This document shows positions 1 to 64,000 of a DNA stretch of 64,000 nt, in pieces; positions within the stretch are counted from its first letter, which is position 1; the number at the start of each line of letters is the position of its first letter. The position numbers and the translations under genes are program-made. A model generated the notes under the pieces. It was not told where the DNA came from. It did no database searches and saw only the letters and a list, made by a program, of their open reading frames with translations. Source of the DNA: Bacteroidetes bacterium UKL13-3 (GTDB taxonomy: Bacteria; Bacteroidota; Bacteroidia; UKL13-3); assembly GCA_001602415.1 (NCBI GenBank), contig CP012155.1, forward strand, positions 2,874,824 to 2,938,823. Reading direction: 5' to 3'.

Positions 1-116
1 CAAACAACGTATGAGCCAAGAAAACCACTTGCTCCACTTACTGCAATCACGATGTGGAAATGTTTATTTAATGCCGCGCTAAAATAGGCTATTTTGTAGT
101 AAGTATAAACAAAACT

Positions 117-1283
117 ATGCAGCTAACCGATTTTTTAAGCCCATTGCCCGAATCAATATTTAACAATATCAATGATAGTTCACCTAAAACACTTGTGAAC
201 GTATCTGATATCTACATAAAACACTTGCCCGATTTAACCGATGTAAAAATAGCCATCATTGGAGTTAAAGAAGATCGGATTAAACCCAATGATAACGGAT
301 GTGCACTAGCACCAAACGATATACGTAAACACTTTTATACATTGGTTCAGCCCAAATATGAAGTACGCATTGCCGATTTAGGCAATATTGAACCGGGAGA
401 GTCAATAAGTGATACATTGTTTGCACTCAATGCTGTATTGCAATATTTACATGAACGAAACATTATTGCGCTGATTTTGGGAGGAACGCAAGAATTGGCA
501 TATGCTCAGTATACTTCTTATCAAGGCCTTAAACACGCAATAAATGCTGTTGTTGTAGATGCCAAAATTGATTTAAAACAGCATGAAACCGACCATGAAC
601 AAACAGGCTTTTTATACAAGATGATTGCTCATCAGCCAAACTACTTATTTAATATTGTACATATGGGCAATCAAAACTATTTTATTGAACAAGAAAGTTT
701 AGACTCATTTGAAAAAATGAATTTTGACTTGATGCGTTTAGGAAATATTCGTAGCAAGATACAAGAAACAGAACCCTTGATGCGCAATGCCGATATGTTG
801 GTAATGAGCTTGAATAGCATACGTGCTGCCGATTGTCCCGCATCGGTTGATGCCAATCCCAATGGTTTTTTTGGAGAAGAAATATGTCAGCTATCGCGTT
901 ATGCAGGTATGGGAAACGATTTAAGCACAATAGGCTTTTACGATTTAAAAGCCACCAACGATATTGATGGAAGAAGTGCAAAATTAGTTTCACAAATGAT
1001 GTGGTATTTTATTGATGGTGTGTATGCTCGTAAACATGATTATCCAACAACAGAAAGTAAAGACTACATGATTTACCGAACAACTTTTCAAAATGGCGAT
1101 TACCAAATTATATTTTATAAGAATACCTCAACAGACCGATGGTGGATGGAAATTCCTTATCCTAAAGAAAGAAGTCAGCATAAAGGAATATTTATGGTCC
1201 CATGCTCTTACAGCGATTATCAGGCTGCTTTAAACGATGAAATACCCGACAGGTGGATGAAAGCCTATCAGAAGTTATTGTAA
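117..1283 (+). CDS. arginase/formiminoglutamase (ureohydrolase) family protein
   Basis: 388 aa ORF. Its length and overall pattern resemble arginase-family/HutG-like proteins of Bacteroidetes. The call rests on recognition only, with no motif-level proof. Confidence 0.5.
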   Translation: MQLTDFLSPLPESIFNNINDSSPKTLVNVSDIYIKHLPDLTDVKIAIIGVKEDRIKPNDNGCALAPNDIRKHFYTLVQPKYEVRIADLGNIEPGESISDTLFALNAVLQYLHERNIIALILGGTQELAYAQYTSYQGLKHAINAVVVDAKIDLKQHETDHEQTGFLYKMIAHQPNYLFNIVHMGNQNYFIEQESLDSFEKMNFDLMRLGNIRSKIQETEPLMRNADMLVMSLNSIRAADCPASVDANPNGFFGEEICQLSRYAGMGNDLSTIGFYDLKATNDIDGRSAKLVSQMMWYFIDGVYARKHDYPTTESKDYMIYRTTFQNGDYQIIFYKNTSTDRWWMEIPYPKERSQHKGIFMVPCSYSDYQAALNDEIPDRWMKAYQKLL

Positions 1284-1286
1284 TAC

Positions 1287-2759
1287 TTACCTACCAAATT
1301 TTTTCTTCACATCCATCATCCATTGCTCCATCATTGACGGTTTGCGAACTTTCCAACCTTGAGGTTTGCCATTGTATTTTGGATTTGTAAATACATTAAT
1401 GTAAACAGCACCTTGCTCAAAAGATGTTCCATACCAAGTGGCCAGCAACTTTTTATCTTCAACGGTAAACTCGGCATTTACGTTTGATTGAATCACAACA
1501 GGTAATGTATCTAACATAAATTCGTTGATACGCAATATGGGTTTAAACGGTGTGCTGTGTAAATACGTTAAACTATCATCATTAGCAATAGGCGCATGAC
1601 TATAACTAGACCCCAAAGCAGCCGAACGTGCTTTGGTGATTAATGAAAAATAAGATCGATACCCGAGCGTTGCATCGCCCAAATTTTTGCCCGGATAGAA
1701 AAGGAAATTTCCTGCAAATAATGATAGCGCCAAAGCAGTGTATACAATAACTCTTGGCAATGGTTGCAGATACTTTGTAAGGTAAACACAATATAATATT
1801 ACAAGCATACCAAAAGCCATAAAATAACGATGTCCGATGGTGTGGTTTAAAAAAATAGCCATAGCTAAACAGCAGGGTATTATGAGTGCCGCTAGTTGAA
1901 TGAAAGCTCTTCTGCTTTGCTGTTGTTTGAAAACCAACCAGCCGATAATCATATAAAAGGGTAACATTCCATAATCAACCAATCTCCAGCACATCAATAA
2001 CAACGCCTTGATGTATTCACTCACTCCATTTAGTTCGTTTGCATCGTTATATTGAGGTGAGACCAATAACCAACCTGTATGTTGTTGATGAATGATAAGC
2101 CATGAACCAAACAGCATTGCTGGAATTGCATACACCCAAGTCTTTTGTTTTAACCATCTTAATATAGAGGCATAATTACTGGCAGATAACGAATACACCA
2201 TATCAAAACAAGCAAGTGATAATAGAAGAAAAGCCGATTGCAAATGGGTAACACACATCAAGGATGCCGCAATAAGAATAGTGATTCGGTTCTGTTTGAA
2301 TACACCATAAACAGCTAAGAGAAAAAACGTCACCAGCGCAACAGTGTTTAACATCATTGCACTTTGAGCAAGATACGTTGGAAACAGCATTACCAAAACG
2401 GTTGCTACGTTGGTTTCTGTTTTTGATAACAAACAAGAAGCCACTTTGCGAAAAGCTACAAGCAACGCAACAGCCCATAAACAGCTGTATAAATGGGCAA
2501 TGGCTAGTGTTTTACCAAACAATACCCAACATACTGCTAATCCGTAGGCATATAATGTTGGATGCCCGGGATCGGCATAAGCAGGGTAAAATATCGTTGA
2601 TAATTGATGCGCATAAATATGACTAGCTGCTTGAGAGGTGGAAGCAATTGAATCTCCGAAAAAAGGATCATCTTTTACCACAAACCACAGAACGATTTGC
2701 AGTAAAAGCGATAGACTAAAAAAATAAGTTGACGATAAAAATTTCATGTCTGTGTGCAA
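1287..2759 (-). CDS. PMT/ArnT-like integral membrane glycosyltransferase (GT39/GT83-like)
   Basis: 490 aa. The N-terminal ~350 aa is multi-pass hydrophobic with a YxxxAHxxLS-like segment, followed by a soluble C-terminal domain. It sits next to bshA. Confidence 0.45.
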   Translation of the reverse strand: MHTDMKFLSSTYFFSLSLLLQIVLWFVVKDDPFFGDSIASTSQAASHIYAHQLSTIFYPAYADPGHPTLYAYGLAVCWVLFGKTLAIAHLYSCLWAVALLVAFRKVASCLLSKTETNVATVLVMLFPTYLAQSAMMLNTVALVTFFLLAVYGVFKQNRITILIAASLMCVTHLQSAFLLLSLACFDMVYSLSASNYASILRWLKQKTWVYAIPAMLFGSWLIIHQQHTGWLLVSPQYNDANELNGVSEYIKALLLMCWRLVDYGMLPFYMIIGWLVFKQQQSRRAFIQLAALIIPCCLAMAIFLNHTIGHRYFMAFGMLVILYCVYLTKYLQPLPRVIVYTALALSLFAGNFLFYPGKNLGDATLGYRSYFSLITKARSAALGSSYSHAPIANDDSLTYLHSTPFKPILRINEFMLDTLPVVIQSNVNAEFTVEDKKLLATWYGTSFEQGAVYINVFTNPKYNGKPQGWKVRKPSMMEQWMMDVKKKFGR

Positions 2760-2777
2760 ACAAACATACTCAATAAA

Positions 2778-3917
2778 CTAAACAGATGCGAGCATCTTGG
2801 CAATAACTTCCTCGTACATATTTTCGTATTGAGGCACAATTTTATCTATGTGAAAATCGTGTGCACGTTGACGAGCATTATGTTTGAACATTTTTAAGCG
2901 TTGGTCATCACTCAAAATATACAATGCTTTTTCGGCCATTGCATCAACATCTCCAACATTGCACATAAAACCGGTTTTTCCATCAATGTTTAACTCAGGA
3001 ATTCCACCTGCATTGCTGGATACAACTGGAACTTCGCAAGCCATTGCTTCTAAAGCTGCCAAACCAAAACTCTCCGTTTCAGAAGGCATCAAGAACAAAT
3101 CTCCTATAGACAATACTTCTTCAACAGCATCTTGTTTTCCAAGGAAACTAATGCCATCACAGAGTTTTAAATCACGACACAGTTGCTCAATATTTTGTCT
3201 TTCCGGACCATCTCCAACCAGCAATAATTTTGCGTCCATCTGCTCACGTATTTTGCCGAACACACGTACCACATCTTCTACCCGTTTTACTTTTCTAAAG
3301 TTAGATGTATGAATAATAATCTTTTCTCCATTGGGTGAAACCGCCATTTTAAAATGCTCTTTGGCCTGTTTGCTAAAACGATCAAAATCAATAAAGTTTG
3401 GAATAATGGCAATATCGCGTGTTACTTTAAAGTGATCGTATGTATCTTGTTTTAACGAGGCTGAAACAGCCGTAACTCCGTTGGATTGGTTTAACGAGTA
3501 ACTCACTACCGGTTCAAACGATTTATCCTTCCCAACCAATGTAATATCTGTTCCATGTAGCGTAGTTACAATAGGAATTTGAATTCCTTCAGTTGCCAAA
3601 ATATGTTTTGCCATAACGGCTGCCGAAGCATGTGGAATGGCATAATGTACATGCAATACATCCAGTTTTTCAAACTTAACCACATCCACCAATCTGCTTG
3701 TTAATGCAGTTTCATAAGGCGGAAAATCAAATAGGGGATAATGAGAAACATATACCTCGTGAAAGAAGATGTTACCTGTAAAAAAATCAAGGCGTGCAGG
3801 TTGTTTATATGAAATAAAATGAACCTGATGTCCGCGCATTGACAATGCTTTTCCAAGCTCAGTAGCTACTACACCGCTTCCTCCATATGTGGGATAACAA
3901 ACAATTCCTATTTTCAT
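2778..3917 (-). CDS. bshA: N-acetyl-alpha-D-glucosaminyl L-malate synthase (bacillithiol biosynthesis GT4)
   Basis: N-terminus MKIGIVCYPTYGGSGVVATELGKALSMRGHQVHFISY is the characteristic BshA signature. GT4 fold throughout. The start was moved to the internal ATG at 3917 (MKIGIV), since the ORF track starts 9 codons earlier. Confidence 0.8.
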   Translation of the reverse strand: MKIGIVCYPTYGGSGVVATELGKALSMRGHQVHFISYKQPARLDFFTGNIFFHEVYVSHYPLFDFPPYETALTSRLVDVVKFEKLDVLHVHYAIPHASAAVMAKHILATEGIQIPIVTTLHGTDITLVGKDKSFEPVVSYSLNQSNGVTAVSASLKQDTYDHFKVTRDIAIIPNFIDFDRFSKQAKEHFKMAVSPNGEKIIIHTSNFRKVKRVEDVVRVFGKIREQMDAKLLLVGDGPERQNIEQLCRDLKLCDGISFLGKQDAVEEVLSIGDLFLMPSETESFGLAALEAMACEVPVVSSNAGGIPELNIDGKTGFMCNVGDVDAMAEKALYILSDDQRLKMFKHNARQRAHDFHIDKIVPQYENMYEEVIAKMLASV

Positions 3918-4050
3918 GTTGATTCTTTCTATTGGTAATACCATATCAATGAAGATATGTTCTAAAATACTGGAAGTATCGTTTAACTAATTTACAACTA
4001 ACGCACAAAGTTAATCTAAAATCACAAAGATGACGTTAACGATACACTAC

Positions 4051-7008
4051 TCATTTCTCATTAATAGCATCGTAAATAACATCCTGGATGCGAGTGCGTA
4101 CATTCATTTCTACCAGCTTTTTGTTTTCAGCTGAAGGATGTACCCTGTTGCTCAGAAACACGTATACCAATTTATGTTTCGGATCTACCCAAGCGGATGT
4201 TCCGGTAAAACCTGTATGACCGAATGCTTGAGGAGAAACCAACTTACTCACCGGGGATGCTTTTCTAAAATCTGTTTCGGGCTTATCAAAACCAAGGCCT
4301 CTTCGATTCGCTTTTACCTGTTTTTTGGTAAACATATTAACTGTTGATTCTTTTAATATTCGTTTGCCTCCATAGTCTCCTCCGTTGGCAAGCATTTGCA
4401 TAATTATAGCCACATCATTGGCACTAGCAAATATCCCTGCATGTCCGCTCACTCCACCCAACATGGCTGCGGTTTGGTCATGCACGTAACCATCCAACAG
4501 TTGCCATCTAAAAAAAGTATCATCTTCGGTAGGAACAATCCAATCGGGGTTTATTCCCTTTTGCAATGGATTAAATGTAAGGTTAGCCAAATTAAGCGGG
4601 CTGTAAATATTTTTTTGCAAATACTGCTCAAACGGCATTCCACATTGGTGCTCGATAACCTTTCGCAAAAGCATAAATCCTAAGTCGGAATACACATACT
4701 CTCCTGCTGGTTTTACATCTGATTGAATGATTTGTTTCCATAACATTGGTTCGTAATCTTTATGCATAAAAAGATTTTGCGCAACTTGGATAGTATAGTC
4801 AGAATCTTGTGTTTCGGCATAAATGAGATTGCTAGGCTTGCCATCAAGCAATGTTCGTTTGTAAATCGGAATAAATGGTGTTAAACCCGCTTGATGCAAC
4901 AGCACATCATGAATGGTTAACCGTCCTTTATTACTTCCTCTTAGCTCAGGCAAATAATCGCCCAAAGTTGCTTCCAACTTTATTTTGTGTGCATCAAATA
5001 AATGCATTATTCCTACCGTAGTAGCCAGTATTTTGGTAAGCGATGCCACATCATAGAGATGATAATTTTTTACGGGCATTACACTATCATAAGTGTGAAA
5101 TCCAAATGACTTTTGATAAATAACCTTTCCATCCTTTACTACTAAAACTTGTGCGCCAGGCATCGCTTTTTTCGTTATCGCATCTATAACAATTGTATCT
5201 ATCCATTGAAATGGAAAATGATCGATGTTCATTTCTTCTGGATAGATATACTCCATCCGGTCGAGTGATTCGGTAAATTTTCCCATACCCAAAGGAAATG
5301 TTGTATTTACTGTTACTGGGAGTTTGCCTTTAGCACCTATTGCGCCATACAAAACTTGTGCAGCAAGTTGATTGTATTGTTCTAAATCTTCATAAGATAA
5401 AATAATATTGCGTGCGGTTTTAAACTGTTCAAGTATGTATGGATTACCATTGCACACCAATATTACCTTCTTATCCAACGCCAAAACTTTATTCACAAAG
5501 TCAATTTGAAGTGGGGAGAGTCCAAGTTTTTTGGCAACAAACCTACTAGTGTTATGCAAGCTCAACACTACTAAGTTGTATTGTTTTAAGGTAGTAAAAA
5601 GTGTGTCCCATGATGCTGGGGTATCGGCTTTATCAATGCTAAAGTAATCAGCTTTAACATAGTTCATACTCATTTCTTGAAAAGCTGTTAATTGGTTGGA
5701 TCCAACAGCTACGATTGCCTGTTTGTATAATTCAGGATTAGCGATCGGAATAATATTATCATCGTTTTTTACAACAACAATGGCTTGTTTAATTATTTTT
5801 TTGATAGATAAATACGTGTTGCAACAATTTAAGTCCTCCGTTAAACTGTTCAAATTAATAGGTTGATAGTTATTTAGACCTGCCCAATATTTAGCCATCA
5901 ATATCTTTTTACAGCTTTTTTCAAGTTGTGACCGAGGGATGATGCTATCGTTTAAATATTGTTTAATCATGCTAATAGATGCCGAAACATCTTCCACAAA
6001 TTCCATTAAATCATTACCGGCAGCAAATGCTTTTGCAGTAATTTCTCCAGGTTTGTAATAATCCGTTACACCTTTCATATTTAATGCATCGGTAACCACA
6101 ATACCTTCGAAGCCCATTTCATCTTTGAGTAGATTGGTAACAATGGTTTTAGATAATGATGAAGGTGTATTTGCTGTTGAATCCAGAGCAGGAACATTAA
6201 GGTGCGCAGTCATCACACACATTACATCATTTTTAATCAGCTCCCTAAATGGATACAATTCAAGAGAATCTAAGCGTTTGCGATCGCCCTTCACAACTGG
6301 CAAGCTAAAATGCGAATCGGTTTCAGTATCTCCATGCCCTGGGAAATGTTTGGCACAAGCCATCACATGTTGGTTTTGCATTCCCTTAGCATATTGCGCA
6401 CCTAGCTTGGCCACCCAATATTTATTTTCACCAAAGGATCGGTCGTTTATTACCGGATTTCTAGGATTGTTATTTACATCAACATCAGGGGCAAAATTTA
6501 CATGAATGCCCATTCGCCTACACTGATTTCCAACAGCAATTCCCATCTGGTATGCTGCATCTTCATTCTGCGCTCCACCTAATACCATCTGTCGCGGAAA
6601 TGTAAGCACACTATCCAAACGCATTCCAATACCCCACTCTCCATCAATTCCAATTAACAGTGGAACCTTGGTTTGCGATTGAAAATAATTGGTTAACGCG
6701 GCTTGTTTGGTTGGATTGCCTTTGAAAAAAATAAGTCCGCCAACCTTTTGCTCGCGCACAGCACATTCCACTTCCTTAATATGGGTAGAATCTCTGTTGG
6801 AAAAAGCGGCAATCATAATGAGTTGAGCAATGCGCTCATCTTCCGAAAGCGTTTCATAAACTGAATCAACCCAATTGTTTGATTTTCGCCAATTTATTGC
6901 ATCCGACTGTGCAAGAGCATTAAAGCTGATACAAGCAAATGATATGAGAATATAAATAAACTTAAGCTGCTTTCTTTCCATGAACTGTATTTGCAAAAAT
7001 ACGCTCAT
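4051..7008 (-). CDS. glycoside hydrolase family 3 (NagZ-like beta-N-acetylhexosaminidase) fused to a serine beta-lactamase-fold domain, secreted
   Basis: 985 aa. The N-terminal half carries a GH3 motif (KVPLLIGIDGEWGIGMRLD, FPGHGDT). The C-terminal ~400 aa has an S-x-x-K serine hydrolase motif (ASLTKILATTVG) typical of class C beta-lactamase/PBP-like esterases. A signal peptide follows the internal Met (MERKQLKFIYILISFAC), so 6981 is an alternative start. Confidence 0.8.
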   Translation of the reverse strand: MSVFLQIQFMERKQLKFIYILISFACISFNALAQSDAINWRKSNNWVDSVYETLSEDERIAQLIMIAAFSNRDSTHIKEVECAVREQKVGGLIFFKGNPTKQAALTNYFQSQTKVPLLIGIDGEWGIGMRLDSVLTFPRQMVLGGAQNEDAAYQMGIAVGNQCRRMGIHVNFAPDVDVNNNPRNPVINDRSFGENKYWVAKLGAQYAKGMQNQHVMACAKHFPGHGDTETDSHFSLPVVKGDRKRLDSLELYPFRELIKNDVMCVMTAHLNVPALDSTANTPSSLSKTIVTNLLKDEMGFEGIVVTDALNMKGVTDYYKPGEITAKAFAAGNDLMEFVEDVSASISMIKQYLNDSIIPRSQLEKSCKKILMAKYWAGLNNYQPINLNSLTEDLNCCNTYLSIKKIIKQAIVVVKNDDNIIPIANPELYKQAIVAVGSNQLTAFQEMSMNYVKADYFSIDKADTPASWDTLFTTLKQYNLVVLSLHNTSRFVAKKLGLSPLQIDFVNKVLALDKKVILVCNGNPYILEQFKTARNIILSYEDLEQYNQLAAQVLYGAIGAKGKLPVTVNTTFPLGMGKFTESLDRMEYIYPEEMNIDHFPFQWIDTIVIDAITKKAMPGAQVLVVKDGKVIYQKSFGFHTYDSVMPVKNYHLYDVASLTKILATTVGIMHLFDAHKIKLEATLGDYLPELRGSNKGRLTIHDVLLHQAGLTPFIPIYKRTLLDGKPSNLIYAETQDSDYTIQVAQNLFMHKDYEPMLWKQIIQSDVKPAGEYVYSDLGFMLLRKVIEHQCGMPFEQYLQKNIYSPLNLANLTFNPLQKGINPDWIVPTEDDTFFRWQLLDGYVHDQTAAMLGGVSGHAGIFASANDVAIIMQMLANGGDYGGKRILKESTVNMFTKKQVKANRRGLGFDKPETDFRKASPVSKLVSPQAFGHTGFTGTSAWVDPKHKLVYVFLSNRVHPSAENKKLVEMNVRTRIQDVIYDAINEK

Positions 7009-7209
7009 TTCTATTGGTTTTGTATCATCAACAGGCGTTGAAATATCAACAATAATACTAAAATACCCACCTCTCTTAAAGTTGCGTTTACCCAGATATG
7101 GCAGCGTATGAGCAACAATTACAACAAAAATGAAGGATGGCGCGGAAGTTTATCAACACTGTTTTTCAGCCCTTTTAGAATGCTTACCTTGCAACCTGCA
7201 AAGGAAGTT

Positions 7210-9024
7210 ATGAGCGATATAATAAAACTGTTACCCGACCATGTGGCTAATCAAATTGCTGCGGGAGAAGTTATCCAACGACCCGCATCAGTTGTCAAAG
7301 AATTACTTGAAAACGCGATTGATGCCGGCAGCACAGATATAACATTAGTCATTAAAGAAGGTGGTAAAACCTTTATCCAGGTAATTGATAATGGAAAAGG
7401 AATGTCGCCCAGCGATGCGCGCATGTGTTGGGAGCGCCACGCCACATCTAAAATTGCTGCTGCTGAAGATATTTACAATGTAAAAACGATGGGATTTAGG
7501 GGCGAGGCGTTGGCCTCCATTGCATCTGTTGCGCAGGTTGAAATGAAAACAAAACGAGAGGAAGACAGCGTTGGAACATTAATTTTGATTGAGGCTTCGG
7601 AAGTAAAAAAACAGGAGTCGTTTGCAGGAAATACTGGTACAAGCTTTACCATAAAAAATCTCTTTTACAATATTCCGGCACGCAGAAATTTCTTGAAATC
7701 AAACCCTGTTGAAACACGCCACATCATGGATGAGTTTTTACGTGTTGCATTGGCCAATCCTGAAATTGCGTTAAGCATGTATAACAATGATGCCGATGTT
7801 TATCTTTTACCGAAAGGTGATTTGCAAAAACGTATTCAGGATATATTTGGATACAAATCACCTGAACAGATTCTGCCAGCCAATGAGGAAACGTCTATTA
7901 TCAATGTACATGGCTTTATTGGCAAACCAGAAAATGCCAAGAAAACAAGAGGTGAACAGTACTTTTTTGTAAACAAACGTTTTATCAAAGATGCATACCT
8001 CAACCATGCAGTAACAAGTTGTTATGAAAATCTAATGCCAAAAGATCAATATCCATTTTATGTTTTGCATATTGATATTGACCCTGCGCAAATTGATGTG
8101 AACGTTCATCCAACCAAAACGGAAATAAAGTTTGAAGACGAACGTTCTGTTTATCAAATTGTAAGAGCTGTAGCTAAAAAAGCTATTGGTCAACATTATC
8201 ACACACCTACCTACGAACCAGCAAGCGAGGATACTTTTTTAAACCTCACCCGACCTGATGCCCCGTTAACTTTTGCATCAACACCTGAGCGAAGAGGAAG
8301 CGATCCGTATACCAAAAATACTTTTACCAAACCTGCTGAAAAACAAGATTGGCAGGAGTTGTTTAATGTGATAAATAAAAAAGGTGATGTTGTTGGAAAA
8401 CAATTTGCTCCACAGCGTAACGAGGAATTACGACAAGCAACTTTAACACCCGAAGTAGTTACCCGTCAGGTTATGCAAGTGCATCAAAGTCTTATTATTT
8501 CACAAATAAAATCCGGTATTCTATTAATTGATCAACAGGCTGCGCACGAAAGGGTATTGTATGAAAAGTATCTTATTGCCCTCGAAAATAATCCCGTTGC
8601 CAGTCAGCAAAAGTTATTCCCCAAAACCATTTTATTGCAACCTGCCGATGAACAACTTTTGTTAGAAATGATGCAGGAAATTCGAGCTTTAGGGTTTGAT
8701 ATTAACGAATTTGGCAAACATACTTTTGCGGTAAATGGTGTACCTGCCGAACTTAATCATTATAATGAACAAGATTTAATTATACAATTGATTGAGGGCT
8801 ATAAAAACCAATCGAGTACGGCCTTAAACAAGAAAGAAAAAGTAGCTCGAACCCTTGCCAAACGTGCCGCCACCAAAACAGGAACCAGCCTTAACCAAGA
8901 AGAAATGAATATGCTTATTGATGAGTTATTTGCGTGCAAGGAGCCCAACTATGCTCCCGATGGAAAAGTATGCTTAACCACTTTAAGTTTGCAGCAACTG
9001 TTTGAAATATTAGGAAAGAAATAA
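7210..9024 (+). CDS. mutL: DNA mismatch repair protein MutL
   Basis: MSDIIKLLPDHVANQIAAGEVIQRPASVVKELLENAIDAG is the GHKL ATPase N-terminus of MutL. The start is the internal ATG at 7210, so the upstream 34 codons in the ORF track are unlikely to be translated. Confidence 0.9.
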   Translation: MSDIIKLLPDHVANQIAAGEVIQRPASVVKELLENAIDAGSTDITLVIKEGGKTFIQVIDNGKGMSPSDARMCWERHATSKIAAAEDIYNVKTMGFRGEALASIASVAQVEMKTKREEDSVGTLILIEASEVKKQESFAGNTGTSFTIKNLFYNIPARRNFLKSNPVETRHIMDEFLRVALANPEIALSMYNNDADVYLLPKGDLQKRIQDIFGYKSPEQILPANEETSIINVHGFIGKPENAKKTRGEQYFFVNKRFIKDAYLNHAVTSCYENLMPKDQYPFYVLHIDIDPAQIDVNVHPTKTEIKFEDERSVYQIVRAVAKKAIGQHYHTPTYEPASEDTFLNLTRPDAPLTFASTPERRGSDPYTKNTFTKPAEKQDWQELFNVINKKGDVVGKQFAPQRNEELRQATLTPEVVTRQVMQVHQSLIISQIKSGILLIDQQAAHERVLYEKYLIALENNPVASQQKLFPKTILLQPADEQLLLEMMQEIRALGFDINEFGKHTFAVNGVPAELNHYNEQDLIIQLIEGYKNQSSTALNKKEKVARTLAKRAATKTGTSLNQEEMNMLIDELFACKEPNYAPDGKVCLTTLSLQQLFEILGKK

Positions 9025-9030
9025 AAGAAA

Positions 9031-11022
9031 TTATTCAGCTAATAACTCCGTAACTCTTCCATTTTCGTCAATCAAAATCGAATCTGTTTCTAATGTATCT
9101 GAGCTTATTTTGATAAACCCTTTTGCAAGCCCTGCAATCTTAATGGGCTGAGCGGCCATGAGCGTATCGGAAGGTTCTAAAACTGCTCTACGCATCATGA
9201 GGTTTGTGAGGAAAGTGAATTGTTTGCTTGCAAATTCTTTGAGGTTTCCATCTTTACCAAACCTCCACATAAATCCCTTCGGACGAGGAATAATCGTTGC
9301 TAAAAATAAACACTCATTCAGTGTTAAATCGGATGGTCGTTTTTGAAAATAAAATTGAACTGCTTCCCCAATTCCATATACATTTGGTCCCCATTCAATA
9401 ATATTAAAATATACTTCGAGCATCCGGTCTTTTGAACTGATGCGGTTATTCTCCAGAATGTATACTAGCAAAATTTCTTCCATTTTACGAGAGATTGTTT
9501 TTTCGCGCGTTAAGAAAACATTTTTCACCAACTGCATGCTTATAGTGCTAGCACCACGAGCAAATTTGCGTTTGCGAATATTTTTAATGATAGACTGACG
9601 AAAGGCTTCATCAATAAATCCTCGGTGAAAGAAAAATGAAGGATCTTCGGTTGTGAGTACACATTTCTTCAGATAAGGAGAGAGCTGATTGAGCGGTGTG
9701 TAATAGGGATTGGCAGTACTCACTAAAATAGGACGTTGAGGTCGTCCGTTTTCTATTGGTGTATACACGAAATCTCCATTCAATTTACTCAAATTGGCTT
9801 CTCCATATTTCACAATACGCAAATCATCTTTGTGAAGAGTACTCTCAAAAATTAGATCTTGGGGCTTATTTTCATTGTAAACAAAGTCTAATCTGTAATC
9901 AAAACTACCGGTTGTTTCCATTCCTTTAAAATGCGAAAACAAACCTTCAGGTAGTGATGAGATAAAATGCTGTGCCTCCATATTTGGAATGGTTACGTGC
10001 ATTTCATAAATAGTATCTTCTTGTATTTTTAACCCAATAAACGGAATAAATGTGACCTTGTTAAACCTTACACTTGAAGAGCTATCGAGCTGAATAAAAT
10101 CGGCACCTGCAATAAAATGATAATCAAAACGAGCATCTTCTATCACAACATCTTTTTTAGCTATTTTAGGATGGTTAATAATAAAATTTTTAATGGATGC
10201 AAAACCTGCTACATGTAATTCGTCTCCATCCATATCAACACTTCTCAAATCAAGTTGGATGGAATCAAAACCAGACACAAGATTAAACTGCTCATCAACA
10301 TAAGGAATACGAACATGTCCAGTATCTAAACTAAAAAAAGAAAGATTTGCCTTTTTATCACGAGGATCAGCTACACCTTGAATACTCCATCGCTGCATAA
10401 ATGTGCTTGTGGTTACATGAATAGTTGATTGCAATTGCTCATCCATAAATGAAAGGTTTTGCAGCCGTATCTCCACCTTGTGTCCCATATCATCGGTGCG
10501 TAATGCTAGATTTTCTATACTCATGTGAGTTGGAACTAAGTTGAGTATTTTAGAAATAAGACGATACACAATTTTTGCATAGTTCGTTTTGGTAACTTTT
10601 TCAACCTCCGCCTCTGTTGTCGCATCTTTTGATTGAATCAAAAAAACATCAAAGTTTCTACCTTGTTCGTTTTTTACTAACTGCACAAAACCATCTTTTA
10701 CTTCTAGATTTTTTAGCCGCACATCGCCTATTAAAGCATACCAAAAACTAATACTTGCAGATAAATGTACGATGTTAAACAAGGTATCAGCATTGTTTGG
10801 AACAAGTATTACATTATTCAGCTCAACACCTGCTAAACCCGTGAAAGAAGCATTTTCAACCGAAAACGTACTATTGTATTCTCTTTGAATTTTTACCGTT
10901 ACCTTATCGATAGTGCGGTGAAGCAACATGTTTCGGAGCGCAAAAAAGCCAATTATCGCAAGCACAAAAAAAACACCGATAACTTTTAGAACGGCTACCA
11001 GTGTTTTTTTCCAATTATTCAT
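9031..11022 (-). CDS. membrane-anchored protein with C-terminal peptidoglycan glycosyltransferase (GT51 transglycosylase) domain
   Basis: 663 aa with an N-terminal TM helix. The C-terminal third carries transglycosylase motifs: EDPSFFFHRGFD, GASTISMQLVKN, RKMEEILLVYILE. The long N-terminal region is of unknown function. Confidence 0.6.
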   Translation of the reverse strand: MNNWKKTLVAVLKVIGVFFVLAIIGFFALRNMLLHRTIDKVTVKIQREYNSTFSVENASFTGLAGVELNNVILVPNNADTLFNIVHLSASISFWYALIGDVRLKNLEVKDGFVQLVKNEQGRNFDVFLIQSKDATTEAEVEKVTKTNYAKIVYRLISKILNLVPTHMSIENLALRTDDMGHKVEIRLQNLSFMDEQLQSTIHVTTSTFMQRWSIQGVADPRDKKANLSFFSLDTGHVRIPYVDEQFNLVSGFDSIQLDLRSVDMDGDELHVAGFASIKNFIINHPKIAKKDVVIEDARFDYHFIAGADFIQLDSSSSVRFNKVTFIPFIGLKIQEDTIYEMHVTIPNMEAQHFISSLPEGLFSHFKGMETTGSFDYRLDFVYNENKPQDLIFESTLHKDDLRIVKYGEANLSKLNGDFVYTPIENGRPQRPILVSTANPYYTPLNQLSPYLKKCVLTTEDPSFFFHRGFIDEAFRQSIIKNIRKRKFARGASTISMQLVKNVFLTREKTISRKMEEILLVYILENNRISSKDRMLEVYFNIIEWGPNVYGIGEAVQFYFQKRPSDLTLNECLFLATIIPRPKGFMWRFGKDGNLKEFASKQFTFLTNLMMRRAVLEPSDTLMAAQPIKIAGLAKGFIKISSDTLETDSILIDENGRVTELLAE

Positions 11023-11191
11023 TGTGTAATTTTTTGTTGTTATAAATAGTACCGAATGTTACACTGGTTTCATCGAAGTGTTTTCTAGAGGACTATTGCC
11101 TTCAATAGCTAGATAGCTTCGATCAACTCAGCCTCACATTTTCTTCAAATCACCACTTTCAAATCACAAATCGTAATTCTCAAATCGTAAG

Positions 11192-11758
11192 TTACACATG
11201 CATTACTTCTGCTTCTTTCGTTGCAGTTAAGTCCTCAATTTTTTTGATGTATACATCCGTATTTTTTTGAACCTGTGTTTCTGCTGCTTTAGCTTCATCT
11301 TCAGGCAATCCATCCTTTTGTAAACGTTTAATTGTTTCGTTAACATCTTTACGAATATTGCGCACCGCAACTTTTGCACTTTCGGCTTCAGCCTTTACCT
11401 TCTTCACAATTTCTTTTCTACGATCTTCGGTTAGCATGGGTAATGTAATACGAATGATTGAACCATCATTACTAGGTGTGAAACCTAGGTTAGCAATTAC
11501 AATTCCTTTTTCAATAGCTTGTAATACCGATTTTTCCCACGGTTGTACCGTGATGCTGCGTGCATCAGGAGTAGTAATGTTTCCAACTTGGCTCAACGGA
11601 ACCATTTCGCCATAATATTCTACTTTCACCGAATCCAACATGCTAGGATGTGATTTTCCGGCACGGATTTTTGTAAACTCGTTGGCAGCATGGTCAATGG
11701 CTTTATCCATTGCTACTTTCATATCGTCAAATACTGCTTTTACTCTTGGGTCGCTCAT
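11192..11758 (-). CDS. frr: ribosome recycling factor
   Basis: 188 aa, full-length similarity pattern to Frr (VKVEYYGEMVPLSQVGNITTPDARSITVQPWE). Confidence 0.9.
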   Translation of the reverse strand: MSDPRVKAVFDDMKVAMDKAIDHAANEFTKIRAGKSHPSMLDSVKVEYYGEMVPLSQVGNITTPDARSITVQPWEKSVLQAIEKGIVIANLGFTPSNDGSIIRITLPMLTEDRRKEIVKKVKAEAESAKVAVRNIRKDVNETIKRLQKDGLPEDEAKAAETQVQKNTDVYIKKIEDLTATKEAEVMHV

Positions 11759-11934
11759 AATTGCTTGTCTAATTTATAAGAATTCGAAAATACTATTTTA
11801 AGTTGATTAAGTAATAAAGTTGATTAGGTTGATTAAGTACTTCGCAAATGTGAATAGATATTAACTTATGCCGAAATTATACCCCCTTCAACTACATCAA
11901 TCAATCACACCCGATAGCTATCGGGACAACCGCA

Positions 11935-12642
11935 CTAATGAACCAATGTACCAACGGTTTCTCCGTTACATACGCGCAAGAAGTTTCCTTCTTTGTTCAT
12001 GTCAAATACTACAATTGGTAAGTTATTTTCTTGGCAAAGGGTAATGGCTGTTAAGTCCATAACGTTTAATCCTTTTTCGTATACTTCGCTAAAGGTGATA
12101 TTCTCGTAGCGGGTTGCTGTTTTATCTTTCTCTGGATCGGCTGTGTAAATACCATCCACACGTGTTCCTTTTAAAACCAAATCGGCTTGAATTTCAACTG
12201 CACGAAGTGATGCGGCCGAATCAGTAGTGAAATATGGATTACCTGTTCCGGCTCCAAAAATCACAACACGTCCTTTTTCGAGGTGACGCATGGCCCGTCT
12301 GCGGATAAACGGCTCGCAAATTTGCTCCATCTTTATAGCTGATAGCAAACGTGTTTTGATACCTACACGCTCTAATGCACCTTGCAATGCCATCGAATTG
12401 ATTACTGTTGCCAACATACCCATATAATCGCCCTGAGCCCTATCTACAATACCTCCGGCAACACCCTGTACTCCTCTAAAAATATTACCCCCTCCAATAA
12501 CGATGGCAACTTCAACTCCTTTGTCGGTTACGGTTTTAATATCTTTAGCATATTGATCTAAAATTTTTGCATCAATGCCGTATTGTTGGTCGCCCATCAG
12601 CGATTCTCCGCTCAGTTTAAGCAGTACGCGTTTGTATTTCAT
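11935..12642 (-). CDS. pyrH: UMP kinase
   Basis: [17 protein letters not shown]...[10 protein letters not shown], the amino-acid kinase fold typical of PyrH. Confidence 0.9.
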
Positions 12643-12709
12643 GAAATGGAATGGATTAAAATCAGCGCAAATTAGGGGAATTTGGATGGAAAAAAAATTG
12701 AGTGCCTTA

Positions 12710-13294
12710 TTAGGTGAAATATTTTCCTAAGGAATATACACGGATTATGGAAGAGGTCTATTCCTTTATACTTTCTTTCTTTCTTTCCATTTTGAGTCCT
12801 CGTTCAATAAGAAAATCATTAATGTCAATACACCTTACACCGTGTTTTTCGGCAACTTTAGGAATTTTATTATGTTTTGTTTTACTTTCATTTGTAATTA
12901 AAACATGATTATGAATTATGCAATGCCCAATCAAATAGGGATCTGCCTCTTCCTTACCCTCAGCTTGCTTTTTAGCATCAAAAAAGCCAGACTAATATTC
13001 TTCATTAATGATTGGAATTGTAGCATTCATCGTAGCAGAATCAACTTCAATAACTAAGTGCTTTCTCCATTTTTTAACCCACTTCTTCAAGAAGTCTTGC
13101 TTCCCCTCATAACTATTAATTTCATCTTCAACGAAATTAATAGTTTTAAAATGACCTTGTGAAATCAAATCTTCTACCTCTTCCCAAATGGCTTTAAAAA
13201 CCGGATTATCATAATTAAATGTGAAATCCAAAATTATTAGAGCACTTGTGTCAATTACGTATATGCAATTACCTTGGTTAAAATCTAATTGCAT
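12710..13294 (-). pseudogene. DUF4411 (PIN-like) family gene interrupted by an in-frame TAG at 12992-12994
   Basis: N-terminal 100 aa (YVIDTSALI...NATIPIINEEY) ends at TAG. The same frame continues directly as SGFFDAKKQAEGKEEADPYLIGHCIIHNHVLITNESKTKHNKIPKVAEKHGVRCIDINDFLIERGLKM. Both halves match the DUF4411 pattern (N-terminal PIN-like D-T motif, C-terminal ADPFLIA...VVT.E motif). The frame after the stop was checked codon by codon on the sequence. Confidence 0.6.
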
Positions 13295-13297
13295 CTT

Positions 13298-14446
13298 TTA
13301 ACTATTTAATAATTGCCTCGTTTTTGAAATATAAGAGAGCTTTACTCCCAAAAAATCTGAAAGATCTTTTAAATCAATTCTATTCTGATCAAATGCTGAG
13401 AACGCCAATGATATATAAGATCTTCCTTTTTCCTTAATTGTTTCTTTAGCAATATTTCTACCTTCTGGTTTCTTGGCTCTTCCAAATTGAGGTTTATTCC
13501 AAGCTAGATGTCTGTCCTTATAATACGATGCTGTGGTAAGGCCATTTTCAAGTAAACTTCTTAAAACTGCTAATGGTCCTACATGAAAATAATTGCCGAT
13601 CTCAATTAAATCCTTTTTAGCCCAATTCATTTGCCCCTTTGACTTTTGATCGACCACATTACCCATTTCTAAAAGTTCAGTTGACGGAATTAACATTTCT
13701 GAAGCAAAAGCATTACACCACTTTTCAATTTGTTGGCTTGAGTTCTCCGAAAGATCACATAACCCACCATCGTTTAAAAGAATATGCCCTAACTCATGAA
13801 ATAGCGTAAAAATCTTTGCAGTTGTGGGTTCTCCTCCTCTTTTGATACCAATAATTGGAATACTTTCATCCACTAATGCAAATCCTCTCAAGTTGTCCTG
13901 TGTCATCGTCAATTGAAAGACGGCAACACCCAATGACTCGACTTTATCTATATAACCCTCTAAAGCTAAATTAAGGTTTTCAATTTGTCTAACCTCCATG
14001 ATTCCCCACTGATTTCTATATCTGTTTGCTATCGACCTAGGATCATCATTTATTGATGCTTTATATTGAAACTTGTTAATTTGAATTCCGGCATCTTGCT
14101 TTAATTCAATTAGTGAAACGACAAGTGCTCTAGCTTTCCGAATTGCCATAATTGTCTTTTCGTGGAAATTGCCTAATTCATTAGAATTAACCGTTCTTCG
14201 ATCTAGAGGTAATGGCTTCTCTTTAGGAGGCGCATTGAGTAATAAGGTAGCCATCGTCCTTTTGTAAATCTTCGAAAACTCTTTCAACTCTTCTAATGTT
14301 GGCTGCTTATCGCCTTCTTCCAATTGAATTAGCCGTTTTGCCGATATACCTGTTTTGTCTGATACAAAAGCCCGAGACAATACAATGCTCTCCCTCGCCC
14401 AACGAAGAACCTGATGATTGACTAAAATTATAGCATTCTCTGACAT
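13298..14446 (-). CDS. XRE-type HTH fused to ImmA/IrrE family Zn metallopeptidase (COG2856-like)
   Basis: 382 aa. N-terminal HTH (KTGISAKRLIQLEEGDKQPTLEELKEFSKIY). HEXXH motif (FTLFHELGHILLNDGG) in the central region. Lies 3 bp upstream of the DUF4411 gene on the same strand. Confidence 0.75.
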   Translation of the reverse strand: MSENAIILVNHQVLRWARESIVLSRAFVSDKTGISAKRLIQLEEGDKQPTLEELKEFSKIYKRTMATLLLNAPPKEKPLPLDRRTVNSNELGNFHEKTIMAIRKARALVVSLIELKQDAGIQINKFQYKASINDDPRSIANRYRNQWGIMEVRQIENLNLALEGYIDKVESLGVAVFQLTMTQDNLRGFALVDESIPIIGIKRGGEPTTAKIFTLFHELGHILLNDGGLCDLSENSSQQIEKWCNAFASEMLIPSTELLEMGNVVDQKSKGQMNWAKKDLIEIGNYFHVGPLAVLRSLLENGLTTASYYKDRHLAWNKPQFGRAKKPEGRNIAKETIKEKGRSYISLAFSAFDQNRIDLKDLSDFLGVKLSYISKTRQLLNS

Positions 14447-14523
14447 TGAAATATCTTATCTCCTGTAAAAATAATTTATTTTAATTCTGTTACAATATAA
14501 CATTATATAATTCAGTAGAAGCA

Positions 14524-14562
14524 CCAACAAAAACGCCCCGATCCAACAGGAACGAGGCGTTT
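14524..14562 (-). terminator. intrinsic terminator downstream of tsf
   Basis: On the minus transcript: AAACGCCUCG-loop-CGGGGCGUUU stem followed by UUUUGUUGG. It sits 24 nt after the tsf stop and before the ImmA/DUF4411 module. Confidence 0.55.
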
Positions 14563-14585
14563 CATATTCGGTATCTCTATTCAGA

Positions 14586-15419
14586 TTAACCTAAAGCAAC
14601 ACGTTTGAATGCTTTTACAGATAAACCTTTTTCAACACCATCTAACATTTGAGCGATGGTTTTTGAACTATCTTTCACAAATTCCTGATTTAACAAAGTA
14701 GACTCTTTGTAGAATTTACCCAATTTACCTTCAGCAATTTTTTCAATCATGTTTTCAGGCTTTCCTTCGGCACGCACTTGCTCTTTTGCTACTTCAATTT
14801 CGCGGGCAACAACTGATGCATCTACATCGCCTTTATCTAATGCTAATGGATTTAATGCAGCAATTTGCATGGCTACATCTTTACCAGCAACAAAATTAGC
14901 TTCGTTAGCAGCAGAAGTTAATGAAACCAATACACCTAAACGGTTACCCGCGTGGATATAAGGAACCAAGTTATCGCCTTCCAAAATTTCGTAGCGAGTT
15001 ACGTCAACTTTTTCACCAATTTTTCCAACTTGTTCCATTAAACGTTCAGCAAGTGTTACGCTTCCCATTGTTAATGCCTTTAAGGCATCAAGATCAGCCG
15101 GTTTGTTAGCCAAGGCTAAATCAGCAACCTCATTCGCAAATGCAACGAAATCATCGTTTTTAGCAACGAAATCTGTTTCACAAGCCAACAAGATTACTAC
15201 TCCTGTTTTTTTATCAGCAGAAGTTTTAGCAATAACTGCACCTTCTTTAGCGTCACGGTCTGCACGAGCAGCCGAAATTTTTTGTCCTTTTTTACGTAAG
15301 TAATCAACTGCAGCATCAAAATCACCGTTGGTTTCGGTTAATGCTTTTTTGCAATCCATCATACCTGCACCGGTTAATTGGCGCAATTTGTTAACGTCAG
15401 CAGCACTAATAGTACTCAT
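14586..15419 (-). CDS. tsf: translation elongation factor Ts
   Basis: MSTISAADVNKLRQLTGAGMMDCKKALTETNGDFDAAVDYLRKKG is the canonical EF-Ts UBA-like N-terminus. The start is the internal ATG at 15419. Confidence 0.9.
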   Translation of the reverse strand: MSTISAADVNKLRQLTGAGMMDCKKALTETNGDFDAAVDYLRKKGQKISAARADRDAKEGAVIAKTSADKKTGVVILLACETDFVAKNDDFVAFANEVADLALANKPADLDALKALTMGSVTLAERLMEQVGKIGEKVDVTRYEILEGDNLVPYIHAGNRLGVLVSLTSAANEANFVAGKDVAMQIAALNPLALDKGDVDASVVAREIEVAKEQVRAEGKPENMIEKIAEGKLGKFYKESTLLNQEFVKDSSKTIAQMLDGVEKGLSVKAFKRVALG

Positions 15420-15491
15420 AGTATGTTCTTTCTTTAAAGTTTTTGTTAAAAAATAATTCAAAAAAAATCGGCCTAAGCCGATTTTTCAATG

Positions 15492-16238
15492 TTATGCTTC
15501 GGTTGTTTCGGCAGCGGGTGCTGCTTCTTTATCTTCAGCTTCTTTATCTTTTTTGCGTTCAGTTAATCCTTCTGCAATGGCATTGGTCATAACTTTTGCA
15601 ATCAAAGCAATTGATTTTGCTGCATCATCATTTGCAGGAATCGGGAAATCAACAACAGTTGGATCTGAGTTGGTATCAACGATAGCAAAGGTAGGGATGT
15701 TTAATTTTTGTGCTTCAGCAATTGCAATGTGTTCGCGTTTGATATCTACAATAAACAACGCAGCAGGAAGACGGTTCAAATCAGCAATACCACCAAATAA
15801 TCTGGTTAATTTTGCTTTTTCACGCTCCAACATCAAACGCTCTTTTTTGTTGATATTTTGGTAAGTACCATCTACAGCCATTTTATCAATGGTTTGCATT
15901 TTTTTGATAGACTTACGTACAGTAGTAAAGTTGGTTAACATACCACCCAACCAGCGCTCCGTTACAAAAGGCATGTTTACACGTGCAGCTTCTGTTTCGA
16001 TGATTTCTTTCGCTTGTTTTTTGGTAGCTACGAACAATACCTTACGACCCGACTTAACGATGTTTTTCAACGCTTCTGCCGACTCTTCCAACTTTACAGC
16101 TGTTTTATTAAGGTCGATCAAGTGGATTCCGTTTTTCTCCATAAAAATATACGGAGCCATTTTTGGATTCCATTTGCGGGTAAGATGTCCAAAGTGAACA
16201 CCAGCCTCTAACAATTCTTCTTGAGTTATTTTTGACAT
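15492..16238 (-). CDS. rpsB: 30S ribosomal protein S2
   Basis: [32 protein letters not shown]. Confidence 0.95.
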
Positions 16239-16265
16239 GATTTTGAATTTCTGTAAAGTAAATGA

Positions 16266-16655
16266 TTAACGTTTTACGAATTGGAAACGTTTACGAGCTT
16301 TCTTCTGACCTGGTTTCTTACGCTCAACCATACGAGGGTCACGCGTCATCATCGATGCAGCTTTAAGTGTTGGTTTAAGTTCTGCGTTGTGCATAACCAA
16401 TGCTCTGGCAATTGCAAGTTTAAGAGCTTCAGCTTGACCCGATACTCCTCCACCATCAATATTTGCTTTCACATCAAACTGACCAAGCATATTGGTTAAT
16501 TCGAACGGACGGTTAATTTCATTTTGTAACATCAATGTTGGGAAATACACTTTCATGTCTTTTCCGTTTACGGTGAAGTTTCCAGATCCTCCTACTGATA
16601 GATATACTCTGGCAACAGATGTTTTTCTTCTTCCTAATGCGTTGATAATTTCCAT
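16266..16655 (-). CDS. rpsI: 30S ribosomal protein S9
   Basis: 129 aa ending KKPGQKKARKRFQFVKR. Confidence 0.95.
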   Translation of the reverse strand: MEIINALGRRKTSVARVYLSVGGSGNFTVNGKDMKVYFPTLMLQNEINRPFELTNMLGQFDVKANIDGGGVSGQAEALKLAIARALVMHNAELKPTLKAASMMTRDPRMVERKKPGQKKARKRFQFVKR

Positions 16656-16659
16656 TTCG

Positions 16660-17103
16660 TTAGAATTTTAATGGTTTAGGTTGTTGTGCTGCATGCGGAT
16701 GCTCTGTTCCTGCGTACACGTAAAGGTTTCTGAAAATTTCAGCTCCCAATTTGTTGTTAGGCAACATACCTTCAATAGCATGCTCAACAGAATAGGTAGG
16801 CTTTTTAGCCATCATATCCTTAGCCGTAACAAAACGTTGTCCACCCGGGTGACCTGAGTAAAATACATACTCTTTGTCAGCCAGTTTGTTTCCTGTGAAA
16901 CGAATCTTCTCAGCATTGATGATGATTACGTTGTCGCCACAGTCCACATTGGGAGTAAAACTCGGCTTGTGTTTACCTCTTAAAATGTTCGCTACCTTAG
17001 AAGCGAAACGGCCTAAGGTTTGACCCTCGGCATCCAATACAAACCACTCTTTATTAACAGTAGCTTTATTGGCAGATTTTGTTTTGTAACTTATATTGTC
17101 CAC
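16660..17103 (-). CDS. rplM: 50S ribosomal protein L13
   Basis: 147 aa, [28 protein letters not shown]. Confidence 0.95.
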
Positions 17104-17140
17104 GATTGAAATGGTTTAGTCCCTTTATGATAAGGGGTGG

Positions 17141-17176
17141 CAAAAGTAGGGCATGATTTGCTAATTCACAACAAAA
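17141..17176 (-). promoter_or_regulatory. candidate Bacteroidetes sigma-A promoter for the rplM-rpsI-rpsB-tsf operon
   Basis: Minus strand reads TACTTTTG (matching the -7 consensus TAnnTTTG) at 17148-17141. A TTTG sits ~23 nt upstream at 17175-17172. That spacing is slightly longer than typical. Confidence 0.3.
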
Positions 17177-17265
17177 TGTGCGAAAAAAATTGAGCAACTT
17201 GGGGTACTAGTGAGAAAAGCCCGATTTTATTGGGTTTCTTCGGGTTACAAGGCAAAAATAATTTC

Positions 17266-17742
17266 TTAAATTGACGTTTTTAGGAACTTTTTCCAACGGT
17301 AAGTGCCTTTTGTATCATACACATATATTAGATAAGGACCGGGAGCCATGTACGTAATGTCGATTTGCAGATACTCGCGCGGTAGAGCTGTTATTTCGCG
17401 CTGGAACCATAATTTGCCATAAAAATCAACAATAAACAATCTGCTAAAATTGGGTGTTGCCTGAACAAGGGTAAAATAGATATAATAGGGGTCGTAAGTA
17501 GGAATAATATCAAACTCAAAACCTGAGCAGGAGCCATCCGTAATTGTTCTAACACCATTCCTCAAACGTGCATCGCAGTCGTTTCTATATGTATTGTTAT
17601 CACAACCACAAACAGGATAAAACTCATTGTTGGGGCATGGGAAACCAGGACTGATAGACAATGAATCAATACACCCAAAAATTTGCGCATTTATATTTAA
17701 GACCATAAAAAATAATATGAGTAAGGTAAGGGTATATTTCAC
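17266..17742 (-). CDS. secreted Kazal-type protease-inhibitor domain protein with T9SS C-terminal sorting domain
   Basis: Signal peptide. Cys pattern CPNNEFYPVCGCDNNTYRNDCDARLRNG (Kazal-like). C-terminal IDITYMAPGPYLIYVYDTKGTYRWKKFLK resembles a type-A T9SS CTD. Confidence 0.55.
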   Translation of the reverse strand: MKYTLTLLILFFMVLNINAQIFGCIDSLSISPGFPCPNNEFYPVCGCDNNTYRNDCDARLRNGVRTITDGSCSGFEFDIIPTYDPYYIYFTLVQATPNFSRLFIVDFYGKLWFQREITALPREYLQIDITYMAPGPYLIYVYDTKGTYRWKKFLKTSI

Positions 17743-18164
17743 TTTTTAACGAAATTGAGTGGTTTGTACCAAGCGAATTTACCAAACTTATAGTAAGAAA
17801 CCTCTACTAACTTTCCGGTTGTGTCAAATTTTTGCCAATCCCCTTCCCATCTGTAATAAGCTGTATCGAGTGATTCGAAATAATAGGCATATCCTTTCAG
17901 GTGTAAACGCCCTTGATAATCGTAATAAGTGGTTTTGATGCGTTTATCTTTTTTATACCGTTCGTCCAAATACAGCGTACCACGTGAAGTGTAATATTTC
18001 CAATGCCCAACCTGATGGTGATTTTTATAGCGGCCCTTCCACATCAGATGCTTTTTATCATCATCATAATAAATCTTCCTCCTGCCTTGCCTGAATTTAT
18101 GCTCATCAAGCTTGTTTAAGTTACAAGAGCCACAAAAGAATATAAGTAGGAATAATCGAAACAT
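17739..18164 (-). CDS. MORN-repeat variant (YwqK-like) lipoprotein
   Basis: Lipoprotein-type signal (LLIFFCGSC). Repeated G.W..YY..G.L units typical of the MORN variant/YwqK family. 4-bp overlap with the downstream Kazal gene. Confidence 0.5.
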   Translation of the reverse strand: MFRLFLLIFFCGSCNLNKLDEHKFRQGRRKIYYDDDKKHLMWKGRYKNHHQVGHWKYYTSRGTLYLDERYKKDKRIKTTYYDYQGRLHLKGYAYYFESLDTAYYRWEGDWQKFDTTGKLVEVSYYKFGKFAWYKPLNFVKK

Positions 18165-18242
18165 TAATTGTCGAACGTTTTACACGGGAAATTGTTATCG
18201 AGAACCCTCTATTTTACCGCTCAATAACCATTGTTTTACTTT

Positions 18243-19313
18243 TAACCTGAGTTCGGTTTAAGCAGCTAATGTCAATTGTTGTTCAAGTTGCTTGATAAGC
18301 TGAGGGTTTGTTTCCTCAATATCTTTTTTGATGGAAGGTTTTTTAGGAAAGAAAGAATACGCAGCAATTGCACTCATAATATTAAGAAGAAAACCGCTGA
18401 TAGAGCGATGTCTTGTATGTTCAACTTGACAAATGTTTTTTAACTCATCATTTACGGTTTCAATCACGGACCGTTTCCTTAAAAGAAGTTTCTCTTCATT
18501 GCTCAATGCTTTAGATTTCATGTTTCTTCTTACAGCTGTAATGAGTTGTATACCGTTGCCAAAAAGCAGATCACTCAATGCTTTTGAGATATATCCCTTA
18601 TCTCCAAATAGTTTTCCGAAAAGGTCTTTAGTCATATTGGTAATTGTTTTAGCATCTCTATCATCCACATTTCCTTTGGTTAGAAAGAAAGATAATATCT
18701 CACCTTTGTCGTTTATAATCAGGTGAAGTTTAAAGCCAAAGAACCATCCCATTGATGATTTACCAACATCTGCAAAGCCTTTAAATGTTTTATTACGCTT
18801 TATCCTTTTGTTGTGACAAACACGCAGTACAGTATAATCAATAAAGCTAATGCCAGTGCACTCGCCTTTGCAACAATGATGGAGAAACAACATGAATGCA
18901 ATAGCACAACGATGACTCAATTCAACAAACCTGTTATAGGAAACCAATCCGGGAAAATCTTCTCTTAAATGAACAGACACATAGTCCACATAAAAATGCT
19001 TGAAATTCCTGAATTGACCACCATGAAACGCAATCAGGAGTGTGATAATTTCAGAGTCACACATTCCGGCTTTTCTATTTCTTGTTTTAACGTTTGATGG
19101 TGCGGGTAATTGGTGTTTTGAATACAAAATTTCAAATTCATTGCAGAAATCATCAACTTTTACAAAAGTTTCTGTAATTTTATCTTGTAGCATTGGTGTG
19201 TTTTTTATGTTTTTTTGGACTACAAAATTAACACTTCCAATGCTACTAATTATTTGATTACCAAATAATTATAAACAAAATAATCAACACTTTCTTATCC
19301 CGAACTCAGGTTA
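18243..19313 (-). mobile_element. IS982-family insertion sequence (~1.07 kb) with 13-14 bp terminal inverted repeats
   Basis: Terminal IRs AACCTGAGTTCGG (18244-18256) and CCGAACTCAGGTT (19300-19312) flank a single transposase ORF. The size is typical of IS982. Confidence 0.7.
18258..19193 (-). CDS. IS982 family DDE transposase
   Basis: 311 aa. N-terminus ...KVDDFCNEF... and C-terminal DKGYIS...LITAVRRNMK pattern characteristic of IS982 transposases. Confidence 0.85.
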   Translation of the reverse strand: MLQDKITETFVKVDDFCNEFEILYSKHQLPAPSNVKTRNRKAGMCDSEIITLLIAFHGGQFRNFKHFYVDYVSVHLREDFPGLVSYNRFVELSHRCAIAFMLFLHHCCKGECTGISFIDYTVLRVCHNKRIKRNKTFKGFADVGKSSMGWFFGFKLHLIINDKGEILSFFLTKGNVDDRDAKTITNMTKDLFGKLFGDKGYISKALSDLLFGNGIQLITAVRRNMKSKALSNEEKLLLRKRSVIETVNDELKNICQVEHTRHRSISGFLLNIMSAIAAYSFFPKKPSIKKDIEETNPQLIKQLEQQLTLAA

Positions 19314-19605
19314 CTATTATTTTCAAGTAATTGCGTTGGAAGGAAATACGCCCTATGTTTTGCTGGTATGCACAAGAATGACCGAGCACAACACAAAAGA
19401 AATAAGGAAGAGAAGCCCTAATCAGAGTTTGAGGATTTAAAAGAGAAAACCCTTTCGACAGATCCGGTAGAATTTTTATCCTTGAGGTAAGATGGACAAG
19501 TCACGCACGACACGTGTGCCAAAAAGGAACATTACCGGCTGAGTTCAGCATCTGAGGAAAGACCTCTTAAAGTTTTACCCTTGAGATAAACGGTGGGAAT
19601 GCTAA

Positions 19606-19633
19606 TTCGCACTAACGTGACGTTAGCGCGAAC
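19606..19633. repeat. palindromic repeat TTCGCACTAACG(T/A)GACGTTAGCGCGAAC, copy 1 of 2
   Basis: A near-identical 28-mer recurs at 39482-39509 with 1 mismatch. It forms an imperfect hairpin (CACTAACG/CGTTAG-G). Confidence 0.7.
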
Positions 19634-19686
19634 AGAGCTAAATTTAATCTATTCTCGATGCACCCATCATCCGCTACTCGAACCGA

Positions 19687-20244
19687 CTATAATTGTCCTT
19701 CCAGCATCATCAGCTTTAGTTTAAGTACCGCTGCCACGGTTAAACTATCGGTTACAAAGCCTTCTTTCACCAAGCGATATAACTCCTCAAACGGAACCTT
19801 ACGGATGCGGAGTTGTTCGTTTTCTTCAGGCTGCGCTTGCGTATAGGTAAGTTTCCTTGCCACAAATAAATGCGCCACTTCATCGGTTGCTGAATTGCTG
19901 AGTTGCAGCTGTTGAATAGGAATATATTCTTCGGCAATAATTCCGCACTCTTCCAATAATTCTCTTTTAGCGGATTCAACAGGATCAACATCCAAATCGC
20001 CTCCACCTTCGGGAATTTCCCATGTATACGTGTGAAGAGGGTAACGGTACTGTCCAACAATCCATGTGTTGTTATCTTCATCCAATGGCACAATGCCAAT
20101 GGCTAATTTTTTAAACCTCACTACAGAATAGGTTCCGGGATTTCCGGCAGGATTCAACACTTCATGATGCTCTACACCAATCCATGGCGATTCATAAACT
20201 TGGTTACGGTTTAAGGTTGTCCAGGGATTTTGTTCTTCTTTCAT
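19687..20244 (-). CDS. NUDIX hydrolase
   Basis: Nudix box GGGDLDVDPVESAKRELLEECGI. Confidence 0.8.
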   Translation of the reverse strand: MKEEQNPWTTLNRNQVYESPWIGVEHHEVLNPAGNPGTYSVVRFKKLAIGIVPLDEDNNTWIVGQYRYPLHTYTWEIPEGGGDLDVDPVESAKRELLEECGIIAEEYIPIQQLQLSNSATDEVAHLFVARKLTYTQAQPEENEQLRIRKVPFEELYRLVKEGFVTDSLTVAAVLKLKLMMLEGQL

Positions 20245-20311
20245 TTAACAGTTTTGTAATCTTCGGTAATTGTAATATGCAAATGAGAGACTTGTTTGTG
20301 TAAAGAGATTG

Positions 20312-20391
20312 AAGTTACAAACTTCAAACAGCGCAAGCGCATCTGCGAAGTTTAAAACTTTGCAGATACAAGACTGGCAAGTTTGTAACTT
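20312..20391. terminator. nested inverted-repeat structure between the amidohydrolase and NUDIX genes
   Basis: Outer 13-bp inverted repeat AAGTTACAAACTT (20312-20324) / AAGTTTGTAACTT (20379-20391). It encloses an inner 12-bp-stem hairpin TCTGCGAAGTTT-aa-AAACTTTGCAGA (20342-20366, 1 mismatch). Confidence 0.4.
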
Positions 20392-20400
20392 GCTCTTTCA

Positions 20401-21663
20401 TTATTTCAACTGATACTTCTCTTTGTACTTTCTGTACAATTGCTTTTGTTGATTGTCTAAATCTATTTCCTTGCCCTCCATAAACGCCCGTTCTACAACA
20501 CTTGTGCGCATATCCAGTATATCGCCACTGCTTATAATAAATGTGGCATCTTTTCCTGCCTCTAGTGAACCAATTGTTTTATCTACTCCAATTATTTTGG
20601 CAGCGTTGTAGGTTATACATTGCAAAGCTTCTTCTTTGCTTAAACCGTAATTTACGGTTGTGCCAGCATTAAACATTAGATTGCGTACTTCCCAATAGCC
20701 GTTATGACCAATAGCAACCGTTATTCCGGCTCTTACCAACTCGGCCACCGTTTTGTAGGGTTGATCAATATCACTGTGATTATGTTTAGGTAATTGGTGA
20801 ACGTTATTGATAACAACCTGAAGATTGCTCTCTTTAATTTGTTCCTTCACCATCCATGCATCATTTGCATCAACCAACACCAATCGCATGTTTGGATATT
20901 GTTTTTTGAATTGGATGACTGCAATAATAGACTTTGCACTTTCTGCATGCACGTAGAGGTTCTTGGTGCCATTTAATACCCCTTTCATTGCATCCAACCG
21001 TGCATTGAACACGTTAGGTTTTGCTATCCGATTGTATTGATCGGCTTGTTCAAAAAACTCTTTAATTGTTCTCAACTCTTTTTCATTTTTGAGTTGTTGT
21101 GCGTTGCCCTGCTCAGCCCACCATCCGGTGTATCGAATCTCTTCGGGCCAATTTAGGTGCACGCCATCATCGGCTTTGTATACGGCATCTTCCCAGTTCC
21201 AAGCAGACGTGCGCATCAAACTCGACATCCCCGAAATTAAACCACCTTGCGGAACCGGTTGAGTATATAAAATTCCGTTGCTTAACGCGGTAGGTATTAC
21301 TTTTGAATCTGTATTATAAGCAATCAATGATCGCACATTGGGATTAATTTCACCTGTTTCTTTAAAATCTAACGTTGCACGCACCGCTTCAATTTCGTTA
21401 AGCCCCATTATATTGCTCATGCAAATAATACCCGGATAAATATGTTTACCTGTTACATCAATATTTGTTGCATTTGCAAATCCTGCATCAATCTTTTCTG
21501 AGCAAAACAAAACCTTTCCGTTTGCTATTCCGAGGTAACCTTTTTCGATCACTTGTCCGTTTCCAATATGTATGGTTGCTCCTTTATACACAACCAGATT
21601 TTGTTGTGCAGTTGATACACAAACAGCAAACAAGAATATTAGACCTAAACTATTTTTTATCAT
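20401..21663 (-). CDS. secreted amidohydrolase family protein
   Basis: 420 aa with signal peptide. Metal-dependent amidohydrolase fold (GxxDxHxH-like N-terminal region). Commonly paired with the large amidohydrolase that follows. Confidence 0.65.
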   Translation of the reverse strand: MIKNSLGLIFLFAVCVSTAQQNLVVYKGATIHIGNGQVIEKGYLGIANGKVLFCSEKIDAGFANATNIDVTGKHIYPGIICMSNIMGLNEIEAVRATLDFKETGEINPNVRSLIAYNTDSKVIPTALSNGILYTQPVPQGGLISGMSSLMRTSAWNWEDAVYKADDGVHLNWPEEIRYTGWWAEQGNAQQLKNEKELRTIKEFFEQADQYNRIAKPNVFNARLDAMKGVLNGTKNLYVHAESAKSIIAVIQFKKQYPNMRLVLVDANDAWMVKEQIKESNLQVVINNVHQLPKHNHSDIDQPYKTVAELVRAGITVAIGHNGYWEVRNLMFNAGTTVNYGLSKEEALQCITYNAAKIIGVDKTIGSLEAGKDATFIISSGDILDMRTSVVERAFMEGKEIDLDNQQKQLYRKYKEKYQLK

Positions 21664-21720
21664 ACGTTAAATGTTATCATGTTAAAAGAATTGCTCCCAG
21701 AAAACTTAGCCCAACAGAGA

Positions 21721-24693
21721 TTAATCATCGCAATGGTATTCATCTTGTGGTTTAGAGATTTTCTTTTCGGTTTTTTCACCATTTCGTTTGGCTAGTATCA
21801 TCTTTTGAATGATGCGTTCACGTTCTCGTTTCAATTCTTCTCTAAGCTTTTTATCTTTATCAATAGTATACATACACATACCATCAACAAGTGTCATTTC
21901 GGATTTTGCATAAATACTTAGCGGATGGTTGCTCCACAATACTAAATCTGCATCTTTACCAGCTTTAATACTTCCCATTTTGGCATCTAAGTGAAGCATT
22001 TTGGCAGGATTAAGGGTTACCATTTTTATGGCTTCTTCTTCAGATACTCCACCATATTTAATTGTTTTGGCAGCCTCTTGATTTAACCTTCTGCCCATCT
22101 CTGCATCGTCCGAATTGATGCCAGTATTCACACCCATTTGTGTAAGAATAGCTGCATTGTACGGAATAGCTTCCATTACCTCAAATTTATAGGCCCACCA
22201 ATCGGCAAATGTGCTGGCATTTACCCCGTGAGCTTTCATTTTATCAGCTACTTTATATCCTTCTAAAATATGTGTAAAGGTATTCACTTTGAAACCCATC
22301 GAATCGGCAACATGCATGAGCATATTAATTTCGCTTTGTACGTAACTATGACAGGTGATGAATCGTTTTTGATGCAAAATTTCTACCACAGCATCCAACT
22401 CTAAATCTCTTCTTGTTGTGGCATCGGTTTTTAATTGTTGCTCATACTCTTTTGCTCTAATAAAAGCATCATAAAATGTTTGCTCAACACCCATACGTGT
22501 TTGTGGATACCGGAAAACGGCTCTATCTCCCCAATTCGATTGTTTTACATTTTCGCCTAAAGCAAATTTGATAAACCCATCGGCTCCCGCTATTTTCATT
22601 TTCTCTGGTTCAAATCCCCAACGTAATTTGACTAAAGCACTTTGCCCACCGATGGGATTTGCCGAACCATGCAGCAATTGTGATGCCACCACACCACCTG
22701 CAAGTTGCCTGTATATATTAATATCTTCACTATTTATAACATCTCCAATTCGCACTTCACTCGAGCTGCTTTGTGTACCTTCGTTCACTCCATTACTGAT
22801 GGCAATATGAGAGTGTTCGTCAATTATTCCTGCAGTAATATGTTTATCTCTAGCATTAATTTCAATTGCTCCTACTGCGTTCAAATTGCTTCCCACAGCG
22901 GCTATTTTTCCTTGCTTCACCAATACATCTGCTTGCTTTAAAACTCCCTCGTTTTCGTTGGTCCACACCGTTGCATTTTTAAACAAATAGGTTTCCTGTT
23001 TGGGTAAAACTGCGCTGCCATAATCGGTAAATGGATATACTATTGCTTGAAGTTGATGGCCTGTTTTTGCTGAATCCTTTGGCGTTTTCTCGGTAATTGT
23101 ATCAATTAAATTTATAGAAAATAAACTTACTAAGCCATTGGGCATGGTAAGGTTTCCAGTTAATTTTTTAACTACTGCAGGATAAACAGAGCTATCTATT
23201 TGTTCGGGCCAACCTATGGCTCTAATCAACGAATCACCCTTTTTATTGAGCGCAATTTGCCACACAAACATTCCTTTTTCTTGAGATATTTGAACCTTCA
23301 AGGTATCCTTAGCAATAAGTTGCTGACTTCCCTTTTTTGCCTGTAATACATATTCACCAAAATGCGGGTGTGTAATAGCATATTTGCCTAATAGTGTAGG
23401 ATGTTTAGCAGCTGATACTTCATACTGTTTCCCTTTCACCCATGTTTGAAGAATAGCAGCATCTGATGAAAAAATAGGCGCATCTGTAATCAAAAAATTA
23501 GCAACCAACCCTGTTTTAAGCGCCCCAATTTGAGACTCGGCTTTAAGTATTGAAGCAGGTGTTGCTGTGAGTGCTTTCAAAGCTTCTGTTTCCGATAATC
23601 CATAGGCAACAGCCTTTTTTACGTTTTGTAAAAACTGTTTAGGATTTTCGCACCCATCAGAAGTAATTGTAAAACGAATTCCTTTTTCGTTTACCAACCT
23701 TAAATTAAAAGGAGCCGTTTCCCAGTGTTTTAAATCAGAGGTGCTTACATAAGCCGCATCAAAAGGATCTTCAACATCGTAGGGTTTAGGAAAATTAACC
23801 GGTATAATTAGCGTAGCATTTGTTGGTTTAACCTCATCCAATAGTTGGTATTCATCGCCTGCTGTTTTCATGAGGAATTGAACGCCAAATTCATCTCCAA
23901 CTTTATCCGCACGCAAGAGAGAGAGTTTATTATCGATAGCAAAAATTCCTGGAAGGGTTTTTAATTGGTTAAATGATTCGAGTGTAAGATTGGTTTCTTT
24001 GTTTTGCTTTTGATACCATTGCGCATCGTAATATGTTTGGCGCAACAATGCAATACTTCCCATTAATGACGATGGGTATGATTGTTTGGAACTTCCTTTA
24101 TGAAAGGAGAAACCTGCGGCAGCTTTCGCTGTAAGAATCATGTCGTGCTCAACACCCGATGCCGTTAATACCAGCGCATTACTCCCTCTGCAAATTCCAT
24201 CTTGCAACCCGCTTAATACTGCGCCAAATCCTGCCTCACGCAATTGAGTTGCCTTTTTTTCATCAACAACAAAATTAGTTGCTGCATTAACTTCAGCCTT
24301 TATCGACTCATTCCAATTATATGCGCCCTTTTTGGCAGATACAAATTGACGCGTTTCTTGCTCGCTCTTTTTAGGCTCAACCGGTGGTTGAATGCCATAG
24401 GATGAATATAAATCAATAAAAGCCGGATAGATATATTTCCCCTTCGCATTCATAACTGTTGCCCCCTCGGGAATTGATTTTGCTAGACCTGCGTAAACCA
24501 CTTTACCATCTTTAATAATGAGTAGCCCATTCTCAATCTTGGTTTGGTAATCCACAAATAAAGTTGCGTTGGTAAAAGCAAAAAACTGAGGTAAAATATC
24601 GCGCGGGCCGTTTACCGGAAAGGTTTGTTGAGCATTAACCATATTGGTTGCCATCCACAAAAAAAGTATCAGAATTTTCTTCATTATAGGCAA
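21721..24693 (-). CDS. large secreted amidohydrolase family protein (two amidohydrolase-like regions)
   Basis: 990 aa with signal peptide. Motifs GIIDEHSHIAISNGVNEG and KMGSIKAGKDADLVLWS are typical of amidohydrolases. Confidence 0.65.
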   Translation of the reverse strand: MPIMKKILILFLWMATNMVNAQQTFPVNGPRDILPQFFAFTNATLFVDYQTKIENGLLIIKDGKVVYAGLAKSIPEGATVMNAKGKYIYPAFIDLYSSYGIQPPVEPKKSEQETRQFVSAKKGAYNWNESIKAEVNAATNFVVDEKKATQLREAGFGAVLSGLQDGICRGSNALVLTASGVEHDMILTAKAAAGFSFHKGSSKQSYPSSLMGSIALLRQTYYDAQWYQKQNKETNLTLESFNQLKTLPGIFAIDNKLSLLRADKVGDEFGVQFLMKTAGDEYQLLDEVKPTNATLIIPVNFPKPYDVEDPFDAAYVSTSDLKHWETAPFNLRLVNEKGIRFTITSDGCENPKQFLQNVKKAVAYGLSETEALKALTATPASILKAESQIGALKTGLVANFLITDAPIFSSDAAILQTWVKGKQYEVSAAKHPTLLGKYAITHPHFGEYVLQAKKGSQQLIAKDTLKVQISQEKGMFVWQIALNKKGDSLIRAIGWPEQIDSSVYPAVVKKLTGNLTMPNGLVSLFSINLIDTITEKTPKDSAKTGHQLQAIVYPFTDYGSAVLPKQETYLFKNATVWTNENEGVLKQADVLVKQGKIAAVGSNLNAVGAIEINARDKHITAGIIDEHSHIAISNGVNEGTQSSSSEVRIGDVINSEDINIYRQLAGGVVASQLLHGSANPIGGQSALVKLRWGFEPEKMKIAGADGFIKFALGENVKQSNWGDRAVFRYPQTRMGVEQTFYDAFIRAKEYEQQLKTDATTRRDLELDAVVEILHQKRFITCHSYVQSEINMLMHVADSMGFKVNTFTHILEGYKVADKMKAHGVNASTFADWWAYKFEVMEAIPYNAAILTQMGVNTGINSDDAEMGRRLNQEAAKTIKYGGVSEEEAIKMVTLNPAKMLHLDAKMGSIKAGKDADLVLWSNHPLSIYAKSEMTLVDGMCMYTIDKDKKLREELKRERERIIQKMILAKRNGEKTEKKISKPQDEYHCDD

Positions 24694-24813
24694 TATAGCA
24701 GATTAATGTGTACAACAAAAACCAGTAATCATTTTGAAGAAAATAGGCTAGAAAAAATCAGACGAAAGGCAAATTACATTCAGGTATTAAAATTTTCAGC
24801 AGCATACACATCG

Positions 24814-24847
24814 AACATAGCTTAGGGTTTAAACCCTAAGCTATGTT
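24814..24847. terminator. perfect 34-bp palindrome immediately 3' of the 115-aa gene
   Basis: AACATAGCTTAGGGTTT|AAACCCTAAGCTATGTT is perfectly self-complementary. No U-tract follows on either strand. Confidence 0.45.
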
Positions 24848-24875
24848 AAGGATTGCTTAACACAAAACGAATACG

Positions 24876-25223
24876 TCAACAACCACAACCCTTGCGGGTT
24901 TTTAACACTCCATTTTCGTCAATGGTTTTAATAATGCGGCCTTTGCTATAAAATATTTGCCATTTTAAAACTCCATTATCCCATTTCTCTTTCAGGTCAA
25001 TTGTACCATTTGGGTTATAATGCAACCAAACCTTGTGCTTTTGGCTGTTGTGATAAAAGCCTCGCTCCTTAACCACACCATCGTCATAACGCATAATATA
25101 TTTTCCATCAGGAATTGATTGCGCATAGCCCCCTGTTACGCTTAAAGCCATAAAAGCTAAACAACACATCAGCAAAATAAACTGATAGTCAATGGATTTG
25201 TGTTTTAAAATGTTTTTTTTCAC
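24876..25223 (-). CDS. small exported MORN-variant (YwqK-like) protein
   Basis: 115 aa, hydrophobic N-terminus. Repeats of the form G.Y..Y..G....G.Y. Ends GCGC. Confidence 0.4.
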   Translation of the reverse strand: MKKNILKHKSIDYQFILLMCCLAFMALSVTGGYAQSIPDGKYIMRYDDGVVKERGFYHNSQKHKVWLHYNPNGTIDLKEKWDNGVLKWQIFYSKGRIIKTIDENGVLKTRKGCGC

Positions 25224-25293
25224 TCTTTCAAAGTTAAAAACATTTCTTATTTTAGTGGCCTTATATACACAGCATTTACAACTAAAATAACTC

Positions 25294-25878
25294 GTGATAA
25301 CTCATATTGACGGAAAATTGGTTCAGAAAACCCCAACCTATGTGGTGATTGATTGTGGCGGAGTAGGTTATGCCATTAATATCTCCCTTCATACTTATGA
25401 CAAATTAAGCGACAACGAACGCCTTAAACTTTTTACTCATCAGGTGATTAAGGAAGATAGTCATACGCTTTACGGTTTTTTTGATGATGAAGAGCGACAA
25501 TTATTTGTGCAGCTCATATCGGTTAGTGGTGTTGGTCCCAACACTGCCCGCCTGATGTTATCCTCTTTAAAACCTTCTGACATTAAACAAGCAATAACCA
25601 CAGCCAACTGGGCGTTAATTAAAACCGTTAAAGGTATTGGCGAAAAAACAGCACAAAAAGTGGTTATTGACTTAAAAAATAAGGTTAAAGGAGATGATAT
25701 TGCAGAAGGACTCTCGTTTGCAGGTTCAAAAAATGTATCAATGGAAGAAGCATTGGCCGCCTTGGTTATGCTTGGATTTTCTAAGGCTGAAGCTGAAAAA
25801 GGGCTTCAAAAAATTAGACAACAAAATCCACTATATACTGTAGAAGAGTTAGTAAAAAATACCTTAAAAATTCTTTGA
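25294..25878 (+). CDS. ruvA: Holliday junction DNA helicase subunit RuvA
   Basis: MITHIDGKLVQKTPTYVVIDCGGVGYAINISLHTY, with a HhH region. Confidence 0.9.
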   Translation: MITHIDGKLVQKTPTYVVIDCGGVGYAINISLHTYDKLSDNERLKLFTHQVIKEDSHTLYGFFDDEERQLFVQLISVSGVGPNTARLMLSSLKPSDIKQAITTANWALIKTVKGIGEKTAQKVVIDLKNKVKGDDIAEGLSFAGSKNVSMEEALAALVMLGFSKAEAEKGLQKIRQQNPLYTVEELVKNTLKIL

Positions 25879-25893
25879 TGGCGCATTTCTACT

Positions 25894-28800
25894 TTGCTAA
25901 GTAACTCTCGAAACACATACATATCATTTTCAGCAGTTGTAGCTATCTTCTTATCGGTGGCCTGGTCGGTTAGTGCCGAAACTTTTGTAGAAAAGGAAGA
26001 AACAAAACTGCGTAAAAAAATGTGGGGATTTGCCCCGCCCGACTCATTGTTGGGTGATTCTTCGCGCATAAAGCTACCCTACCCCATTAAAGATAGAAAA
26101 CCATACGAACGTACCACATCTAAGAATCCGCTCGACTTAGGCGAGCCGTCTAATATTAAGAACCGTTACGATCTTGATCCAGAAACAAACTCTTATAACT
26201 ACTCATCAAAAGTAGGAGGACAAGATTACCGCTTGCCAGCTTCGATGAGTTTAAAAGACCAGCTTAAAGAAGACGGAAAGCGTAAAAACAACGACTATTT
26301 CCGCCAGCGCTCGCAAGCCAACAACTTTGTTAGCGGAAGTGGTATTATTCCTCCTTTAAGGGTTGGTCCTAAAATTTTCGAAAAAATATTTGGAAGTGGC
26401 ATCATCGATATTAGGCCACGAGGTACAGCAGAACTCGTGTTTTCGGGAAACTTTAATACCGTGCGCAACCCAGCATTTGCTCCGCAGCAACAAACAATAG
26501 GGCAGTTCGACTTTAGACAAAAAATTCAGTTAAACGTGCAAGGTAGCATAGGCGACCGCATGAAGGTAAACATCAACTACGATACTGAAGCTACTTTTGA
26601 TTTCGAAAATCAGGTTAAGTTAGATTACAGTGGAAAGGAAGATGATATTATTAAAAAGATAGAGTTGGGAAACGTGAGTTTGCCTCTTAACTCCTCACTT
26701 ATTCAAGGAAGTCAAAGTTTATTTGGTATTAAAACCGTGATGCAATTTGGTAAACTTACCGTTACCACCATCATTACCCAACAACGAGGAAAAACTACTG
26801 AAACAGAAATATCAGGAGGTTCGCAAAGTACTAGGTTTGATATACAAGCTGATGCTTATGACATGAACCGTCACTATTTCTTATCTCACTATTTTCGTGA
26901 CAACTATGATGCCTGGCTGTCTAACCTTCCAATTATTGGATCGCCCATCATTATTAATCGTGTAGAGGTTTGGGTTACCAATCGGTCGGGGTCGTTTGAA
27001 GGATCACGTGATGTGGTTGGTTTTGCCGATTTGGGTGAATCCGACAAACGCGACAACAAAAAATGGGTTGTCACCAATCCGCAAGACATAGCACCAAATA
27101 ATACAACCAATAATTTATACGCTTACCTAAACGGAGAAACCCCACTAAACAGCAATAAAAGCGGACTACGTTCAGCACTTCAAGTGCAAAACGAATTGCA
27201 AAAAGATTTGCCAAGAACAACACTCCAACCCATTTCGCAGTATCAAGGTGTGAGTTATGCCCGTTTACTCTCACCAACTGAATATACTTTTAACCCTCGC
27301 CTAGGATACATCTCTTTAAATCAAGCACTCAATAATGATGATGTACTATGTGTAGCATACGAATATTCTTTTAATGGTCGTCCGTTAAAAGTTGGAGAAT
27401 TTACCACCGATGTTCCGCAAGACCCTAGCATACCTACCGTATTATTCACTAAAATGCTAAAAGGTCCTTCACTTCGCCCAGACTTACCTATTTGGGATTT
27501 AATGATGAAGAACATTTATTCGCTCGGTACTTTCCAACTTCAGCAAAAAGATTTCCGACTTAATATTGTTTATGCCGATGACCCATCGGGAGCTGACTTA
27601 AACTATTTACCGGTGCAAAACGAGCCTCAACTTACCGGTTTGCCTTTGGTGCGGGTGTTCAATTTAGATAACTTAAACACACAACAGGAGAAAGCTCCCG
27701 ATGGTAATTTTGACTTTATTGAAGGTGTTACTGTTAGCTCACAACAAGGACGAATTATTTTTCCCATGTTGGAACCCTTTGGAAACTATTTAACTAACAA
27801 GTTCGTGAACGACCGTTCGCGGGCACGCTATTATTCGTTTTATGAGTTGTATGACTCCACTCGCTTTGCAGCAGTTCAGCTACCTCAATATAATAAATTT
27901 TTCTTAAGAGGAATCTATTCGGGTAACTCAAGCTCCGAAATTTCTTTAGGACAAAGTAATATACCGAAGGGTTCGGTTAGAGTAACGGCCAATGGAGCTC
28001 CACTTACCGAAAACCAAGATTTTACAGTTGACTATATGTTAGGACGTGTAAAAATCATCAATACCGGATTACTTAACTCGGGCGCTGTTATTAAAGTTTC
28101 TTCCGAAAGCAATTCACTGTTTAGCGTGCAGCAAAAAACGTTGCTCGGCTCACGTTTTGATTATAAGGTTAACAATGACATTTTATTTGGTGGAACAATT
28201 TTATACCTCAATGAAAGGCCGCTTACACCAAAAGTAAATATTGGAGAAGAACCCATTAGCAACATGATGATTGGCTTAGATGGAACGTATACAAAAGAAT
28301 CACGATTGCTTACCAAATTGGTTGATAGGCTGCCTTTCATCGAAACTAAAGAGCCTTCCAACATAACCATTAAGGGTGAATATGCACAGCTTATTCCAGG
28401 AGTGCAAAGCTCACTCGCTAATAGTGGAACTGCTTATTTAGATGACTTTGAAGGAAGTGAAACACCTTTTGACTTACGATTGGGTAATAACTGGTTTTTA
28501 GCATCAACACCTCAAGGGCAATTGGATAAATTCCCTGAAACTGCAGTTACCAATAAACTTGATTACGGCTTTAAAAGAGCCAACCTTGCTTGGTACAGTA
28601 TTGCCAGTACCTTTTACATAAACAACGCACAAACCCCCACACATATTCAAAACGATGATGTACAATTATCAGATCATAGAGTGCGCCAAGTCGGGGTAAA
28701 CGAAATATATCCAAGCCGCCAAGTTCAAAGCGGCCAGCCAACCAATCTGCCAACTTTTGATTTATCATTTTACCCCAAAGAACGTGGCCCATACAATTAC

Positions 28801-31800
28801 ACAGTTGCTGGTTTAAACGCTGATGGAACACTAAAAAATCCAACACAGACCTGGGGTGGTATTATGCGTAAAATTGAACAAAATGATTTTGAAGCATCAA
28901 ATATTGATTATATTGAAGTTTGGATGCAGGATCCTTATTTAAGTAATCCCAATCCAGGAAATAAAGGTCAGTTGTATATTAACCTCGGAAATATTTCAGA
29001 AGATATTTTACGCGATAACAGACGTGCAGCCGAAAATGGCTTGCCACGCTCGGCCGATCCAACTTTACAGTATGTTGATACCACTGCTTGGGGAAGAATT
29101 GGCCGTCAGCCAGTTGTTAACTTTGCTTTTGATGCTGATCCTGCCATTCGCGCATTGCAGGATGTAGGTTTGGATGGATTTAATGACGATGGTGAAAGAA
29201 CTTATTTTGACACTTCTTACTTGGCAAAACTAGCCACAACCTTTGGTATAAACTCCCCCGCATACCAAAATTCCTTTTCAGACCCATCATTTGATAACTA
29301 CCATTACTATTTAGGCACAGCCGATTATGATCCTGCCCAATTGAGTATTTTGGATCGTTACAAAAAATACAACAAACATCAAGGAAATTCTCCAACACAA
29401 ACACAATCCACCGAACCTTTTGCTACATCGGCAACCAATATTCCCGATAATGAAGATATTAATCGTGATTACACCCTAAACGATATTGAAGAGTATTATC
29501 AATACAAAATTGATATTGATAAAGGACGTTTAATTGTGGGACAGAATTATGTTACAGATAGTATTGTTACACCTGATGTTCCGTTAAAAAATGGAAAAAA
29601 AGAATCTGTTACCTGGTATCAATTAAAAATTCCAATTCGCGAATATGAGAAACGTGTGGGTGAAATTTTAGATTTTAAATCTATCCGTTTTGTGCGTTTG
29701 TTCATGAGTGGATTTGAAAACGAGCAAGTACTTCGTTTTGGTGCTTTTCAGCTGGTACGTGCCGATTGGCGCAAATATCTAGGAAATCTTGAAGCAGGTA
29801 AAGAAGCAAAACCGAGCAACCCCGAAGATGATACACGTTTTGTGGTTTCAACGGTTAACATTGAAAAAAATAGGTTCCGCACTCCCATTCCGTATGTTGT
29901 GCCTGCGGGCATTCAGCGCGAAATAGATTTTAGTTCACCACAAGCCGTTCAGCAAAACGAGCAATCATTATCCGTATTGGTGTGTAATCTAAAAGATGGT
30001 GATGCGCGTGGGGTATTTAAAAATATCAAAACAGATTTGCGCCAATATGGTAAGCTTCGAATGTTTATCCATGCTGAAGGAGATCAAACCAACAATGGTG
30101 ATGTAACAGCATTTATCCGTTTAGGAACCGATTTAACCAACAACTACTACGAATTTGAAATTCCATTAACGATGACTCGGCCCGGACAGGCCTCTCCAGA
30201 GCAAATATGGCCTTCCGAAAATGAAATGATTATCGACTTGGAAGAGTTTATTAATACTAAAATTCAACGCACCAATGCTAATCATCCATTTACAACTCCG
30301 TATTACCGACAAGCGGGTAGGTTTAAATATACCGTTATTGGACTACCCGATTTAAGTAACTTAAGGGTGGCCATGCTGGGTATTCGTAACCCTCGGGCTA
30401 TTCCGGGTGCCGTAGATGATGGGTTACCTAAATGTACCGAAGTATGGTTTAATGAATTGCGAATGACAGAGTTTAACCAGCGAGGAGGTTGGGCTGCAAA
30501 TGGTTTAATACAAGCTAAACTTGCCGATTTCGCAAACGTCCGATTATCTGGAAGTGTATCAACCGTTGGGTTTGGTGGAATTGATAAGAAACTGAGTGAA
30601 CGTAATTTTGACGATCATTACCAATACGATATTCAAAGTAGTTTTGAGTTAGGGAAATTCTTTCCGAAAAATACTGGATTATCTATTCCGATGTTTGTAT
30701 CGTATGGTAATATTTTAGTTAGACCATACTACAATCCACTTAACCCAGACACAAGGCTGCAAAAAGAAATTGATGAAACAACCGACCCTCTTCGAAAAGA
30801 GAAACTCAAAGGAGCGTCTGATGATTTTACAGCCAAGAGAAGTATCAATTTTACGAATGTGCGCAAAAACAAAGTTGGACAAAACACCAAAAATCATTTT
30901 TACGATGTAGAAAATTTCAACTTCACCTATTCCTTTAATGAAACATTTAGGCGCAACCAAACGATGGAGTATTACCTCCAACAGAATTATAAAACAATGT
31001 CGGGATATAGCTACAATTTTAATCCTAAACCTTGGGAACCTTTTAGTAACATCATCAAATCAAAACAACTTTCTCTAATCAAAGACTTCAACCTTTATTT
31101 CAAACCTCAATCTTGGGGAGCTCGTTTGGAAACGGACAGAAGATATGGCGTTACGTTAGACCGTAGTAACGATAATTTAGGAATTAAACCACAGACCAAC
31201 TACGATAAGATGTATACCATGACGCGTTATTATGAATTCCGGTATGATATTTCAAAAGGACTAAAACTTGATTATAACGCAACTGCTCTTGCCCGTATTG
31301 ACGAGCCTTTGGGAAATATTGACAGCAACACACCCAATAAAAAGGATTCTATTTGGGATAACTTCTTAAAAGGTGGACGGTTGATGCAGTTTGACCAAAC
31401 TTCACGATTAAATTATTCCATTCCTATCAATAAAATCCAACCATTAAGTTGGATTACACCAACCTATACCTACACGGCAACTTACCAATGGAAACAGGCG
31501 CCACCAGCTGCCGATAGCCTAGGAAATACCTTATCAAACTCGCGTGCGCAGGCATTTAATACAAACTTCAACTTTACCATGTTGTACAATAAGGTTCCAT
31601 TTTTGCGCAATATTCTCAATCCAAATCAACCACGAAAACCTGCTCCTAAAAAAGAGGAAATTAAACTAGGCAAAGATGGCAAGCCGCTCAAAAACGCCAA
31701 GAAAGAAGAGAAGGAAAAAGAACCCGCCAAAAATCCACCAGTGTTGGTGTACACAATGAAAGTGTTGATGAGTTTGAAAAATGCATCTGTTGCCTACAAT

Positions 31801-33096
31801 GTTACCGAAGGAACAATTTTACCCGGCTTCAAACCTCGTCCGCAATACTTAGGACAAAATTTTGATTCGGATGGACCGGGATTTGACTTTATTCTAGGCT
31901 CTCAAGATCCCGATTTTAGAAACCTCGCAGCACGCAACGGCTGGGTGAGTGCCGACCCTCGATTAACATCGTTTTATACAACAAACTATCAGGAAAACTT
32001 AACCGGAAGAGCTACATTAGAACCCATTACCGATTTGCGTATTGATTTGAATATTTCCCGTACCCAAACCATGAATTCATCTGTATTGTTTAGATATGAT
32101 GATACCACCGAAACGTTTAAGGATGTTAATCAACCATCGGTAACAGGAACTTATTCCATTACCTTTAACGCATGGGCAAGTGCCTTCTCAAAAGAAGGAA
32201 GCAATGGCAATACAGCCGTGTTTGAAACATTCCAAGAAAACAGAAAAGTAATAGCTAACCGTTTGGCTCAAGACCCTAACAAACCTTCACAAGGTCTTGA
32301 CTCACTAGACTTCCCTATTGGATATAGCCGTAATTCACAAGATGTATTGATACCTGCATTTTTAGCCGCCTACGGAGGCACAAATGCTGATGGTGTGAGC
32401 TTATCAGCCTTCCCTAAGATACCTGATGCAAACTGGAAAATTACGTATAATGGTTTATCTAAAATTGATCTCATAAAACAATACGCAAGTAATATTACCC
32501 TCAATCATCAATACACATCAACTTACAATATTGGTTCGTTTCAAACCATTTTAACTGATACAGGTACCAACAGAATTACGGGCGATTACGCACCACAATA
32601 CCAGATAAGGCAAATATCCATTACTGAGCGTTTTGGACCTTTCTTGGGTGTAGACATTACGTTTGTAAACAACATCTCAACCCGTTTGGAATACAAGCGC
32701 GATCGTACACTTAATTTTAACCTTACCAACGGACAACTAAACGAACAAAATGGGAGCGAATGGGTAATTGGTGCAGGATATAAAACAACCAAATTAACGA
32801 TTCCATTTATCCGCAGTAATGGCCGCCAATTGGTGTTAGAAAGTGATATTAATTTCCGGTTGGATTTTGGTATCCGCGACAACGTAACCAAAATTCGTAA
32901 TATTGACCGACCATCAAATGACCCCGTTCAAGGTCAACTCGTGTATACGTTACGACCAACGATTGATTACATGATTAGCCAACAGTTAATGTTGCGTATT
33001 TTCTATGATTACAGAAGAACTGATCCTAAAACATCCAACTCGTTCCCTACCATTATTCAGAGTGGAGGATTCTCTTTAAGATATACTATTCAGTAA
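25894..33096 (+). CDS. sprA: gliding motility / type IX secretion system translocon protein SprA
   Basis: 2400 aa secreted protein immediately downstream of ruvA. The size and composition (Asn/Tyr/Thr-rich beta-barrel) match SprA (~2400 aa in Flavobacterium). The predicted start is TTG at 25894, and the first in-frame ATG would remove the signal peptide. Confidence 0.85.
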   Translation: MLSNSRNTYISFSAVVAIFLSVAWSVSAETFVEKEETKLRKKMWGFAPPDSLLGDSSRIKLPYPIKDRKPYERTTSKNPLDLGEPSNIKNRYDLDPETNSYNYSSKVGGQDYRLPASMSLKDQLKEDGKRKNNDYFRQRSQANNFVSGSGIIPPLRVGPKIFEKIFGSGIIDIRPRGTAELVFSGNFNTVRNPAFAPQQQTIGQFDFRQKIQLNVQGSIGDRMKVNINYDTEATFDFENQVKLDYSGKEDDIIKKIELGNVSLPLNSSLIQGSQSLFGIKTVMQFGKLTVTTIITQQRGKTTETEISGGSQSTRFDIQADAYDMNRHYFLSHYFRDNYDAWLSNLPIIGSPIIINRVEVWVTNRSGSFEGSRDVVGFADLGESDKRDNKKWVVTNPQDIAPNNTTNNLYAYLNGETPLNSNKSGLRSALQVQNELQKDLPRTTLQPISQYQGVSYARLLSPTEYTFNPRLGYISLNQALNNDDVLCVAYEYSFNGRPLKVGEFTTDVPQDPSIPTVLFTKMLKGPSLRPDLPIWDLMMKNIYSLGTFQLQQKDFRLNIVYADDPSGADLNYLPVQNEPQLTGLPLVRVFNLDNLNTQQEKAPDGNFDFIEGVTVSSQQGRIIFPMLEPFGNYLTNKFVNDRSRARYYSFYELYDSTRFAAVQLPQYNKFFLRGIYSGNSSSEISLGQSNIPKGSVRVTANGAPLTENQDFTVDYMLGRVKIINTGLLNSGAVIKVSSESNSLFSVQQKTLLGSRFDYKVNNDILFGGTILYLNERPLTPKVNIGEEPISNMMIGLDGTYTKESRLLTKLVDRLPFIETKEPSNITIKGEYAQLIPGVQSSLANSGTAYLDDFEGSETPFDLRLGNNWFLASTPQGQLDKFPETAVTNKLDYGFKRANLAWYSIASTFYINNAQTPTHIQNDDVQLSDHRVRQVGVNEIYPSRQVQSGQPTNLPTFDLSFYPKERGPYNYTVAGLNADGTLKNPTQTWGGIMRKIEQNDFEASNIDYIEVWMQDPYLSNPNPGNKGQLYINLGNISEDILRDNRRAAENGLPRSADPTLQYVDTTAWGRIGRQPVVNFAFDADPAIRALQDVGLDGFNDDGERTYFDTSYLAKLATTFGINSPAYQNSFSDPSFDNYHYYLGTADYDPAQLSILDRYKKYNKHQGNSPTQTQSTEPFATSATNIPDNEDINRDYTLNDIEEYYQYKIDIDKGRLIVGQNYVTDSIVTPDVPLKNGKKESVTWYQLKIPIREYEKRVGEILDFKSIRFVRLFMSGFENEQVLRFGAFQLVRADWRKYLGNLEAGKEAKPSNPEDDTRFVVSTVNIEKNRFRTPIPYVVPAGIQREIDFSSPQAVQQNEQSLSVLVCNLKDGDARGVFKNIKTDLRQYGKLRMFIHAEGDQTNNGDVTAFIRLGTDLTNNYYEFEIPLTMTRPGQASPEQIWPSENEMIIDLEEFINTKIQRTNANHPFTTPYYRQAGRFKYTVIGLPDLSNLRVAMLGIRNPRAIPGAVDDGLPKCTEVWFNELRMTEFNQRGGWAANGLIQAKLADFANVRLSGSVSTVGFGGIDKKLSERNFDDHYQYDIQSSFELGKFFPKNTGLSIPMFVSYGNILVRPYYNPLNPDTRLQKEIDETTDPLRKEKLKGASDDFTAKRSINFTNVRKNKVGQNTKNHFYDVENFNFTYSFNETFRRNQTMEYYLQQNYKTMSGYSYNFNPKPWEPFSNIIKSKQLSLIKDFNLYFKPQSWGARLETDRRYGVTLDRSNDNLGIKPQTNYDKMYTMTRYYEFRYDISKGLKLDYNATALARIDEPLGNIDSNTPNKKDSIWDNFLKGGRLMQFDQTSRLNYSIPINKIQPLSWITPTYTYTATYQWKQAPPAADSLGNTLSNSRAQAFNTNFNFTMLYNKVPFLRNILNPNQPRKPAPKKEEIKLGKDGKPLKNAKKEEKEKEPAKNPPVLVYTMKVLMSLKNASVAYNVTEGTILPGFKPRPQYLGQNFDSDGPGFDFILGSQDPDFRNLAARNGWVSADPRLTSFYTTNYQENLTGRATLEPITDLRIDLNISRTQTMNSSVLFRYDDTTETFKDVNQPSVTGTYSITFNAWASAFSKEGSNGNTAVFETFQENRKVIANRLAQDPNKPSQGLDSLDFPIGYSRNSQDVLIPAFLAAYGGTNADGVSLSAFPKIPDANWKITYNGLSKIDLIKQYASNITLNHQYTSTYNIGSFQTILTDTGTNRITGDYAPQYQIRQISITERFGPFLGVDITFVNNISTRLEYKRDRTLNFNLTNGQLNEQNGSEWVIGAGYKTTKLTIPFIRSNGRQLVLESDINFRLDFGIRDNVTKIRNIDRPSNDPVQGQLVYTLRPTIDYMISQQLMLRIFYDYRRTDPKTSNSFPTIIQSGGFSLRYTIQ

Positions 33097-33366
33097 CAGA
33101 GGCAAGGTAAAAAAGAATGATAGCAGTACGTATTATTCCAAAATTGAAATAGCATAAAACATTAATAAGACTGTACCGAAGCAAGTGTGGCTTTCTTACT
33201 TTATTAATTTCGAAAATGCCTTTTTGAGGGTCAACAATTTAGTCATTTTCCAAGACCAACATTTTTCTGCTAAGCCACCATAGAGTGCTTTTCCTTTTTT
33301 TTTAACGAAAAAATGGATTTTACCATAAAAATCCGTTATTTAGGCAATTGAATTTCCCAAAAAAAC

Positions 33367-33537
33367 ATGGTTTACCGAAATATAAAATCTTTACTCACGA
33401 TAGCACTTGCCTTGGTCATTTTGGCTAGTTGCAGTCCCACACGTTATAAAGCACCGAAGAAGCCACATAACTCGTTTAGACCCGGAAAGAAGAATAAATG
33501 GATGGAGGAAAAGCGCAGAAACCTTCAGCAATTCTAA
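33367..33537 (+). CDS. possible small lipoprotein (56 aa)
   Basis: ATG-initiated ORF MVYRNIKSLLTIALALVILASCSPTRYKAPKK..., with signal peptide plus lipobox (LASC). It falls below the ORF-track size cutoff. Support is the signal-peptide signature only. Confidence 0.25.
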   Translation: MVYRNIKSLLTIALALVILASCSPTRYKAPKKPHNSFRPGKKNKWMEEKRRNLQQF

Positions 33538-33558
33538 TTCTATCTGTTGATTCCTGCT

Positions 33559-34578
33559 TTACTGGTTTGTTGAGGGATGAGTTGAAAAATAATGAACTTC
33601 ATCATCCCAATGAAGCATTGGTAATATTTTACCCAAGCTGTTTGTTTTGTCTAAAAACGTTTTTAAAAACTGTTGATGTGCCGCTGTATTCGGATTAAGC
33701 GGACGGTGACTTTTAGCTGATACAATCTGCATCACATCATCCATCAATTGTTTAGTGTTATCGTTCATATATGTTTGGCAAAAGTGCTCAAACACAAACT
33801 CAATAGCTTGTTGGTTGGGATGAGCCATATCTTGAGCATAAAACCGATAATCGCGCAATACATCCGTAACCAATTCGTATGCAGGGAAATATGAACACTC
33901 TTCAACCACTTCTGCAAGTTGGTTAGCGGCCTCAATTAATCGGGCTTTACTCCGGTTATTTTCAACAATACCGTCCCTTATATGCTTTACAGGACTTACT
34001 GTAAACACAATTTGCAATGATGGATTCAGTTTACGAATCGTTGTTATTGCATATGTTAATGCTGTTGTTATTTCTTCAATGCTCAATAGCTTTTTGTTAA
34101 ACCACTCTTTCGGTGCTTTGTGGCAATTGGCAACCGGTGTACTTTCCTTTTTAAGTTGATACGAATAAGCTGTTCCCAACGTAATAAATAAAAATGCAGA
34201 CGATAGTAATTGTTGATGCGCCAATTGAATTGCATCATTTATGTGCTTTAGTGTATGTTGTTGATTGATAGATGAAAAATCGGAATGATGAAACCAGCTT
34301 TGCCAAAGTTCATTATATAAAAAAAGTTCGTCAACCGCGTATTGCTTGCAGGTTGCATAATCCTCCAGATGCCTTGATAAACTGATGGGGTCAAACACAA
34401 TACCGGTTGGATTAAACAAAACCTGAAACTTAGCGCGTTGCAATTGCATTCCAATATAATCGGAAAAACACGACCCCAACAATAGCAGCTTATCAGCATA
34501 TGAAAGAGTGTGTTTGGAAGGTTTAGGTTCAAATGGCAGCATCAGCTTCATGGTTGCAATATCACAGTTTTCCTGCAT
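33559..34578 (-). CDS. GSCFA family protein
   Basis: Contains the eponymous LLGSCFSDYIG motif near the N-terminus. A start at the internal Met (34551) is possible. Confidence 0.65.
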   Translation of the reverse strand: MQENCDIATMKLMLPFEPKPSKHTLSYADKLLLLGSCFSDYIGMQLQRAKFQVLFNPTGIVFDPISLSRHLEDYATCKQYAVDELFLYNELWQSWFHHSDFSSINQQHTLKHINDAIQLAHQQLLSSAFLFITLGTAYSYQLKKESTPVANCHKAPKEWFNKKLLSIEEITTALTYAITTIRKLNPSLQIVFTVSPVKHIRDGIVENNRSKARLIEAANQLAEVVEECSYFPAYELVTDVLRDYRFYAQDMAHPNQQAIEFVFEHFCQTYMNDNTKQLMDDVMQIVSAKSHRPLNPNTAAHQQFLKTFLDKTNSLGKILPMLHWDDEVHYFSTHPSTNQ

Positions 34579-34645
34579 TTTGAAACCTATTTAGGTTACA
34601 ATTCGGGGGATTCTCGAATTTTGTTCTACATTTGCCACGCTTTTT

Positions 34646-34996
34646 ATGAATATAGAAGTTTTAAAATCCAAAATTCACAGGGCTAAGCTCACGCAAACTG
34701 AGCTTCACTATGTGGGAAGTATTACCATCGATGAAGCATTGATGGATGCTGCAAATATGATTGAGAATGAAAAAGTACAAGTAGTAAACGTGAACAACGG
34801 TGAACGACTTGAAACTTACATCATTAAAGGAGAACGCAACTCGGGTGTGATTTGCCTTAATGGTCCCGCTGCCCGAAAGGGTTTTGTGGGTGATCATCTC
34901 ATTATCATTTCGTATTGCTCAATGGAATTTGAGGAAGCCAAAAAGCATCAGCCTATTGCTATCTACCCTGATAACAACAACAAACTGATCTCTTGA
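34646..34996 (+). CDS. panD: aspartate 1-decarboxylase
   Basis: [38 protein letters not shown], with the pyruvoyl-forming G-S site. Confidence 0.9.
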
Positions 34997-35985
34997 GTCA
35001 ACAGCTAAAATCGGCTATTCAATACGGTATCGTTGCCCTAATTGGGGCTTTCTTCCTTTATTTTGTATTCAAAGGAACCGATTGGAACGATTTGTTGCTG
35101 AAGTTCGAAAGTGCAAACTACTGGTGGATTGCTGCCGGAATGGCTATTTCCATTTTCAGTCATTATATAAGAGCCTATCGAGCTGTTATGTTGTATGATG
35201 TTTTACACTATAACGTAATAGTTAAAAACAGTTTCTATGCTGTGATGATTGGCTATATGATGAATTACATCATACCACGCGCAGGCGAAGTTTCACGTTG
35301 CGCGGCACTTACCAAAACAGATGATATACCGGTAAACAAATCACTCGGAACAGTAGTAACCGAACGCATTTTTGATATGGTTATTTTGCTCGTTATTTTA
35401 CTAGTGGTTTTCCTTTTTCAATTCGACTTGCTTGTACAATTCATCACCACATCCTTAAGTGCAACACCACAAGAACCTTCAGGTTTGAACATCAAATTAC
35501 TATTGCTTATTGCTGTTGCAGTAGGTGGGATAATCCTATTTCTTATTCGTAAAAAACTAGCTACTAACCCTGTATTCATCAAAATCACGGGGTTATTATT
35601 GGGATTTGGTGAAGGTTTGATGAGTATACGCAAAGTGAAAAACCCCCTATTGTTTATTGTGTTATCCGTAGCTATTTGGTTGTGTTATGTGTTGATGATG
35701 TATTTCTGTTTGTTTGCTATGGAAGCTACTTCACATCTCAGCTTTATGGATTGTCTTACCGTATTTGTTATTGGTTCCATCGGAATGATTATTCCGGCTC
35801 CAGGAGCAGGTGCAGGTACCTATCATTTTGCCGTTATGCAATCACTATTATTATTTGGTGTTGCCCAAGCAGATGGTATTGCATACGCTACCATCGTGCA
35901 TGGCGTGCAAATGATTTTGTTACTTGCTGTTGGGGCTGTGTGCTCTTTGTTGGTATTGGCTCAACATAAAAAGAAATTAGCTTAA
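34993..35985 (+). CDS. UPF0104/MprF-like flippase-like integral membrane protein
   Basis: 330 aa with ~8 TM segments. Architecture of lysylphosphatidylglycerol synthase TM-region family. Start overlaps the panD stop (ATGA). Confidence 0.55.
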
Positions 35986-35998
35986 TTTCACTTCTGAA

Positions 35999-36502
35999 AT
36001 GACTCATACCGAATTTATTGAAAACAAAATCTGCACTTCCCCCGAAATGCTCTTACACAAAATTGCAATGTGGAATGACGGGGGTGAAAAAATTGTATTT
36101 ACCAATGGAGTATTTGATTTGTTGCATCGAGGTCATGTTGATTATTTAGCGAAGGCTCGCGACTTAGGTGATCGATTGATTATAGGTGTAAATACCGATG
36201 CTTCGGTGAGCAAATTAAAGGGTCCCCATCGGCCTATTCAAGATGAATATTCACGTATGTTGATTTTGGCTTCGTTTGAATTTGTGGATGCTGTTATTTT
36301 ATTTGGAGATCAAACACCCTATGAGTTGATAAAGATGATGCAGCCTGATATTTTAGTAAAGGGAAGCGATTACAAAGCCGAAGATATTGTTGGCTATGAT
36401 ATTGTGATGGCGAAAGGTGGTTTCGTAAAAACGATTGATTTCATTCCGGGTTTCTCTACCTCATTAATCGAAAAAAAAATCAGACTCAATTCTCAATCCT
36501 AG
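35999..36502 (+). CDS. cytidylyltransferase-like nucleotidyltransferase (RfaE/HldE domain II-like; D-glycero-beta-D-manno-heptose-1-phosphate adenylyltransferase)
   Basis: VFTNGVFDLLHRGHVDYLAKAR ... ILVKGSDY matches the HxGH nucleotidyltransferase signature of RfaE domain II. Confidence 0.75.
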   Translation: MTHTEFIENKICTSPEMLLHKIAMWNDGGEKIVFTNGVFDLLHRGHVDYLAKARDLGDRLIIGVNTDASVSKLKGPHRPIQDEYSRMLILASFEFVDAVILFGDQTPYELIKMMQPDILVKGSDYKAEDIVGYDIVMAKGGFVKTIDFIPGFSTSLIEKKIRLNSQS

Positions 36503-36511
36503 AGTTGCGGA

Positions 36512-36574
36512 GGTTGAGCGAAGTCGAAACCCCAGACGGATTGACTGATTAGTTGGTTTCGACTCCGCTCAACC
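36512..36574. terminator. bidirectional terminator hairpin between convergent cytidylyltransferase and purN genes
   Basis: 20-bp inverted repeat GGTTGAGCGAAGTCGAAACC / GGTTTCGACTCCGCTCAACC (1 mismatch) with a ~23-nt loop. Confidence 0.6.
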
Positions 36575-36648
36575 AACTAATGAACTTCCCTTTATATTTC
36601 ATCCTCTCACATCCAACATCTCAATTATCTCCCGATAGCTATCGGGAC

Positions 36649-37218
36649 TCAAATCCCCCTGAGGTATGCGTCAATTACTTTTGGAAAATGAGTCATCTCC
36701 AATAACGATATTTTGGTAGCAATAGAGTCTAATGTATCCAACGGAGTTACCTTAAACGATTGCTGAAACAGATGTTCTCCTTCATCAAATTTTTCGTTTA
36801 CCAAATGTATGGTAATACCATGTTCGGTTTCTTTTTGGGCAAGCACTGCCTCATGAACATGATGTCCGTACATACCTTTACCCCCAAACTTTGGCAACAA
36901 TGCCGGATGTATGTTGATGATTTTATTGGGAAATTGTTGAACCAAATAAGAAGGTATTAATAATAGAAAACCGGCAAGAATAATTAGATCGGGCTGGTAT
37001 TGCGCAATCAATTGTAAAAACTCCCCTTCGCTATTAAGTTGTTTGCGGGTGATTAACTCCACCGGTACATTCCATTTTGCCATTTTGGAAATAACTCCCG
37101 CTTGTGGATTATTACAAAACAATCCAACTACTTTTACTTCATCATTTTTTGCAAAATACTGGCAAATATTATCGGCATTGGTGCCACTTCCCGAAGCAAA
37201 AATGAGTAGCCGTTTCAT
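36649..37218 (-). CDS. purN: phosphoribosylglycinamide formyltransferase
   Basis: MKRLLIFASGSGTNADNI...NIHPALLPKFGG, the formyltransferase SLLP motif region. Confidence 0.9.
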   Translation of the reverse strand: MKRLLIFASGSGTNADNICQYFAKNDEVKVVGLFCNNPQAGVISKMAKWNVPVELITRKQLNSEGEFLQLIAQYQPDLIILAGFLLLIPSYLVQQFPNKIINIHPALLPKFGGKGMYGHHVHEAVLAQKETEHGITIHLVNEKFDEGEHLFQQSFKVTPLDTLDSIATKISLLEMTHFPKVIDAYLRGI

Positions 37219-38706
37219 TTAAAATTCCAATTCGTTAATCAGTGCTTTTCGAAACAACGAATCTATGTTTCCGTTTCCGTTCAACCGATTCAGCGGAAGT
37301 GTACACACAATCAAATCAGTTTTTCCGGTGCCCACTTTAATGCGCTTGCTCAATACTGTTGAAGCACCCATCCAGGCAGTTGTTCCGTTTACGTTTTGTG
37401 CAAGAATATTTGCCCTGCATGTTGAATCGTAAGTGAACGCTCCCGAAGGTGTGCTAAAGGTAACAAAAGGGCGCGCACTCGATAAGATAGAAGTAGATTT
37501 TAACACAGGCCAGCCACTACCTGCAATATGTGGGTACATTAATTCGCCAATATTCATTCGAAGTGTTACTCCGGCAGGCGGCACCACCAATTCTTGTATA
37601 GGTGTAAAACTGAAAAAAATGGAATTATACGGAAAATCATTAGCCATTTCGCATACCAAAAACATACGACCACCTTGTTGAAAAAAATTGGCCGTAACCA
37701 ATTGCGCCAAGCCAAGGGTGCTGTTTGGATTATCGCTAAACCACACAATGCGCTTATAAAATTCCAACGTTTTAACGATGGTAAACACATCATCGGGCAA
37801 GTCGGAAGCAATACTGATTACCGAATCAAACTGGTTGTATCCGGAACCTAAATTTGATAGTTGTGCATTGTAAAACGTTTGAACCGGACCTTTGGTACTG
37901 TAGTCATTAATCAACAACAAATCAGACTTTGGTCTTTTAATAAAAATAGAATCTTTGGCCCAGGCTGATTTTAATCCCACTCTATCAACTGCACGGATGT
38001 ATATTTTATTTAACTGATTGTACAAAACGCCATTTAACTTATCGGGAAAAGGAACAGAACGGTTGTTTTGATACACGAACAAAACAGTATCAAACACCCC
38101 TGCTGTAACTTGTGCTACAAAACTAGCAGCAATGCTGTTTCCGGTAATAACTAAAGGTGTTTTAGTCGTATCATTCAATACGATTTCGATGTTTTGAATA
38201 TCCAATGGTCCGTCAATATCCGTTGCGGTCCAATAATACCTAAAAGCCGGAAACGCGCTTGTACGTCTGCCCCTAGAATAATCCATTTCCAAAGCAGGTG
38301 CAGAATTTTTTACAGGAAATACCATGATGGCAGGTGTAGGATCTTTCTGCCCCAAATTATCGACTGCTCTCACGTAAATAGGTAAATTTCCACTTTGTTG
38401 CCCTACCGGCAAATTGAGCAAAAATGAGCCCTTTTGATTTTTTGTAAAAGTCCATGTTTGCTGGTTATCGATGGATACTTCATACCCACTGATAAAACCC
38501 TTTTTCGATTCGCCCCACCAGCGTGCTTCAACAGTTGTGGAAAGCAAATTATTGGTATCTCTTCTTATGGAGTCAACAACGGTGTAGGTTTCGGGAAGGG
38601 TTTGGGTATTCTCTGTTCCTTCAAAATCTTTACGACACGAAACGGCAACCACACCGATAAGCACACAAAATAATAGTAGTTTACGCATGAACCTTTGGGT
38701 TTTCAA
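37219..38706 (-). CDS. hypothetical lipoprotein
   Basis: 495 aa, signal peptide with lipobox (VAVSC). No recognised catalytic motifs. Immediately follows purN with no gap. Confidence 0.45.
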   Translation of the reverse strand: MKTQRFMRKLLLFCVLIGVVAVSCRKDFEGTENTQTLPETYTVVDSIRRDTNNLLSTTVEARWWGESKKGFISGYEVSIDNQQTWTFTKNQKGSFLLNLPVGQQSGNLPIYVRAVDNLGQKDPTPAIMVFPVKNSAPALEMDYSRGRRTSAFPAFRYYWTATDIDGPLDIQNIEIVLNDTTKTPLVITGNSIAASFVAQVTAGVFDTVLFVYQNNRSVPFPDKLNGVLYNQLNKIYIRAVDRVGLKSAWAKDSIFIKRPKSDLLLINDYSTKGPVQTFYNAQLSNLGSGYNQFDSVISIASDLPDDVFTIVKTLEFYKRIVWFSDNPNSTLGLAQLVTANFFQQGGRMFLVCEMANDFPYNSIFFSFTPIQELVVPPAGVTLRMNIGELMYPHIAGSGWPVLKSTSILSSARPFVTFSTPSGAFTYDSTCRANILAQNVNGTTAWMGASTVLSKRIKVGTGKTDLIVCTLPLNRLNGNGNIDSLFRKALINELEF

Positions 38707-38821
38707 TCTGCAATAATAACGTATGTAAGGTTAAGTAAAAATTAAATGCTTGAGTAAAATACTCCCGCACTCTTACAAAACATAAATTACTCTGCAAACA
38801 ATTCAAAGAATTTCTTAACGC

Positions 38822-39040
38822 AAAATACTTATCTTTTTAACAACCCATTGTTCATTTTCTCCCAGTATTCGGAGCATATACAATCCTTCTGCGATGTTGG
38901 ACACATCAATGGTTTGTGTTTCCGCATTGCCTTTATACGCAAGGTTGCCTGTTGTATTCCAAAGTTCAAAGGCTTTATGTGGATAAGAGGATTGAATATG
39001 AAGGATGGTGCTTACTGGATTGGGATAAATAAGAAACTAA
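38822..39040 (-). pseudogene. orphan T9SS C-terminal sorting domain remnant, without start codon or upstream body
   Basis: Minus-strand translation gives IYPNPVSTILHIQSSYPHKAFELWNTTGNLAYKGNAETQTIDVSNIAEGLYMLRILGENEQWVVKKISILR*. This is the canonical type-A T9SS CTD pattern (YPNP...idvSnlaeGlYilri...K.ikk). The frame is closed by a stop immediately upstream, at the hairpin CTCTGCACTgaaaGTGCAGAG. Confidence 0.55.
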
Positions 39041-39095
39041 ATTACTCTGCACTGAAAGTGCAGAGGTTTAGAGGAAGAAGAATGAAATTCTTCTT

Positions 39096-39314
39096 TCACG
39101 TCTCGAGAATCATTGTCCCATCAGTATCGTTAGTCGAATCTCGATGATGATCTAAGTACTTTTGTACCATATCATCGGTTATGTTACCTGTACTCCATGC
39201 TCCGTAACCTGAGGCCCAAAAGTGACGACCCCAGTAACGTTTCTCTATCCAAGGATACTCCTGTTGTAACTTACGTGATGTATGACCTTTCAAGCGCTTT
39301 ACCAAATCAATCAC
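39096..39314 (-). pseudogene. IS200/IS605-family Y1 transposase (TnpA) C-terminal fragment
   Basis: 72 aa: VKRLKGHTSRKLQQEYPWIEKRYWGRHFWASGYGAWSTGNITDDMVQKYLDHH matches the C-terminal half of IS200 TnpA, including the catalytic-Tyr region. The N-terminal HuH-containing half is absent from every frame. Confidence 0.7.
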
Positions 39315-39338
39315 ACTTAGTTTAGGAGGGTATTCTGT

Positions 39339-39371
39339 TCACGCTAACATCTTGTTAGTGTGAATTCAGAA
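39339..39371. repeat. 33-bp hairpin-containing repeat TCACGCTAACATCTTGTTAGTGTG(A/T)ATTCAGAA, copy 1
   Basis: Second direct copy at 39561-39593 with 1 mismatch. Contains the hairpin CACGCTAACA-tctt-TGTTAGTGTG. Confidence 0.7.
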
Positions 39372-39481
39372 CGGCAAACGTTGAATGCATCGGAATGCTT
39401 AAGCGCAGCACACACCAAATGAGGCATAATTGTGAGGTTATTTAAAACAGTTAAGATAGGATTAGCATGGGGAATTCTTCT

Positions 39482-39509
39482 TTCGCACTAACGAGACGTT
39501 AGCGCGAAC
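39482..39509. repeat. palindromic repeat TTCGCACTAACGAGACGTTAGCGCGAAC, copy 2 of the 19606 element
   Basis: 27/28 identical to 19606-19633. Confidence 0.7.
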
Positions 39510-39560
39510 TTGGCAACTAATCCTTTTAACCTCAACTGAGGCTTCAATCAACTCCCCAGC

Positions 39561-39593
39561 TCACGCTAACATCTTGTTAGTGTGTATTCAGAA
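39561..39593. repeat. 33-bp hairpin-containing repeat, copy 2
   Basis: Direct repeat of 39339-39371, 222 bp downstream. Confidence 0.7.
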
Positions 39594-39731
39594 GTCAATT
39601 GCTGAACGTATCGGTTAAACAGGGAAGATACACGGAAGGTAAGTCCGCGACAACGATAATTTGCCATCTACTCTGTGTAATTTTTCTTCATTAATACATC
39701 AGTGTAATCTGTGGCAACCCTTCCCGAAAGA

Positions 39732-41210
39732 CTACACCTCCTTGCGCAACCTTGCTACCGGAATATTTAATTGCTCACGGTATTTAGCTACGGTTCTGCG
39801 GGCAATATTGTATCCTTTGTCTTTCAGTATTTCCATCAATTTTTCATCGGGCAACGGCTTGTGTTTGTCTTCTGCTTCAATGGCATCTTTCAAAATTCTT
39901 TTCACCTCGCGGCTACTTACTTCTTCGCCATCATCGGTTGCTATACCTTCGCTAAAAAAGAACTTTAGCGGAATGGTGCCAAAATCAGTTTGAACATATT
40001 TGCTATTGGCAACTCGCGAAATAGTAGAAATATCCATTCCAACTTTTTCGGCAATATCTTTCAAAATCATGGGGCGCATTTTGGTTTCGTCACCCGTTTC
40101 GAAGTAGGCATACTGCTGCTGCAAAATCGCATTCATCGTCATCAACAAAGTATTCTGACGTTGTTTAATGGAATCGATAAACCACTTAGCTCCATCCAAT
40201 TTTTGCTTAATAAACTGAACGGTTTGTTTCAGTTCTTTACCGGGCTTTTCTGTTTTGTCATAAGCTTTTAGTGTTTCCATGTAACTGCGGCTAATGCGCA
40301 AATCGGGAGCGTTGCGCGAGTTGAGTAGCACTTCAAGTTTGCCCTCATTTTCCACCAAAATAAAATCGGGTGTAATATACTGTGGCTTCGAATCGGAAAC
40401 AGATTCACCCGGTTTAGGATTAAGGTGTGTAATTACCTTAATGGCATCTTTAAGTTGCTCATCTGTAATTTTGAGGGAACGAGTAAGTTTTTCGTAGTGC
40501 TTTTTGGTAAAATCATCGAAGTAATCGCGCAGCAAAACCTCAGCTATTCGCACCCCATCACGTGCGTGGTCCTTACGTTTTAGTTGCAACAATAAACACT
40601 CTTGTAAGCTAGTAGCGGCAATACCGGCAGGCTCTAGTGCTTGAATTTTTACCAAACAGGTTTTAAGTTCATCAATACTTGCCTCAATGTTTTGTGAAAA
40701 CGCCAAATCGTTTTGAATGGCTTCTAATGGTCTGCGCAAATAACCATCATCATCAATGGTGCCGATGATTTGGTTGCCCATTATTTGTTCGCGTTCATTT
40801 TCGGCAATGGCATTAAACTGCTCTGCTAATAGCTCATGAAAACTAGTTGTTTCGGCCAGGGGCATTTCCTTTTTATCGTCATCAGGACCTTCATCGCTCA
40901 GGTGAAATCCCTCCGAATCATAATCATCATTTACATATTCCTTGATATCGAGGGTTTCATCCGTTAAATAATCTTCCACCGAAACATTGTCCTCTTGCCC
41001 ATCGTCTGCCGTTTCAGCCTCTTTAATATCCGACTCGAGCGGAGCAGCTGCATCCTCGTCTTCCGACTTTACCAATGCTGGGTTCTCAATGAGTTCGTCA
41101 TCAATTCGTTGCTGTAAATCAACCGTGTTGAGTTGCAACAATTTAATAAATTGTATTTGCTGTGGCGACAGCTTTTGCAGCAGTTTTTGTTGTAATCCCT
41201 GTTTTAACAT
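39732..41210 (-). CDS. rpoN: RNA polymerase sigma-54 factor
   Basis: N-terminal Gln/Leu-rich activator-interacting region (MLKQGLQQKLLQKLSPQQIQFIKLLQL). C-terminal RpoN box ARRTVAKYRE. Confidence 0.9.
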   Translation of the reverse strand: MLKQGLQQKLLQKLSPQQIQFIKLLQLNTVDLQQRIDDELIENPALVKSEDEDAAAPLESDIKEAETADDGQEDNVSVEDYLTDETLDIKEYVNDDYDSEGFHLSDEGPDDDKKEMPLAETTSFHELLAEQFNAIAENEREQIMGNQIIGTIDDDGYLRRPLEAIQNDLAFSQNIEASIDELKTCLVKIQALEPAGIAATSLQECLLLQLKRKDHARDGVRIAEVLLRDYFDDFTKKHYEKLTRSLKITDEQLKDAIKVITHLNPKPGESVSDSKPQYITPDFILVENEGKLEVLLNSRNAPDLRISRSYMETLKAYDKTEKPGKELKQTVQFIKQKLDGAKWFIDSIKQRQNTLLMTMNAILQQQYAYFETGDETKMRPMILKDIAEKVGMDISTISRVANSKYVQTDFGTIPLKFFFSEGIATDDGEEVSSREVKRILKDAIEAEDKHKPLPDEKLMEILKDKGYNIARRTVAKYREQLNIPVARLRKEV

Positions 41211-41303
41211 TAGTGTGGGTTAGCTAAAAATTATGCCAAAGTCCGTTTTGCTAGGCATAAATTATTATTTTCGCGCAGTATTAATCGCTAACAAAAGTAA
41301 GGA

Positions 41304-42818
41304 ATGTATATTAAAGATTTGAGTTTGCATGAGGAGAAAGAAATAACCCTGCAAGGTTGGGCGGCCAACAAACGCGAAAGCAAGGGGTTGGTTTTTATCA
41401 TTTTGCGTGATGGAACAGGCTTGTGCCAGTGTGTGGTAGATGCCAATAAAGTTTCGGAAGAAATATTTGCACATGCCCAAAAAGTGTCGCTTGAAACATC
41501 GTTGAGCATTACCGGAACGGTAGTAAAAGATGATCGTCAGGTGGGTGGATATGAATTGCAAGCCACTTCTGTGACCATTATTGGAGGTTCGGTTGATTAC
41601 CCGATTGCTAAAAAAGAGCATGGAGTTGAGTTTCTGATGGATCACCGTCATTTGTGGTTGCGCAGCCAGCGTCAGTGGGCGATTATGAAAATTCGTAACC
41701 GTATTATTTATTCCATACACCAGTTTTTTCAAGAAGAAGGATATATTCAGATGGATGCTCCGTTGTTTACCGCTAATGCATCTGAAGGAACCTCAACCTT
41801 GTTTGAAACTGATTTTTATGGAGAGCCTTCGTATCTATCGCAATCGGGCCAATTGTATGGTGAAGCAATGGCAATGGCAATGGGAAAAATATACACGTTC
41901 GGTCCAACCTTTCGTGCCGAGAAATCTAAAACCCGCAGGCATTTATCCGAGTTTTGGATGATTGAGCCGGAGATGGCGTTTCATGATATTTTTCAAAACA
42001 TGGATGTGATTGAAGCCTTTTTACGCAAGGTTGTTTCGGATGTATTGGCGGAGTGTAAAAACGAGTTGGCCATTATTGGAAGAGACACAGCATTGCTCGA
42101 AAACATTGTGAAACCGTTCCCTCGTTTAACCTACGATGAGGCCGTAAAAATCATCAAAGGTGAAGAGAATGTAAATGGTGTGAATGCGATTGAGTCGTTG
42201 GAAGAAGAGTTGAAAAAAGTAGTAGCACGAATGGAAGAGGTGAAGGCAGAAATAGCAGAGCGTGAAGAAAAGATTAAAGTTCCGGGTATGAAAAAAGGAG
42301 AGATTGGATTTAATCAAGCCAAGATAGATAAGCTGAAACAGGAGTTGGCAGATTTGGAAGAAGATCAACGCAATATTCCGGGATGGCTCAACAGTGCCCG
42401 TAATTTTGAATATGGAAACGATTTCGGAGGAAGCGATGAAACGGTTATCACCCGATTGTTCGACCGCCCAATTATGGTTTACAATTGGCCACATGAGGTA
42501 AAAGCATTCTATTTAAAGCGTGATCCGAATAACAGTCATTTTGCGCGTGGTGTGGATGTTTTGGCTCCAGAAGGATACGGAGAAATTGTTGGTGGTGGAG
42601 AACGTGAAACAGACTTAACGTTATTGGTTGATAAGATTAACGAACATAAACTACCAATGGAAGCCTTTGAGTGGTACCTTGATTTGCGCAGATTTGGTTC
42701 GGTGCCACATGCAGGTTTTGGCTTGGGCTTAGAGCGTTTGGTAACTTGGGTGTGTAAATTGCCGCATGTGCGCGAAAGTATTCCATTCCCACGCATGTAT
42801 GGTCGATTGAAGCCGTAG
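41304..42818 (+). CDS. asnS: asparagine--tRNA ligase (Bacteroidetes-type with insertion)
   Basis: Class II aaRS motifs: FRAE (motif 2 region), GFGLGLERL (motif 3). Anticodon-binding OB N-terminus. A ~40-aa coiled-coil insertion is present. Confidence 0.85.
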   Translation: MYIKDLSLHEEKEITLQGWAANKRESKGLVFIILRDGTGLCQCVVDANKVSEEIFAHAQKVSLETSLSITGTVVKDDRQVGGYELQATSVTIIGGSVDYPIAKKEHGVEFLMDHRHLWLRSQRQWAIMKIRNRIIYSIHQFFQEEGYIQMDAPLFTANASEGTSTLFETDFYGEPSYLSQSGQLYGEAMAMAMGKIYTFGPTFRAEKSKTRRHLSEFWMIEPEMAFHDIFQNMDVIEAFLRKVVSDVLAECKNELAIIGRDTALLENIVKPFPRLTYDEAVKIIKGEENVNGVNAIESLEEELKKVVARMEEVKAEIAEREEKIKVPGMKKGEIGFNQAKIDKLKQELADLEEDQRNIPGWLNSARNFEYGNDFGGSDETVITRLFDRPIMVYNWPHEVKAFYLKRDPNNSHFARGVDVLAPEGYGEIVGGGERETDLTLLVDKINEHKLPMEAFEWYLDLRRFGSVPHAGFGLGLERLVTWVCKLPHVRESIPFPRMYGRLKP

Positions 42819-42896
42819 GTTGGTTAATTGGGTTAATTAAGTAATTAGGAACCTTAAACAACTCAATCAACCTTACTACTCAAATACTTCTCTCCA

Positions 42897-44084
42897 TTGA
42901 AAAACAACAATAATATCAGCAGTTTAGCAGGATTATGTAAGAACATTGTTCTATGTCTTGTGTTGTTTTTTATTTTTCACAGTGCAATTGGTCAACCCAA
43001 TATTACCAGGCCTGTTCGTAAATCGTTTATTCTGCGCACAATGGATTGGGGTTATAGAATTATTGAGGGCGACTCGGCACATCCGCGCAAGCGTTATATT
43101 TTTCCCTTCCCCATTATTGCATACAAACCCGAAACACGCTGGATTCTTGGTGTATCTGTTACCAATATTTTTCGTTTGAGCAATGATAGTGTTACCCGAC
43201 CATCATACGCACGCTTAAATATTGCTTATTCTCAGGAGAAACAATTTTCGGTTCGCCCCAGTATTGAGTGTTTTACAAAAGGTAATAAATGGAATATTCG
43301 AGCAATGTACGGGTACACCAATTTTGCCGAAAATTTTTGGGGACTTGGAAAAAATGCTGTCGCTTCCAATAAGGAATTGTATTTTTTTAATCAACATAAA
43401 GCCTCACTCAAAGTTGCCAATCAGGTGCTGCCACATTTGTTTGTGGGAGCGCAGTATAGCTTGGAACAACTTTATGATATTCGTTCGATAAGGGGCGGAT
43501 TGTTTGAAACTTCTAACTTAGTTGGAGGCACCGGTTATTTGGTTTCGGGCGCAGGGTTAACAGTGTATTATGATAACCGTGATCATATTTATTTTCCGCA
43601 CAACGGACAGATCATTGAGTTGTCGAATTTATTTAACCAAAAGTTTTTGGGTAGTGAGTATACCTTTTTTAATATCACCCTTGATGCGCGAAAATACATC
43701 CATCTGTGGAAGGAAAACGTATTGGCAATACAAGGGTTTATGAATATTAATGAAGGTGATATTCCTTTTAGAATGTTGGGTGTTATTGGAAGTGATGTGT
43801 TTATGAGAGGCTATTATAACGGTCGTTTTAGAGATAACCATGCTATGGCTTTTCAAGCAGAGTTACGCAAAACAATTTGGGGGCCAATAGGATGTGTGGT
43901 ATTTGCAGGAGGCGGAACAGTTGGCAGAATCCCCTCGGAATTAACCTCGGGAATTAAACCCAATATTGGATTTGGATTGAGGGTTAAAGCTATTCCGCGA
44001 GAACGGGTAAATGTTCGTGCCGATTGGGGTTTTGGCGAAAATGGAATCAATGCGCTTTACATTGGCTTGAATGAAGCATTTTAG
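42897..44084 (+). CDS. Omp85/BamA-TamA-type outer membrane beta-barrel protein without POTRA domains
   Basis: 395 aa with signal peptide. The C-terminal strand pattern (GFGLRVKAIPRERVNVRADWGFGENGINALYIGLNEAF) is typical of bacterial surface antigen D15 barrels. Confidence 0.55.
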   Translation: MKNNNNISSLAGLCKNIVLCLVLFFIFHSAIGQPNITRPVRKSFILRTMDWGYRIIEGDSAHPRKRYIFPFPIIAYKPETRWILGVSVTNIFRLSNDSVTRPSYARLNIAYSQEKQFSVRPSIECFTKGNKWNIRAMYGYTNFAENFWGLGKNAVASNKELYFFNQHKASLKVANQVLPHLFVGAQYSLEQLYDIRSIRGGLFETSNLVGGTGYLVSGAGLTVYYDNRDHIYFPHNGQIIELSNLFNQKFLGSEYTFFNITLDARKYIHLWKENVLAIQGFMNINEGDIPFRMLGVIGSDVFMRGYYNGRFRDNHAMAFQAELRKTIWGPIGCVVFAGGGTVGRIPSELTSGIKPNIGFGLRVKAIPRERVNVRADWGFGENGINALYIGLNEAF

Positions 44085-44270
44085 TTTCGGAATTGGAATC
44101 TGTCGAATCGGTATACTATCGGGTGAGTTAACCGAAGCCGGGCCTGTTTTTTGCCTACTGCCTACTTTCTTTTTGATAATTTTATGTAAGTAAGAAACCT
44201 TCTCCAAAATTAACCGCATACTTTTATCCAGTTTATTCTTCTGTTATTTTCGCAAATTGCTCAATCATCT

Positions 44271-44513
44271 ATGAACGAAACAAATCTTCCAACATACACC
44301 CGCTCACAACTTGCGCTGCGCAATGGTCAAGATAAACCAGAGGTTTGGGTTGCTTATAAAGGTTTGATTTATGATGTTACACGAAGCAGGTTGTGGCGAA
44401 ATGGAAAGCACTATGAACATTGGGCCGGACAAGATCTTACAAACGAACTGAAAGATGCGCCACACACGCAAAGTGTATTTGAAAAATTTGATGCTGTGGG
44501 GAAATTGGTATAA
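44271..44513 (+). CDS. cytochrome b5-like heme/steroid-binding domain protein
   Basis: 80 aa. ...WVAYKGLIYDVT...HWAGQDLT... matches the cyt-b5 fold signature. Confidence 0.65.
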   Translation: MNETNLPTYTRSQLALRNGQDKPEVWVAYKGLIYDVTRSRLWRNGKHYEHWAGQDLTNELKDAPHTQSVFEKFDAVGKLV

Positions 44514-44529
44514 CGTTATCAAAGAATCT

Positions 44530-45219
44530 TTAAACCAATTTCTTTGGAGTAGTGCCTACGAAATCTTTCAAATAATAAGGTTCAAAATAAGCCACATCTT
44601 CGAATTGTTGTTGTGTAAATGCCTCTACCGCTAACCTATGCATTCCTTTTGCCGAACAATGAATATTGGCAACAAAACGGGCATTGGTATGAGTTATAGT
44701 GGTTTCACACTTAACAGCACCATTCCCGAAAAAATAAACAGTACCGCTGTTCAATTCATCAGTAAACGATTGAGCATCTATTATTTTAGCTTCAGTTACG
44801 CGTTCTTCATGTAACAGATGATTGTATCCGGCACAATACACTTCCATTCTTCGTGCATCCAACATGGATAGGCATAAATCGTTTTCTTCCAACCTAACTG
44901 TTTCAACAAACTGCGCAGCCAATGATTGAAGCGTAGGAATAGCTAATAGCGGTTTGTTTAGTGCATAACACAATCCTTTTGCCGTGCTTACCCCAACACG
45001 CAGTCCGGTATAACTTCCGGGGCCTTTACTCACAGCTATGGCATCTAATTGTTGTAACGTAAATCCTGCTTGTTTGAGCGCGGCTTCTATTAAGCCAGTG
45101 AGTTGCGAAGCATGCGCATTTCCCTCGTGGTTTTCACACACAGAAAGGATATTGGTTTCCGAAACAATAGCTACGGAGCATATTTCAGTAGCCGTTTCAA
45201 TACACAGGATGATACTCAT
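44530..45219 (-). CDS. tsaB: tRNA threonylcarbamoyladenosine biosynthesis protein TsaB
   Basis: MSIILCIETATEICSVAIV...AVSKGPGSYTGLRVGVSTAKGL. Start taken at the internal Met. Confidence 0.85.
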   Translation of the reverse strand: MSIILCIETATEICSVAIVSETNILSVCENHEGNAHASQLTGLIEAALKQAGFTLQQLDAIAVSKGPGSYTGLRVGVSTAKGLCYALNKPLLAIPTLQSLAAQFVETVRLEENDLCLSMLDARRMEVYCAGYNHLLHEERVTEAKIIDAQSFTDELNSGTVYFFGNGAVKCETTITHTNARFVANIHCSAKGMHRLAVEAFTQQQFEDVAYFEPYYLKDFVGTTPKKLV

Positions 45220-45320
45220 GGGCCAAAAATACACAAAGTTTGCGGTACATCGTTAAGCCTCAGTACGGTGAAGAAAACATTAACGAGAGTCGGTAAAATT
45301 TAATAAATTCGCCATCCGAA

Positions 45321-47027
45321 ATGACCAAACGCTGGACACATAAACCCGAACCTGATAGCAAATTGGTTGAACAAGTATCAACCACCATCAATGTCAATAA
45401 GATATTGTCGGGTATATTGGTGCAGCGTGGAATCAACCATTACGATATCGCCAAAAAATTCTTCCGCCCACAATACGCTGATTTGCACGATCCTTTTTTG
45501 ATGAAAGGAATGGCAAAAGCGGTAAAACGTATTGACGAAGCCATCGCCAATAACCAAAAAATTCTGGTGTATGGGGATTACGATGTAGATGGAACCACCT
45601 CGGTAGCTATTATTTACGACTTCTTCCAAAAACGCTATCCTCACATCGACTTTTACATTCCCGATCGTTACACTGAAGGGTATGGCATTTCGTTTATGTC
45701 AATTGATTGGGCTTCTAACAATGGGTTTTCGTTGATTATTGCATTGGATTGTGGTATTAAAGCCAACGATAAAGTGCGATATGCCAACAACAAAGGCATT
45801 GATTTTATTATTTGCGATCACCATTTACCGGGTGATGAAGTTCCGGATGCGGTGGCTATTTTAAATCCAAAACAGTTGGATTGCACCTACCCGTTTAAAG
45901 AACTTTCGGGCTGTGGCATTGGATTTAAATTGCTTCAGGGATATGCCCAAGAGCATGAAATTCCTTTTATAGAAATAGAAAAATATATTGACCTGGTTGC
46001 TGTAAGTATATCAGCCGACTTGGTTCCCATTTTGGATGAGAACCGTATTTTGGTTCACTTCGGATTGAAAAAATTGAAGTCGAATCCCAATGTTGGGTTG
46101 AAAGCTTTATTGGAAGCATACGCACCCAAGCCGGAATTTTCGGTAAGTGATGTGGTCTTTTTTATCGGTCCGCGCATTAACGCAGCCGGACGTATTGCCG
46201 ATGCCAAAGATTCGGTAAGGTTAATGACAGCTGATGATTATGGTAAGGCCAAAGAAATTGCAGAATTAGTGAATCACCACAATATGGAGCGCAGAGGTTT
46301 TGACCTTTCCATCACCGAACAAGCTTTTGAAATGGTAGAGAATGATGAAACATTTGTGCAGCGTAAGTCAACGGTGCTGTTTCACAACGAGTGGCATAAA
46401 GGAGTAATCGGTATTGTTGCCTCTCGCTTGATTGAAAAGTACTATCGTCCAACCATTGTATTAACAGAGTCGAACGGATTGGCAACAGGTTCGGCACGTT
46501 CCGTAGAAGGTTTTGATTTATATAACGCCATTGAGCAGTGTTCCGATTTATTGGAGCAATACGGTGGGCACACGCATGCTGCAGGATTAACCATGAAACT
46601 GGATAATGTAAAACAGTTTGCGGCTAAGTTTGAAACGGTGGTTGCCGATAATATCAAGGAAAGAAGTTTAACACCCGAAATTGAATACGATGCGGAAATT
46701 CCATTGAGAGCTATTACACCTAAGTTCTTCAGCGTTCTTAAACAGTTCTCTCCTTTTGGTCCGGGTAACCACAGTCCGATTTTTATGAGTAAAAATGTGT
46801 GGGATGTAGGTGATGTAACGATTGTTGGAAATAACCACCTGAAATTAAGTTTAACGCAGGAAGAAGGCGGACGTATTTTTAAAGCCATTGCCTTTGGCTT
46901 AGGCGAACATTACGATAAAGTAGCACAAGGAATCTCCTTTGATATTTGCTACACGATCGAAGAAAATCATTTTAACGGACATGTGAATTTGCAGTTGAAT
47001 ATAAAAGATATTTTGTTCAGAGGTTAG
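45321..47027 (+). CDS. recJ: single-stranded-DNA-specific exonuclease RecJ
   Basis: DHH motifs (VYGDYDVDGTTS, ICDHHLP) and DHHA1 region. 568 aa. Confidence 0.9.
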   Translation: MTKRWTHKPEPDSKLVEQVSTTINVNKILSGILVQRGINHYDIAKKFFRPQYADLHDPFLMKGMAKAVKRIDEAIANNQKILVYGDYDVDGTTSVAIIYDFFQKRYPHIDFYIPDRYTEGYGISFMSIDWASNNGFSLIIALDCGIKANDKVRYANNKGIDFIICDHHLPGDEVPDAVAILNPKQLDCTYPFKELSGCGIGFKLLQGYAQEHEIPFIEIEKYIDLVAVSISADLVPILDENRILVHFGLKKLKSNPNVGLKALLEAYAPKPEFSVSDVVFFIGPRINAAGRIADAKDSVRLMTADDYGKAKEIAELVNHHNMERRGFDLSITEQAFEMVENDETFVQRKSTVLFHNEWHKGVIGIVASRLIEKYYRPTIVLTESNGLATGSARSVEGFDLYNAIEQCSDLLEQYGGHTHAAGLTMKLDNVKQFAAKFETVVADNIKERSLTPEIEYDAEIPLRAITPKFFSVLKQFSPFGPGNHSPIFMSKNVWDVGDVTIVGNNHLKLSLTQEEGGRIFKAIAFGLGEHYDKVAQGISFDICYTIEENHFNGHVNLQLNIKDILFRG

Positions 47028-47034
47028 TTTACTA

Positions 47035-48864
47035 TTATTCTTTTTTGAGAAGCACTTTACTTGAAAATACGCTACCTGTAGAATATGTAACTGTAACAAT
47101 ATAGTATCCCTCTGAAGGAAGCATCTCCAAGTTAAGTTTGGTATCGAAATTATCCACTACTCTTTCCAACAACACTCTACCCTGCATGGAAGCAATTCTC
47201 ACATTTATGGGCGCATTCTTCATGTCAGGATTCACTTGAATATATTCACCAGCCGGATTAGGATAAACCAAAGGGCTCAAATTCTTTGTCATATCATATT
47301 GATTCGAAATACCAACAGGAGAGCCATTCGTATTGGTTATAAAATATAATCTGCCATATGGAGAGCTAAAATCACGAATATTGCGAGTTGCAACGATATC
47401 CGGTCTACCGTCCCTGTTGAAATCTGCAATGGTCAACCCAAATGGATTGGTCATCACAACAGGCATTCGCTCTGAAGAATAATCCGCTTCTGATATATAC
47501 CTGGTGTCCGTGGCTGTATTCCAATTAATCAGTAAAGCACTGGTCCAATTGGTTGTGATGATATCGTTCTTCCCATCACCGTTTAAATCCGCAATCTTAA
47601 TCTGATAATATTGAGTAAACTGATCATTCACCTGTGACGGTTTAATAAACAATCGCTCGAATCCCGTTGTATCCATGATATTCAATTGCTGTTTATTAAG
47701 TAGAATCAACACAAATGAATCTTGCATCGTTACCGCCAAATCATTTTTTCCATCATCATTTAAGTCGCCTGAAGTTACGTAATATGGAGATTTAGGGGTA
47801 ACAATAAAAACAGGCTGACTAAAACTAATTGCTCCATTAGGTTGAGAAGTATTTTTAAATAGTGCAATCGTTTTGTTGAATCCTTGTGTGACAAGAATAT
47901 CATCTTTCCCATCCCCTGTAAGGTCAACAACACAAATACCAAAAGGGCCGTCATTACTTGCCACTCCGGTAGCTAATTCTATAGTATCGGTAAAAGCAGT
48001 TTCGGTAATAGTCTTAGACGATAGATTGTTTTTGATCAAGATTATTTTAGATATACCAGGAGAAGAATTAGCCGATACAACGATATCGGGTAAACCATCT
48101 AAATTTAAATCTGATGTAACAACCTCCGCTAGTTGATTTGCGTTTAGGGTTAAACCTACAGCCTGACCGAATGAGGTCGAATCCAGTCCTCCTGCTGTAG
48201 CTTTGTTTTCGAATAGATATATTCTTTTTCCCATTTTTGACGTACACAAAATATCCTGCTTGCCATCTCCATTAATATCACTTACATAAACTGCATAAGC
48301 TGGAGTATCCATTCTGAGCTTGATACCGGGCTCAAAAGAATTATCATCCAATACACCGCCTATATATGTCAGAGGCATCTTGTTTCGCATCACCGTTAAT
48401 TGTTTCTCTGCATCACTTGTTACGATAATATCCATCCTTCCATCATTATCAATATCTCCATTACAAACGTACTGGGGTGTTCTGGGGATAAAGGCCTTTT
48501 GCACTTCAACGCGAGACAATAACATCTGATCTGGCAATGGTCCGTAGAATGTGGTCGAAAGAAATTGTTTTGAAACGGCTTGCTTGCCACCCGTAAGTAC
48601 ACTCACTCAACCATAGGTTGCTCCGATGGGAACAGTAAATTCAAGCATTTTTTCATTACCGGAAATAGTTTTTGCTTCCGCTCCCTCAAAAAATACTCTG
48701 TTCTGCTGAAAAGCAGAATTAAACCCATTACCATAAATCGTAACAGAAGTTAAGGGTTGGGCATGATAGGTTGAAAGGCTGTCTATCTGAATGCTTTGTG
48801 CAGAAGAATTAGATGCTATTAACGTAAAACCGAAAAGAAATAACAATACGGTTGACTTTTTCAT
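47035..48864 (-). pseudogene. FG-GAP/VCBS-repeat T9SS cargo gene interrupted by an in-frame TGA at 48607-48609
   Basis: An 85-aa ORF with signal peptide (48610-48864) and a 523-aa GTG-initiated ORF (47035-48606) share one frame, separated by a single TGA. The sequence reads through coherently (...TVPIGATYG*VSVLTGGKQAVS, IPT/TIG-like). The body has FG-GAP repeats (DINGDGK.D) and a C-terminal T9SS CTD (YPNPAGEYIQV...YYIVTVTYSTGSVFSSKVLLKKE). Confidence 0.65.
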
Positions 48865-48924
48865 TGGACTGAAGTAATATTGTTCATCCGATATTATAGA
48901 ACTCTATGAAGATATCAAAATTAA

Positions 48925-50055
48925 TCCCCCCTTGTCGTGACAAATTTATTTTTGTTCTTTAGCCAAACATCGCTGATTGTTTGTCGTGCTCAAGATTCGA
49001 ACATTTCTCCTAACGGCCAAAACATTGAACTTCTTTACAGCAGAACAAGATGTATTGAATGTACGTTTAATGGGTGCATATCTGTGAGGCAAGATGTAAG
49101 TCGTGTTTCTGACCTTAATGGATCCAGAATTGTAAATGGTCCTATCGAGATATCTGTTTACAAATTCCCTTGCGCTTGTAATCAAGGACCTGTGATCCCA
49201 GAAATTAAAGACGAAAGAAGATTTCCACCATACCCTTAGGCAAGATTAAATCAAGTTGTGGTAAATGGAACCGCTGCACCAATCAGAGGATTAACAAGGG
49301 ATAGAATAAACATTCCTTCAAGCACAACAACCTTCTATAATGTATTTAAAGCTGATAGAAGTGATGATGAGTTATTCGATATGCCGGAGGCTGACTTCAT
49401 CCGGCTTCTAGATAAAGATTGGCCGAGTAAATATCCTAAGTTATCCTATAGACAAAATGCAAATGGAGACTTAGTTCCTTTTTATGAAACTGTACCTCAA
49501 ATTGCTTGTTGACTCGCCCCTTCTGGTTTCCTTACAGATGGAGGTAACTCTGAACAATTCAACGAATTTTTGAATAAATTACGCGATATGCGTGCCAATG
49601 GAACCAGCACTGACGAATTAGACGCCTGGCTTTTGAAAATTGAAAATGTTTTGAATGGATTACGATCTGGACAACAGGTCATTGTCAGAAATGGAACAAT
49701 AGATATTGGAAAGGGGAATAGGCACTTATACTATGGGGACTGTCGCTGGGACTTCGAATTTTGGTTTAACGGAGGAGATTATTTAACTCTTAAAGAGTTA
49801 CTACCTGTTTCAATCGAAGAAAGTACTCAACCAACAGACTATTCCCAAACTGATTTAGTTTGGAGAAACACTTACCCAATTACCCATATCACTGCAACTA
49901 GACTTAATAATGGTGAAATGATTGCTGATGAAGATTATACTCTGGAAAAAGATATTAAAATAAACATCGCCTCTCTGAATTCAGGAGATATTCTGGCAGT
50001 AACAGCAGTATTATTCAATGGAGAAATCGTCAGTAAAAAGATTTTTATTCCTTAA
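48925..50055 (+). pseudogene. degraded ORF (three same-frame pieces separated by TAG 49237-49239 and TGA 49510-49512) with T9SS-CTD-like C-terminus
   Basis: Frame 1 is open for ~377 codons with two internal stops and no ATG at its head. The pieces initiate only with GTG/GTG/TTG. The last piece ends INIASLNSGDILAVTAVLFNGEIVSKKIFIP, which resembles a T9SS CTD. Confidence 0.35.
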
Positions 50056-50097
50056 TTATCAAATTGTAAAAATCTTCTTAAATCAAGCAAAGAGAGG

Positions 50098-50643
50098 TTA
50101 ATCAACTTTGCCCGCTCCGGCATAATACGTTTTATAGTACTTTTCGCTCAGGTGGTTAATCATCAAGCCTCTTGAACTGCTTACGTGTGCAAACCAGTTA
50201 TCTTTTAAGTAAATGCCAACGTGCGATATTTTGCTGGATTTAATTTTGAAAAAAATTAAGTCGCCCTCTTTCAGCTCCATTGAATCAATCCGTTTGGTTT
50301 GGTTAAACATTTCCACTGAATTACGCGGTAATATTCTTTGGTATACTTCCTCGTAGACCATACGTACAAAACACGAACAATCGGTTCCGCGTTTATCACA
50401 TCCTCCGTCTTTATGAGGCACACCCAGCCATTCCCCCACAAAGGAATAGAGCTTAAAATTATCCTTTCGATCTACTTCCAGGTTTAACTTTTCGCTGAGG
50501 AATCTGTATTCTTTTTGCTTATGTGTAGGCTCTTTTGCTTTGGAAACAGTCGTTCCTTTTTTGCTTTTACACGCAACTAGGAACAAAACAACAGCCATCA
50601 GCCAGATACTTTTCGAGCGAATCATGAAGCAACAATACTTCAT
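50098..50643 (-). CDS. NlpC/P60 (C40) family peptidase lipoprotein
   Basis: Lipobox LVAC. Catalytic Cys context DCSCFV and His context ISHVGIY, typical of NlpC/P60. Confidence 0.75.
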   Translation of the reverse strand: MKYCCFMIRSKSIWLMAVVLFLVACKSKKGTTVSKAKEPTHKQKEYRFLSEKLNLEVDRKDNFKLYSFVGEWLGVPHKDGGCDKRGTDCSCFVRMVYEEVYQRILPRNSVEMFNQTKRIDSMELKEGDLIFFKIKSSKISHVGIYLKDNWFAHVSSSRGLMINHLSEKYYKTYYAGAGKVD

Positions 50644-50697
50644 TTGTTGAAACAGAAAATAAACAAGTACACATTTAAGGTGTACAAAAAGAAGACA

Positions 50698-51189
50698 TTA
50701 AACAACCGGTTTAAATCCTTCAAACGCTTGCAAACAATTATTGCAATAGTGCATGCTTCGGCACAAGGTTGGCCCAAATGGACTTTTCATTTCAGTATTT
50801 TTACTGCCGCAAAACGGGCACTCCACATGTTCCAGTAATTCCTGAGTTACCTCGCCTTCGTGTTTTACGGGTGGCGCTAAACCATGCTTTTTCAAACACA
50901 TCAATCCACGATCGGTAAGTTTATTGCTGTCCCAGGGTTTTTCAAAATTGGTGACCACCTCAACTGTTTGAATCCCGATTTCTTTTAACCTATCGGATAC
51001 CATTCCTTCCATCATTTTAATGGCCGGACAACCCGTAAAGGTTGGTGTCATCTCCACATACACGCTGCTCTCGCCACGCACTTCCACTTTAGTGATGATA
51101 CCCATATCAACCATACTCAAGGTAGGTATCTCCGGATCTTTCACCACTTCGAGGGCATTCCATATATCTTGTTCGGTTGGCATATTCAT
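50698..51189 (-). CDS. MIP18/DUF59-domain protein with C-terminal Cys4 zinc-ribbon (PaaD-like Fe-S assembly/epoxidase subunit-like)
   Basis: N-terminal DUF59 pattern (ALEVVKDPEIPTLSMVDMGII...). C-terminal CPFCGS...CNNC. Confidence 0.65.
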   Translation of the reverse strand: MNMPTEQDIWNALEVVKDPEIPTLSMVDMGIITKVEVRGESSVYVEMTPTFTGCPAIKMMEGMVSDRLKEIGIQTVEVVTNFEKPWDSNKLTDRGLMCLKKHGLAPPVKHEGEVTQELLEHVECPFCGSKNTEMKSPFGPTLCRSMHYCNNCLQAFEGFKPVV

Positions 51190-51508
51190 TAAACGAAAAT
51201 ACGAAGAGTTGGTTTACAAAAAAGATGCTATTTAAGAGTTGCTGCTCTGTTAACCTTAAATTTTGTAAGCAGCCTAACGTATTTTTTTGTTAAATCATAC
51301 TCATAACCACAAAAAAGGCTACAGAAATATTCGAGGCCACTGAAAAAGCATCATTTTGATGAAAACTTAATTTAGAGCGATTAGGTAAAATGTAAATTTT
51401 ACTTATTCGCTTTTTTGTAATTTTACTTTTGAGATTTACAGGATGTTTTATGGTTCTTGTTGCACCCTAAAATGCATTTTTAGACCTTTTTTCGCGTAAC
51501 TTTAGAGT

Positions 51509-52879
51509 TTACTCTGTTAATTTAATAATTCTTTTTAAGTTGACTGCAAAAATTGCCAGTGCACCCTGCATTTGCATATTACTAATGCCATAGGATATTG
51601 CTCTATCGTATCCGTGTATGTTTTTTAACTCACTATTTTTTGCTTCAATTTTATAACGATGCTTTGATTTTTCTTTATAATAATCGGTTTCTTGAAAGAC
51701 TGTTTGTTCTTGATGTAGGTCTGATTTAATTGTTAACGAATAGGTTTTTGTTTTTGCTCCTTCTTTATAACAACCCTCTTTTAAAGGGCATGTTTTACAT
51801 TTGTCTGTATCAAAGTAGTATGTTACTGCTTGGTTTTTTCCAATATTTTTTGTGCCTTGACGAGCCTTTTTTAATGCCATATGACCAGCAGGGCAAACAA
51901 ACATATCTGCATCTTTATTGTAATCAAATTTATCTTCATCCTTTCTTGTGCCTTGTGTGATTGAGGGATTTAGCCTTGCTACTATTTTAATATTTTGCTC
52001 TGTTGTAATTTTAAGATTTTCTTTTCCTGAATAGGCGGTATCGCCTATTATGGTATCCACATCAATTCCATTTTCTTGACTCATTTGTAAAAGTTTTGTT
52101 AACTCTGGCCCATCTCCTTTTTCACCCGATGTTACTACTGCTGCTGTAATAATGCGCTCTTCGGTCATGGCTATATGTGTTTTGTATCCAAAGAATGAGC
52201 TATCAGCTGATTTGTGCCCAATTCTTGCATCAGTATCTTTTGATAGGATGAAATTTTCTTGCGTATCTTCTACCGTTTCTTTTAGTAAATTGAGTTTTTC
52301 TTTTACACCAGGTATTGAACTAATAGTTGGTTCATTTTCTATTCGTTGCTCTAACTCTTTGCAATATGCTAACTCCTTTTCCAAATCATTATCAATGTTC
52401 TTTTGTGGCATATTTTCTTTCCATTCCTCATCAAACAAATACACCGCTTTCCTGAGTAACTTAGAGCGTTCACGTAATACTTCTATTGCTGAAAATGGAT
52501 TTGATCTTGATAGCGTATGTGTGGCATCTACTATAATTGACTTTGAACGAATGATGCCTTTTTCAACTGCTATACTGACTGTTTTGTTTATTAATAAATC
52601 TAACAAGTCGGTGTCTTTTAAACATAGTTTTCTAAACTTGGTCAATGAACTAGAATTTATTACTTCCTCTTCTGGTGTCATTTCTAAAAAGTATTTAAAT
52701 GACATATCGTATCGTGAACGCTCAACTACATCAGATATTGTATAAATTGTTTTCAAAAGTAAATACTTGAACATGCGAACTGGACTTTCCGCCATTCGGC
52801 CATTATTCATGCAATATTTATTTACTAGCTCCTCGTATACAAAGGAAAAGTCTACTAATTCATTAATTTTTCTAAGCAA
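51509..52879 (-). mobile_element. IS1182/IS5-like DDE transposase gene, 5'-truncated (N-terminal ~30 codons replaced by a stop)
   Basis: DUF772/InsH-N motif VRMFKYLLLKTIYTISDVVERSRYDMSFKYFLEM. The frame upstream reads *DLIVPKHNLLRKINELVD, matching the canonical IS1182 N-terminus (DDLIPEDH..R.VNEVID) but cut by TAA. Only a TTG start is available. Confidence 0.7.
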
Positions 52880-52984
52880 ATTGTGCTTCGGAACAATTAA
52901 ATCTTATAACGAAGAATGGTTACTAATCTGAATTTTATGCTGTTGTAATAACATTTGGCTGCCGTTAAATTTCTTAATAAAGAA

Positions 52985-53030
52985 ACAAAAAAAGGGGCAA
53001 AAAACATTGCCGTTTTTTACCCCTTTTACT
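52985..53030. terminator. bidirectional intrinsic terminator
   Basis: AAAAAAAGGGG-22 nt loop-CCCCTTTT, with T/A runs on both sides. Sits 80 bp 3' of the 139-aa minus-strand gene. Confidence 0.5.
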
Positions 53031-53109
53031 AACATTTGTTAATCAAATGACTTTTTCAGTGGCCTCCTGATATGGCCGGGCATTTTTTTATAGTCTAAGA
53101 TGTTTTCTC

Positions 53110-53529
53110 TTATGCTTCTTCGGCTGTTTCTTCCTCTTCTTCTGGCACAATTCCTTCCATCAAATTGCGGATTTCTTGCAGTTCTTCGCGGTTGTATTTG
53201 TTGCTGTAATCAGCAAACAAATCCATTAAATAATCCAAGTTTGCTTTTCCGTCATCATCTTGCAAATACAAGAATGTATAGCCACCAGCATTTTCTTCAA
53301 TGTTCTCGTAGGCCAAACGAATCATGCGCACATAACCCGGCTCATTCAAATTTGCTTTTACATATTCACGCAACTCTTTTAGCTGTTCTACAACTTTAGC
53401 ACCAACACCTTCAGTAGCCAACGTCTTTTTAATTTTATCAATTATCGGTTTCATATATTTATATCTGTCGGCTGCGAAACTACTGTTTTTGTCGATTAAT
53501 GAAAATACATTTGTTTGAAAATTCATCAT
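53110..53529 (-). CDS. hypothetical protein with acidic C-terminal tail
   Basis: 139 aa, no recognised motif. C-terminus EEEEETAEEA. Its start region overlaps the divergent DUF486 gene, so the true start is probably the internal Met (MKPIID). Confidence 0.4.
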   Translation of the reverse strand: MMNFQTNVFSLIDKNSSFAADRYKYMKPIIDKIKKTLATEGVGAKVVEQLKELREYVKANLNEPGYVRMIRLAYENIEENAGGYTFLYLQDDDGKANLDYLMDLFADYSNKYNREELQEIRNLMEGIVPEEEEETAEEA

Positions 53530-53910
53530 TTTACCATGGCTAAAGGAATCTATACCATTGTTTTACTGCTTGTTTCCAACCTTTTCATGACTTTTGCGTG
53601 GTACGGACACCTGCAGTTTCAAAAGATATATTGGCTCAAAAACACAGGATTAATTGGCAATATCGCCATCAGTTGGGGTATTGCTTTGTTCGAATATGTA
53701 TTTCAGGTTCCGGCAAATCGTATTGGGCATATTGAGCATGGCGGACCGTTTAGTATGTTTGAATTGAAAACCATTCAGGAAGCCATCTCCATTTCGGTAT
53801 TTGTGCTGGTAAACATCTATGTGTTTAAGGAAGGAAACCTGCAATGGAACCACATTCTAGGCTTTGCACTTATTTTGCTAGCCGTATTTGTTCTTTTTAA
53901 GAAGTGGTAA
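53515..53910 (+). CDS. DMT-superfamily small membrane protein (DUF486-like)
   Basis: 131 aa, 4 predicted TM helices, EamA-like half-transporter pattern. Start possibly the internal Met at 53536. Confidence 0.5.
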   Translation: MKIHHFTMAKGIYTIVLLLVSNLFMTFAWYGHLQFQKIYWLKNTGLIGNIAISWGIALFEYVFQVPANRIGHIEHGGPFSMFELKTIQEAISISVFVLVNIYVFKEGNLQWNHILGFALILLAVFVLFKKW

Positions 53911-53932
53911 AATTTTATAGCTTTGTGTACGC

Positions 53933-54235
53933 ATGGAAAAGTTAGTGAAACCTATATTCAATAAGCGCATCTTCTGGGATGTGACTATTGAAACATTGGA
54001 TATTGATGCCAAGGCTAACTTTGTTATTGAACGGGTATTTGAGCGTGGCGATGTGGATGATATCAGGCAGTGTAGAAGGTATTACGGGGATGCTAAAGTG
54101 AGAGAAGCATTACTCAATGCAAAATATTTACCCCTGCATACAATTTATTTGGCAAGTGCTGTTGTTGACGAACCCTTAGAAGCATTCAGATGTTACAAAC
54201 TCAGACAGTTGAACCCGGGACTTTATCCCTACTAA
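53933..54235 (+). CDS. small conserved protein upstream-overlapping an AbiEii-type nucleotidyltransferase (candidate antitoxin-like partner)
   Basis: 100 aa: ...RIFWDVTIETLDIDAKANFVIERVFERGDVDDIRQCRRYYG.... Recognised as a recurring ~100-aa partner ORF of AbiEii/DUF1814 genes in Bacteroidetes. The family name is not certain. 46-nt overlap with the next gene. Confidence 0.4.
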   Translation: MEKLVKPIFNKRIFWDVTIETLDIDAKANFVIERVFERGDVDDIRQCRRYYGDAKVREALLNAKYLPLHTIYLASAVVDEPLEAFRCYKLRQLNPGLYPY

Positions 54236-54815
54236 AAACATTAATGTACGTTCCTGTTCTAAAACAATCGTATCTGGTTGGAGGAACGGCACTTTCATTG
54301 TTATATGGACATCGTATTTCCATTGATCTTGATTTGTTTTATCATGATGATTTGGACAAAACAGCCATTATTCAAAGCCTCACAAACTTGTTCAAGATCG
54401 ATTTTGACTATCGAGGAAATCCCAATTCTTTGGGTATCTTTTGCAATATACGTAATGAAAAGTTGACATTATAAAGTACCCTCATCCAATCATCCATCCA
54501 ACCCAACTTATTGATGGGATAAGAATGTATCATACCGATGATATTGTGGCTATGAAAATGAATGCACTATTAGGCAGAGCAAAAAAGAAGGATTTTTGGG
54601 ACGTAGCCGAATTATTGAAGCATTATTCTATTGCTAAAATGGTGGAACTTCATAAGAAAAAGTATCCAAGCCAGATGCTCCTTATTTCAGTGCCGCAAGC
54701 TTTGATTTATTTCAATGAAGCTGAAGAAAGCGAAGATCCCATCAGCCTTAACGGACAAACTTGGGAAAGCGTTAAGAAAACAATTCGGGCTGCAGTGAGG
54801 GATTATTTAAGTTGA
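54190..54815 (+). pseudogene. nucleotidyltransferase AbiEii/AbiGii toxin family (DUF1814) gene split by a frameshift near 54455-54465
   Basis: Piece 1 in frame 1 carries the NTase motif LVGGTALSLLYGHRISIDLDLF and ends ...NIRNEKLTL*. Frame 3 is open from 54459 as KVDIIKYPHPIIHPTQLIDGIRMYHTDDIVAMKMNALLGRAKKKDFWDVAELL, the conserved AbiEii C-terminal pattern. A 1-nt indel at the AAAA run 54457-54460 would fuse them into a ~208-aa protein. Confidence 0.65.
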
Positions 54816-54865
54816 TACAGATCCAAATGATTGAACCAAAAAGTGTATTCGGACCTGTATGCCCT

Positions 54866-55840
54866 CTACCACCAACCTCTGAAATTATAACTCACAACTT
54901 TAGGTTGATTGTTACCATAAGCCACACCAATATCACGTGCAGCATTGATAAGTGCTTTAGACTCTTCTTCATCGGCTTGTTGTTGCTTCAATTTTAGGTC
55001 CCACTCACGTTTATCCAATTCTTTTACTCGTTTGGCAATCTTTTCATACAATTGTTTCACATCAGTATAACAAGTTGATTGAGGATTAATATTCGCTAAA
55101 ATCTGCCCTGCATCATTAGCCGCATTTAAATCCTGATTAACAGACCAAATACTACTTGCTTTACTCAGTTCAACTTTGCACTCTTGATCTATTTTATACT
55201 TGTAAATTATTGTTATTTCTGGATTAACCTTTTTAAAACATTCAACACAAGCATCCGGAACCGCAGCCAATTTGGATATTGCTGCATCATATTCATTTCT
55301 TTTAGCAAGCTCTCTTGATTCTTTAATCAAAGCATCACACTTGTTATTATAATATTCCACAATTTTAGCTTTACCCTTATTCACAAACGGCTGGTATTGT
55401 GCATCATTGGGCTTAATTGATTTTAAAGCAGACAAGTAGGCTTTTGTTTCATTTTCACCAACACCTTTAACAGTGGTGGTGTAGTTTGAAAACTTAGTTC
55501 CATCAATACCATCTCCAATGACCATTGATATTTCAAGAGTATACGCTTGCATAACTGGAGTTGTTGGCGTTATGTCTTTTGAAATTACAAAAACAGTTGC
55601 TGCTAAAACAAATCTAGTTTGTATAGCATTACCTGAAACTCCAGACGAGGTGGCTATTTGATTCAACTTGCTTTCTAATAAACTCTTTGCGGATTGTGGT
55701 AATCCCTCATTGGGTTCTACTACAGCAGTTGCTAGGGAAATTCGGCCTAAATCTTTAGATGCCAATTTTTCACCTTGAGCAAAGGTGCTCAATCGAAAAA
55801 TAAGCATAGTTCCTAATACTATAAAATGATATGTTCTCAT
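54866..55840 (-). CDS. exported hypothetical protein (operon gene 4 of 4)
   Basis: 324 aa, signal peptide (cleavage ~FAQ|GE). Several Cys in the C-terminal half. No recognised catalytic motif. Confidence 0.45.
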   Translation of the reverse strand: MRTYHFIVLGTMLIFRLSTFAQGEKLASKDLGRISLATAVVEPNEGLPQSAKSLLESKLNQIATSSGVSGNAIQTRFVLAATVFVISKDITPTTPVMQAYTLEISMVIGDGIDGTKFSNYTTTVKGVGENETKAYLSALKSIKPNDAQYQPFVNKGKAKIVEYYNNKCDALIKESRELAKRNEYDAAISKLAAVPDACVECFKKVNPEITIIYKYKIDQECKVELSKASSIWSVNQDLNAANDAGQILANINPQSTCYTDVKQLYEKIAKRVKELDKREWDLKLKQQQADEEESKALINAARDIGVAYGNNQPKVVSYNFRGWW

Positions 55841-55853
55841 ATACTTTTTAGTT

Positions 55854-56807
55854 TTATTTTTCTCCTATTACTATAGTTACCTGACCAAGCCCCTTCATCA
55901 TCAGTTTCGATTCAACTTGATAAGTATCCTTAAGATGTTTTTGTAGTCCTTTTCCCCAACCTCTTGCATCCAGAGCCTTACCATTTGAATCAATCATCGG
56001 AATACGAACTTGTTCAAAAAGCATCATATTCTCTGTTGCATCACTTGTGTTAAATCTTCCTTGTACAGTATTTTCTGAAACCCATTTCTCAATTTGGGAG
56101 CCCAGCTCCGCTCCTCCATATTCCTTCTCTAAATCTCCATCAAATGAATCCCACTTCTTAATTCTTAGTACGATCTCGCGTCCATTTTTAAACCAGTCGT
56201 CAAAACCGGCTTGTAGAAGTGAATTGAAATTGTCAATGTGAGATAAAACAGCCTCTTCCAACAATACCGGAAGTTCGGCTGTAAAAGAAGGTACTCCTGT
56301 ACCGGATGCTCCTGCAATTTGTTTGTCGGTATAAGCATCTAAACCTTGTAAATTAAAAGTAATAGACTTTTTAGGCCCTGTCTGATTCACCGTCCATGTC
56401 AGCTGCATCCAGATATCAGCCTTTGCTGTTTTTTTCAGTTTATCAACAGGTGATTCGCTGATGGTAGATCCCGCCTTGCTCGTCATCATTGCTGATTCAG
56501 CGGCTTCACTCTCCAACGTTTTGATTGATGACTCTAAGTTTTTCAAGGGGAATCCCCTTGCTGCCATCAAATCATTTATTTTACTTATTACCAATAACAA
56601 GTCGGTACTTTCTTGAACTGCTCGCTTATAATCGGATACTTTTATTTTAGTTCCTTGGTTATCATATTCAAGTACATAACCATTTTTTATGCACCAAGCA
56701 TCGCTCGGCACAACCATAATAGTTGGCTTTTTTGCTTGACCCATAACAACTTCTACTAAAGAAGTTACTATAGCTAATGTTATTACTATTCGTTTATAGA
56801 TTCTCAT
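55854..56807 (-). CDS. exported hypothetical protein (operon gene 3 of 4)
   Basis: 317 aa, N-terminal signal/anchor, conserved-looking TIMVVPSDAWC segment. 13-bp gap to the next gene. Confidence 0.45.
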   Translation of the reverse strand: MRIYKRIVITLAIVTSLVEVVMGQAKKPTIMVVPSDAWCIKNGYVLEYDNQGTKIKVSDYKRAVQESTDLLLVISKINDLMAARGFPLKNLESSIKTLESEAAESAMMTSKAGSTISESPVDKLKKTAKADIWMQLTWTVNQTGPKKSITFNLQGLDAYTDKQIAGASGTGVPSFTAELPVLLEEAVLSHIDNFNSLLQAGFDDWFKNGREIVLRIKKWDSFDGDLEKEYGGAELGSQIEKWVSENTVQGRFNTSDATENMMLFEQVRIPMIDSNGKALDARGWGKGLQKHLKDTYQVESKLMMKGLGQVTIVIGEK

Positions 56808-56867
56808 ACGTATGTTAATTTTTAATGGTGAAACACTTGGTATAATTACTCTCTATTTCCTTTGGGC

Positions 56868-57380
56868 TCAGAACCCGGAACTTAGAGACTTAATTATTCT
56901 TTCATCTTCAAGAAACTTTCTCAATTGAGTAACATTTACAGAGACCAATACACCTATCTTATATTCTCTACCTATTCGTAATCTATCCTCTGCAGCCACT
57001 GAACCATCATTAGATAAGTTTACATATTTCATGTATTTACCACCATCCATAAAAAACTCGTTAAAAAAACTTGACTTCTCTTTTTCAATAGATGAATTTG
57101 TGGCAAGGGGATTTTGACCCGGTATGCCTTGTTTTCCAGCAAAACCCTTAAATATAATTCCGTGAACGGCATTCTTTTTTGCTTGCTCAATTGCAACTTC
57201 CGGTTTGGCAGAGTAGGACCAAACCTTAATCAAATAAGTTCCCTGAATTCCGGTATTTACAGCCTCAATTTCATATCGCCAATTGTCCGTATCTTTATTT
57301 ACCTGTTTTTTAGATTGACAAGACGAAGCGTTAACTCCCAATAAAATCAAGAGTATTAAGTTTATTAGTATTGTTCTCAT
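56868..57380 (-). CDS. hypothetical lipoprotein (operon gene 2 of 4)
   Basis: 170 aa, lipoprotein-type signal (GVNASSC). Confidence 0.45.
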   Translation of the reverse strand: MRTILINLILLILLGVNASSCQSKKQVNKDTDNWRYEIEAVNTGIQGTYLIKVWSYSAKPEVAIEQAKKNAVHGIIFKGFAGKQGIPGQNPLATNSSIEKEKSSFFNEFFMDGGKYMKYVNLSNDGSVAAEDRLRIGREYKIGVLVSVNVTQLRKFLEDERIIKSLSSGF

Positions 57381-57388
57381 TACTAAGT

Positions 57389-58654
57389 TTATTTTAATTG
57401 TCGAATAAGCATCCCAGAATAAAACTTCTTACCTCCTTTGAAAGTTGTACGATCAATTACCGGCTTTGTTGTATCCGTCTCAGTCGAAGATTCTTCTCCG
57501 GCATTAAATCTATTATCCCAAAGCAACTTTTTATCTACTTTGATAGTTCCTTTAGATTCGTACTTTGTTAACCCGGTCTTAGGGTCAATAACCTGTTCCA
57601 AAACTTCAAATTTCTCACCGCCTTCTAATCCCTCTTTCATTCCTATTTTTGCAGTTATTGGATAACCTGTATACAAGGGAACTTTCGGTTTAAATACATC
57701 ATATTTCTTTTGAAGTTTAGCATAAACAGCGTCAACATTTCGAACTGTTGACAATGCGATAATTTGACTTTCTGTACGTTTTTCTTTTAGAGAAAAGGTA
57801 ACGAGACTAGTTGCCTTCTCTTGCCCTACGAATTCAAGACTAAATAAATTGGTTTTATCAAATGCTTCTTTTTTAGAGGGGCTTACAGATGATTTATCGA
57901 ACCACAAATCATTATAAAATATGGCAGCAATTGAGTCATTCCATTTTAACTTGTACAGATACGAAGTAGTCCACACAGAATATCCTTCTTTTGTTTTTTC
58001 ATACAGTGCATCTGCTGATTTGATTGCAACTTGTTGCATCATGGGATTAGGCATTTGATTTGCAGCTAGTTTAGATGCGTCTCTGATTCCTGCTGCAAAT
58101 ACCTCATTGCTTAAAAATGTAACCTTGGAAAATACTACAAACGTATTTCCTATCAACTCCTCCCCTGCATCGGCTAGGGAAGAAGCTCCTCTTGCACTGC
58201 CTTTAGCGATATTTGCTTCCATGTCGGAAGCATTATAAGCCCCTCGTTCTCCAATTAACTGCATATCAAATGATCCATCCACTTTTCTATTGAACCATTT
58301 TGCAACCAATTTATTGGCGATCTTTTGGTCCGCTATAAATCTATCAATGGCGGGTTGTGTTTCCGATATTTCCTTGTCAGCATCGGCAGCACTCTTTGCT
58401 GTTGCTCCGTAATTTTTAGGATTAAACGATTTTATTCCAATATTGTGATCATTATATTTATCAGGAAAGGGTGAAGTGTTGTATGCTTGTATTACCACTT
58501 CTTTATTCGGGAAATTATCTGCCTCCAATAAAATTGTGTGTAATGAACTCCTACGATACTTGATATCCGGAGTTTTGTCTGCGTTTTGCGCATACGTTGT
58601 TACAAAAGCAGACATAAGCGTTGCTGCTAATGATGAGTAAATGAATTTGTTCAT
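57389..58654 (-). CDS. exported hypothetical protein (operon gene 1 of 4)
   Basis: 421 aa, signal peptide (YAQ|NA). 8-bp gap to the next gene. Confidence 0.45.
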   Translation of the reverse strand: MNKFIYSSLAATLMSAFVTTYAQNADKTPDIKYRRSSLHTILLEADNFPNKEVVIQAYNTSPFPDKYNDHNIGIKSFNPKNYGATAKSAADADKEISETQPAIDRFIADQKIANKLVAKWFNRKVDGSFDMQLIGERGAYNASDMEANIAKGSARGASSLADAGEELIGNTFVVFSKVTFLSNEVFAAGIRDASKLAANQMPNPMMQQVAIKSADALYEKTKEGYSVWTTSYLYKLKWNDSIAAIFYNDLWFDKSSVSPSKKEAFDKTNLFSLEFVGQEKATSLVTFSLKEKRTESQIIALSTVRNVDAVYAKLQKKYDVFKPKVPLYTGYPITAKIGMKEGLEGGEKFEVLEQVIDPKTGLTKYESKGTIKVDKKLLWDNRFNAGEESSTETDTTKPVIDRTTFKGGKKFYSGMLIRQLK

Positions 58655-58811
58655 ATTCTTTGGTTTGATCCTACTCTTCAGGCTTTTCGGTTAACGCCTC
58701 TGCATGAAAATACCCCACGCAGAAAGGGTATCGCATCTGCGACATAAGTTCTCAAATAAATGGTTTGCTTGTTAAATAAGTGATGGGCAGAGGTTGTGAG
58801 CATTTAGGGAT

Positions 58812-58827
58812 TATTTGTCTACAAATA
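58812..58827. promoter_or_regulatory. palindromic operator-like site TATTTGT-ct-ACAAATA in divergent intergenic region
   Basis: 7-bp perfect inverted arms with a 2-bp spacer, in the 247-bp region between the 4-gene exported-protein operon and the divergent XRE regulator. Confidence 0.35.
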
Positions 58828-58925
58828 AAAAAGAAAATTTACGTAATTATCAAATTAATAATTTTATTATTACTATTAATATACTAATTATCTGAATGTA
58901 AGTGTTTTATTTACAACCTTGCGAC

Positions 58926-59291
58926 ATGCATTTAGGCTTACGTATTAAGATTGCCCGCATCAGCAAAGGATTGACTCAGGAACAGTTGGCGGAAAAAATA
59001 AATAAGACAAGACCACTGATTAGTAGCATTGAGCAAACGGGAAAAGTAAACTACTATACCCTTAAGAAAATATGTGAGGTATTGGATTTAGATCTTGACG
59101 AGGTAAATCACGAAGCCAATGATCCTCAAACAGAGTATGGATTCCCTAAAAATACGAAACAAACCGATCGGGTAAAACAACTGGAGAAAGAAGCGCAACA
59201 ACTCCACCTGCTCACACAGTCGCAAGCAGATCTTATTGCAGTGCTAAAAGAAAAAATAGACCTGTTGGAAAAGAAAATCAAGAAAAAATAA
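58926..59291 (+). CDS. XRE-family HTH transcriptional regulator with C-terminal coiled coil
   Basis: LGLRIKIARISKGLTQEQLAEKINKTRPLISSIEQTGK is an HTH_XRE. The C-terminus is Leu/Lys-rich heptads. Start taken at the internal ATG 58926 (ORF track 58902). Confidence 0.7.
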   Translation: MHLGLRIKIARISKGLTQEQLAEKINKTRPLISSIEQTGKVNYYTLKKICEVLDLDLDEVNHEANDPQTEYGFPKNTKQTDRVKQLEKEAQQLHLLTQSQADLIAVLKEKIDLLEKKIKKK

Positions 59292-59867
59292 CTATGAATT
59301 CCACCGTTGGGTAACCCTGAGTGTATATTGAATAAAATCATCCAACCCTGCATCATATTGCGCATTTCCGAGTGAATTTCCCGACTCATCTAATACCTCT
59401 TTGGTAAAATGCGATTCAAAAATTTTGGCGGATACAAACGAATTTAAATCGGTAAAACTGATAATTTTGTTGAGAATCGTATGAAGGTGCAATGCAGGTG
59501 CTTTACCTCCTTTTCCGGTTGATACTCCAACTGTTGCAAATACTTTTTCTTCAAACAAATGCTTAAACGTGCGATCACCTAAACGGTGCAAGAAGTTTAA
59601 AATTTCGGGTGTGGTACTCCAGTTGTATTCGGGCGTAATTAAGATAATAGCCTGTGCCTCCTTCATGGCATGGGCAAGTTGTTGTTGAAAAGACGTAAAA
59701 GCAGATTCAATAACAGGTCCTTGATTGATTAATGGAATATCATAATGCTGGAAATCTACTAGGGATGTTGTGTGTCCTAATGTGTTTAGGCGTAACTGAA
59801 TCGCCTTTCCTACGCGTATGGTATTATTGTTGGCTCTTGCCGAGCCTGATAATATAGCGATGTTCAT
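59292..59867 (-). CDS. NAD(P)H-dependent FMN reductase-like flavodoxin-fold oxidoreductase
   Basis: MNIAILSGSARANNNT..., the N-terminal nucleotide-binding pattern of the NADPH-dependent FMN reductase family. Confidence 0.7.
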   Translation of the reverse strand: MNIAILSGSARANNNTIRVGKAIQLRLNTLGHTTSLVDFQHYDIPLINQGPVIESAFTSFQQQLAHAMKEAQAIILITPEYNWSTTPEILNFLHRLGDRTFKHLFEEKVFATVGVSTGKGGKAPALHLHTILNKIISFTDLNSFVSAKIFESHFTKEVLDESGNSLGNAQYDAGLDDFIQYTLRVTQRWNS

Positions 59868-59907
59868 CTAATCGGTAATTAAGTTGGTTGGTTGATCTAT
59901 TGATTCG

Positions 59908-60810
59908 TTAACCTAACCGATATTTAGAAACATATTGATAGAGGTTAAAGTTTTCATCTTTTAAACACTCTTTAATTTCCTCCAACAACTGCGGAAACGA
60001 AACATCTTTTGTGCGCATGTTCTTAATTAGGGTAAGGGCTTTTTCAGCAACCAAAACTGCCTTGCGCGAGCTGATTTGACTTAACTTTCCATGGTTTTCA
60101 ATAGCGGTTAATAGCTCGTTTAGTCCTTCGTTTTTGGTTGCAACCGTTCGAACAACAGGCGTTTCCCAATCGCTTGTGGCGTGGCTATGAGCAAGCATGG
60201 TAAGGTTTTTATAGAACGTATTTGCTCCGTCTCTATCGGCTTTGTTTAACACATAAATATCCGCAATTTCCATCACACCACTTTTAATGGTTTGAATATC
60301 ATCACCTGCTTCGGGTACCAATGCCAAAATAGTAGTGTCGGCCAACGATGCAATTTCCACCTCACTTTGTCCAACTCCCACCGTTTCAATAATAATATAA
60401 TCAAACCAAGCAGCTTTTAATACATCTGTAACCTCTAGTATTTTAGGAGATAATCCACCTAAACTTCCCCTGCTGGCCATGCTGCGTATAAATACATCGG
60501 GGTGCAAAAAGTGATCGATCATGCGCACCCTATCGCCCATCAATGCCCCGCGGTTAAACGGTGAACTAGGATCAACAGCAACAATAGCCAAACTTTTTCC
60601 GGCCAATAACATTTGTTGAGTAAGTGCACTAATTAAGGTGCTTTTTCCGGCACCTGGAGGACCTGTAATACCAATAACGGGAGTGTGTTTATTGGGCAAC
60701 GATTGCAATAACGTTTCATATCCTTCGGTTTCATTTTCAACGGTGCTAATTGCCCTTGCCAAAGCTCGTTTATCATGTTGCGCTAATTGTTGTAAAAGGA
60801 TATGTGCCAA
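59908..60810 (-). CDS. meaB: methylmalonyl-CoA mutase-associated GTPase MeaB/ArgK
   Basis: P-loop GITGPPGAGKSTLI and GDRVRM motifs characteristic of MeaB. Confidence 0.85.
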   Translation of the reverse strand: MAHILLQQLAQHDKRALARAISTVENETEGYETLLQSLPNKHTPVIGITGPPGAGKSTLISALTQQMLLAGKSLAIVAVDPSSPFNRGALMGDRVRMIDHFLHPDVFIRSMASRGSLGGLSPKILEVTDVLKAAWFDYIIIETVGVGQSEVEIASLADTTILALVPEAGDDIQTIKSGVMEIADIYVLNKADRDGANTFYKNLTMLAHSHATSDWETPVVRTVATKNEGLNELLTAIENHGKLSQISSRKAVLVAEKALTLIKNMRTKDVSFPQLLEEIKECLKDENFNLYQYVSKYRLG

Positions 60811-60865
60811 TGGATGGATTGTTATGAGTGCAAGTTTACGAATATTTATGAGGGGAACGTGTGTG

Positions 60866-61972
60866 CTAATATGTCCTTTTTTTCCACTGCATTTTTACCG
60901 GTAGTATGAAAAAAATCTGTGTGCTAATAGCAATGATATTAGCGTATACATCATACAGTAATACGAGTAAAAAATGTTGGCGCATGCTTAGTTTGTATTG
61001 CAGCCACAGCACAAACAGTGATTGTATCCCCCATTTAATACCGTACAGTTGCACAGCTAGCAAGGGTTGGTAAAAAAACAATATGATAATAGCTGGAAGG
61101 AAAGATCCTAATATTCCAAATAAAATCCACCAATACAGAGGAAGTTCTTTGGCACCCATTAACCAACGTTTGCGCTGATGCATAAGTTGTACAAAAGAGG
61201 TAACCGGGCCCGAAATATTTAAACTGTTGCGGGTGATAATATTTTTTGTTTTCCAACCTTTTTTACGCACTTCCCGATAGAGTTTGTAATCTTCCGTTAC
61301 CGAAAAATCCAACCCTTCATATCCTCCCACACTTGTGTATGCCTCTTTACTTATAGCCATATTGTTTCCAACCGCAGTGCAGCCCATTCCAATATTATCA
61401 AAACCTTTGAGCAAACCCATAAAATACAACCAATCTAACCCCATTAATTGCGCAACAATTGGTTTATCGTGCACCATTGTTAATCCGGAAACAATGGCAA
61501 GTTTATCATCCGTAAAATGTGAAACCAACTCCTTTGCCCACTGTTGGTTTACAATAATGTCGGCATCGGTTATGGCATAAATAGTTCCGGTAGCTTTTTG
61601 TGCAAGATGTGCCAACACATTTGCTTTTCCCCTTGCATTGCCCAGTGTATGGGTAATATTCAAGAGTTTAAATTGTGGCTTATCTTTTATGAATGCTGTA
61701 ACCAAAGCCGCTGTTGCGTCCTCCGACTGGTCGTTTCCAACCAAAATTTGTATGTTATTTTTGGGGTAATTAAGTTCGTTGAGTGCTTGCAAACATTGAA
61801 TAATGTGCTGCTCTTCATTGCGTGCAGCAATCAGTACCGATAATAAAGGAAGTTCTGCATCAGCCATTTGTTTTGTGTCATCTTCTTTGAAGGCAGCTAC
61901 TCCCCAAAACAACACAACTTGAATAACAATATATGCAGCAACAATTCCTAAACAAATAAACGAAAGCATCAT
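60866..61972 (-). CDS. family 2 glycosyltransferase with C-terminal TM helices (NodC/IcaA/PgaC-like processive GT2)
   Basis: LSVLIAARNEEQHI (DxD-region start), ITDADII, QRKRWLMG (the QxxRW motif of processive beta-glycosyltransferases). Several C-terminal TM segments. Confidence 0.75.
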   Translation of the reverse strand: MMLSFICLGIVAAYIVIQVVLFWGVAAFKEDDTKQMADAELPLLSVLIAARNEEQHIIQCLQALNELNYPKNNIQILVGNDQSEDATAALVTAFIKDKPQFKLLNITHTLGNARGKANVLAHLAQKATGTIYAITDADIIVNQQWAKELVSHFTDDKLAIVSGLTMVHDKPIVAQLMGLDWLYFMGLLKGFDNIGMGCTAVGNNMAISKEAYTSVGGYEGLDFSVTEDYKLYREVRKKGWKTKNIITRNSLNISGPVTSFVQLMHQRKRWLMGAKELPLYWWILFGILGSFLPAIIILFFYQPLLAVQLYGIKWGIQSLFVLWLQYKLSMRQHFLLVLLYDVYANIIAISTQIFFILPVKMQWKKRTY

Positions 61973-62587
61973 CTATAATAATTTATTAAACGTAAATCCT
62001 TTGTCCGAAAGTTGTTTAAGCACTTCGGGCAATATTTGTTGTAATTGCCTTTTAGCCTTTTCACTATCATGAAACACAATGATTGAACCGTTTTGTGCTG
62101 CATTTACGGTTGCCTGTATAGCTTGCTCAATGTTAATGTTCGAATCATAATCGCGGGTTAGAATATCCCACATAATGATGCTATATCCTTGTCGTTTAAG
62201 CTTGCCAATTTGCAGTGGACTTATTCTTCCGTATGGCGGGCGAAACAATTTGCTCTTTACCAAAGTGGCGCAGCGCGAAACGTTATCGTAATAGCGTTGG
62301 TTGTCTGTTGTCCAACCTTTAAGGTGATTGTATGTGTGGTTGCCCGTTGCATGTCCCTGGTCGATAATAGAATGATAGGTTCCAGGAAATTTGGTAACGT
62401 TTTCGCCCACACAAAAAAAAGTAGCTTTGGCGTTATGTTGTTTTAAGATGTTTAGCACCCAATGGGTAATTTCGGGGTGCGGACCATCATCAAAGGTTAA
62501 AAACACAACCTTATCACTTGTTTGAACCTTCCAAGTAAGGGATGGCACTAATAAAGGAAGAAAAGATGGTAATGTGTGTTTAAACAT
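61973..62587 (-). CDS. polysaccharide deacetylase (CE4, NodB-like)
   Basis: VFLTFDDGPHPEITHWVLNILKQHNAKATFFCVGEN...HTYNH are the NodB-homology motifs. No gap to the GT2 gene. Confidence 0.8.
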   Translation of the reverse strand: MFKHTLPSFLPLLVPSLTWKVQTSDKVVFLTFDDGPHPEITHWVLNILKQHNAKATFFCVGENVTKFPGTYHSIIDQGHATGNHTYNHLKGWTTDNQRYYDNVSRCATLVKSKLFRPPYGRISPLQIGKLKRQGYSIIMWDILTRDYDSNINIEQAIQATVNAAQNGSIIVFHDSEKAKRQLQQILPEVLKQLSDKGFTFNKLL

Positions 62588-62616
62588 TATTTTTGAATCG
62601 GTACAACTGTTTATCT

Positions 62617-64000
62617 ATGAAATTTTATAACACCATTGTGTTGCGCAAGTTACTAATTATCGCTCTTATTTTAGTTAGCAACACTCAAATACAAGCGCAG
62701 CGCACGTATACGTTGCAAGAGTGCATCGACCAAGCATTTAAAAACAACATTACCATTAAGCAGCGCGAACTCAATCAGCGCAGTGTGCAGGCCGATCAAC
62801 AACAAAGTAAACTGAACTTATTACCTAGCATTAACGGACAAGCAACCAATAATTACAATATTGGATTTGCCATTAATCCGGTTACCAACACCACTCAAAA
62901 CAATGCCACTTTCCGAAGCAATAATTTTGCAGTTAGCAGTTCGGTAACATTGTTCAATGGGTTTCAGAACATAAACAATATTAAACAGCAAAACGCCAAC
63001 GCTAAGGCAACCGATGCTGATGTGCTTGCCACAAAAAACAATATTGCCTTGTCGGTATCAAATGTATATTTACAAGTATTGATGAATGCTGAGATTGCAG
63101 CTGCGCGTGAATTGCAAATTCAATCAACGGCAGAGCAACTTAAACGTCAGGAGAAACTCTATGAATTGGGTGGAGCGAACAAGGTTAAATTATTACAACT
63201 CAAGGCGCAGTATGCCAACGAAGAATCGCAACTCATCACGGCACAAACACAATTGGATCAATCATATTTAACGCTTTGGCAGTTATTGAACATCGCCCCC
63301 GACCCTAATAACAAAGTGCAAAAGCCTGATAGTGCAACCACCACAAACCTTCCTAATGAAATCCTGAATGCCGATTTTATCTATAAATCTTTTTTAGATA
63401 AAAGTCCGGAGGTACAAGCGGCTAAAAACAGGACAGACGCTGCGAGGTTGGCACATAGTATTGCAATTGGTGGTCGTAGCCCACGTTTAACCGTTGGCGG
63501 TAGTATTAGCTCGTTTTACTCAACACAAACACAACAAGGAGTTGGAACACCTACGCAGTTTCTTATTCCCATTGGACAAGATATTAGCGGAAATCCATCA
63601 CCGTATTTCACGCCTATTACAAGATACGGAAGCAGTGAGGTTGTTCCCTTTGGTGATCAGTTTGACAAGAACCTTGGTAAAAACGTTGGTTTCACCCTTT
63701 CGGTTCCCATCTTCAACGGTTACCAGGTTAGCACCAATATTCAAAAAACGCGCATCAACCAGATGAGCAGTGAGCTCACCCAAAAACAAACCGAGATGGA
63801 CGTTTACAAAAATGTAAACCAAGCTTACCTCGATTTTAAATCTTCTCAAAAACGATATGAATCTAATGTAAATAATTATGCTGCAAACAAGGAAGCAATG
63901 ACCGTGGCCGAGGCCCAGTTTAATTTAGGAGCCTTGAGTACAGCCGATTTTATTGTGACCAAATCGCAGTATTTACAAGCCGAAACCAATTTGGTGCAGG
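62617..64000 (+). CDS. TolC-family outer membrane efflux protein (3'-partial, runs off window)
   Basis: ATG at 62617, then open to the window end (absent from the ORF track because no stop is reached). Signal peptide. YTLQECIDQAFKNNITIK and two Leu/Gln-rich coiled-coil repeats typical of TolC/OprM outer membrane factors. Confidence 0.75.
   Translation, partial: MKFYNTIVLRKLLIIALILVSNTQIQAQRTYTLQECIDQAFKNNITIKQRELNQRSVQADQQQSKLNLLPSINGQATNNYNIGFAINPVTNTTQNNATFRSNNFAVSSSVTLFNGFQNINNIKQQNANAKATDADVLATKNNIALSVSNVYLQVLMNAEIAAARELQIQSTAEQLKRQEKLYELGGANKVKLLQLKAQYANEESQLITAQTQLDQSYLTLWQLLNIAPDPNNKVQKPDSATTTNLPNEILNADFIYKSFLDKSPEVQAAKNRTDAARLAHSIAIGGRSPRLTVGGSISSFYSTQTQQGVGTPTQFLIPIGQDISGNPSPYFTPITRYGSSEVVPFGDQFDKNLGKNVGFTLSVPIFNGYQVSTNIQKTRINQMSSELTQKQTEMDVYKNVNQAYLDFKSSQKRYESNVNNYAANKEAMTVAEAQFNLGALSTADFIVTKSQYLQAETNLVQ

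Follow-up and report, generated by a model that had tools for sequence, protein, structure and literature searches.

The window (the whole stretch of 64,000 nucleotides that was analysed) was found to carry two genes between tsf and pyrH, the order on the minus strand being rplM, rpsI, rpsB, tsf, an ORF of 382 aa, a DUF4411 frame, pyrH and frr. The features of this locus are as follows.

11935-12642, minus strand: pyrH
12643-12699, minus strand: 57 bp directly upstream of pyrH, common to the empty-site allele with 1 mismatch
12700-14525, minus strand: accessory segment of 1826 bp, missing from the empty-site allele (alignment with contig L012)
12758-13294, minus strand: DUF4411 (PIN-like) predicted toxin gene, a pseudogene in the window (Pfam PF14367, intact alleles)
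12771-12787, minus strand: (GAAA)n repeat within the final codons of DUF4411, 4 units in the window and 3 in intact alleles (tandem repeat finder)
12992-12994, minus strand: premature TAG at codon 101 of DUF4411, CAG (Gln) in intact alleles
13298-14446, minus strand: XRE-HTH + ImmA/IrrE (Peptidase_M78, COG2856) gene, 382 aa, intact (Pfam, PADLOC, PDB)
13784-13798, minus strand: HEXXH zinc-binding motif HELGH, peptidase residues 217-221
14524-14563, minus strand: intrinsic terminator of tsf, hairpin and T-run (terminator scan and folding)
14586-15461, minus strand: tsf

The preliminary description of this DNA had placed two co-oriented genes between a tsf terminator hairpin at 14524-14562 and pyrH, and the coordinates agree. 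The hairpin is real by folding (-21.8 kcal/mol, z = -5.0) and is followed by a T-run. The insert leaves it next to tsf, and a homologous hairpin of -23.5 kcal/mol is found in the empty-site contig L012. Given this terminator, the tsf and pyrH sides probably form separate transcription units. From the DUF4411 stop codon to pyrH no terminator-like hairpin was detected, either by the terminator scan or by folding (z = +0.27). A sigma-70 promoter scan, with a model that does not represent Bacteroidota promoters, performed no better than on shuffled sequences, and an Rfam scan of the whole window returned zero matches.

Alignment with relatives gave tsf and pyrH without the insert in L012, where 43 unrelated bp occupy the place of the 1826-bp segment. 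This contig, the only one with an empty site that was retrieved, encodes an identical PyrH protein, has flanks with 96.7% DNA identity and possesses a tsf-pyrH spacer of 157 bp. The flanks of occupied contigs are, where compared, at least 98.4% identical to the window (at least 99.6% for all except L001), and L008, L009 and L019 are identical to it over about 8.9 kb. In none of 80 other Bacteroidota species does the cassette lie between tsf and pyrH, and in about 40 of the 80 tsf is directly followed by pyrH; the next relative, L021, has a spacer of 125 bp and no cassette. The cassette is therefore accessory, as there is an empty site in L012 and the 80 other species do not have it at this position.

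The G+C content of the segment is 34.0% compared with a window mean of 38.3%, and 1.3% of same-size windows are as low. An AT-rich insert of ~1.9 kb had been proposed for this site; the AT-richness stands, though it is modest, while the extent given then (12643-14585) has to be replaced by 12700-14525. It was also overstated that a housekeeping operon is an unusual host for such a cassette, since the insert lies in the spacer past the tsf terminator. In other Bacteroidota this spacer holds a nagA-like amidohydrolase gene or an ECF sigma/anti-sigma cluster, and copies of the cassette elsewhere likewise lie between ordinary housekeeping genes. Terminal inverted repeats or a target-site duplication were not found at 12700/14525, where only short repeats at chance level occur, and the segment holds just the two cassette genes, with no recombinase, transposase or integrase gene. 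Compared with the outgroup spacers (L021 and L020) and with the insert, the 43 bp found only in L012 showed no meaningful similarity.

The upstream gene of the pair encodes an XRE-HTH fused to a HEXXH metallopeptidase, as had been read from its translation. Its 382-aa product matched Pfam HTH_3 at residues 14-66 (14249-14407; 8.5e-8, 32.6 bits against a cut-off of 23) and Peptidase_M78 at residues 170-294 (13565-13939; 8.7e-15, 55.1 bits against a cut-off of 22), and its HELGH motif is kept in the partner proteins of loci L100, L101 and L103. The RmrA model PDLC03949 of PADLOC was matched over residues 9-330 (3.2e-20), as were 14 further RmrA models. A full-length match (3e-30; residues 9-376 against 2-383) was obtained with chain A of PDB entry 9vzy, a chain of 393 aa labelled 'HTH cro/C1-type domain-containing protein'. 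Matches to NCBIfam were sub-threshold only (spr1629 repressor/antitoxin, 49 bits against a cut-off of 335). The identical protein was present in 10 of 10 loci of one search and a 382-aa product is called in every occupied locus, in agreement with the earlier statement that the regulator is still intact. On the basis of these matches the protein is a predicted, RmrA-like antitoxin/regulator.

The DUF4411 frame begins 3 nt past the stop codon of the peptidase gene. Both of its halves had been assigned to DUF4411 in the preliminary description, and in an HMM search each exceeded the Pfam threshold for PF14367 (23.5 bits) alone, the N-terminal half at profile positions 1-82 (3.1e-9, 37.3 bits) and the C-terminal half at positions 97-158 (6.7e-12, 45.9 bits). 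When the TAG is read through, the match extends over positions 1-158 of 159 (4e-25, 88.9 bits). The annotated fragments AMS27751.1/HCP93059.1 and HCP93058.1 belong together as one pseudogene and are not two hypothetical proteins. The intact allele, which is found in L001, L002, L004, L010 and L014, encodes 174 aa, members of the family being 71-80% identical with lengths of 172-184 aa. Invariant residues of the family include D15, E56, E58, D118 and D157, and every conserved acidic residue is kept in these five intact alleles. The acidic residues D15, E56/E58, D118 and D157 fit a PIN-type metal site. The intact 174-aa allele P0121 was modelled by AlphaFold with a pLDDT of 83.8 and a pTM of 0.81, and the top 25 Foldseek matches of this model in the PDB were VapC/PIN toxins (TM-score 0.46-0.69, E 7e-5 to 1e-3), so that the intact protein models as a VapC/PIN-like fold. 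It also matched chain D of 9vzy ('DUF4411 family protein') at about 5e-7 to 8e-8. Searches of PADLOC up to E 10 gave zero matches to RmrT or other defence toxins, the sole match being a spurious one to Cas10 (0.004), and NCBIfam gave zero matches. No experiment on any DUF4411 protein, or on this protein pair, was found in the searchable literature.

The in-frame TAG that had been reported at 12992-12994 is present, and it results from a single C-to-T change at position 12994. Codon 101 was compared in 19 sequences, namely the window plus 18 contigs that originate from ENA, JGI, Logan and NCBI; it is TAG in 14 and CAG in five, these haplotypes being taken from metagenome assemblies and possibly partly chimeric. 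Within a protein collection the truncated product of 100 aa was found on 22 contigs and intact products on 4+1+1 contigs. The nonsense mutation is real and segregates in nature beside intact and cassette-free alleles. As the product of the window ends after residue 100, it is without D118 and D157, and its PIN-like fold has lost the final two beta-strands; this one polypeptide does not have the complete set of conserved acidic residues. With the C-terminal half of the PIN fold and two invariant aspartates lost, the toxin is concluded to be dead in this strain, and the earlier claim that the effector was silenced by one nonsense mutation is supported by the CAG to TAG change in 14 of the 19 sequences.

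Further changes were found downstream of the TAG. The preliminary description had noted a TTTC-rich run of ~100 bp near the 3' end, which does not hold: the actual repeat at 12771-12787 is 17 bp long, (CTTT)4.2, or (GAAA)4 on the coding strand. Its extra GAAA unit (12784-12787) puts the C-terminal tail of DUF4411 out of frame and is present in the window, L008, L009 and L019, all TAG alleles. An additional A at 12894 is found in L007 and L011, again TAG alleles only. These two separate frameshifts suggest, in small numbers, that selection no longer acts on the downstream half of TAG alleles. The substitutions P31L and D4H were also considered as decay on TAG alleles and were dropped; only the two frameshifts are counted, as the same substitutions occur on the intact allele P0001.

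The pair of genes (382 and 173/174 aa) recurs in unrelated chromosomal contexts, some of them beside defence genes. Other copies adjoin aspS, ada/DUF58, a type I restriction-modification system (L103) and caspase-like/RelA-SpoT genes (L105); their DNA is 70-75% identical, with homology restricted to the two coding sequences. The intergenic gap, 3 nt here, is 2-4 nt in L100, L101 and L103. An ImmA/IrrE + DUF4411 pair is also present on a Methylorubrum plasmid; all plasmid matches to the peptidase are below 30% identity. The two genes are co-oriented and tightly spaced, and their pairing is kept on a plasmid as well as in five further types of locus, as looked for in a type II toxin-antitoxin (TA) system. 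An alignment of the regions upstream of five cassette copies, made in search of a common operator or promoter, showed conservation in the coding sequences only.

Several known systems resemble this pair. DUF4411.1 genes located downstream of fused DUF955-HTH genes have been described as predicted toxins of a three-component TA system (Matelska et al., 2017; PMC5499597). The gene order of such modules is the same as in the window, with a fused XRE-HTH + M78 gene directly upstream of a single-domain DUF4411 gene, but in the window DUF4411 is represented by a pseudogene whose codon 101 is a stop and whose repeat has one additional unit. HTH-DUF955 + DUF4411.1 TA modules were reportedly also predicted by Makarova and co-workers in 2009, and the standing of this family as a TA system is that of a prediction. 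PDB entry 9vzy holds both families in one entry, an HTH cro/C1-type chain and a DUF4411 chain, and thereby supports direct binding of the partners; entry 9vzz is the DUF4411 protein alone. The relatives in 9vzy are distant, the DUF4411 chain being 162-174 aa and the HMMER alignment of low identity, and a literature search for 9VZY/9VZZ gave only irrelevant matches and no describing paper.

It is reported that ImmA-domain antitoxins (RmrA) partner diverse toxins, PIN-like ones included, in Rosmer-type defence (PMC10440598; bioRxiv 10.1101/2022.05.11.491447). The two-gene logic of a toxin and an ImmA antitoxin is shared with RosmerTA (Millman et al., 2022; Ernits et al., 2023), and the peptidase matches 15 RmrA models, but DUF4411 matches no RmrT model. 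One characterised RmrT depolarises membranes, whereas DUF4411 here is a PIN-like predicted nuclease. As PADLOC defines a Rosmer system by RmrA + RmrT, the locus is not called one for want of an RmrT match. The predicted fold of intact DUF4411 best matches VapC (TM-score up to 0.69, at an identity of 10-18%); in contrast to VapBC, the partner is a 382-aa HTH-metallopeptidase, much larger than the small VapB, and the antitoxin gene comes first. The module of a regulator and a PIN-like effector, TA- or abortive-infection-like, that had been suggested at the outset accords with the RmrA match, entry 9vzy and the VapC-like fold.

An error of sequencing or assembly at the TAG, with the gene intact in the real organism, was considered as the UKL13-3 genome, which encodes the 100-aa product, was assembled by HGAP from PacBio RS data and its annotation lists 211 pseudogenes (PMC5248499). 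However, the lesion is a substitution and not an indel of the type typical of PacBio RS, and the same T is found in 13 further assemblies from different projects and assemblers. With TAG in 14 of the 19 sequences and the truncated product on 22 contigs, an error is effectively refuted as an explanation. A full-length and perhaps low-dose toxin could also still be made if the TAG were decoded, whether through a suppressor tRNA, through programmed read-through or under an alternative code. Family members have Q, N, K, S, T, R, H or G at codon 101, and with such variability the protein would probably accept whatever residue was inserted; the frame past the TAG is still open in most TAG alleles. 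Such decoding is nevertheless scarcely credible: TAG terminates 12 of the 39 long ORFs in the window, the adjacent pyrH included, no tRNA gene was found in the window, and both independent downstream frameshifts are confined to TAG alleles.

As regards the origin of the cassette, it may be ancestral to the species and deleted in the lineage of L012, with no recent insertion. The alleles differ by replacement (1826 against 43 bp) without a target-site duplication, which a deletion fits equally, and there is that single empty-site contig. This is unlikely in view of the 80 other Bacteroidota species, the next relative L021 among them, that have no cassette there, the deviant composition of the segment and the occurrence of the same pair at unrelated loci of other genomes; even if ancestral, the cassette would be an accessory element gained at some time in the lineage. 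Horizontal acquisition, proposed in the preliminary description, is supported by comparison of the alleles, with the empty site, the result for the 80 species and the same pair in unrelated contexts all pointing to a probable gain. It is also very unlikely that the pair, instead of being a TA or defence module, is an ImmA/ImmR-type switch that a decaying mobile element or prophage left behind, with an unrelated DUF4411 gene carried along. Mobile elements and stress regulons are indeed controlled by ImmA/IrrE peptidases that have HTH partners (PMC10440598), and the weak NCBIfam matches are to phage repressor families. However, the cassette is not flanked by integrase, phage or conjugation genes, either at this site or at five other loci, and a scan of IMG/VR viral contigs with the DUF4411 alignment found no relative. 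The two genes, moreover, travel as a pair of fixed size with DNA homology limited to both coding sequences, and chains of both families share one PDB entry.

The locus is thus very probably an acquired, Rosmer-like HTH-ImmA/IrrE + DUF4411 cassette of the type II TA/abortive-infection type in which the toxin is dead. In its intact form both genes, 3 nt apart, would be co-transcribed. The intact DUF4411 protein would act as a metal-dependent nuclease like VapC and halt growth when unbound, and the 382-aa HTH-peptidase would bind and neutralise it; toxicity and neutralisation are both suggested by family context. The HTH domain of the peptidase may repress the cassette's own promoter, and the antitoxin may be disabled by some trigger, for instance stress or an infecting phage, so that the nuclease is freed. 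From the same family context, the cassette may have an anti-phage role. The 1826-bp cassette would have landed or recombined in past the tsf terminator, 57 bp ahead of pyrH, where it took the place of about 43 bp. A later C-to-T change would then have turned toxin codon 101 from CAG into TAG, leaving the toxin dead and the antitoxin/regulator as an intact orphan. The dead allele, which outnumbers the intact one in public freshwater metagenomes, would now be starting to gather further frameshifts.

That the dead allele is commonest and has acquired first secondary frameshifts fits the expected order of TA decay, in which the toxin is lost first and the antitoxin retained. It is rather improbable that this allele is favoured and not drifting, for example through immunity conferred by the orphan peptidase or through a promoter for pyrH-frr. 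The orphan HTH-peptidase may have been retained for 'anti-addiction' immunity, protecting the cell from homologous cassettes that enter it or from DUF4411 toxins carried by phages. Alternatively, the HTH-controlled cassette promoter may now contribute to pyrH-frr expression, which could occur because there is no terminator between the cassette and pyrH. Either role, if true, would explain why TAG outnumbers the intact form (22 against 6 contigs) and why the regulator is intact in every copy. The biology is modest, in that one well-resolved natural example is added to the known HTH-ImmA/DUF4411 (Rosmer-like) modules. For DUF4411 toxicity and its neutralisation by the peptidase, of which no published test was found, the intact CAG allele provides a matched pair. 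At one locus, a single freshwater Bacteroidota species has three states, namely an empty site, an intact cassette and a cassette with a dead toxin.

The cassette was found to occupy the following position at the tsf-pyrH locus:

16660-17103, minus strand, rplM
after rplM in that order, minus strand, rpsI and rpsB
14586-15461, minus strand, tsf
13298-14446, minus strand, 382-aa ORF with HTH and M78 peptidase
12758-13294, minus strand, DUF4411 frame
11935-12642, minus strand, pyrH, then frr

As the preliminary description had proposed, the 382-aa protein joins an XRE-type HTH (HTH_3, residues 14-66, 8.5e-8) to a Peptidase_M78/IrrE domain (residues 170-294, 8.7e-15; both Pfam) whose zinc motif, HELGH, spans residues 217-221. 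The DUF4411 frame starts 3 nt past the peptidase stop codon and is translated as 100 residues, a TAG at 12992-12994 and 77 further residues. Its assignment to DUF4411 in both halves was borne out by Pfam, each half being above threshold alone (profile positions 1-82 and 97-158) and the joined halves matching across the whole profile at 4e-25. The terminator reported for tsf consists of a stable hairpin (-21.8 kcal/mol, z = -5) and a T-run behind it, and the segment described as AT-rich is moderately so, with a G+C content of 34.0% vs. 38.3% (1.3% of equal-sized windows are this low). The description of a ~100-bp TTTC-rich run was wrong, as the sole tandem repeat is of 17 bp, (CTTT)4.2, at 12771-12787.

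Alignment with related genomes, a check also proposed in the preliminary description, identified a contig without the insert (L012), with a tsf-pyrH gap of only 157 bp, an identical PyrH and flanks that match the window at 96.7% identity for 3.4 kb on each side. The difference comprises 1826 bp in the window (12700-14525), running from just past the terminator T-run to 57 bp upstream of pyrH, vs. 43 unrelated bp in L012. In the flanking regions compared, the occupied contigs share at least 98.4% identity (at least 99.6% in all except L001). Of 80 species representatives recovered by a Tsf search, ~40 carry pyrH 22-270 bp downstream of tsf, and none has an ImmA or DUF4411 gene in the gap; the nearest of them (L021, Tsf 73%) has a spacer of 125 bp. 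On these comparisons the cassette is accessory. Its gain in this clade is the parsimonious reading rather than a proven one, because the cassette boundaries show neither terminal repeats nor a target duplication or recombinase gene and the 43 bp of L012 have no match in the outgroups. Insertion could have been by either illegitimate or homologous recombination.

The suggestion that such a cassette would be unusual in a housekeeping operon is weak, since the insert sits past a terminator and between two genes (from this terminator, tsf and pyrH are inferred to be separate transcription units), since the same spacer carries other genes in Pedobacter/Mucilaginibacter and Flagellimonas, and since other cassette copies also lie among housekeeping genes. 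In the Pedobacter/Mucilaginibacter-like loci (L025, L030, L032, and L075) the spacer holds a nagA-like amidohydrolase gene of 363-377 aa and in Flagellimonas (L058 and L065) a four-gene ECF sigma/anti-sigma cluster; genes have thus been gained repeatedly at this junction in Bacteroidota. Another tsf contig, L020 (CALRRW020000154.1), stops 139 bp past tsf, where the cassette or spacer would start. Its GTDB title is 'Comamonas sp. lk', yet it carries a Bacteroidota rpsB-tsf with a Tsf 94% identical to that of the window; the MAG appears to have been mislabelled or mis-binned.

Relatives of the intact DUF4411 protein number in the hundreds; among the 120 best listed, identity is 71-99% and length 172-184 aa. 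Many columns are invariant in the family, including D15, E56, E58, D118, and D157, and position 101 is variable. In every context examined the DUF4411 gene follows a 382-aa HTH-M78 gene 70-75% identical to that of the window, at a distance of 2-4 nt. Neighbours of the cassette copies elsewhere are:

L100, aspS/HD-domain genes
L101, ada-like/DUF58 genes
L103 (1-4787), type I R-M system and GIY-YIG genes
L105 (3625-6689), Peptidase_C14 caspase-like, ParA-like ATPase and RelA_SpoT-domain (RelA-SpoT) genes

Those in L103 and L105 are candidate defence genes. In the copies elsewhere, DNA similarity to the window ends where the two coding sequences end, and the upstream regions gave no alignment. 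A distant ImmA/IrrE and DUF4411 pair was found on a Methylorubrum plasmid, and no DUF4411 relatives were found in IMG/VR viral contigs.

The peptidase matches the PADLOC profiles of RmrA, the Rosmer antitoxin (best 3.2e-20), whereas no model of the Rosmer toxin RmrT matches the DUF4411 protein, so that the pair is not a Rosmer system by the PADLOC two-gene rule. The architecture is of a known kind and was filed as a Rosmer-like HTH-ImmA/DUF4411 module. DUF4411.1 located 3' of HTH-DUF955 fusions has been predicted to act as toxin in a three-component TA system (PMC5499597), and ImmA-type antitoxins that pair with PIN-like toxins have been assigned to the Rosmer zone within TA/defence networks (PMC10440598; bioRxiv 10.1101/2022.05.11.491447). 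No DUF4411 experiments were found in a literature search. Modelled with AlphaFold (pLDDT 83.8), the intact toxin is closest to VapC/PIN toxins. The peptidase aligns full-length with chain A of PDB 9vzy (3e-30), and the "DUF4411 family protein" chains of that entry match the window's toxin at 5e-7 to 8e-8; as the entry holds chains of both families, it supports putative direct binding between peptidase and toxin. Most likely, the HTH-peptidase would hold the PIN-like nuclease toxin inactive and would also repress the operon via its HTH, with infection or stress freeing the toxin. The window's toxin ends at residue 100 and lacks beta-strands 131-134 and 155-157 together with the invariant D118 and D157, so the module can no longer work as either a TA or a defence system, leaving the regulator an orphan.

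Exact-protein look-ups provided 18 further metagenome/MAG contigs (ENA, JGI, Logan, and NCBI), resulting in 19 sequences with the window. The tsf-pyrH spacer is almost identical across the contigs compared (13 variable columns of 1944). Position 12994 is T (TAG) in 14 of the 19, the window among them, and this recurrence across several sources speaks against an assembly error; it is C in five (L001, L002, L004, L010, and L014), where the codon reads CAG (Gln) and the protein has 174 aa. The protein collection lists the 100-aa fragment for 22 contigs, one of them from Bacteroidetes bacterium UKL13-3 (AMS27751.1), and the intact variants for 4+1+1 contigs. TAG terminates 12 of the 39 long ORFs in the window, neighbouring pyrH among them, and no tRNA genes were found in the 64-kb window. 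The TAG in the DUF4411 gene is genuine, acts as a stop and is polymorphic.

Two frameshift lesions downstream of the TAG, +A at 12894 (L007 and L011) and one additional GAAA unit at 12784-12787 (window, L008, L009, and L019), are restricted to TAG alleles among the 19 sequences, as expected when translation no longer reaches the downstream half. The (GAAA)n repeat at the DUF4411 3' end (12771-12787) has three or four units among strains (four in the window, L008, L009, and L019), three units giving the C-terminus ...MERKKV typical of the family and four giving ...MERKKESIKE. D4H and P31L were rejected as decay on TAG alleles, both also occurring with Q101 on another contig (intact variant P0001). 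All four combinations of D4H and TAG are present, which implies recombination, recurrent mutation or chimeric assembly.

Further variation was observed nearby. Between a NUDIX gene and a 141-aa gene lying upstream of rplM is a 311-aa DDE transposase gene (DDE_Tnp_1_3, 1e-72; 18258-19193, minus strand). L012 and L011 lack it at that position and most metagenome contigs end no more than a few hundred bases away, so this gene, at a distance of 3.7 kb from the cassette, represents a second polymorphic insertion. The gene of a Kazal-domain secreted protein (17266-17742, minus strand) has five variable sites, two with three alleles, in contigs that elsewhere share at least 99.6% identity; none of the changes is synonymous (M13K, N38K, E40D, Y89D, and Q126K), and the gene may be under diversifying selection. 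The frr of L001, which carries the intact toxin allele, has ~27 substitutions in 150 bp (aligned to window 11540-11687), with further, spread-out differences in rpsB and tsf; the tract looks like an import by recombination from a more divergent strain. The GH3/beta-lactamase-domain gene beside mutL (4051-7008, minus strand) encodes 1017 aa in L002, L004, L010, L013, and L014 and 976-985 aa in the rest, and its distance to mutL also differs (spacer near 7009-7107), a further polymorphism of the 5' end or mutL spacer; this polymorphism coincides in part with the intact-toxin haplotype.

Empty, intact and dead alleles of the cassette coexist in one species, the dead allele being the commonest, and it is this coexistence that makes the locus mildly interesting.

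What the first reader, a model, noticed from the sequence alone, without database searches (positions are those of the whole stretch)
12710..54815. Pattern: toxin-like or effector genes carry single inactivating lesions while partner or regulator genes are intact
Inference across separate loci. The DUF4411 PIN-like gene has a TAG. The AbiEii NTase has a frameshift. An FG-GAP cargo gene has a TGA, and a second cargo gene has TAG plus TGA. Both the IS200 and the IS1182 transposase genes are truncated. All housekeeping genes in the window are intact. The skew toward accessory or toxic functions argues for biological pseudogenisation (relaxed selection or toxin silencing) rather than random sequencing error. 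Homopolymer-associated assembly error remains possible for the AbiEii case.
Basis: inference. Interest (0 to 1): 0.55.

Follow-up and report, generated by a model that had tools for sequence, protein, structure and literature searches.

The report
Real pseudogenes in dispensable accessory genes
The broken genes are genuine: the same stop codons and frameshift recur in many independent metagenome assemblies of this uncultured freshwater Bacteroidota species, often alongside intact versions, which is the ordinary decay of dispensable accessory genes and not a new phenomenon.

Summary
All five point lesions sit at the stated coordinates: DUF4411 TAG, FG-GAP TGA, second cargo gene TAG and TGA, and the AbiEii frameshift. 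The IS200 gene is a 72-codon 3' remnant.

They are not sequencing errors. The same alleles recur in contigs from over 15 independent samples that are about 99.8% identical to the window.
- **Still polymorphic:** CAG/TAG in DUF4411, CGA/TGA in FG-GAP, TGG/TAG in cargo2.
- **Fixed in every contig seen:** the cargo2 TGA and the AbiEii 1-bp deletion.

Population variants in the four broken genes run 22 non-synonymous or disruptive to 3 synonymous. Flanking core genes run 16:55 (Fisher P = 9e-9). This indicates relaxed selection.

- Lesions are not always single. cargo2 also has a signal-peptide frameshift, and DUF4411 a 4-bp indel.
- The IS1182 element is full length and carries an early TAA rather than a deletion.
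- An intact, recently mobile IS982 was missed.
- FG-GAP and cargo2 are secreted proteins, not shown toxins or effectors.
- "Toxin broken, partner intact" rests on two gene pairs (chance about 0.2).

Verdict: real, ordinary and well explained. Low novelty.

The parts
12758..13294 (-). DUF4411 (PIN-like) putative toxin, pseudogene. It carries Q101* (CAG>TAG at 12992-12994) plus a 4-bp insertion at 12771-12774 that changes the last residues.
   Evidence: An intact 174-aa allele occurs in L002, L005, L006 and L009. The TAG allele occurs in 12 other contigs. L001, L008 and L084 add a +T frameshift at 12890.
13298..14446 (-). Intact XRE-HTH + M78 (ImmA/IrrE, HELGH motif) Zn-peptidase partner. It is a RosmerTA RmrA-like antitoxin/regulator.
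   Evidence: Pfam. PADLOC RmrA E=3e-20. It is 382 aa in all contigs. The unbiased sample shows only E3D and one synonymous variant.
18246..19310 (-). IS982 element with an intact 311-aa transposase (18258-19193). The insertion is polymorphic in the population.
   Evidence: profile 2-241/243. L084 lacks it and has 1.2 kb of other genes in its place.
39096..39314 (-). IS200/IS605 TnpA remnant. Only the C-terminal 72 codons remain, and the HUH half is deleted.
   Evidence: NCBIfam profile 73-125/126. Sequence.
47035..48864 (-). T9SS-secreted FG-GAP/TIG protein gene with R86* (CGA>TGA at 48607-48609). The remaining 523-aa ORF would lack the signal peptide.
   Evidence: An intact 609-aa allele occurs in 7 of 11 other contigs. 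The gene is absent between recJ and NlpC in sister species.
48906..50055 (+). Secreted Cys-rich protein gene of unknown function ('cargo2'), a multiply hit pseudogene. Its lesions are a C6 frameshift at 48926-48931, TGG>TAG at 49237-49239, and TGA at 49510-49512.
   Evidence: Single-ORF homologues of 368 and 361 aa exist. The TGA is fixed in all 11 contigs. Other haplotypes carry Y34* (49038) or a 1-bp deletion (49613).
51333..53066 (-). Full-length IS1182-family element with 16-bp perfect terminal inverted repeats. Its transposase (ATG at 52952-52954, ending at 51509) is interrupted by a TAA at 52904-52906 (codon 17).
   Evidence: Short-read contigs break within k-1 bases of both ends, implying a multi-copy repeat.
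53933..54235 (+). Intact DUF6922 partner gene. It overlaps the AbiEii start by 46 nt.
   Evidence: The same pair with the same overlap is intact in a sister species.
54190..54815 (+). AbiEii-family nucleotidyltransferase toxin gene, inactivated by a 1-bp deletion (A5>A4) at 54458-54461.
   Evidence: It is split in all 11 distinct contigs.

Best explanation
The window comes from an uncultured freshwater Bacteroidota species whose population is nearly clonal, at about 99.8% identity between samples. Six dispensable genes in it are genuine pseudogenes or loss-of-function alleles:
- two toxin genes of toxin-antitoxin / abortive-infection type modules (DUF4411 and AbiEii);
- two secreted proteins in a species-specific islet (FG-GAP and cargo2);
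- two transposase genes (IS200 and IS1182).

They arose by ordinary point mutation, homopolymer slippage and deletion. They persist because selection on these genes is relaxed.

Shown:
- The lesions are real and heritable.
- Three are still polymorphic against intact alleles, and two are fixed.
- Broken genes keep collecting further disruptive hits.
- Flanking core genes are under strong purifying selection.

Inferred:
- In the two toxin-antitoxin-type pairs the toxin can be lost harmlessly, while loss of the antitoxin alone would be harmful. Decay therefore starts at the toxin and leaves an orphan partner.
- The truncated FG-GAP product, lacking its signal peptide, cannot be exported.
For: Independent observation of the lesions:
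- Exact-protein look-ups of neighbouring genes returned contigs from ENA, JGI, Logan and NCBI samples that are 99.4-100% identical to the window over each stretch compared, apart from a divergent block beyond 54.8 kb.
- The window haplotype is reproduced base for base in Logan SRR3178174, Logan SRR6487939 and MAG GCA_003525585.1, lesions included.

Allele states:
- 12994: TAG versus CAG, with 4 intact contigs.
- 48609: TGA versus CGA, with 7 intact contigs.
- 49238: TAG versus TGG, with 9 intact contigs.
- The cargo2 TGA and the AbiEii A4 run are present in every contig.

Ancestral intactness:
- cargo2 homologues of 368 and 361 aa are single ORFs, one of them in the syntenic recJ-X-NlpC-PaaD position.
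- Repaired AbiEii is 208 aa, like more than 100 homologues.
- A sister species keeps an intact DUF6922 + AbiEii pair.

Continuing decay:
- cargo2 carries five different segregating disruptive mutations on top of the fixed TGA.
- Some TAG alleles of DUF4411 add a frameshift.

Selection contrast:
- Lesioned genes 22 N: 3 S, core genes 16: 55, Fisher P = 9e-9. Excluding the recombinant contig L005, P = 5e-6.
- The synonymous share in lesioned genes fits neutrality (P = 0.13-0.27).

Dispensability:
- Sister species have recJ directly next to NlpC with no FG-GAP or cargo2.
- The DUF4411 pair sits inside the otherwise universal tsf-pyrH adjacency (established knowledge).

Literature:
- Transposases are the class most enriched among bacterial pseudogenes (10.1101/2023.05.17.541134).
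- DUF4411 with HTH-DUF955 is a predicted toxin-antitoxin architecture (PMC5499597).
- Deletion of the Zn-peptidase antitoxin rmrA could not be obtained, possibly due to toxicity (10.1101/2022.05.11.491447).
Against: - No raw reads were examined, and metagenome contigs are consensus sequences of mixed strains.
- Only 64 kb of the genome is visible, so a genome-wide core-versus-accessory pseudogene density is not available.
- The exact-protein look-ups exclude non-synonymous variants of the query genes (HTH-M78, DUF6922, recJ, rpsB, hyp324). This inflates apparent conservation of those genes.
- In the unbiased subsets each partner shows 1 missense and 1 synonymous variant, so purifying selection on the partners is not demonstrated.
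- FG-GAP shows 5 missense and 0 synonymous differences even among intact alleles. This could reflect diversifying selection rather than relaxed selection.
- Toxicity of the two toxins and neutralisation by the partners were not tested.
Confidence: 0.85

Rival explanations
1. The lesions are sequencing or assembly artefacts of this one assembly. Examples would be homopolymer miscalls or low-coverage consensus errors.
For: Many purported bacterial pseudogenes are assembly errors (PMC11017572). Two lesions lie in homopolymer runs: A4 at 54458-54461 and C6 at 48926-48931.
Against: Every lesion is seen in independent assemblies made with different assemblers (megahit k141 and k87, Logan, JGI, an NCBI MAG) and from different samples. 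Three of the five point lesions are base substitutions. Alleles form nested haplotypes consistent with descent.
Confidence: 0.02
2. Inactivation is adaptive rather than neutral. Toxin genes are silenced because they are costly. Surface or secreted proteins are lost because they serve as phage receptors or targets. The loss-of-function alleles then rise or are balanced by fluctuating phage pressure.
For: - The DUF4411 TAG is the majority allele (12 versus 4 contigs). The FG-GAP TGA is at intermediate frequency (4 versus 7). Both are polymorphic in a population with only about 0.2% divergence.
- Nonsense changes make up 4 of 19 non-synonymous SNPs, against an expected 5-6% (nominal P = 0.013-0.03).
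- The neighbouring DUF6175 cluster shows deep allelic divergence typical of diversifying selection.
Against: - Three of the four nonsense sites were the reason these genes were examined. Without them the count is 1 of 16, as expected under neutrality.
- Repeated hits in cargo2 come after a fixed first hit, so they are neutral decay.
- The AbiEii frameshift is fixed, not balanced.
- There are no phage or phenotype data.
Confidence: 0.15
3. The interrupted genes are still expressed as full-length proteins by recoding. This would be -1 ribosomal slippage on A-AAG in AbiEii, or stop-codon read-through, keeping toxin dosage low.
For: A -1 slip of tRNA-Lys on A AAG at 54458-54462 would read N-E-K-V-D and restore the conserved K-V-D motif. 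The frameshift is conserved in all 11 contigs.
Against: - There is no canonical X XXY YYZ heptamer, because the P-site codon GAA cannot re-pair.
- Conservation is trivially explained by the near-clonality of the population.
- More than 100 homologues, including the sister species, encode an uninterrupted 208-aa ORF.
- AbiEii population variants are 5 missense to 3 synonymous.
- The stops are TAG, TGA and TAA at codons that are Gln, Arg and Trp in sister alleles, with no sign of a reassigned code in the other approximately 50 genes.
Confidence: 0.03
4. The specific motif 'toxin hit, partner spared' is a coincidence of two cases, not a rule in this genome.
For: - There are only two toxin-antitoxin-type modules. 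By gene length the chance that both hits fall in the toxin is 0.32 x 0.67 = 0.21.
- In unbiased samples the toxins have 8 variants in 1163 bp and the partners 4 in 1452 bp. The difference is not significant.
Against: Established toxin-antitoxin logic predicts this order of loss. The partners stay full length in every haplotype, while both toxins carry disruptive changes.
Confidence: 0.3

Closest known systems
Bacterial pseudogene formation concentrated in accessory and mobile genes (pangenome 'neutral reference' pseudogenes; transposase enrichment)
   Same: The lesions are nonsense, frameshift and truncation changes in transposases and in species-specific or horizontally mobile genes. Neighbouring core genes are intact and constrained. 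Lesioned genes show a neutral N:S ratio.
   Different: Nothing essential differs. The extra here is direct population evidence that intact and broken alleles co-occur at about 99.8% identity.
RosmerTA and the HTH-DUF955(M78)-PIN three-component toxin-antitoxin systems (Millman et al. 2022; Matelska et al. 2017)
   Same: An upstream fused XRE-HTH + Zn-peptidase gene (PADLOC RmrA hits) is followed directly by a small DUF4411 PIN-like gene. This is exactly the architecture described for DUF4411.1.
   Different: DUF4411 matches no PADLOC RmrT model. The toxin is a pseudogene in the window and in most strains. No defence or toxicity test exists.
AbiE type IV toxin-antitoxin / abortive infection system (AbiEi-AbiEii)
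   Same: The toxin has the AbiEii nucleotidyltransferase domain, with the conserved GG...DLD motif. It overlaps a small upstream partner gene.
   Different: The partner is a 100-aa DUF6922 protein, not a winged-HTH AbiEi. The toxin is frameshifted in every strain of this species.
Type IX secretion system cargo proteins
   Same: The FG-GAP gene has a signal peptide, TIG and FG-GAP repeats, and a Por_Secre_tail C-terminal domain.
   Different: It is interrupted at codon 86 in the window. No toxin or effector activity is implied by its domains. cargo2 has no detectable T9SS C-terminal domain.

Membership tests
Pseudogene (biological, not artefactual) | The lesion interrupts an ORF that is uninterrupted in homologues | tested here: met
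   - DUF4411: intact 174-aa alleles exist.
- FG-GAP: intact 609-aa alleles exist.
- cargo2: 368-aa and 361-aa homologues exist.
- AbiEii: more than 100 homologues of 208 aa exist.
Pseudogene (biological, not artefactual) | The lesion is reproducible in independent sequence data | tested here: met
   Identical lesions occur in contigs from ENA, JGI, Logan and NCBI samples. Raw reads were not examined.
Pseudogene (biological, not artefactual) | Relaxed selective constraint relative to functional neighbours | tested here: met
   N:S is 22:3 in lesioned genes and 16:55 in core genes, Fisher P = 9e-9. The synonymous share is compatible with neutrality.
RosmerTA / HTH-M78 + PIN-like toxin-antitoxin system | Antitoxin with an XRE HTH and an M78 Zn-peptidase (HExxH) | tested here: met
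   Pfam HTH_3 and Peptidase_M78. PADLOC RmrA E=3e-20. HELGH is visible in the translation.
RosmerTA / HTH-M78 + PIN-like toxin-antitoxin system | Adjacent toxin belonging to a recognised RmrT family | tested here: not met
   DUF4411 has no PADLOC hit. The architecture matches DUF4411.1 of PMC5499597 instead.
RosmerTA / HTH-M78 + PIN-like toxin-antitoxin system | Toxin toxic, neutralised by the antitoxin, and protective against phage | not testable with these tools
   Needs expression and plaque assays.
AbiE (type IV toxin-antitoxin) | AbiEii nucleotidyltransferase domain | tested here: met
   PF08843 E=1.4e-17. 13 PADLOC AbiEii models hit. The GG and DLD motifs are invariant in alignment A2.
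AbiE (type IV toxin-antitoxin) | AbiEi-type winged-HTH antitoxin partner | tested here: not met
   The partner hits only DUF6922. It has no PADLOC or NCBIfam hit.
AbiE (type IV toxin-antitoxin) | Uninterrupted toxin ORF | tested here: not met
   A 1-bp deletion is present in the window and in all 11 contigs.
T9SS cargo | N-terminal signal peptide plus Por_Secre_tail C-terminal domain | tested here: met
   For FG-GAP, PF18962 matches at 533-604 and the N-terminus is hydrophobic. For cargo2 no C-terminal domain was found, so the feature is not met for that gene.
IS1182 family element | Full-length transposase and terminal inverted repeats | tested here: inconclusive
   The profile is matched at 23-488/488 with 351 bits, above the 270-bit cut-off. 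The 16-bp inverted repeats are perfect. An in-frame TAA at codon 17 separates the ATG from the rest. Whether the TTG-initiated 456-aa product is active is unknown.
IS200/IS605 family element | TnpA with HUH motif and catalytic Tyr | tested here: not met
   Only profile positions 73-125/126 remain. The N-terminal half is absent.

The most novel reading that the evidence does not exclude
The intact/broken polymorphisms in a defence toxin (DUF4411) and a T9SS surface protein (FG-GAP) may not be drifting. They could be maintained by fluctuating phage pressure, as balanced loss-of-function polymorphism in a nearly clonal lake population. The retained orphan antitoxins (HTH-M78, DUF6922) would then serve as anti-addiction or regulatory genes. 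The adjacent deep allelic divergence in the DUF6175 cluster would belong to the same phage-interaction hotspot.
Probability: 0.1. Interest if true: 0.45.

Novelty: already known. Interest (0 to 1): 0.15.

Why it matters
It matters little beyond annotation quality. These ORFs should be annotated as pseudogenes, not 'fixed' as errors, and the AbiE-like and RosmerTA-like modules of this genome should not be counted as active defence systems.

The population data give a clean small example. Accessory genes decay while still segregating as intact alleles in a wild, uncultured freshwater bacterium, and independent metagenome assemblies can stand in for read pile-ups when separating real pseudogenes from assembly artefacts.

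Tried and rejected
- **Metagenome scans for a repaired A5 allele of AbiEii.** A scan of metagenome contigs found none. The positive control with the A4 allele also found none, although the pattern is correct. That collection does not hold these contigs, so the scans are uninformative.
- **IS1182 ORF look-ups.** Exact-protein look-ups with the TTG start and the first ATG start were not on record. Other copies of the element could not be compared.
- **AlphaFold2 on the intact cargo2 orthologue.** A 5-row alignment gave mean pLDDT 41.8 and pTM 0.28. This is too poor for a fold search, so cargo2's function stays unknown.
- **tRNA and Rfam scans of the window.** Neither found anything, so there is no suppressor tRNA or recoding element.
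- **Excess of nonsense mutations as evidence for selected inactivation.** The nominal P of 0.013-0.03 was rejected because three of the four sites were the ascertainment criterion.
- **'Partners are more conserved than toxins.'** The binomial P of 1e-4 was rejected. Those contigs were retrieved by exact match to the partner proteins, and unbiased sets show no significant difference.
- **IS1182-mediated loss of paaABC next to the orphan paaD.** This was rejected because the closest sister species also lack paaABC there.
- **Hypothesis that cargo2's TGA at 49510 is a natural stop between two genes.** This was rejected by single-ORF homologues.

Full report
**What is in the sequence**

- **DUF4411 (12758-13294, minus strand).** It has an in-frame TAG at 12992-12994, with the family profile matched end to end across the stop.
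- **FG-GAP (47035-48864, minus strand).** This gene carries a signal peptide, a TIG domain, FG-GAP repeats and a T9SS C-terminal sorting domain. It has an in-frame TGA at 48607-48609 inside the TIG domain.
- **Second cargo gene ('cargo2').** It has a TAG at 49237-49239 and a TGA at 49510-49512 in a single frame.
- **AbiEii (54190-54815).** It changes frame at the A4 run 54458-54461.
- **IS200.** What remains is a 72-codon remnant (39096-39314) matching only positions 73-125 of the 126-position family profile.

**Corrections to the observation**

- **IS1182 is not deleted.** The element spans 51333-53066 with perfect 16-bp terminal inverted repeats. Its transposase matches profile positions 23-488 of 488, above the curated cut-off. 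An in-frame TAA at 52904-52906 separates the ATG (52952-52954) and the first 16 codons from the rest.
- **cargo2 has a third lesion.** A C6 run at 48926-48931, where other strains have C5, puts the ATG at 48906 and a proper signal peptide out of frame.
- **DUF4411 has a second change.** A 4-bp insertion sits near its stop.
- **An intact IS982 was overlooked.** Its transposase is at 18258-19193, within an element spanning 18246-19310.

The remaining genes (about 46) are uninterrupted. They include frr, pyrH, tsf, rpsB, rpsI, rplM, mutL, ruvA, sprA, rpoN, asnS, tsaB and recJ, plus a TolC-like gene that runs off the window end. The evidence is ORF continuity, domain coverage and identical product lengths in independent contigs.

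**Are the lesions real?**

Exact-protein look-ups of intact neighbour genes returned contigs from more than 15 independent samples across ENA, JGI, Logan and NCBI. Over the stretches compared they are 99.4-100% identical to the window, apart from a divergent block beyond 54.8 kb. The window's haplotype, lesions included, is reproduced exactly in Logan assemblies of SRR3178174 and SRR6487939 and in MAG GCA_003525585.1.

Allele states:

| Site | Broken allele | Intact allele or status |
|---|---|---|
| 12994 (DUF4411) | TAG in 12 other contigs | CAG (Gln) in 4; intact product is 174 aa |
| 48609 (FG-GAP) | TGA in 4 | CGA (Arg) in 7; intact product is 609 aa |
| 49238 (cargo2) | TAG in 2 | TGG (Trp) in 9 |
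| 49510-49512 (cargo2) | TGA in all 11 | fixed |
| 54458-54461 (AbiEii) | A4 in all 11 distinct contigs | fixed |

Artefactual pseudogenes are a known problem (PMC11017572), so this check mattered.

**Were the genes once intact?**

- **cargo2.** It has two homologues, of 368 and 361 aa, that cover it end to end as single ORFs. One lies in the syntenic recJ-X-NlpC-PaaD position. Trp or Tyr aligns to the TAG, and Gly or Asp aligns to the TGA.
- **AbiEii.** Restoring one A yields 208 aa, the exact length of more than 100 homologues. It also restores the conserved K-V-D motif, in which K and D are invariant.
- **Sister species.** One with RecJ 87% identical has an intact DUF6922 + AbiEii pair with the same 46-nt overlap, in a partly syntenic neighbourhood.

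**Selection**

I annotated all population variants across about 27 kb of shared sequence.

- The four lesioned genes carry 22 non-synonymous or disruptive variants and 3 synonymous ones.
- Flanking core genes carry 16 and 55. Examples are rpoN at 0:9 and asnS at 0:3.
- Fisher P = 9e-9 overall. Excluding the recombinant contig L005, P = 5e-6.
- The synonymous share in the lesioned genes fits the neutral expectation.

Broken genes also keep decaying. cargo2 carries five different segregating disruptive mutations on top of its fixed TGA: the C-run frameshift, Y34*, W>TAG, and a 1-bp deletion in L028. Some TAG alleles of DUF4411 have gained a further frameshift and two missense changes.

The genes are dispensable in evolutionary terms. 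In the closest sister species recJ abuts NlpC with no FG-GAP or cargo2 between them. The DUF4411 pair interrupts the conserved tsf-pyrH adjacency.

**Caveats I had to impose on my own analysis**

- **Look-up bias.** The look-up tool retrieves only contigs that encode the query protein exactly. The apparent invariance of HTH-M78, DUF6922 and recJ in those sets is therefore built in.
- **Partners in unbiased sets.** In sets ascertained through rpsB or hyp324, each partner shows one missense and one synonymous variant. The partners are not significantly less variable than the toxins.
- **Nonsense excess.** The nominal excess of nonsense changes is 4 of 19 against an expected 5-6%. It vanishes when the three sites that prompted the analysis are removed.

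The data therefore show relaxed constraint. They do not show selection for inactivation.

**What the modules are**

- **HTH-M78 + DUF4411.** This matches the published architecture for DUF4411.1 (PMC5499597). The upstream gene hits PADLOC RmrA models. RmrA is the Zn-peptidase antitoxin of RosmerTA, and its deletion could not be obtained, possibly owing to toxicity (10.1101/2022.05.11.491447). DUF4411 itself hits no RmrT model.
- **DUF6922 + AbiEii.** This is an AbiE-like pair with a non-canonical partner.
- **FG-GAP.** It is a T9SS surface or secreted protein, not a toxin.
- **cargo2.** It is a secreted cysteine-rich protein of unknown function. Structure prediction was too poor to use.

**Mechanism**

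Ordinary mutations hit genes that the population can do without. These were three G:C>A:T transitions, two transversions, two homopolymer slips and one deletion.

In the two toxin-antitoxin-type pairs the toxin can be lost without harm, whereas loss of the antitoxin alone would be harmful. A broken toxin with an intact partner is therefore the expected first stage of decay. With two pairs, however, the asymmetry is not statistically demonstrable, since chance is about 0.21.

Enrichment of transposase pseudogenes is a documented general pattern (10.1101/2023.05.17.541134). This genome also has an intact IS982 whose insertion is polymorphic.

**Verdict**

The labels 'toxin/effector', 'single lesion' and 'toxin silencing' are overstated.

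The phenomenon is well known, so interest is low. The least ordinary reading still open is phage-driven balanced loss-of-function polymorphism at the DUF4411 and FG-GAP loci. I put that at about 10%.

Noticed in passing
window 56000-58345 (DUF6175, hyp170 and hyp421 genes): The window haplotype differs from most other contigs by 12-23% per 250-bp bin here, against about 0.2% elsewhere. Most differences fall at third codon positions. This looks like replacement by a deeply divergent allele, through recombination or diversifying selection, in a cluster of unknown, probably surface-associated proteins.
   Followed up: partly
window 54824 (just after the AbiEii stop); L013, L016, L017, L093, L098, L100: Some strains carry an insertion of about 1.3 kb at this point. 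It encodes an MpPF26-domain protein and a 97-aa protein. The AbiE-like pair therefore borders a variable island.
   Followed up: no
window 18246-19310; L084 6791-7993; L002 and L005 1-200: The IS982 insertion site is a three-way structural polymorphism. The window has IS982. L084 has 1.2 kb with a paralogue of the 141-aa gene plus two small ORFs. L002 and L005 have the 3' end of a large Por_Secre_tail (T9SS) gene instead.
   Followed up: partly
window 19610-19628, 39342-39360, 39486-39504, 39564-39582: There are four copies of a REP-like palindrome, CACTAAC-N5-GTTAGYG, against 0.03 expected by chance. Three are clustered directly upstream of the IS200/TnpA remnant, which suggests a decayed REP/RAYT-type arrangement.
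   Followed up: partly
window 11540-11687 (frr), contig L005: One contig carries 27 substitutions in 150 bp, almost all synonymous, within otherwise near-identical sequence. It looks like a short homologous-recombination tract imported from a diverged relative.
   Followed up: no
window 50698-53110: paaD (1,2-phenylacetyl-CoA epoxidase subunit D) stands alone without paaABC. Synteny with the closest sister species breaks exactly at the IS1182 element. Sister species continue with a membrane-fusion protein and FtsX-type permease genes, and they also lack paaABC.
   Followed up: partly
window 16428 (rpsI codon 76): The window haplotype has Glu (GAA) where 8 of 9 other contigs have Asp. This is a minority missense allele in ribosomal protein S9.
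   Followed up: no
Metagenome-contig collection: The collection returned no match even for a 45-nt pattern that is present in JGI-derived loci L011 and L014. Negative scans of it say nothing about this organism.
   Followed up: yes

Follow-up and report, generated by a model that had tools for sequence, protein, structure and literature searches.

In the 64,000-nucleotide stretch of DNA analysed here (the window), we identified a gap of about 1 kb between two housekeeping genes that holds the tail of a T9SS cargo gene, half of an IS200-type element and a cluster of REP-type hairpins. The three components are mutually unrelated. Given the evidence presented below, the locus is very probably a composite scar, left by a cargo gene, an IS200-type insertion and a REP/RAYT array that were later brought into their present state by a deletion or rearrangement joining hairpin A1 to the tnpA interior. 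As a genomic scar it is of an ordinary kind, with some REPs beside a gene tail and an IS200 copy that are both dead. All of its elements are of known kinds, and the first-pass annotation spotted them correctly but partly mis-assigned them: each of the four items that it listed is present, with slightly corrected coordinates (Table 1). The locus provides a worked example of IS200 and RAYT/REP, two separate Y1-transposase systems, lying side by side in one Bacteroidota genome and distinguishable here by their hairpins.

Table 1. Positions of the identified features in the window
Feature	Position	Strand	Basis or remarks
Decayed RAYT gene, 3' part	19341-19589	+	in-frame stops; last ~20 codons (ending ..EHYRLSSASEERPLKVLPLR, stop) form a second module
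Decayed REP between the two RAYT 3'-end modules	19496-19532	+	model R1, 16.4 bits, E ~0.02
REP B2	19604-19640	+	17 nt downstream of the RAYT remnant's stop; repeat copy and model R1 match
Solo 14-nt copy of the IS200 right-end tip, TGCAGAGTAATTTA	38783-38796	-	downstream of the cargo stop
T9SS cargo gene, 3' remnant	38815-39036	-	PF18962 match and translation; 73 codons and stop
IS200-type (tnpA-only) IS, right 299 bp of 569 bp	39037-39335	-	99.7% identity to L014 702-1000
IS right-end (RE) tip, ..GTAATTTAG	39037-39045		within the IS right part
IS RE subterminal hairpin, CTCTGCACT-gaaa-GTGCAGAG	39045-39065		one base off the first-pass annotation (39044-39064)
Second hairpin, GAAGAAGAAT-gaa-ATTCTTCTT	39074-39095		directly after the tnpA stop
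tnpA codons 65-143 and stop	39096-39335	-	catalytic Tyr region retained, HUH motif lost
REP A1	39336-39371	-	reads TTCTGAAT-TCACACTAAC-AAGAT-GTTAGCGTGA-ACAGA on the minus strand
REP B1	39480-39516	+	inverted copy of the A1 unit, TTCGCACTAAC-GAGAC-GTTAGCGCGAAC; model R1 match
REP A2	39552-39596	-	sequence repeats and model R1 match (39552-39588)
Decayed REP, second type (CACGGA..TCCGCGACAACG)	39625-39661	+	pattern scans and model R1

A cargo-gene tail closed by an IS200-type element

The cargo remnant is a complete type-A C-terminal sorting domain (Pfam Por_Secre_tail, E=7e-13, profile positions 1-75 of 75) but has no start codon, signal peptide or passenger domain. Counting back from the stop, its frame is shut after 73 codons, at the IS right-end tip, indicating that the window holds a remnant of the gene and not the cargo gene itself. 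The start-less, hairpin-closed tail described earlier, then counted as 70 codons, is thus borne out. Sister-strain contigs (L011-L013) carry a 459-codon open reading frame at the same place and with an identical ending, and their identity to the window ends at the IS right end, at about 39037-39043. This long version, together with a complete element at the cargo-gene position in contig L014, supports the proposal that an IS200-type element inserted into a T9SS cargo gene and interrupted it. The 459-codon frame begins with TTG, 28 nt after the end of an IS30-family transposase, and has no obvious signal peptide; this 'intact' version may itself be 5'-truncated. Searches of the rest of the window revealed neither the missing 5' part of the cargo gene, nor the histidine kinase of L014, nor the alternative alleles, and no strain showed the simple state of cargo 5' part, IS and cargo 3' part.

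The intact element in L014 (432-1000) is 569 bp long and encodes a TnpA of 143 aa that matches NCBIfam NF033573 (transpos_IS200) with 138.7 bits (cutoff 55). Its left flank is a truncated histidine kinase. In the window the corresponding frame (39096-39314) encodes 72 aa, and homology reaches 39335 (79 aa). The match to Pfam Y1_Tnp (E=4e-18) is confined to profile positions 58-120 of 121, showing that the HUH half is missing; the peptide is the C terminus of an IS200 TnpA without its N-terminal half, as had been proposed, and the second hairpin, with its gaa loop, is also present as had been noted. The element was further thought to have decayed since insertion, but the identity of the remaining 299 bp to the intact copy rules out mutational decay. 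Instead, the left 270 bp were lost in a single step and the edge of hairpin A1 now stands in their place. Contig L015 agrees with L014 for 18 nt past the breakpoint of the window. The solo 14-nt tip copy is an exact direct repeat of 39038-39051 and is present also in a strain without this insertion (L011); it is probably left over from an earlier IS end, unless the resemblance arose by chance.

The ends of the element were defined on 11 copies (this IS and ten of an 89%-identical relative) with at least six different flanks. The copies have in common the sequence from TTTAT^TGGTCTC.. through ..GTAATTTAG^ (carets mark boundaries here and below), with TTTAT conserved immediately 5' of the left end in all of them. 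There are no terminal inverted repeats; the end hairpins are subterminal and imperfect, with CATGCACTT(C/T)AGTGCAAG at the left end (LE) and CTCTGCACTTTCAGTGCAGAG at the right end, of which the window retains only the latter. LE and RE fold as single-stranded DNA with -5.9 and -9.0 kcal/mol. Mobility is indicated by at least six different left flanks and at least nine different right flanks among contigs L038-L047, and within the window's own population there are contigs that break off inside the element. L011, the one empty site, reads ..ATTGAT^TTTCTT. The right flank shows no duplication, and no copy had both flanks from one gene.

IS200/IS605 transposition is known mechanistically from IS608 and ISDra2. 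By analogy, the 569-bp element with its Y1 HUH TnpA would have entered between codons D386 and F387 of the cargo gene, which originally lay upstream of the lipoprotein gene, by single-strand 'peel and paste' 3' of a TT(T/G)AT site.

The reading initially preferred for the CTAAC/GTTAG hairpins was that they are ends, or PATE-like derivatives, of this adjacent IS200. They directly adjoin the tnpA fragment, and it is established that IS200/IS605 ends are subterminal hairpins (PMC3333891). However, the complete copy in L014 and its ten relatives, 11 of 11 copies, carry GCACT..AGTGC hairpins at both ends and no CTAAC hairpin, which means that the CTAAC/GTTAG hairpins are not IS ends. The hairpin cluster is also found downstream of rpoN where the next sequence is not this IS (L001, L005-L008), and the hairpins align instead with repeats that flank RAYT genes. 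We therefore give this reading almost no credence.

REP units and their association with RAYT genes

On sequence grounds, the CTAAC/GTTAG hairpins are REP-like palindromes of the kind that flanks Bacteroidota RAYT genes, separate from this IS200. The first-pass annotation had named REP-like derivatives of the element as a second option: 'REP-like' is right, but the system concerned is a separate RAYT system (the NF047646 family). Its two direct 33-bp hairpin repeats and 28-bp palindrome were recovered, the former (39339-39371 and 39561-39593) with 32/33 identity and the latter (39482-39509) with a further 27/28 copy at 19606-19633; shuffled sequences gave no such match (0/100). The palindrome is the unit of the 33-nt repeat inverted, with about 80% complementarity. 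Downstream of rpoN, four REPs alternate in orientation (39625-39661, +; 39552-39588, -; 39480-39516, +; 39330-39366, -), forming a BIME-like array. Covariance model R1 matches A1, which was one of its training sequences, at 39330-39366 with 40.6 bits. The decayed unit of the second type, the first after the rpoN stop, is an independent match (15.7 bits, E ~0.04) and resembles GTCACGGACGGCACGTCCGCGACAACGG, which flanks the RAYT of L001. Across the 64 kb, R1 recognises four good copies and two relics, all at two loci.

The units have stems of 11 bp and loops of 5 nt, and fold as single-stranded DNA with -7 to -11 kcal/mol (z-scores -3.5 to -7.6). They start ..TCAC and end ..GCG(A/T/C)GAAC, sharing a CAC/GCG foot, compensatory stem changes and a GAAC(A/G)GAG tail; a GTAG tag is absent from the units here. 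One stem position holds an A·C mismatch (G·T on the other strand) in 16/16 units. Most of the stem pairing in this 16-unit alignment, the 100% figure, was imposed by the pattern that collected the units, and the evidence for pairing is accordingly that of pair 6-27, which lies outside the search pattern and is paired in 16/16 units with four pair types, and of independently found units (the P0155 arms and the flanks of L001, L056 and L057).

A strict CTAAC pattern run against 185,579 GTDB species-representative genomes gave one further copy (L024); the other six of the seven stretches from the genome scan, from Streptomyces and other distant taxa, were taken as chance matches at roughly the expected rate. 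The copy in another organism is 29/31 identical. In the metagenome collection no relative of the hairpin pattern was found: scans gave 0 matches and then 1, L028, which was rejected as an unrelated, longer stem. Rfam returned a single match on 38000-40500, to a plant microRNA family, which is spurious (27 bits against a gathering threshold of 96) and is due to the long inverted pair B1/A2. The possibility had been raised that the hairpins are unique to two sites and unrelated to any IS ends. They are indeed limited to two sites in the window and unrelated to the IS ends, but they form a real family with relatives in other genomes.

Alternatively, the hairpins could be plain gene-end terminators or mRNA-stabilising stem-loops without any mobile or RAYT connection, as every copy is intergenic and lies just 3' of a stop codon: that of rpoN, of a NUDIX gene (19687-20244) and of two convergent genes in L024. 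However, no T-run follows the stem, and a terminator scan flags the IS RE hairpin and none of the CTAAC hairpins. The identities between unlinked loci (27/28 and 32/33) and with the other organism's copy (29/31) indicate copying rather than convergence, and the flanks beyond the stem are also common to RAYT-flanking repeats. We consider this explanation improbable, although a terminator role may be a secondary function of the hairpins.

The assignment to REPs of the RAYT kind draws on the second locus in the window. The decayed RAYT gene there matches the RAYT of L001 (tblastn, E=1e-7) and the intact RAYT P0155 (E=1e-10, 44% over 66 aa), and sister contigs L029 and L031 retain this stretch with 100% conservation. 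The decayed REP between its two 3'-end modules is part of a 77% nucleotide match to the RAYT end and REP of L001. The position and orientation of B2 are those of the right-hand REP of a REPtron, and B2 aligns with the right flank of P0155, into the coding end AAAGTTTT(A/G)CC(C/G)TTGAGATAA. P0155 itself belongs to NCBIfam NF047646 (88 bits, cutoff 80) and lies between the arms of a 40-nt inverted repeat (93% complementary); these arms align with A1, A2, B1 and B2. Inverted hairpins of like architecture flank the RAYTs of L001, P0150 and P0184. The CTAAC variant itself was not found around any intact RAYT. Intact IS200/IS605 or RAYT genes had been suggested as worth seeking; within the 64-kb window neither a second IS200 nor an intact RAYT was found. 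We assign the REPs downstream of rpoN to the REP family that flanks Bacteroidota RAYTs (NF047646; like subclass 2.6, Quentin et al. 2018).

Strain alleles diverging at REP edges

In four strain alleles, one of them the IS200 truncation in the window, the sequences part within 1-3 nt of a REP unit's outer edge. The window reads GTGAACAGA^ATACC, L001 reads GTGAACAGAG^CC and L005-L008 read GTGAACAGAG^AAAAG, the last two diverging at the A1 outer edge, the same point as the IS junction of the window, which has an ambiguous overlap of 2 nt (39334-39335). In L002-L004 the breakpoint is GTGAGCTGGGGA^AATC, directly past the A2 tail (..GTGAGCTGGGGA^). Arrayed REP units in another genome end ..GAGAACGGAG^, at the same position as these breakpoints. 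The open reading frame fragment that follows A1 in L005-L008 (EKPKYEV..WSPELIS..) was suspected to be an IS30-type transposase, for which the searches gave no support: they returned no homologue and no Pfam or NCBIfam match.

The junction between A1 and the middle of tnpA (39334-39336) might instead be an assembly chimera. It is reproduced by no contig in public collections, an exact look-up did not find the 72-aa open reading frame on record, and in this population the ends of many contigs fall within these repeats or close to them. However, the two sides of the join have only 2 nt in common, leaving a k-mer assembler without an overlap to mis-join, and up to the join each flank otherwise matches independent contigs at 99-100% identity. 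In sister strains, equally abrupt joins occur at the same spot on contigs from several samples. An artefact is therefore unlikely.

A real rearrangement would have followed the insertion, joining the A1 outer edge to the middle of tnpA and removing the left half of the IS, the 5' part of the cargo gene and anything between. The break may have come from RAYT cleavage beside a bound hairpin, or from illegitimate recombination provoked by the hairpin. The C|T cleavage rule of the E. coli RAYT (PMC3333891) has no obvious fit at the window junction, and the TTTA(T/G) cleavage motifs of IS200 are absent from it, so that the sequence of the junction points to neither enzyme. REP edges would, in either case, be favoured points for breaking and joining.

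More specifically, we speculate that the REP outer edge (..GCG(T/C)GAACAGAG^) is a site-specific cleavage and joining point for a RAYT acting in trans, a suggestion that we regard as doubtful at present. If true, REP arrays would stay in place as anchors while the DNA beside them is lost or swapped, and the island that differs between strains from rpoN to the lipoprotein gene would be a product of this, as would the joins that run into the interior of other transposase genes. This would also show directly, at the population level, that RAYT activity shapes gene content beyond the Proteobacteria. Four natural alleles that break a few bases from REP edges are a cheap lead on whether RAYTs cut and rejoin chromosomal DNA in the wild.

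Comparison with known IS200 and REP/RAYT systems

The element resembles members of the IS200 group, such as the Salmonella IS200, in its small Y1 HUH TnpA, similar subterminal hairpins, lack of terminal inverted repeats, conserved pentanucleotide (TTTAT) by the left end, and many copies with different flanks. IS200 is typically about 700 bp long, whereas the element here has 569 bp, and the window copy is a dead right half without a left end. Its C-terminal motif is KYLDHH, in contrast to the Y[IV]ENQ listed for subclass 1.1 in PMC6006769.

The hairpins share many features with the REPs, BIMEs and REPtrons of E. coli and Pseudomonas (Nunvar 2010, PMC2817692; Ton-Hoang 2012, PMC3333891; Bertels & Rainey 2011, PMC3116915): they are extragenic palindromes with hairpins of about 30 nt and units of about 37 nt with flanks, have a stem mismatch, form alternating clusters, occur as inverted copies flanking a RAYT, and are polymorphic between strains. 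In E. coli the obligatory stem mismatch is required for RAYT binding (PMC3333891). Unlike those REPs, the units here lack a 5' GTAG tag and have a conserved TCAC/GCGA foot and GAAC(A/G)GAG tail; proteobacterial REP classes are defined by GTAG (or CGTC) as a tetranucleotide at one end (PMC3733652), and PMC6006769 does not claim such a tag for subclass 2.6. REPs have been reported at >100 copies per genome (PMC2817692), whereas the copy number here looks low, most copies lie close to a REPtron, and the RAYT nearest to them in the window is a pseudogene.

A further comparison is with the TnpAREP proteins of Bacteroidetes that form subclass 2.6 (Quentin et al. 2018, PMC6006769). This subclass has a similar length (~175-179 aa) and the motifs xH[LIV]H, WQ and YIHxNP, which in the L001 RAYT are SHVH, WQ and YIHMNP; by this comparison of motifs and length, the RAYTs considered here are tentatively placed in subclass 2.6. 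In its text, the paper describes the associated structures only as 'atypical secondary structures', and the units analysed here give this family of Bacteroidota RAYTs a concrete hairpin architecture, in which the foot is TCAC/GCGA and carries an A·C mismatch, the upper stem varies and the tail reads GAAC(A/G)GAG.

An IS200-type element in the cargo gene remnant

The region between the start of a lipoprotein-like gene and the stop of rpoN (38707-39731) is intergenic, in a window of 38% G+C. The presence of SprA, T9SS tails and sigma-54 assigns the organism to Bacteroidota. Many short metagenome contigs and one NCBI MAG contig, DQEA01000008.1 (GCA_003525585.1), encode RpoN and lipoprotein proteins identical to those here, and natural alleles of the locus were taken from these contigs. 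On re-check, the four items reported here by the first-pass annotation, namely a type IX secretion (T9SS) C-terminal sorting domain (CTD) tail, hairpins, a TnpA fragment and repeats, are all real; the tail is a full-length Por_Secre_tail domain, and the fragment matches the Y1_Tnp HMM over its C-terminal half only.

Features of the locus and of related loci (window positions unless a contig is named; ^ marks a join or boundary)
Feature	Position	Strand	Remarks
IS982-family element	18246-19310		abuts RAYT remnant
IS982-family transposase	18258-19193		311 aa; NF033520 255 bits
Decayed RAYT remnant	19341-19589		end ..EHYRLSSASEERPLKVLPLR-stop matches 174-aa protein of L001
Relic REP	19496-19532		independent weak match, E about 0.02
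REP B2	19604-19640	+
Lipoprotein-like gene	37219-38706	minus	489/495 aa
Cargo CTD tail	38815-39036	minus	FLIYPNPV...KKISILR-stop; complete Por_Secre_tail, E=7e-13, profile 1-75/75
TnpA fragment	39096-39335	minus	EYPPKLSVIDLVKRLKGH...MILET-stop; Y1_Tnp profile 58-120/121, E=4e-18
REP A1	39336-39371	-
REP B1	39480-39516	+
REP A2	39552-39596	-
Relic REP	39625-39661		independent weak match, E about 0.04
rpoN	39732-41210	minus
asnS	41304-42818		next after rpoN
Histidine-kinase gene, cut just before HisKA region	L014 1-462		..FVSNASHEFRTP..; left flank of intact IS200
IS30-family transposase, C-terminal end	L011 1-172		upstream of long cargo ORF
Complete REPtron (RAYT gene plus flanking REPs)	L001 7900-9100		sister strain, downstream of rpoN REP cluster
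L001 RAYT	L001 8118-8642	minus	174 aa; flanked by GTCACGGACG..CGTCCGCGACAACGG hairpins
Further GTCACGGACG..CGTCCGCGACAACGG hairpins	L001 about 7935-7975, 9045-9085
Window allele			..GTGAACAGA^ATACCCTCC; joins tnpA codon 65, 2 nt ambiguous overlap
Allele L001	match to 39334		..GTGAACAGAG^CCTTTTC.., then REPtron
Allele L005-L008 (four samples)			..GTGAACAGAG^AAAAGCC.., then another open frame without start
Allele L002-L004 (three samples)	match to 39553 only		..GTTAGCGTGAGCTGGGGA^AATCATTC..; 184-aa ORF without start, then methyltransferase

One contig, L014, is identical to the window as far as 39335, beyond which it runs on into the remainder of tnpA, giving a TnpA of 143 aa (NF033573, 138.7 bits; Pfam Y1_Tnp, E=2e-39). 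The ends of the element were set from L014 and from a relative with 89% identity (P0001), ten copies of which were compared in different flanks; common to all are the left end TTTAT^TGGTCTC..CATGCACTTTAGTGCAAG.. and the right end ..CTCTGCACTTTCAGTGCAGAGTAATTTAG^. The element, 569 bp long in L014, has two similar subterminal hairpins and lacks inverted terminal repeats, matching the IS200/IS605 design. The first hairpin of the first-pass annotation is its right-end hairpin, and the second (39074-39095) lies inside the element just 3' of the tnpA stop and is conserved in relatives. A 12-nt exact repeat, AATTCTTCTTTC, occurs in an arm of this second hairpin (39086-39097) and in the 5' flank of REP B1 (39473-39484), with about 0.03 expected by chance in 1 kb.

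In three contigs (L011-L013), the place immediately upstream of the lipoprotein gene is taken by a 459-codon ORF bearing the same CTD; these contigs match the window at 99.3% identity until about 39037-39043 and differ beyond. Judged from the empty site of L011, ..GAAATTGAT^TTTCTT.., the IS appears to have inserted between codons D386 and F387 of the cargo gene, after TTGAT, a target close to the TTTAT that precedes the left end in every copy. The window keeps 299 bp of the IS at 99.7% identity to L014, so it was cut rather than eroded. The earlier reading thus holds for a T9SS cargo gene interrupted by an IS200-like element, and decay of that element is not borne out.

The simple insertion state of the cargo gene was not seen in any strain compared. 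The left flank of the IS in L014 is a truncated histidine kinase rather than the 5' part of the cargo gene, which implies that two IS copies recombined or that a second rearrangement took place. In L011 an IS30-family transposase (NF033563 positions 229-265/267) ends 28 nt before the TTG start of the long ORF, and, as that ORF has no obvious signal peptide, this 'intact' allele of L011-L013 may itself be truncated. Given the truncated kinase and the adjoining IS30-family end, the locus has been hit repeatedly. The 14 nt at 38783-38796, downstream of the cargo stop, repeat the IS200 right-end tip exactly (about 0.002 expected by chance). They occur also in strains without the IS insertion and could mark where an earlier IS200 copy lay, or be a coincidence.

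The CTAAC/GTTAG hairpins and their RAYT relatives

The 33-nt repeats (39339-39371 and 39561-39593) are identical at 32/33 positions, and the 28-nt palindrome (39482-39509), which is the same unit in reversed orientation, has a copy at 19606-19633 (27/28 identical); no such copies are expected by chance. These hairpins had been proposed to be IS ends or REP-like. Absent from 11/11 IS copies, they are rejected as IS ends, and the REP-like reading is retained; the cluster downstream of rpoN is also found in strains where a different sequence comes next. By simple scan, the hairpins are not terminator-like.

Six REP sites in the 64-kb window, and no others, were detected by pattern scan and by a covariance model trained on 16 units. 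Four are good units, scoring 40-42 bits as training sequences of the model, and two are relics. The four units downstream of rpoN are oriented +,-,+,-, a BIME pattern. Among GTDB species representatives the strict CTAAC pattern has only one further copy (L024), situated in an uncultured Bacteroidetes MAG where two genes converge. With six window sites and one GTDB copy, the family is low-copy within these data.

REP B2 lies 17 nt past the stop of the decayed remnant of a REP-associated tyrosine transposase (RAYT) gene. The matching L001 protein scores 106.5 bits (cutoff 80) against NF047646, the RAYT model, and 355 proteins in the database belong to the family; most are from Bacteroidota, and JGI names several of them RayT. 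The intact member closest to the remnant, P0155 (NF047646, 88.4 bits), shares some metagenome samples of origin with contigs of the window's population. On either side of its gene stands one arm of a 40-nt inverted repeat (93% complementary); each arm is a hairpin, CTCACGAAC-TCGGAG-GTTCGCGAG, followed by AACATGGG. The arms align with the window units over a common T.C.CAC.AAC...GA.GTT.GCG.GA.C, and the likeness to B2 includes the preceding coding end, AAAGTTTT(A/G)CC(C/G)TTGAGATAA. The L001 RAYT is flanked by GTCACGGACGGCACGTCCGCGACAACGG. Another Bacteroidota genome, of 3.28 Mb, has at least three RAYT paralogues (P0150, P0174 and P0184; L056 9700-10700, L057 9800-10650). The units flanking P0150 are TCACGGACG..CGTCCGCGAGAACGGAG, in arrays, and those flanking P0184 are TCACGCATTGCAAATGCGCGAGAAC; the two sets are dominated by different upper-stem variants of one hairpin design, with one unit of the second type also upstream of P0150, a split consistent with co-evolution of RAYT and REP.

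In all of them the stem stands on a TCAC/GCGA foot containing an A·C mismatch, which reads as G·T on the opposite strand; five base pairs that vary in sequence come next, topped by a loop of 5-6 nt, and the tail is (A/T/C)GAAC(A/G)G(A/G)G. In the 16-unit alignment every pair is standard and 4/7 pairs have changes on both sides, most of this pairing being imposed by the search pattern used to collect the units; pair 6-27, outside that pattern, forms in 16/16 units through four types of pair, and every unit found without the pattern has the A·C mismatch.

The remnant region (19341-19640) consists of two tandem 'RAYT 3' end plus REP' modules (..EFLSLR-stop with a relic REP, then ..KVLPLR-stop with REP B2). 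Together with repeated modules of gene-end-like sequence plus REP beside the L001 RAYT, this suggests that copying can extend into the final ~60 nt of the RAYT gene.

Allele breakpoints at REP loci

Comparison of rpoN-side contigs with the window yielded four alleles. All four joins stay within 1-3 nt of where a REP unit canonically ends on its outer side, judging by the unlinked REP B2 (..GCGAACAGAGC) and the array units in L056 (..GAGAACGGAG^), which show the same end. Several contigs stop in or near REP repeats, and the two ends of DQEA01000008.1 coincide exactly with the IS982 edge (about 19188) and the IS200 right end (39055). The 19.6-kb REP locus is a strain breakpoint too, because contig L030 (5690-6300) departs from the window about 50 nt past REP B2 and continues into other genes (DUF525, GerE-type). 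In L029 and L031, 1203 bp with three small ORFs stand in place of the 1065 bp of IS982, a replacement rather than a simple insertion.

Proposed mechanism and comparison with known systems

We propose that the IS200-type element inserted itself into the cargo gene through single-strand transposition and that a later deletion or exchange joined the outer edge of REP A1 to the middle of tnpA. REPs are known targets of IS elements (PMC1525189). E. coli TnpAREP binds REPs, requiring a GTAG tag and a stem mismatch, cuts ssDNA at low-specificity C^T sites beside inverted REPs, as well as in linkers and up to >400 nt away, and catalyses strand exchange (PMC3333891). That a RAYT catalysed the joining at the REP edge seems unlikely. 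Hairpin-provoked illegitimate recombination would explain these joins equally plainly. The A1^tnpA junction of the window shows no evident fit to the E. coli C^T rule or to the IS200 TTTA(T/G) motif.

Under the definitions of PMC3733652 the hairpins do not count as GTAG- or CGTC-tagged REPs, and the high abundance of classical REPs is not shown for the CTAAC family. [quoted passage not shown] The hairpin-flanked RAYT family, whose L001 member has SHVH, WQ and YIHMNP, appears by motif and length to match this description. The parts of the locus are very probably those identified here, an IS200, a REP/BIME with a RAYT relic and a pseudogene tail, all of them kinds of element already known; its value lies mainly in two Y1-transposase systems cleanly separated by their hairpins and in allele breakpoints at REP edges.

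Follow-up and report, generated by a model that had tools for sequence, protein, structure and literature searches.

A T9SS surface-protein gene of UKL13-3 is interrupted at codon 86 by what is very probably a genuine single-base nonsense substitution (Arg86 to stop) that arose once, is now a common allele beside the intact one and is likely to be null for surface display. The gene lies in the window, the whole 64,000-nucleotide stretch of contig CP012155.1 analysed here, and its parts, together with two genes of the same window that bear on its reading, are as follows.

47035..48864, minus strand: the interrupted gene in full; its 610 codons count both the internal TGA and the final TAA
48610..48864, minus strand: N-terminal 85-codon ORF, with the signal peptide (residues 1–23) and TIG-domain strands 1 to 5
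48607..48609, minus strand: in-frame TGA at codon 86; ancestral codon CGA (Arg)
47035..48606, minus strand: downstream 523-codon ORF from the GTG abutting the TGA, without a signal peptide
48571..48786, minus strand: IPT/TIG (Ig-like) domain, residues 27–98, spanning the stop (Pfam PF01833)
47332..48519, minus strand: seven FG-GAP/VCBS repeats, residues ~116–511, with DxDxDG-type motifs (Pfam)
47047..47268, minus strand: T9SS type-A C-terminal sorting domain, residues 533–606 (PF18962, TIGR04183)
25294..25878, plus strand: ruvA, which ends in a genuine TGA; sprA/sov begins 15 bp on, in the same frame
25894..33096, plus strand: sprA/sov, the T9SS outer-membrane translocon (TIGR04189 equivalog, 2557 bits)

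The interrupted gene starts with the ATG at 48864 on the minus strand and ends with the TAA at 47037–47035. The 85-codon ORF, the TGA and the 523-codon ORF share one frame, and apart from the codon-86 TGA no second stop or frameshift was found within the gene. Codons 1–85 encode MKKSTVLLFLFGFTLIASNSSAQ...TVPIGATYG, and the local text at the stop is GGT TGA GTG AGT GTA (...TYG * VSV...), in which the GTG abuts the TGA (TGAGTG). It is the T at 48609 on the minus strand, nucleotide 256 of the gene, that is derived. The 523-aa ORF is recorded in GenBank as AMS27775.1 (AEM51_12845; UKL13-3 genome CP012155), annotated as a separate hypothetical protein CDS, to which the protein-cluster member P0129 is identical. 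Other ORF pairs in one frame with a single stop between them, inspected from a window-wide list, are adjacent genes (ruvA/sprA and deacetylase/glycosyltransferase), with the small divergent ORF at 49237 as the one further exception, and the same-frame pair at 60866–62587, considered as a second interrupted gene, consists of two ordinary adjacent ORFs with differing sequences, their identities judged by eye.

When the two ORFs are joined, the encoded protein consists of a signal peptide, an IPT/TIG domain, a seven-bladed FG-GAP propeller and a T9SS type-A C-terminal domain (CTD). The signal peptide is of the Sec type (residues 1–23, MKKSTVLLFLFGFTLIASNSSAQ), as judged by eye from the sequence and from a helix in the structural model; its absence from the downstream ORF was likewise judged by eye. 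Domain scans, run on the two ORFs joined with an X placed at codon 86, gave a TIG match (PF01833; Pfam) at residues 27–98 with an E value of 6.5e-7 and 29.7 bits against a cut-off of 20.9. Pfam matches in the propeller comprise seven stretches of FG-GAP and five of FG-GAP_3, and the Asp and Gly columns of the FG-GAP repeats are invariant in an alignment of 30 homologues. The CTD is matched by Por_Secre_tail (PF18962; Pfam) at residues 533–604, with 37.7 bits against a cut-off of 27, and by the type-A sorting domain TIGR04183 (NCBIfam), with 36.9 bits against a cut-off of 23. The initial annotation, made from the DNA alone, had described a T9SS cargo gene with FG-GAP repeats and a CTD, an IPT-like domain coherent across the stop, and 85-aa and 523-aa ORFs in frame and split by the TGA at 48607–48609 alone; the scores above the Pfam and NCBIfam cut-offs, the TIG match spanning codon 86 and the minus-strand reading uphold all of this.

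Modelled with AlphaFold (mean pLDDT 88.2, pTM 0.81), the intact protein has a helix at residues 3–18 and β-strands at residues 26–30, 40–46, 56–59, 62–69 and 73–77 in its N-terminal part. Codon 86 sits inside the β-strand 84–91 of the Ig-like domain, in a block with a pLDDT of 96 (AlphaFold, DSSP), after which the model continues with two further strands of the Ig domain, the seven-bladed propeller and the CTD sandwich. The SprA/Sov protein of the same window, a product of 2400 aa, covers profile positions 1–2319 of 2319 in TIGR04189, so the organism has the secretion system that the cargo would use. Gliding-motility genes are annotated in the published description of the UKL13-3 genome (PMC5248499).

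The sense codon replaced by the TGA was identified from homologues and near-identical contigs. The best match in a large protein collection, P0001, is an intact 609-aa protein with 99% identity at full coverage; the next best, P0002 (46%) and P0003 (42%), are the only other homologues above 30% identity. All three have Arg at the codon-86 position (TYGRVSV, TYGRVSV and SYGRIHV, respectively), encoded by CGA in the four contigs carrying P0001. In metagenome contigs ~99.8% identical to the window, the 609-aa gene is uninterrupted and codon 86 is CGA (Arg); the CGA carriers number 17 intact contigs (L001–L004, L020–L026 and L033–L038). Over 1830 nt the intact contigs differ from the window by the C-to-T change at codon 86 and about 3–4 other positions, the four contigs with P0001 differing at four positions, of which the C-to-T change is one. 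The intact allele occupies the same locus, flanked by recJ. Among 30 homologues of the same architecture, the codon-86 column holds Pro in 19, Arg in 5, Tyr, Glu, Phe, Ala and Ser in one each, and a gap in one; none of these homologues ends at codon 86, as they would have to in the refuting case set out in the initial annotation, a residue being present in 29 of the 30. Read from these alignments, the change is a C-to-T nonsense mutation, CGA (Arg86) to TGA, and of the two explanations that the initial annotation had put forward, a nonsense mutation or an assembly error, it is the first that CGA in the near-identical contigs and Arg in the nearest homologues bear out.

The gene family is not positionally conserved, as the neighbourhood of P0002 is non-syntenic: its locus (L030 1623–3319) adjoins phage terminase genes (Terminase_3/6N and Terminase_2) and a divergent AraC-type regulator of 191 aa. 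A 191-aa divergent ORF upstream of the interrupted gene, considered as a homologue of that regulator, has no similarity to it (E = 63).

In the window allele, ribosomes would be expected to stop at codon 86 and to release an 85-aa fragment with the signal peptide and an Ig domain without the last two of its seven strands. Re-initiation at the adjacent GTG would yield a product beginning VSVLTGGKQ... and devoid of a hydrophobic leader. T9SS substrates first cross the inner membrane through the Sec pathway, and the GTG-started product would be unable to reach the periplasm, where T9SS reads the CTD, leaving that CTD useless. With no signal peptide on the downstream product, the TGA allele is, on its sequence, likely to be functionally null for surface display. 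We infer that the protein is lost, and that the gene is either dispensable or its loss advantageous.

A leaky allele, in which UGA read-through or re-initiation at the GTG keeps partial function and so explains why the stop is tolerated at high frequency, seems distinctly unlikely. The stop and the GTG are directly adjacent, but a product re-initiated there would lack the signal peptide needed ahead of T9SS export. UGA is generally the leakiest stop codon, and low-level read-through may occur here, but read-through levels are usually ~1% or less, and no stimulatory structure follows this UGA. Further disabling mutations are absent from the downstream 523 codons in all of the ~14 distinct TGA contigs, but divergence is too low (6 variable sites in 1830 nt) for missing decay to carry weight, and it neither proves nor excludes residual function.

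The TGA allele recurs well beyond the UKL13-3 assembly. An exact look-up of the 85-aa ORF, which can match only where a stop follows codon 85, found it on record in 48 index blocks (JGI, ENA, NCBI and Logan assemblies), and five intact protein variants looked up in the same way were found in 6, 3, 9, 5 and 6 blocks, where blocks may count the same data held by several archives. The 90%-identity cluster of P0001 mixes 609-aa and 523-aa members; among the listed members, 523-aa forms are on 17 contigs (10+3+2+2) and 609-aa forms on 17. Two 143-aa members, P0122 and P0123, considered as further disruptions, are gene fragments at contig ends. Gene sequences were read in 33 cases, 16 with TGA and 17 with CGA, a sample shaped by the queries in which the window and two contigs fetched twice are counted, with alleles scored per assembly rather than from reads and from metagenome contigs, which represent a consensus and may be chimeric. 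The TGA is carried by at least 14 distinct contigs of other assemblies or archives, among them the MAG contig DQEA01000010.1 (L009; NCBI GCA_003525585.1), which is identical to the window over all its 11,957 bp. In two JGI accession series (Ga0453... and Ga0334/0335...) the TGA and CGA alleles occur together; further contigs come from the series Ga0480... (JGI), KRAE22-1 (ENA) and SRR2742.... A literature search on the metagenome sample accessions returned no match.

It is accordingly very improbable that the stop is an assembly or sequencing error in a strain whose true codon is sense and whose gene is intact. Errors are plausible in general in the UKL13-3 genome (CP012155; 3,236,529 bp), an early 112x PacBio HGAP metagenome assembly annotated with 211 pseudogenes (PMC5248499). 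Against this, the 48 index blocks and the identical MAG contig show that the TGA is not an assembly error, the same stop being found in many independent assemblies. PacBio errors are, moreover, typically homopolymer indels, unlike the substitution seen here.

Programmed recoding, with the UGA read as selenocysteine or another residue through reassignment or a SECIS element and the full-length protein made, has a similarly slight chance of being correct. The interrupted gene resembles bacterial selenoprotein genes (UGA and SECIS) in having an in-frame UGA with the frame open and undamaged beyond it. It differs from them in structure, residue and population. No SECIS-like hairpin was found 3′ of the UGA (68 nt beginning immediately ahead of the UGA; z = −1.3, a fold matched by 17 of 200 shuffles), and Rfam at gathering thresholds gave no match in the whole 64-kb window. 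The ancestral or orthologous residue is Arg or Pro, with no Cys in the codon-86 column of the 30-homologue alignment, and the CGA sense allele coexists with TGA in one population. TGA is the rarest stop among the 30 ORFs of at least 200 codons in the window (TAA 20, TAG 9, TGA 1), but these ORFs are all intact under the standard code (code 11) rather than peppered with TGA, and the TGA that ends ruvA is genuine: RuvA_C matches to profile position 46 of 47 at the last residue, directly before the TGA. The TGA at 25876, ahead of 2400 open codons, is this ruvA stop, after which sprA follows. The 64-kb window contains no tRNA genes. With no SECIS-like fold, no Rfam match, a genuine TGA in ruvA and an ancestral Arg, selenocysteine insertion and reassignment (codes 4 and 25) are unsupported, in agreement with the initial view that TGA is a true terminator in this window, that codon reassignment is unlikely and that no selenocysteine-insertion element would be present.

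Least credible is a reading of the ORFs as independent genes, one for a small secreted protein of 85 aa and the other for a protein of 523 aa: GenBank has the latter as a CDS and gene callers call both ORFs, but a single TIG domain spans the junction, the stop falls inside a β-strand, homologues neither end nor start there, the ~99.8%-identical sister contigs have one 609-aa gene, and, in the known pathway, a T9SS CTD does not function on a chain that has no signal peptide. The TIG domain across the stop and the Arg in homologues instead indicate one gene with an Arg-to-stop substitution.

The origin of the Arg-to-stop substitution can be placed in an alignment of ~12 kb around the gene (n = 30 sequences), in which diversity is very low. 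All TGA contigs have a core haplotype in common (−877C, −173G, 281A and 317T), which is also present in the intact contigs L020 and L021; these two are the nearest intact relatives and match the commonest TGA haplotype throughout the gene except at nucleotide 256. The TGA alleles form one haplogroup, in about half of the assemblies, nested within the intact diversity. This nesting indicates that the stop arose once, on a haplotype near that of L020 and L021, and also establishes in which direction the codon changed. Variants private to the haplogroup occur at sites −2541, −2408, −373, 970, 4140, 5209 and 5909, and it is also seen with 563T and 1754G, as a result of recombination or of chimeric consensus contigs. 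Since it has variants of its own, the allele is not brand new relative to the shallow coalescent of the species; the initial description of the mutation as recent is apt for its absolute divergence, which is young, and less so for an allele that has already diversified and reached roughly half of the sampled assemblies. A four-gamete test suggested recombination between sites 256 and 563, a result that is not relied on because consensus contigs can be chimeric.

Several features of the surrounding region also vary among the contigs. In rpoN (L006 10250–11728; window about 39732–41210, minus strand), dense runs of synonymous differences occupy the 3′ half in L001/L024, L012/L017 and L022/L025, the polymorphism amounting to 32 synonymous sites and 1 non-synonymous; judged by their pattern, these runs look like one or more tracts acquired by homologous recombination with a more divergent lineage in an otherwise near-clonal population. 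The region beyond rpoN is strain-variable and the alignment breaks down there (L006 11896–12450; L027 8248–8496; window about 37200–39700): some contigs have a 184-aa ORF and a methyltransferase, in L027 a 489-aa ORF comes after a Y1 transposase, and the window has a 489-aa ORF without a Pfam match at 37219–38688. On the other side, a DDE transposase (DDE_Tnp_1_6, DDE_Tnp_1 and DUF772) lies at 51509–52810 on the minus strand, ~2.6 kb upstream of the gene. A large number of independent metagenome contigs stop ~2.6 kb before the gene start, near the beginning of this transposase, and L033 reads into the same transposase family; the upstream IS is probably repeated and breaks short-read assemblies. 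Closer to the cargo gene, at ~48930 (−66 from the ATG at 48864), assemblies differ in the length of a G6/G5 homopolymer, with G5 in most intact-allele contigs and one TGA contig, which may be real variation or a homopolymer assembly artefact. A TAAATTTG motif upstream of this tract resembles the Bacteroidota −7 promoter element.

The polymorphism within the gene is entirely non-synonymous, with 6 of 6 sites changing the protein (R86*, K94R, F106Y, P188L, V324L and E585G) and none synonymous, and two more protein variants in the cluster are also amino-acid changes (L74I and one Gly-to-Val). Six flanking genes of named families (FeS-assembly, NlpC/P60, recJ, TsaD-family, Omp85 and asnS) together have 7 sites that are synonymous and 5 that are not. 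This set excludes rpoN, cyt-b5 and the small hypothetical ORFs, the last of these carrying 3 further non-synonymous sites. The comparison of the gene with its flanks gave a one-sided Fisher p of 0.025, on small numbers. Both allele classes thus appear to be weakly constrained or under diversifying selection, and the all-non-synonymous pattern fits a dispensable or a targeted surface protein. Adaptive or balanced loss, in which a single-origin null haplogroup is kept near half frequency alongside the intact allele across more than one sample series, is conceivable but rather unlikely. If it were correct, an agent targeting the protein would be implied, for example through a role as a phage receptor, through grazer recognition or through a trade-off in attachment to cyanobacterial colonies, and the all-non-synonymous polymorphism would mirror diversifying selection acting on that surface.

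Another nonsense change is found ~630 bp from the codon-86 TGA, at window 49237–49239 on the plus strand, in an ORF at 48937/49192..49512 (plus strand). This small, divergent, upstream ORF is called with 106, 142 or 191 aa elsewhere and has no Pfam match; its TGG (Trp) is TAG in the window and the identical MAG contig L009 only, and its standing as a real gene is doubtful. Both nonsense changes (48609 and 49237–49239) are G to A on the plus strand of the window.

In its signal peptide, Ig-like domain, FG-GAP repeats and CTD, the intact protein is like other T9SS type-A CTD cargo of Bacteroidota (TIGR04183/PF18962, FG-GAP/VCBS propellers). The UKL13-3 allele differs in being cut at codon 86, with a CTD-bearing part that has no signal peptide; the two signals that mark such cargo are thus on one chain in the intact allele and not in that of the window. 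No homologue in the large protein collection was close enough to point to a particular ligand or function. The best Foldseek matches of the model (E ~1e-11) were to eukaryotic proteins, chains of the KICSTOR complex (9v6e_B and 9o5a_G) and CRTAC1 (9etn), the latter also the sole PDB sequence match; they have the seven-bladed FG-GAP propeller fold, but the similarity is of fold only, at 13–16% identity, and the domain context and biology differ. Weaker matches were to IPT/TIG and propeller surface proteins of Bacteroides described as ‘auxiliary nutrient binding’ (3tc9, 4hw6 and 3hrp), which we take to be PUL lipoproteins of NHL type, and to PorZ (5m11). These are Bacteroidota surface proteins that likewise have an N-terminal Ig-like domain followed by a propeller, but their TM-scores are low (0.27–0.29 on the query) and they are without FG-GAP calcium motifs.

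Premature stop codons that segregate naturally in a surface adhesin are known from inlA of Listeria monocytogenes. The two cases are alike in that one nonsense substitution, in a surface protein that is secreted or anchored, is common in the wild beside the intact allele; they differ in protein family, secretion route and organism. As a natural loss-of-function variant of an uncharacterised T9SS cargo gene, the UKL13-3 stop is of an ordinary kind, and it has no bearing on the evolution of the genetic code or on recoding.

For annotation, AMS27775.1 (523 aa) is to be corrected to the end part of a 609-aa T9SS cargo gene interrupted by a nonsense codon, and marked as a pseudogene or allele, for which an intact reference is available in metagenomes. 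For the biology of this uncultured freshwater Bacteroidota species, the interrupted gene provides a clean, datable loss-of-function allele of a surface protein, of single origin, widespread and coexisting with the intact gene, and as a marker it may help to follow strain dynamics through lake time series or to test for selection on the loss of surface proteins.
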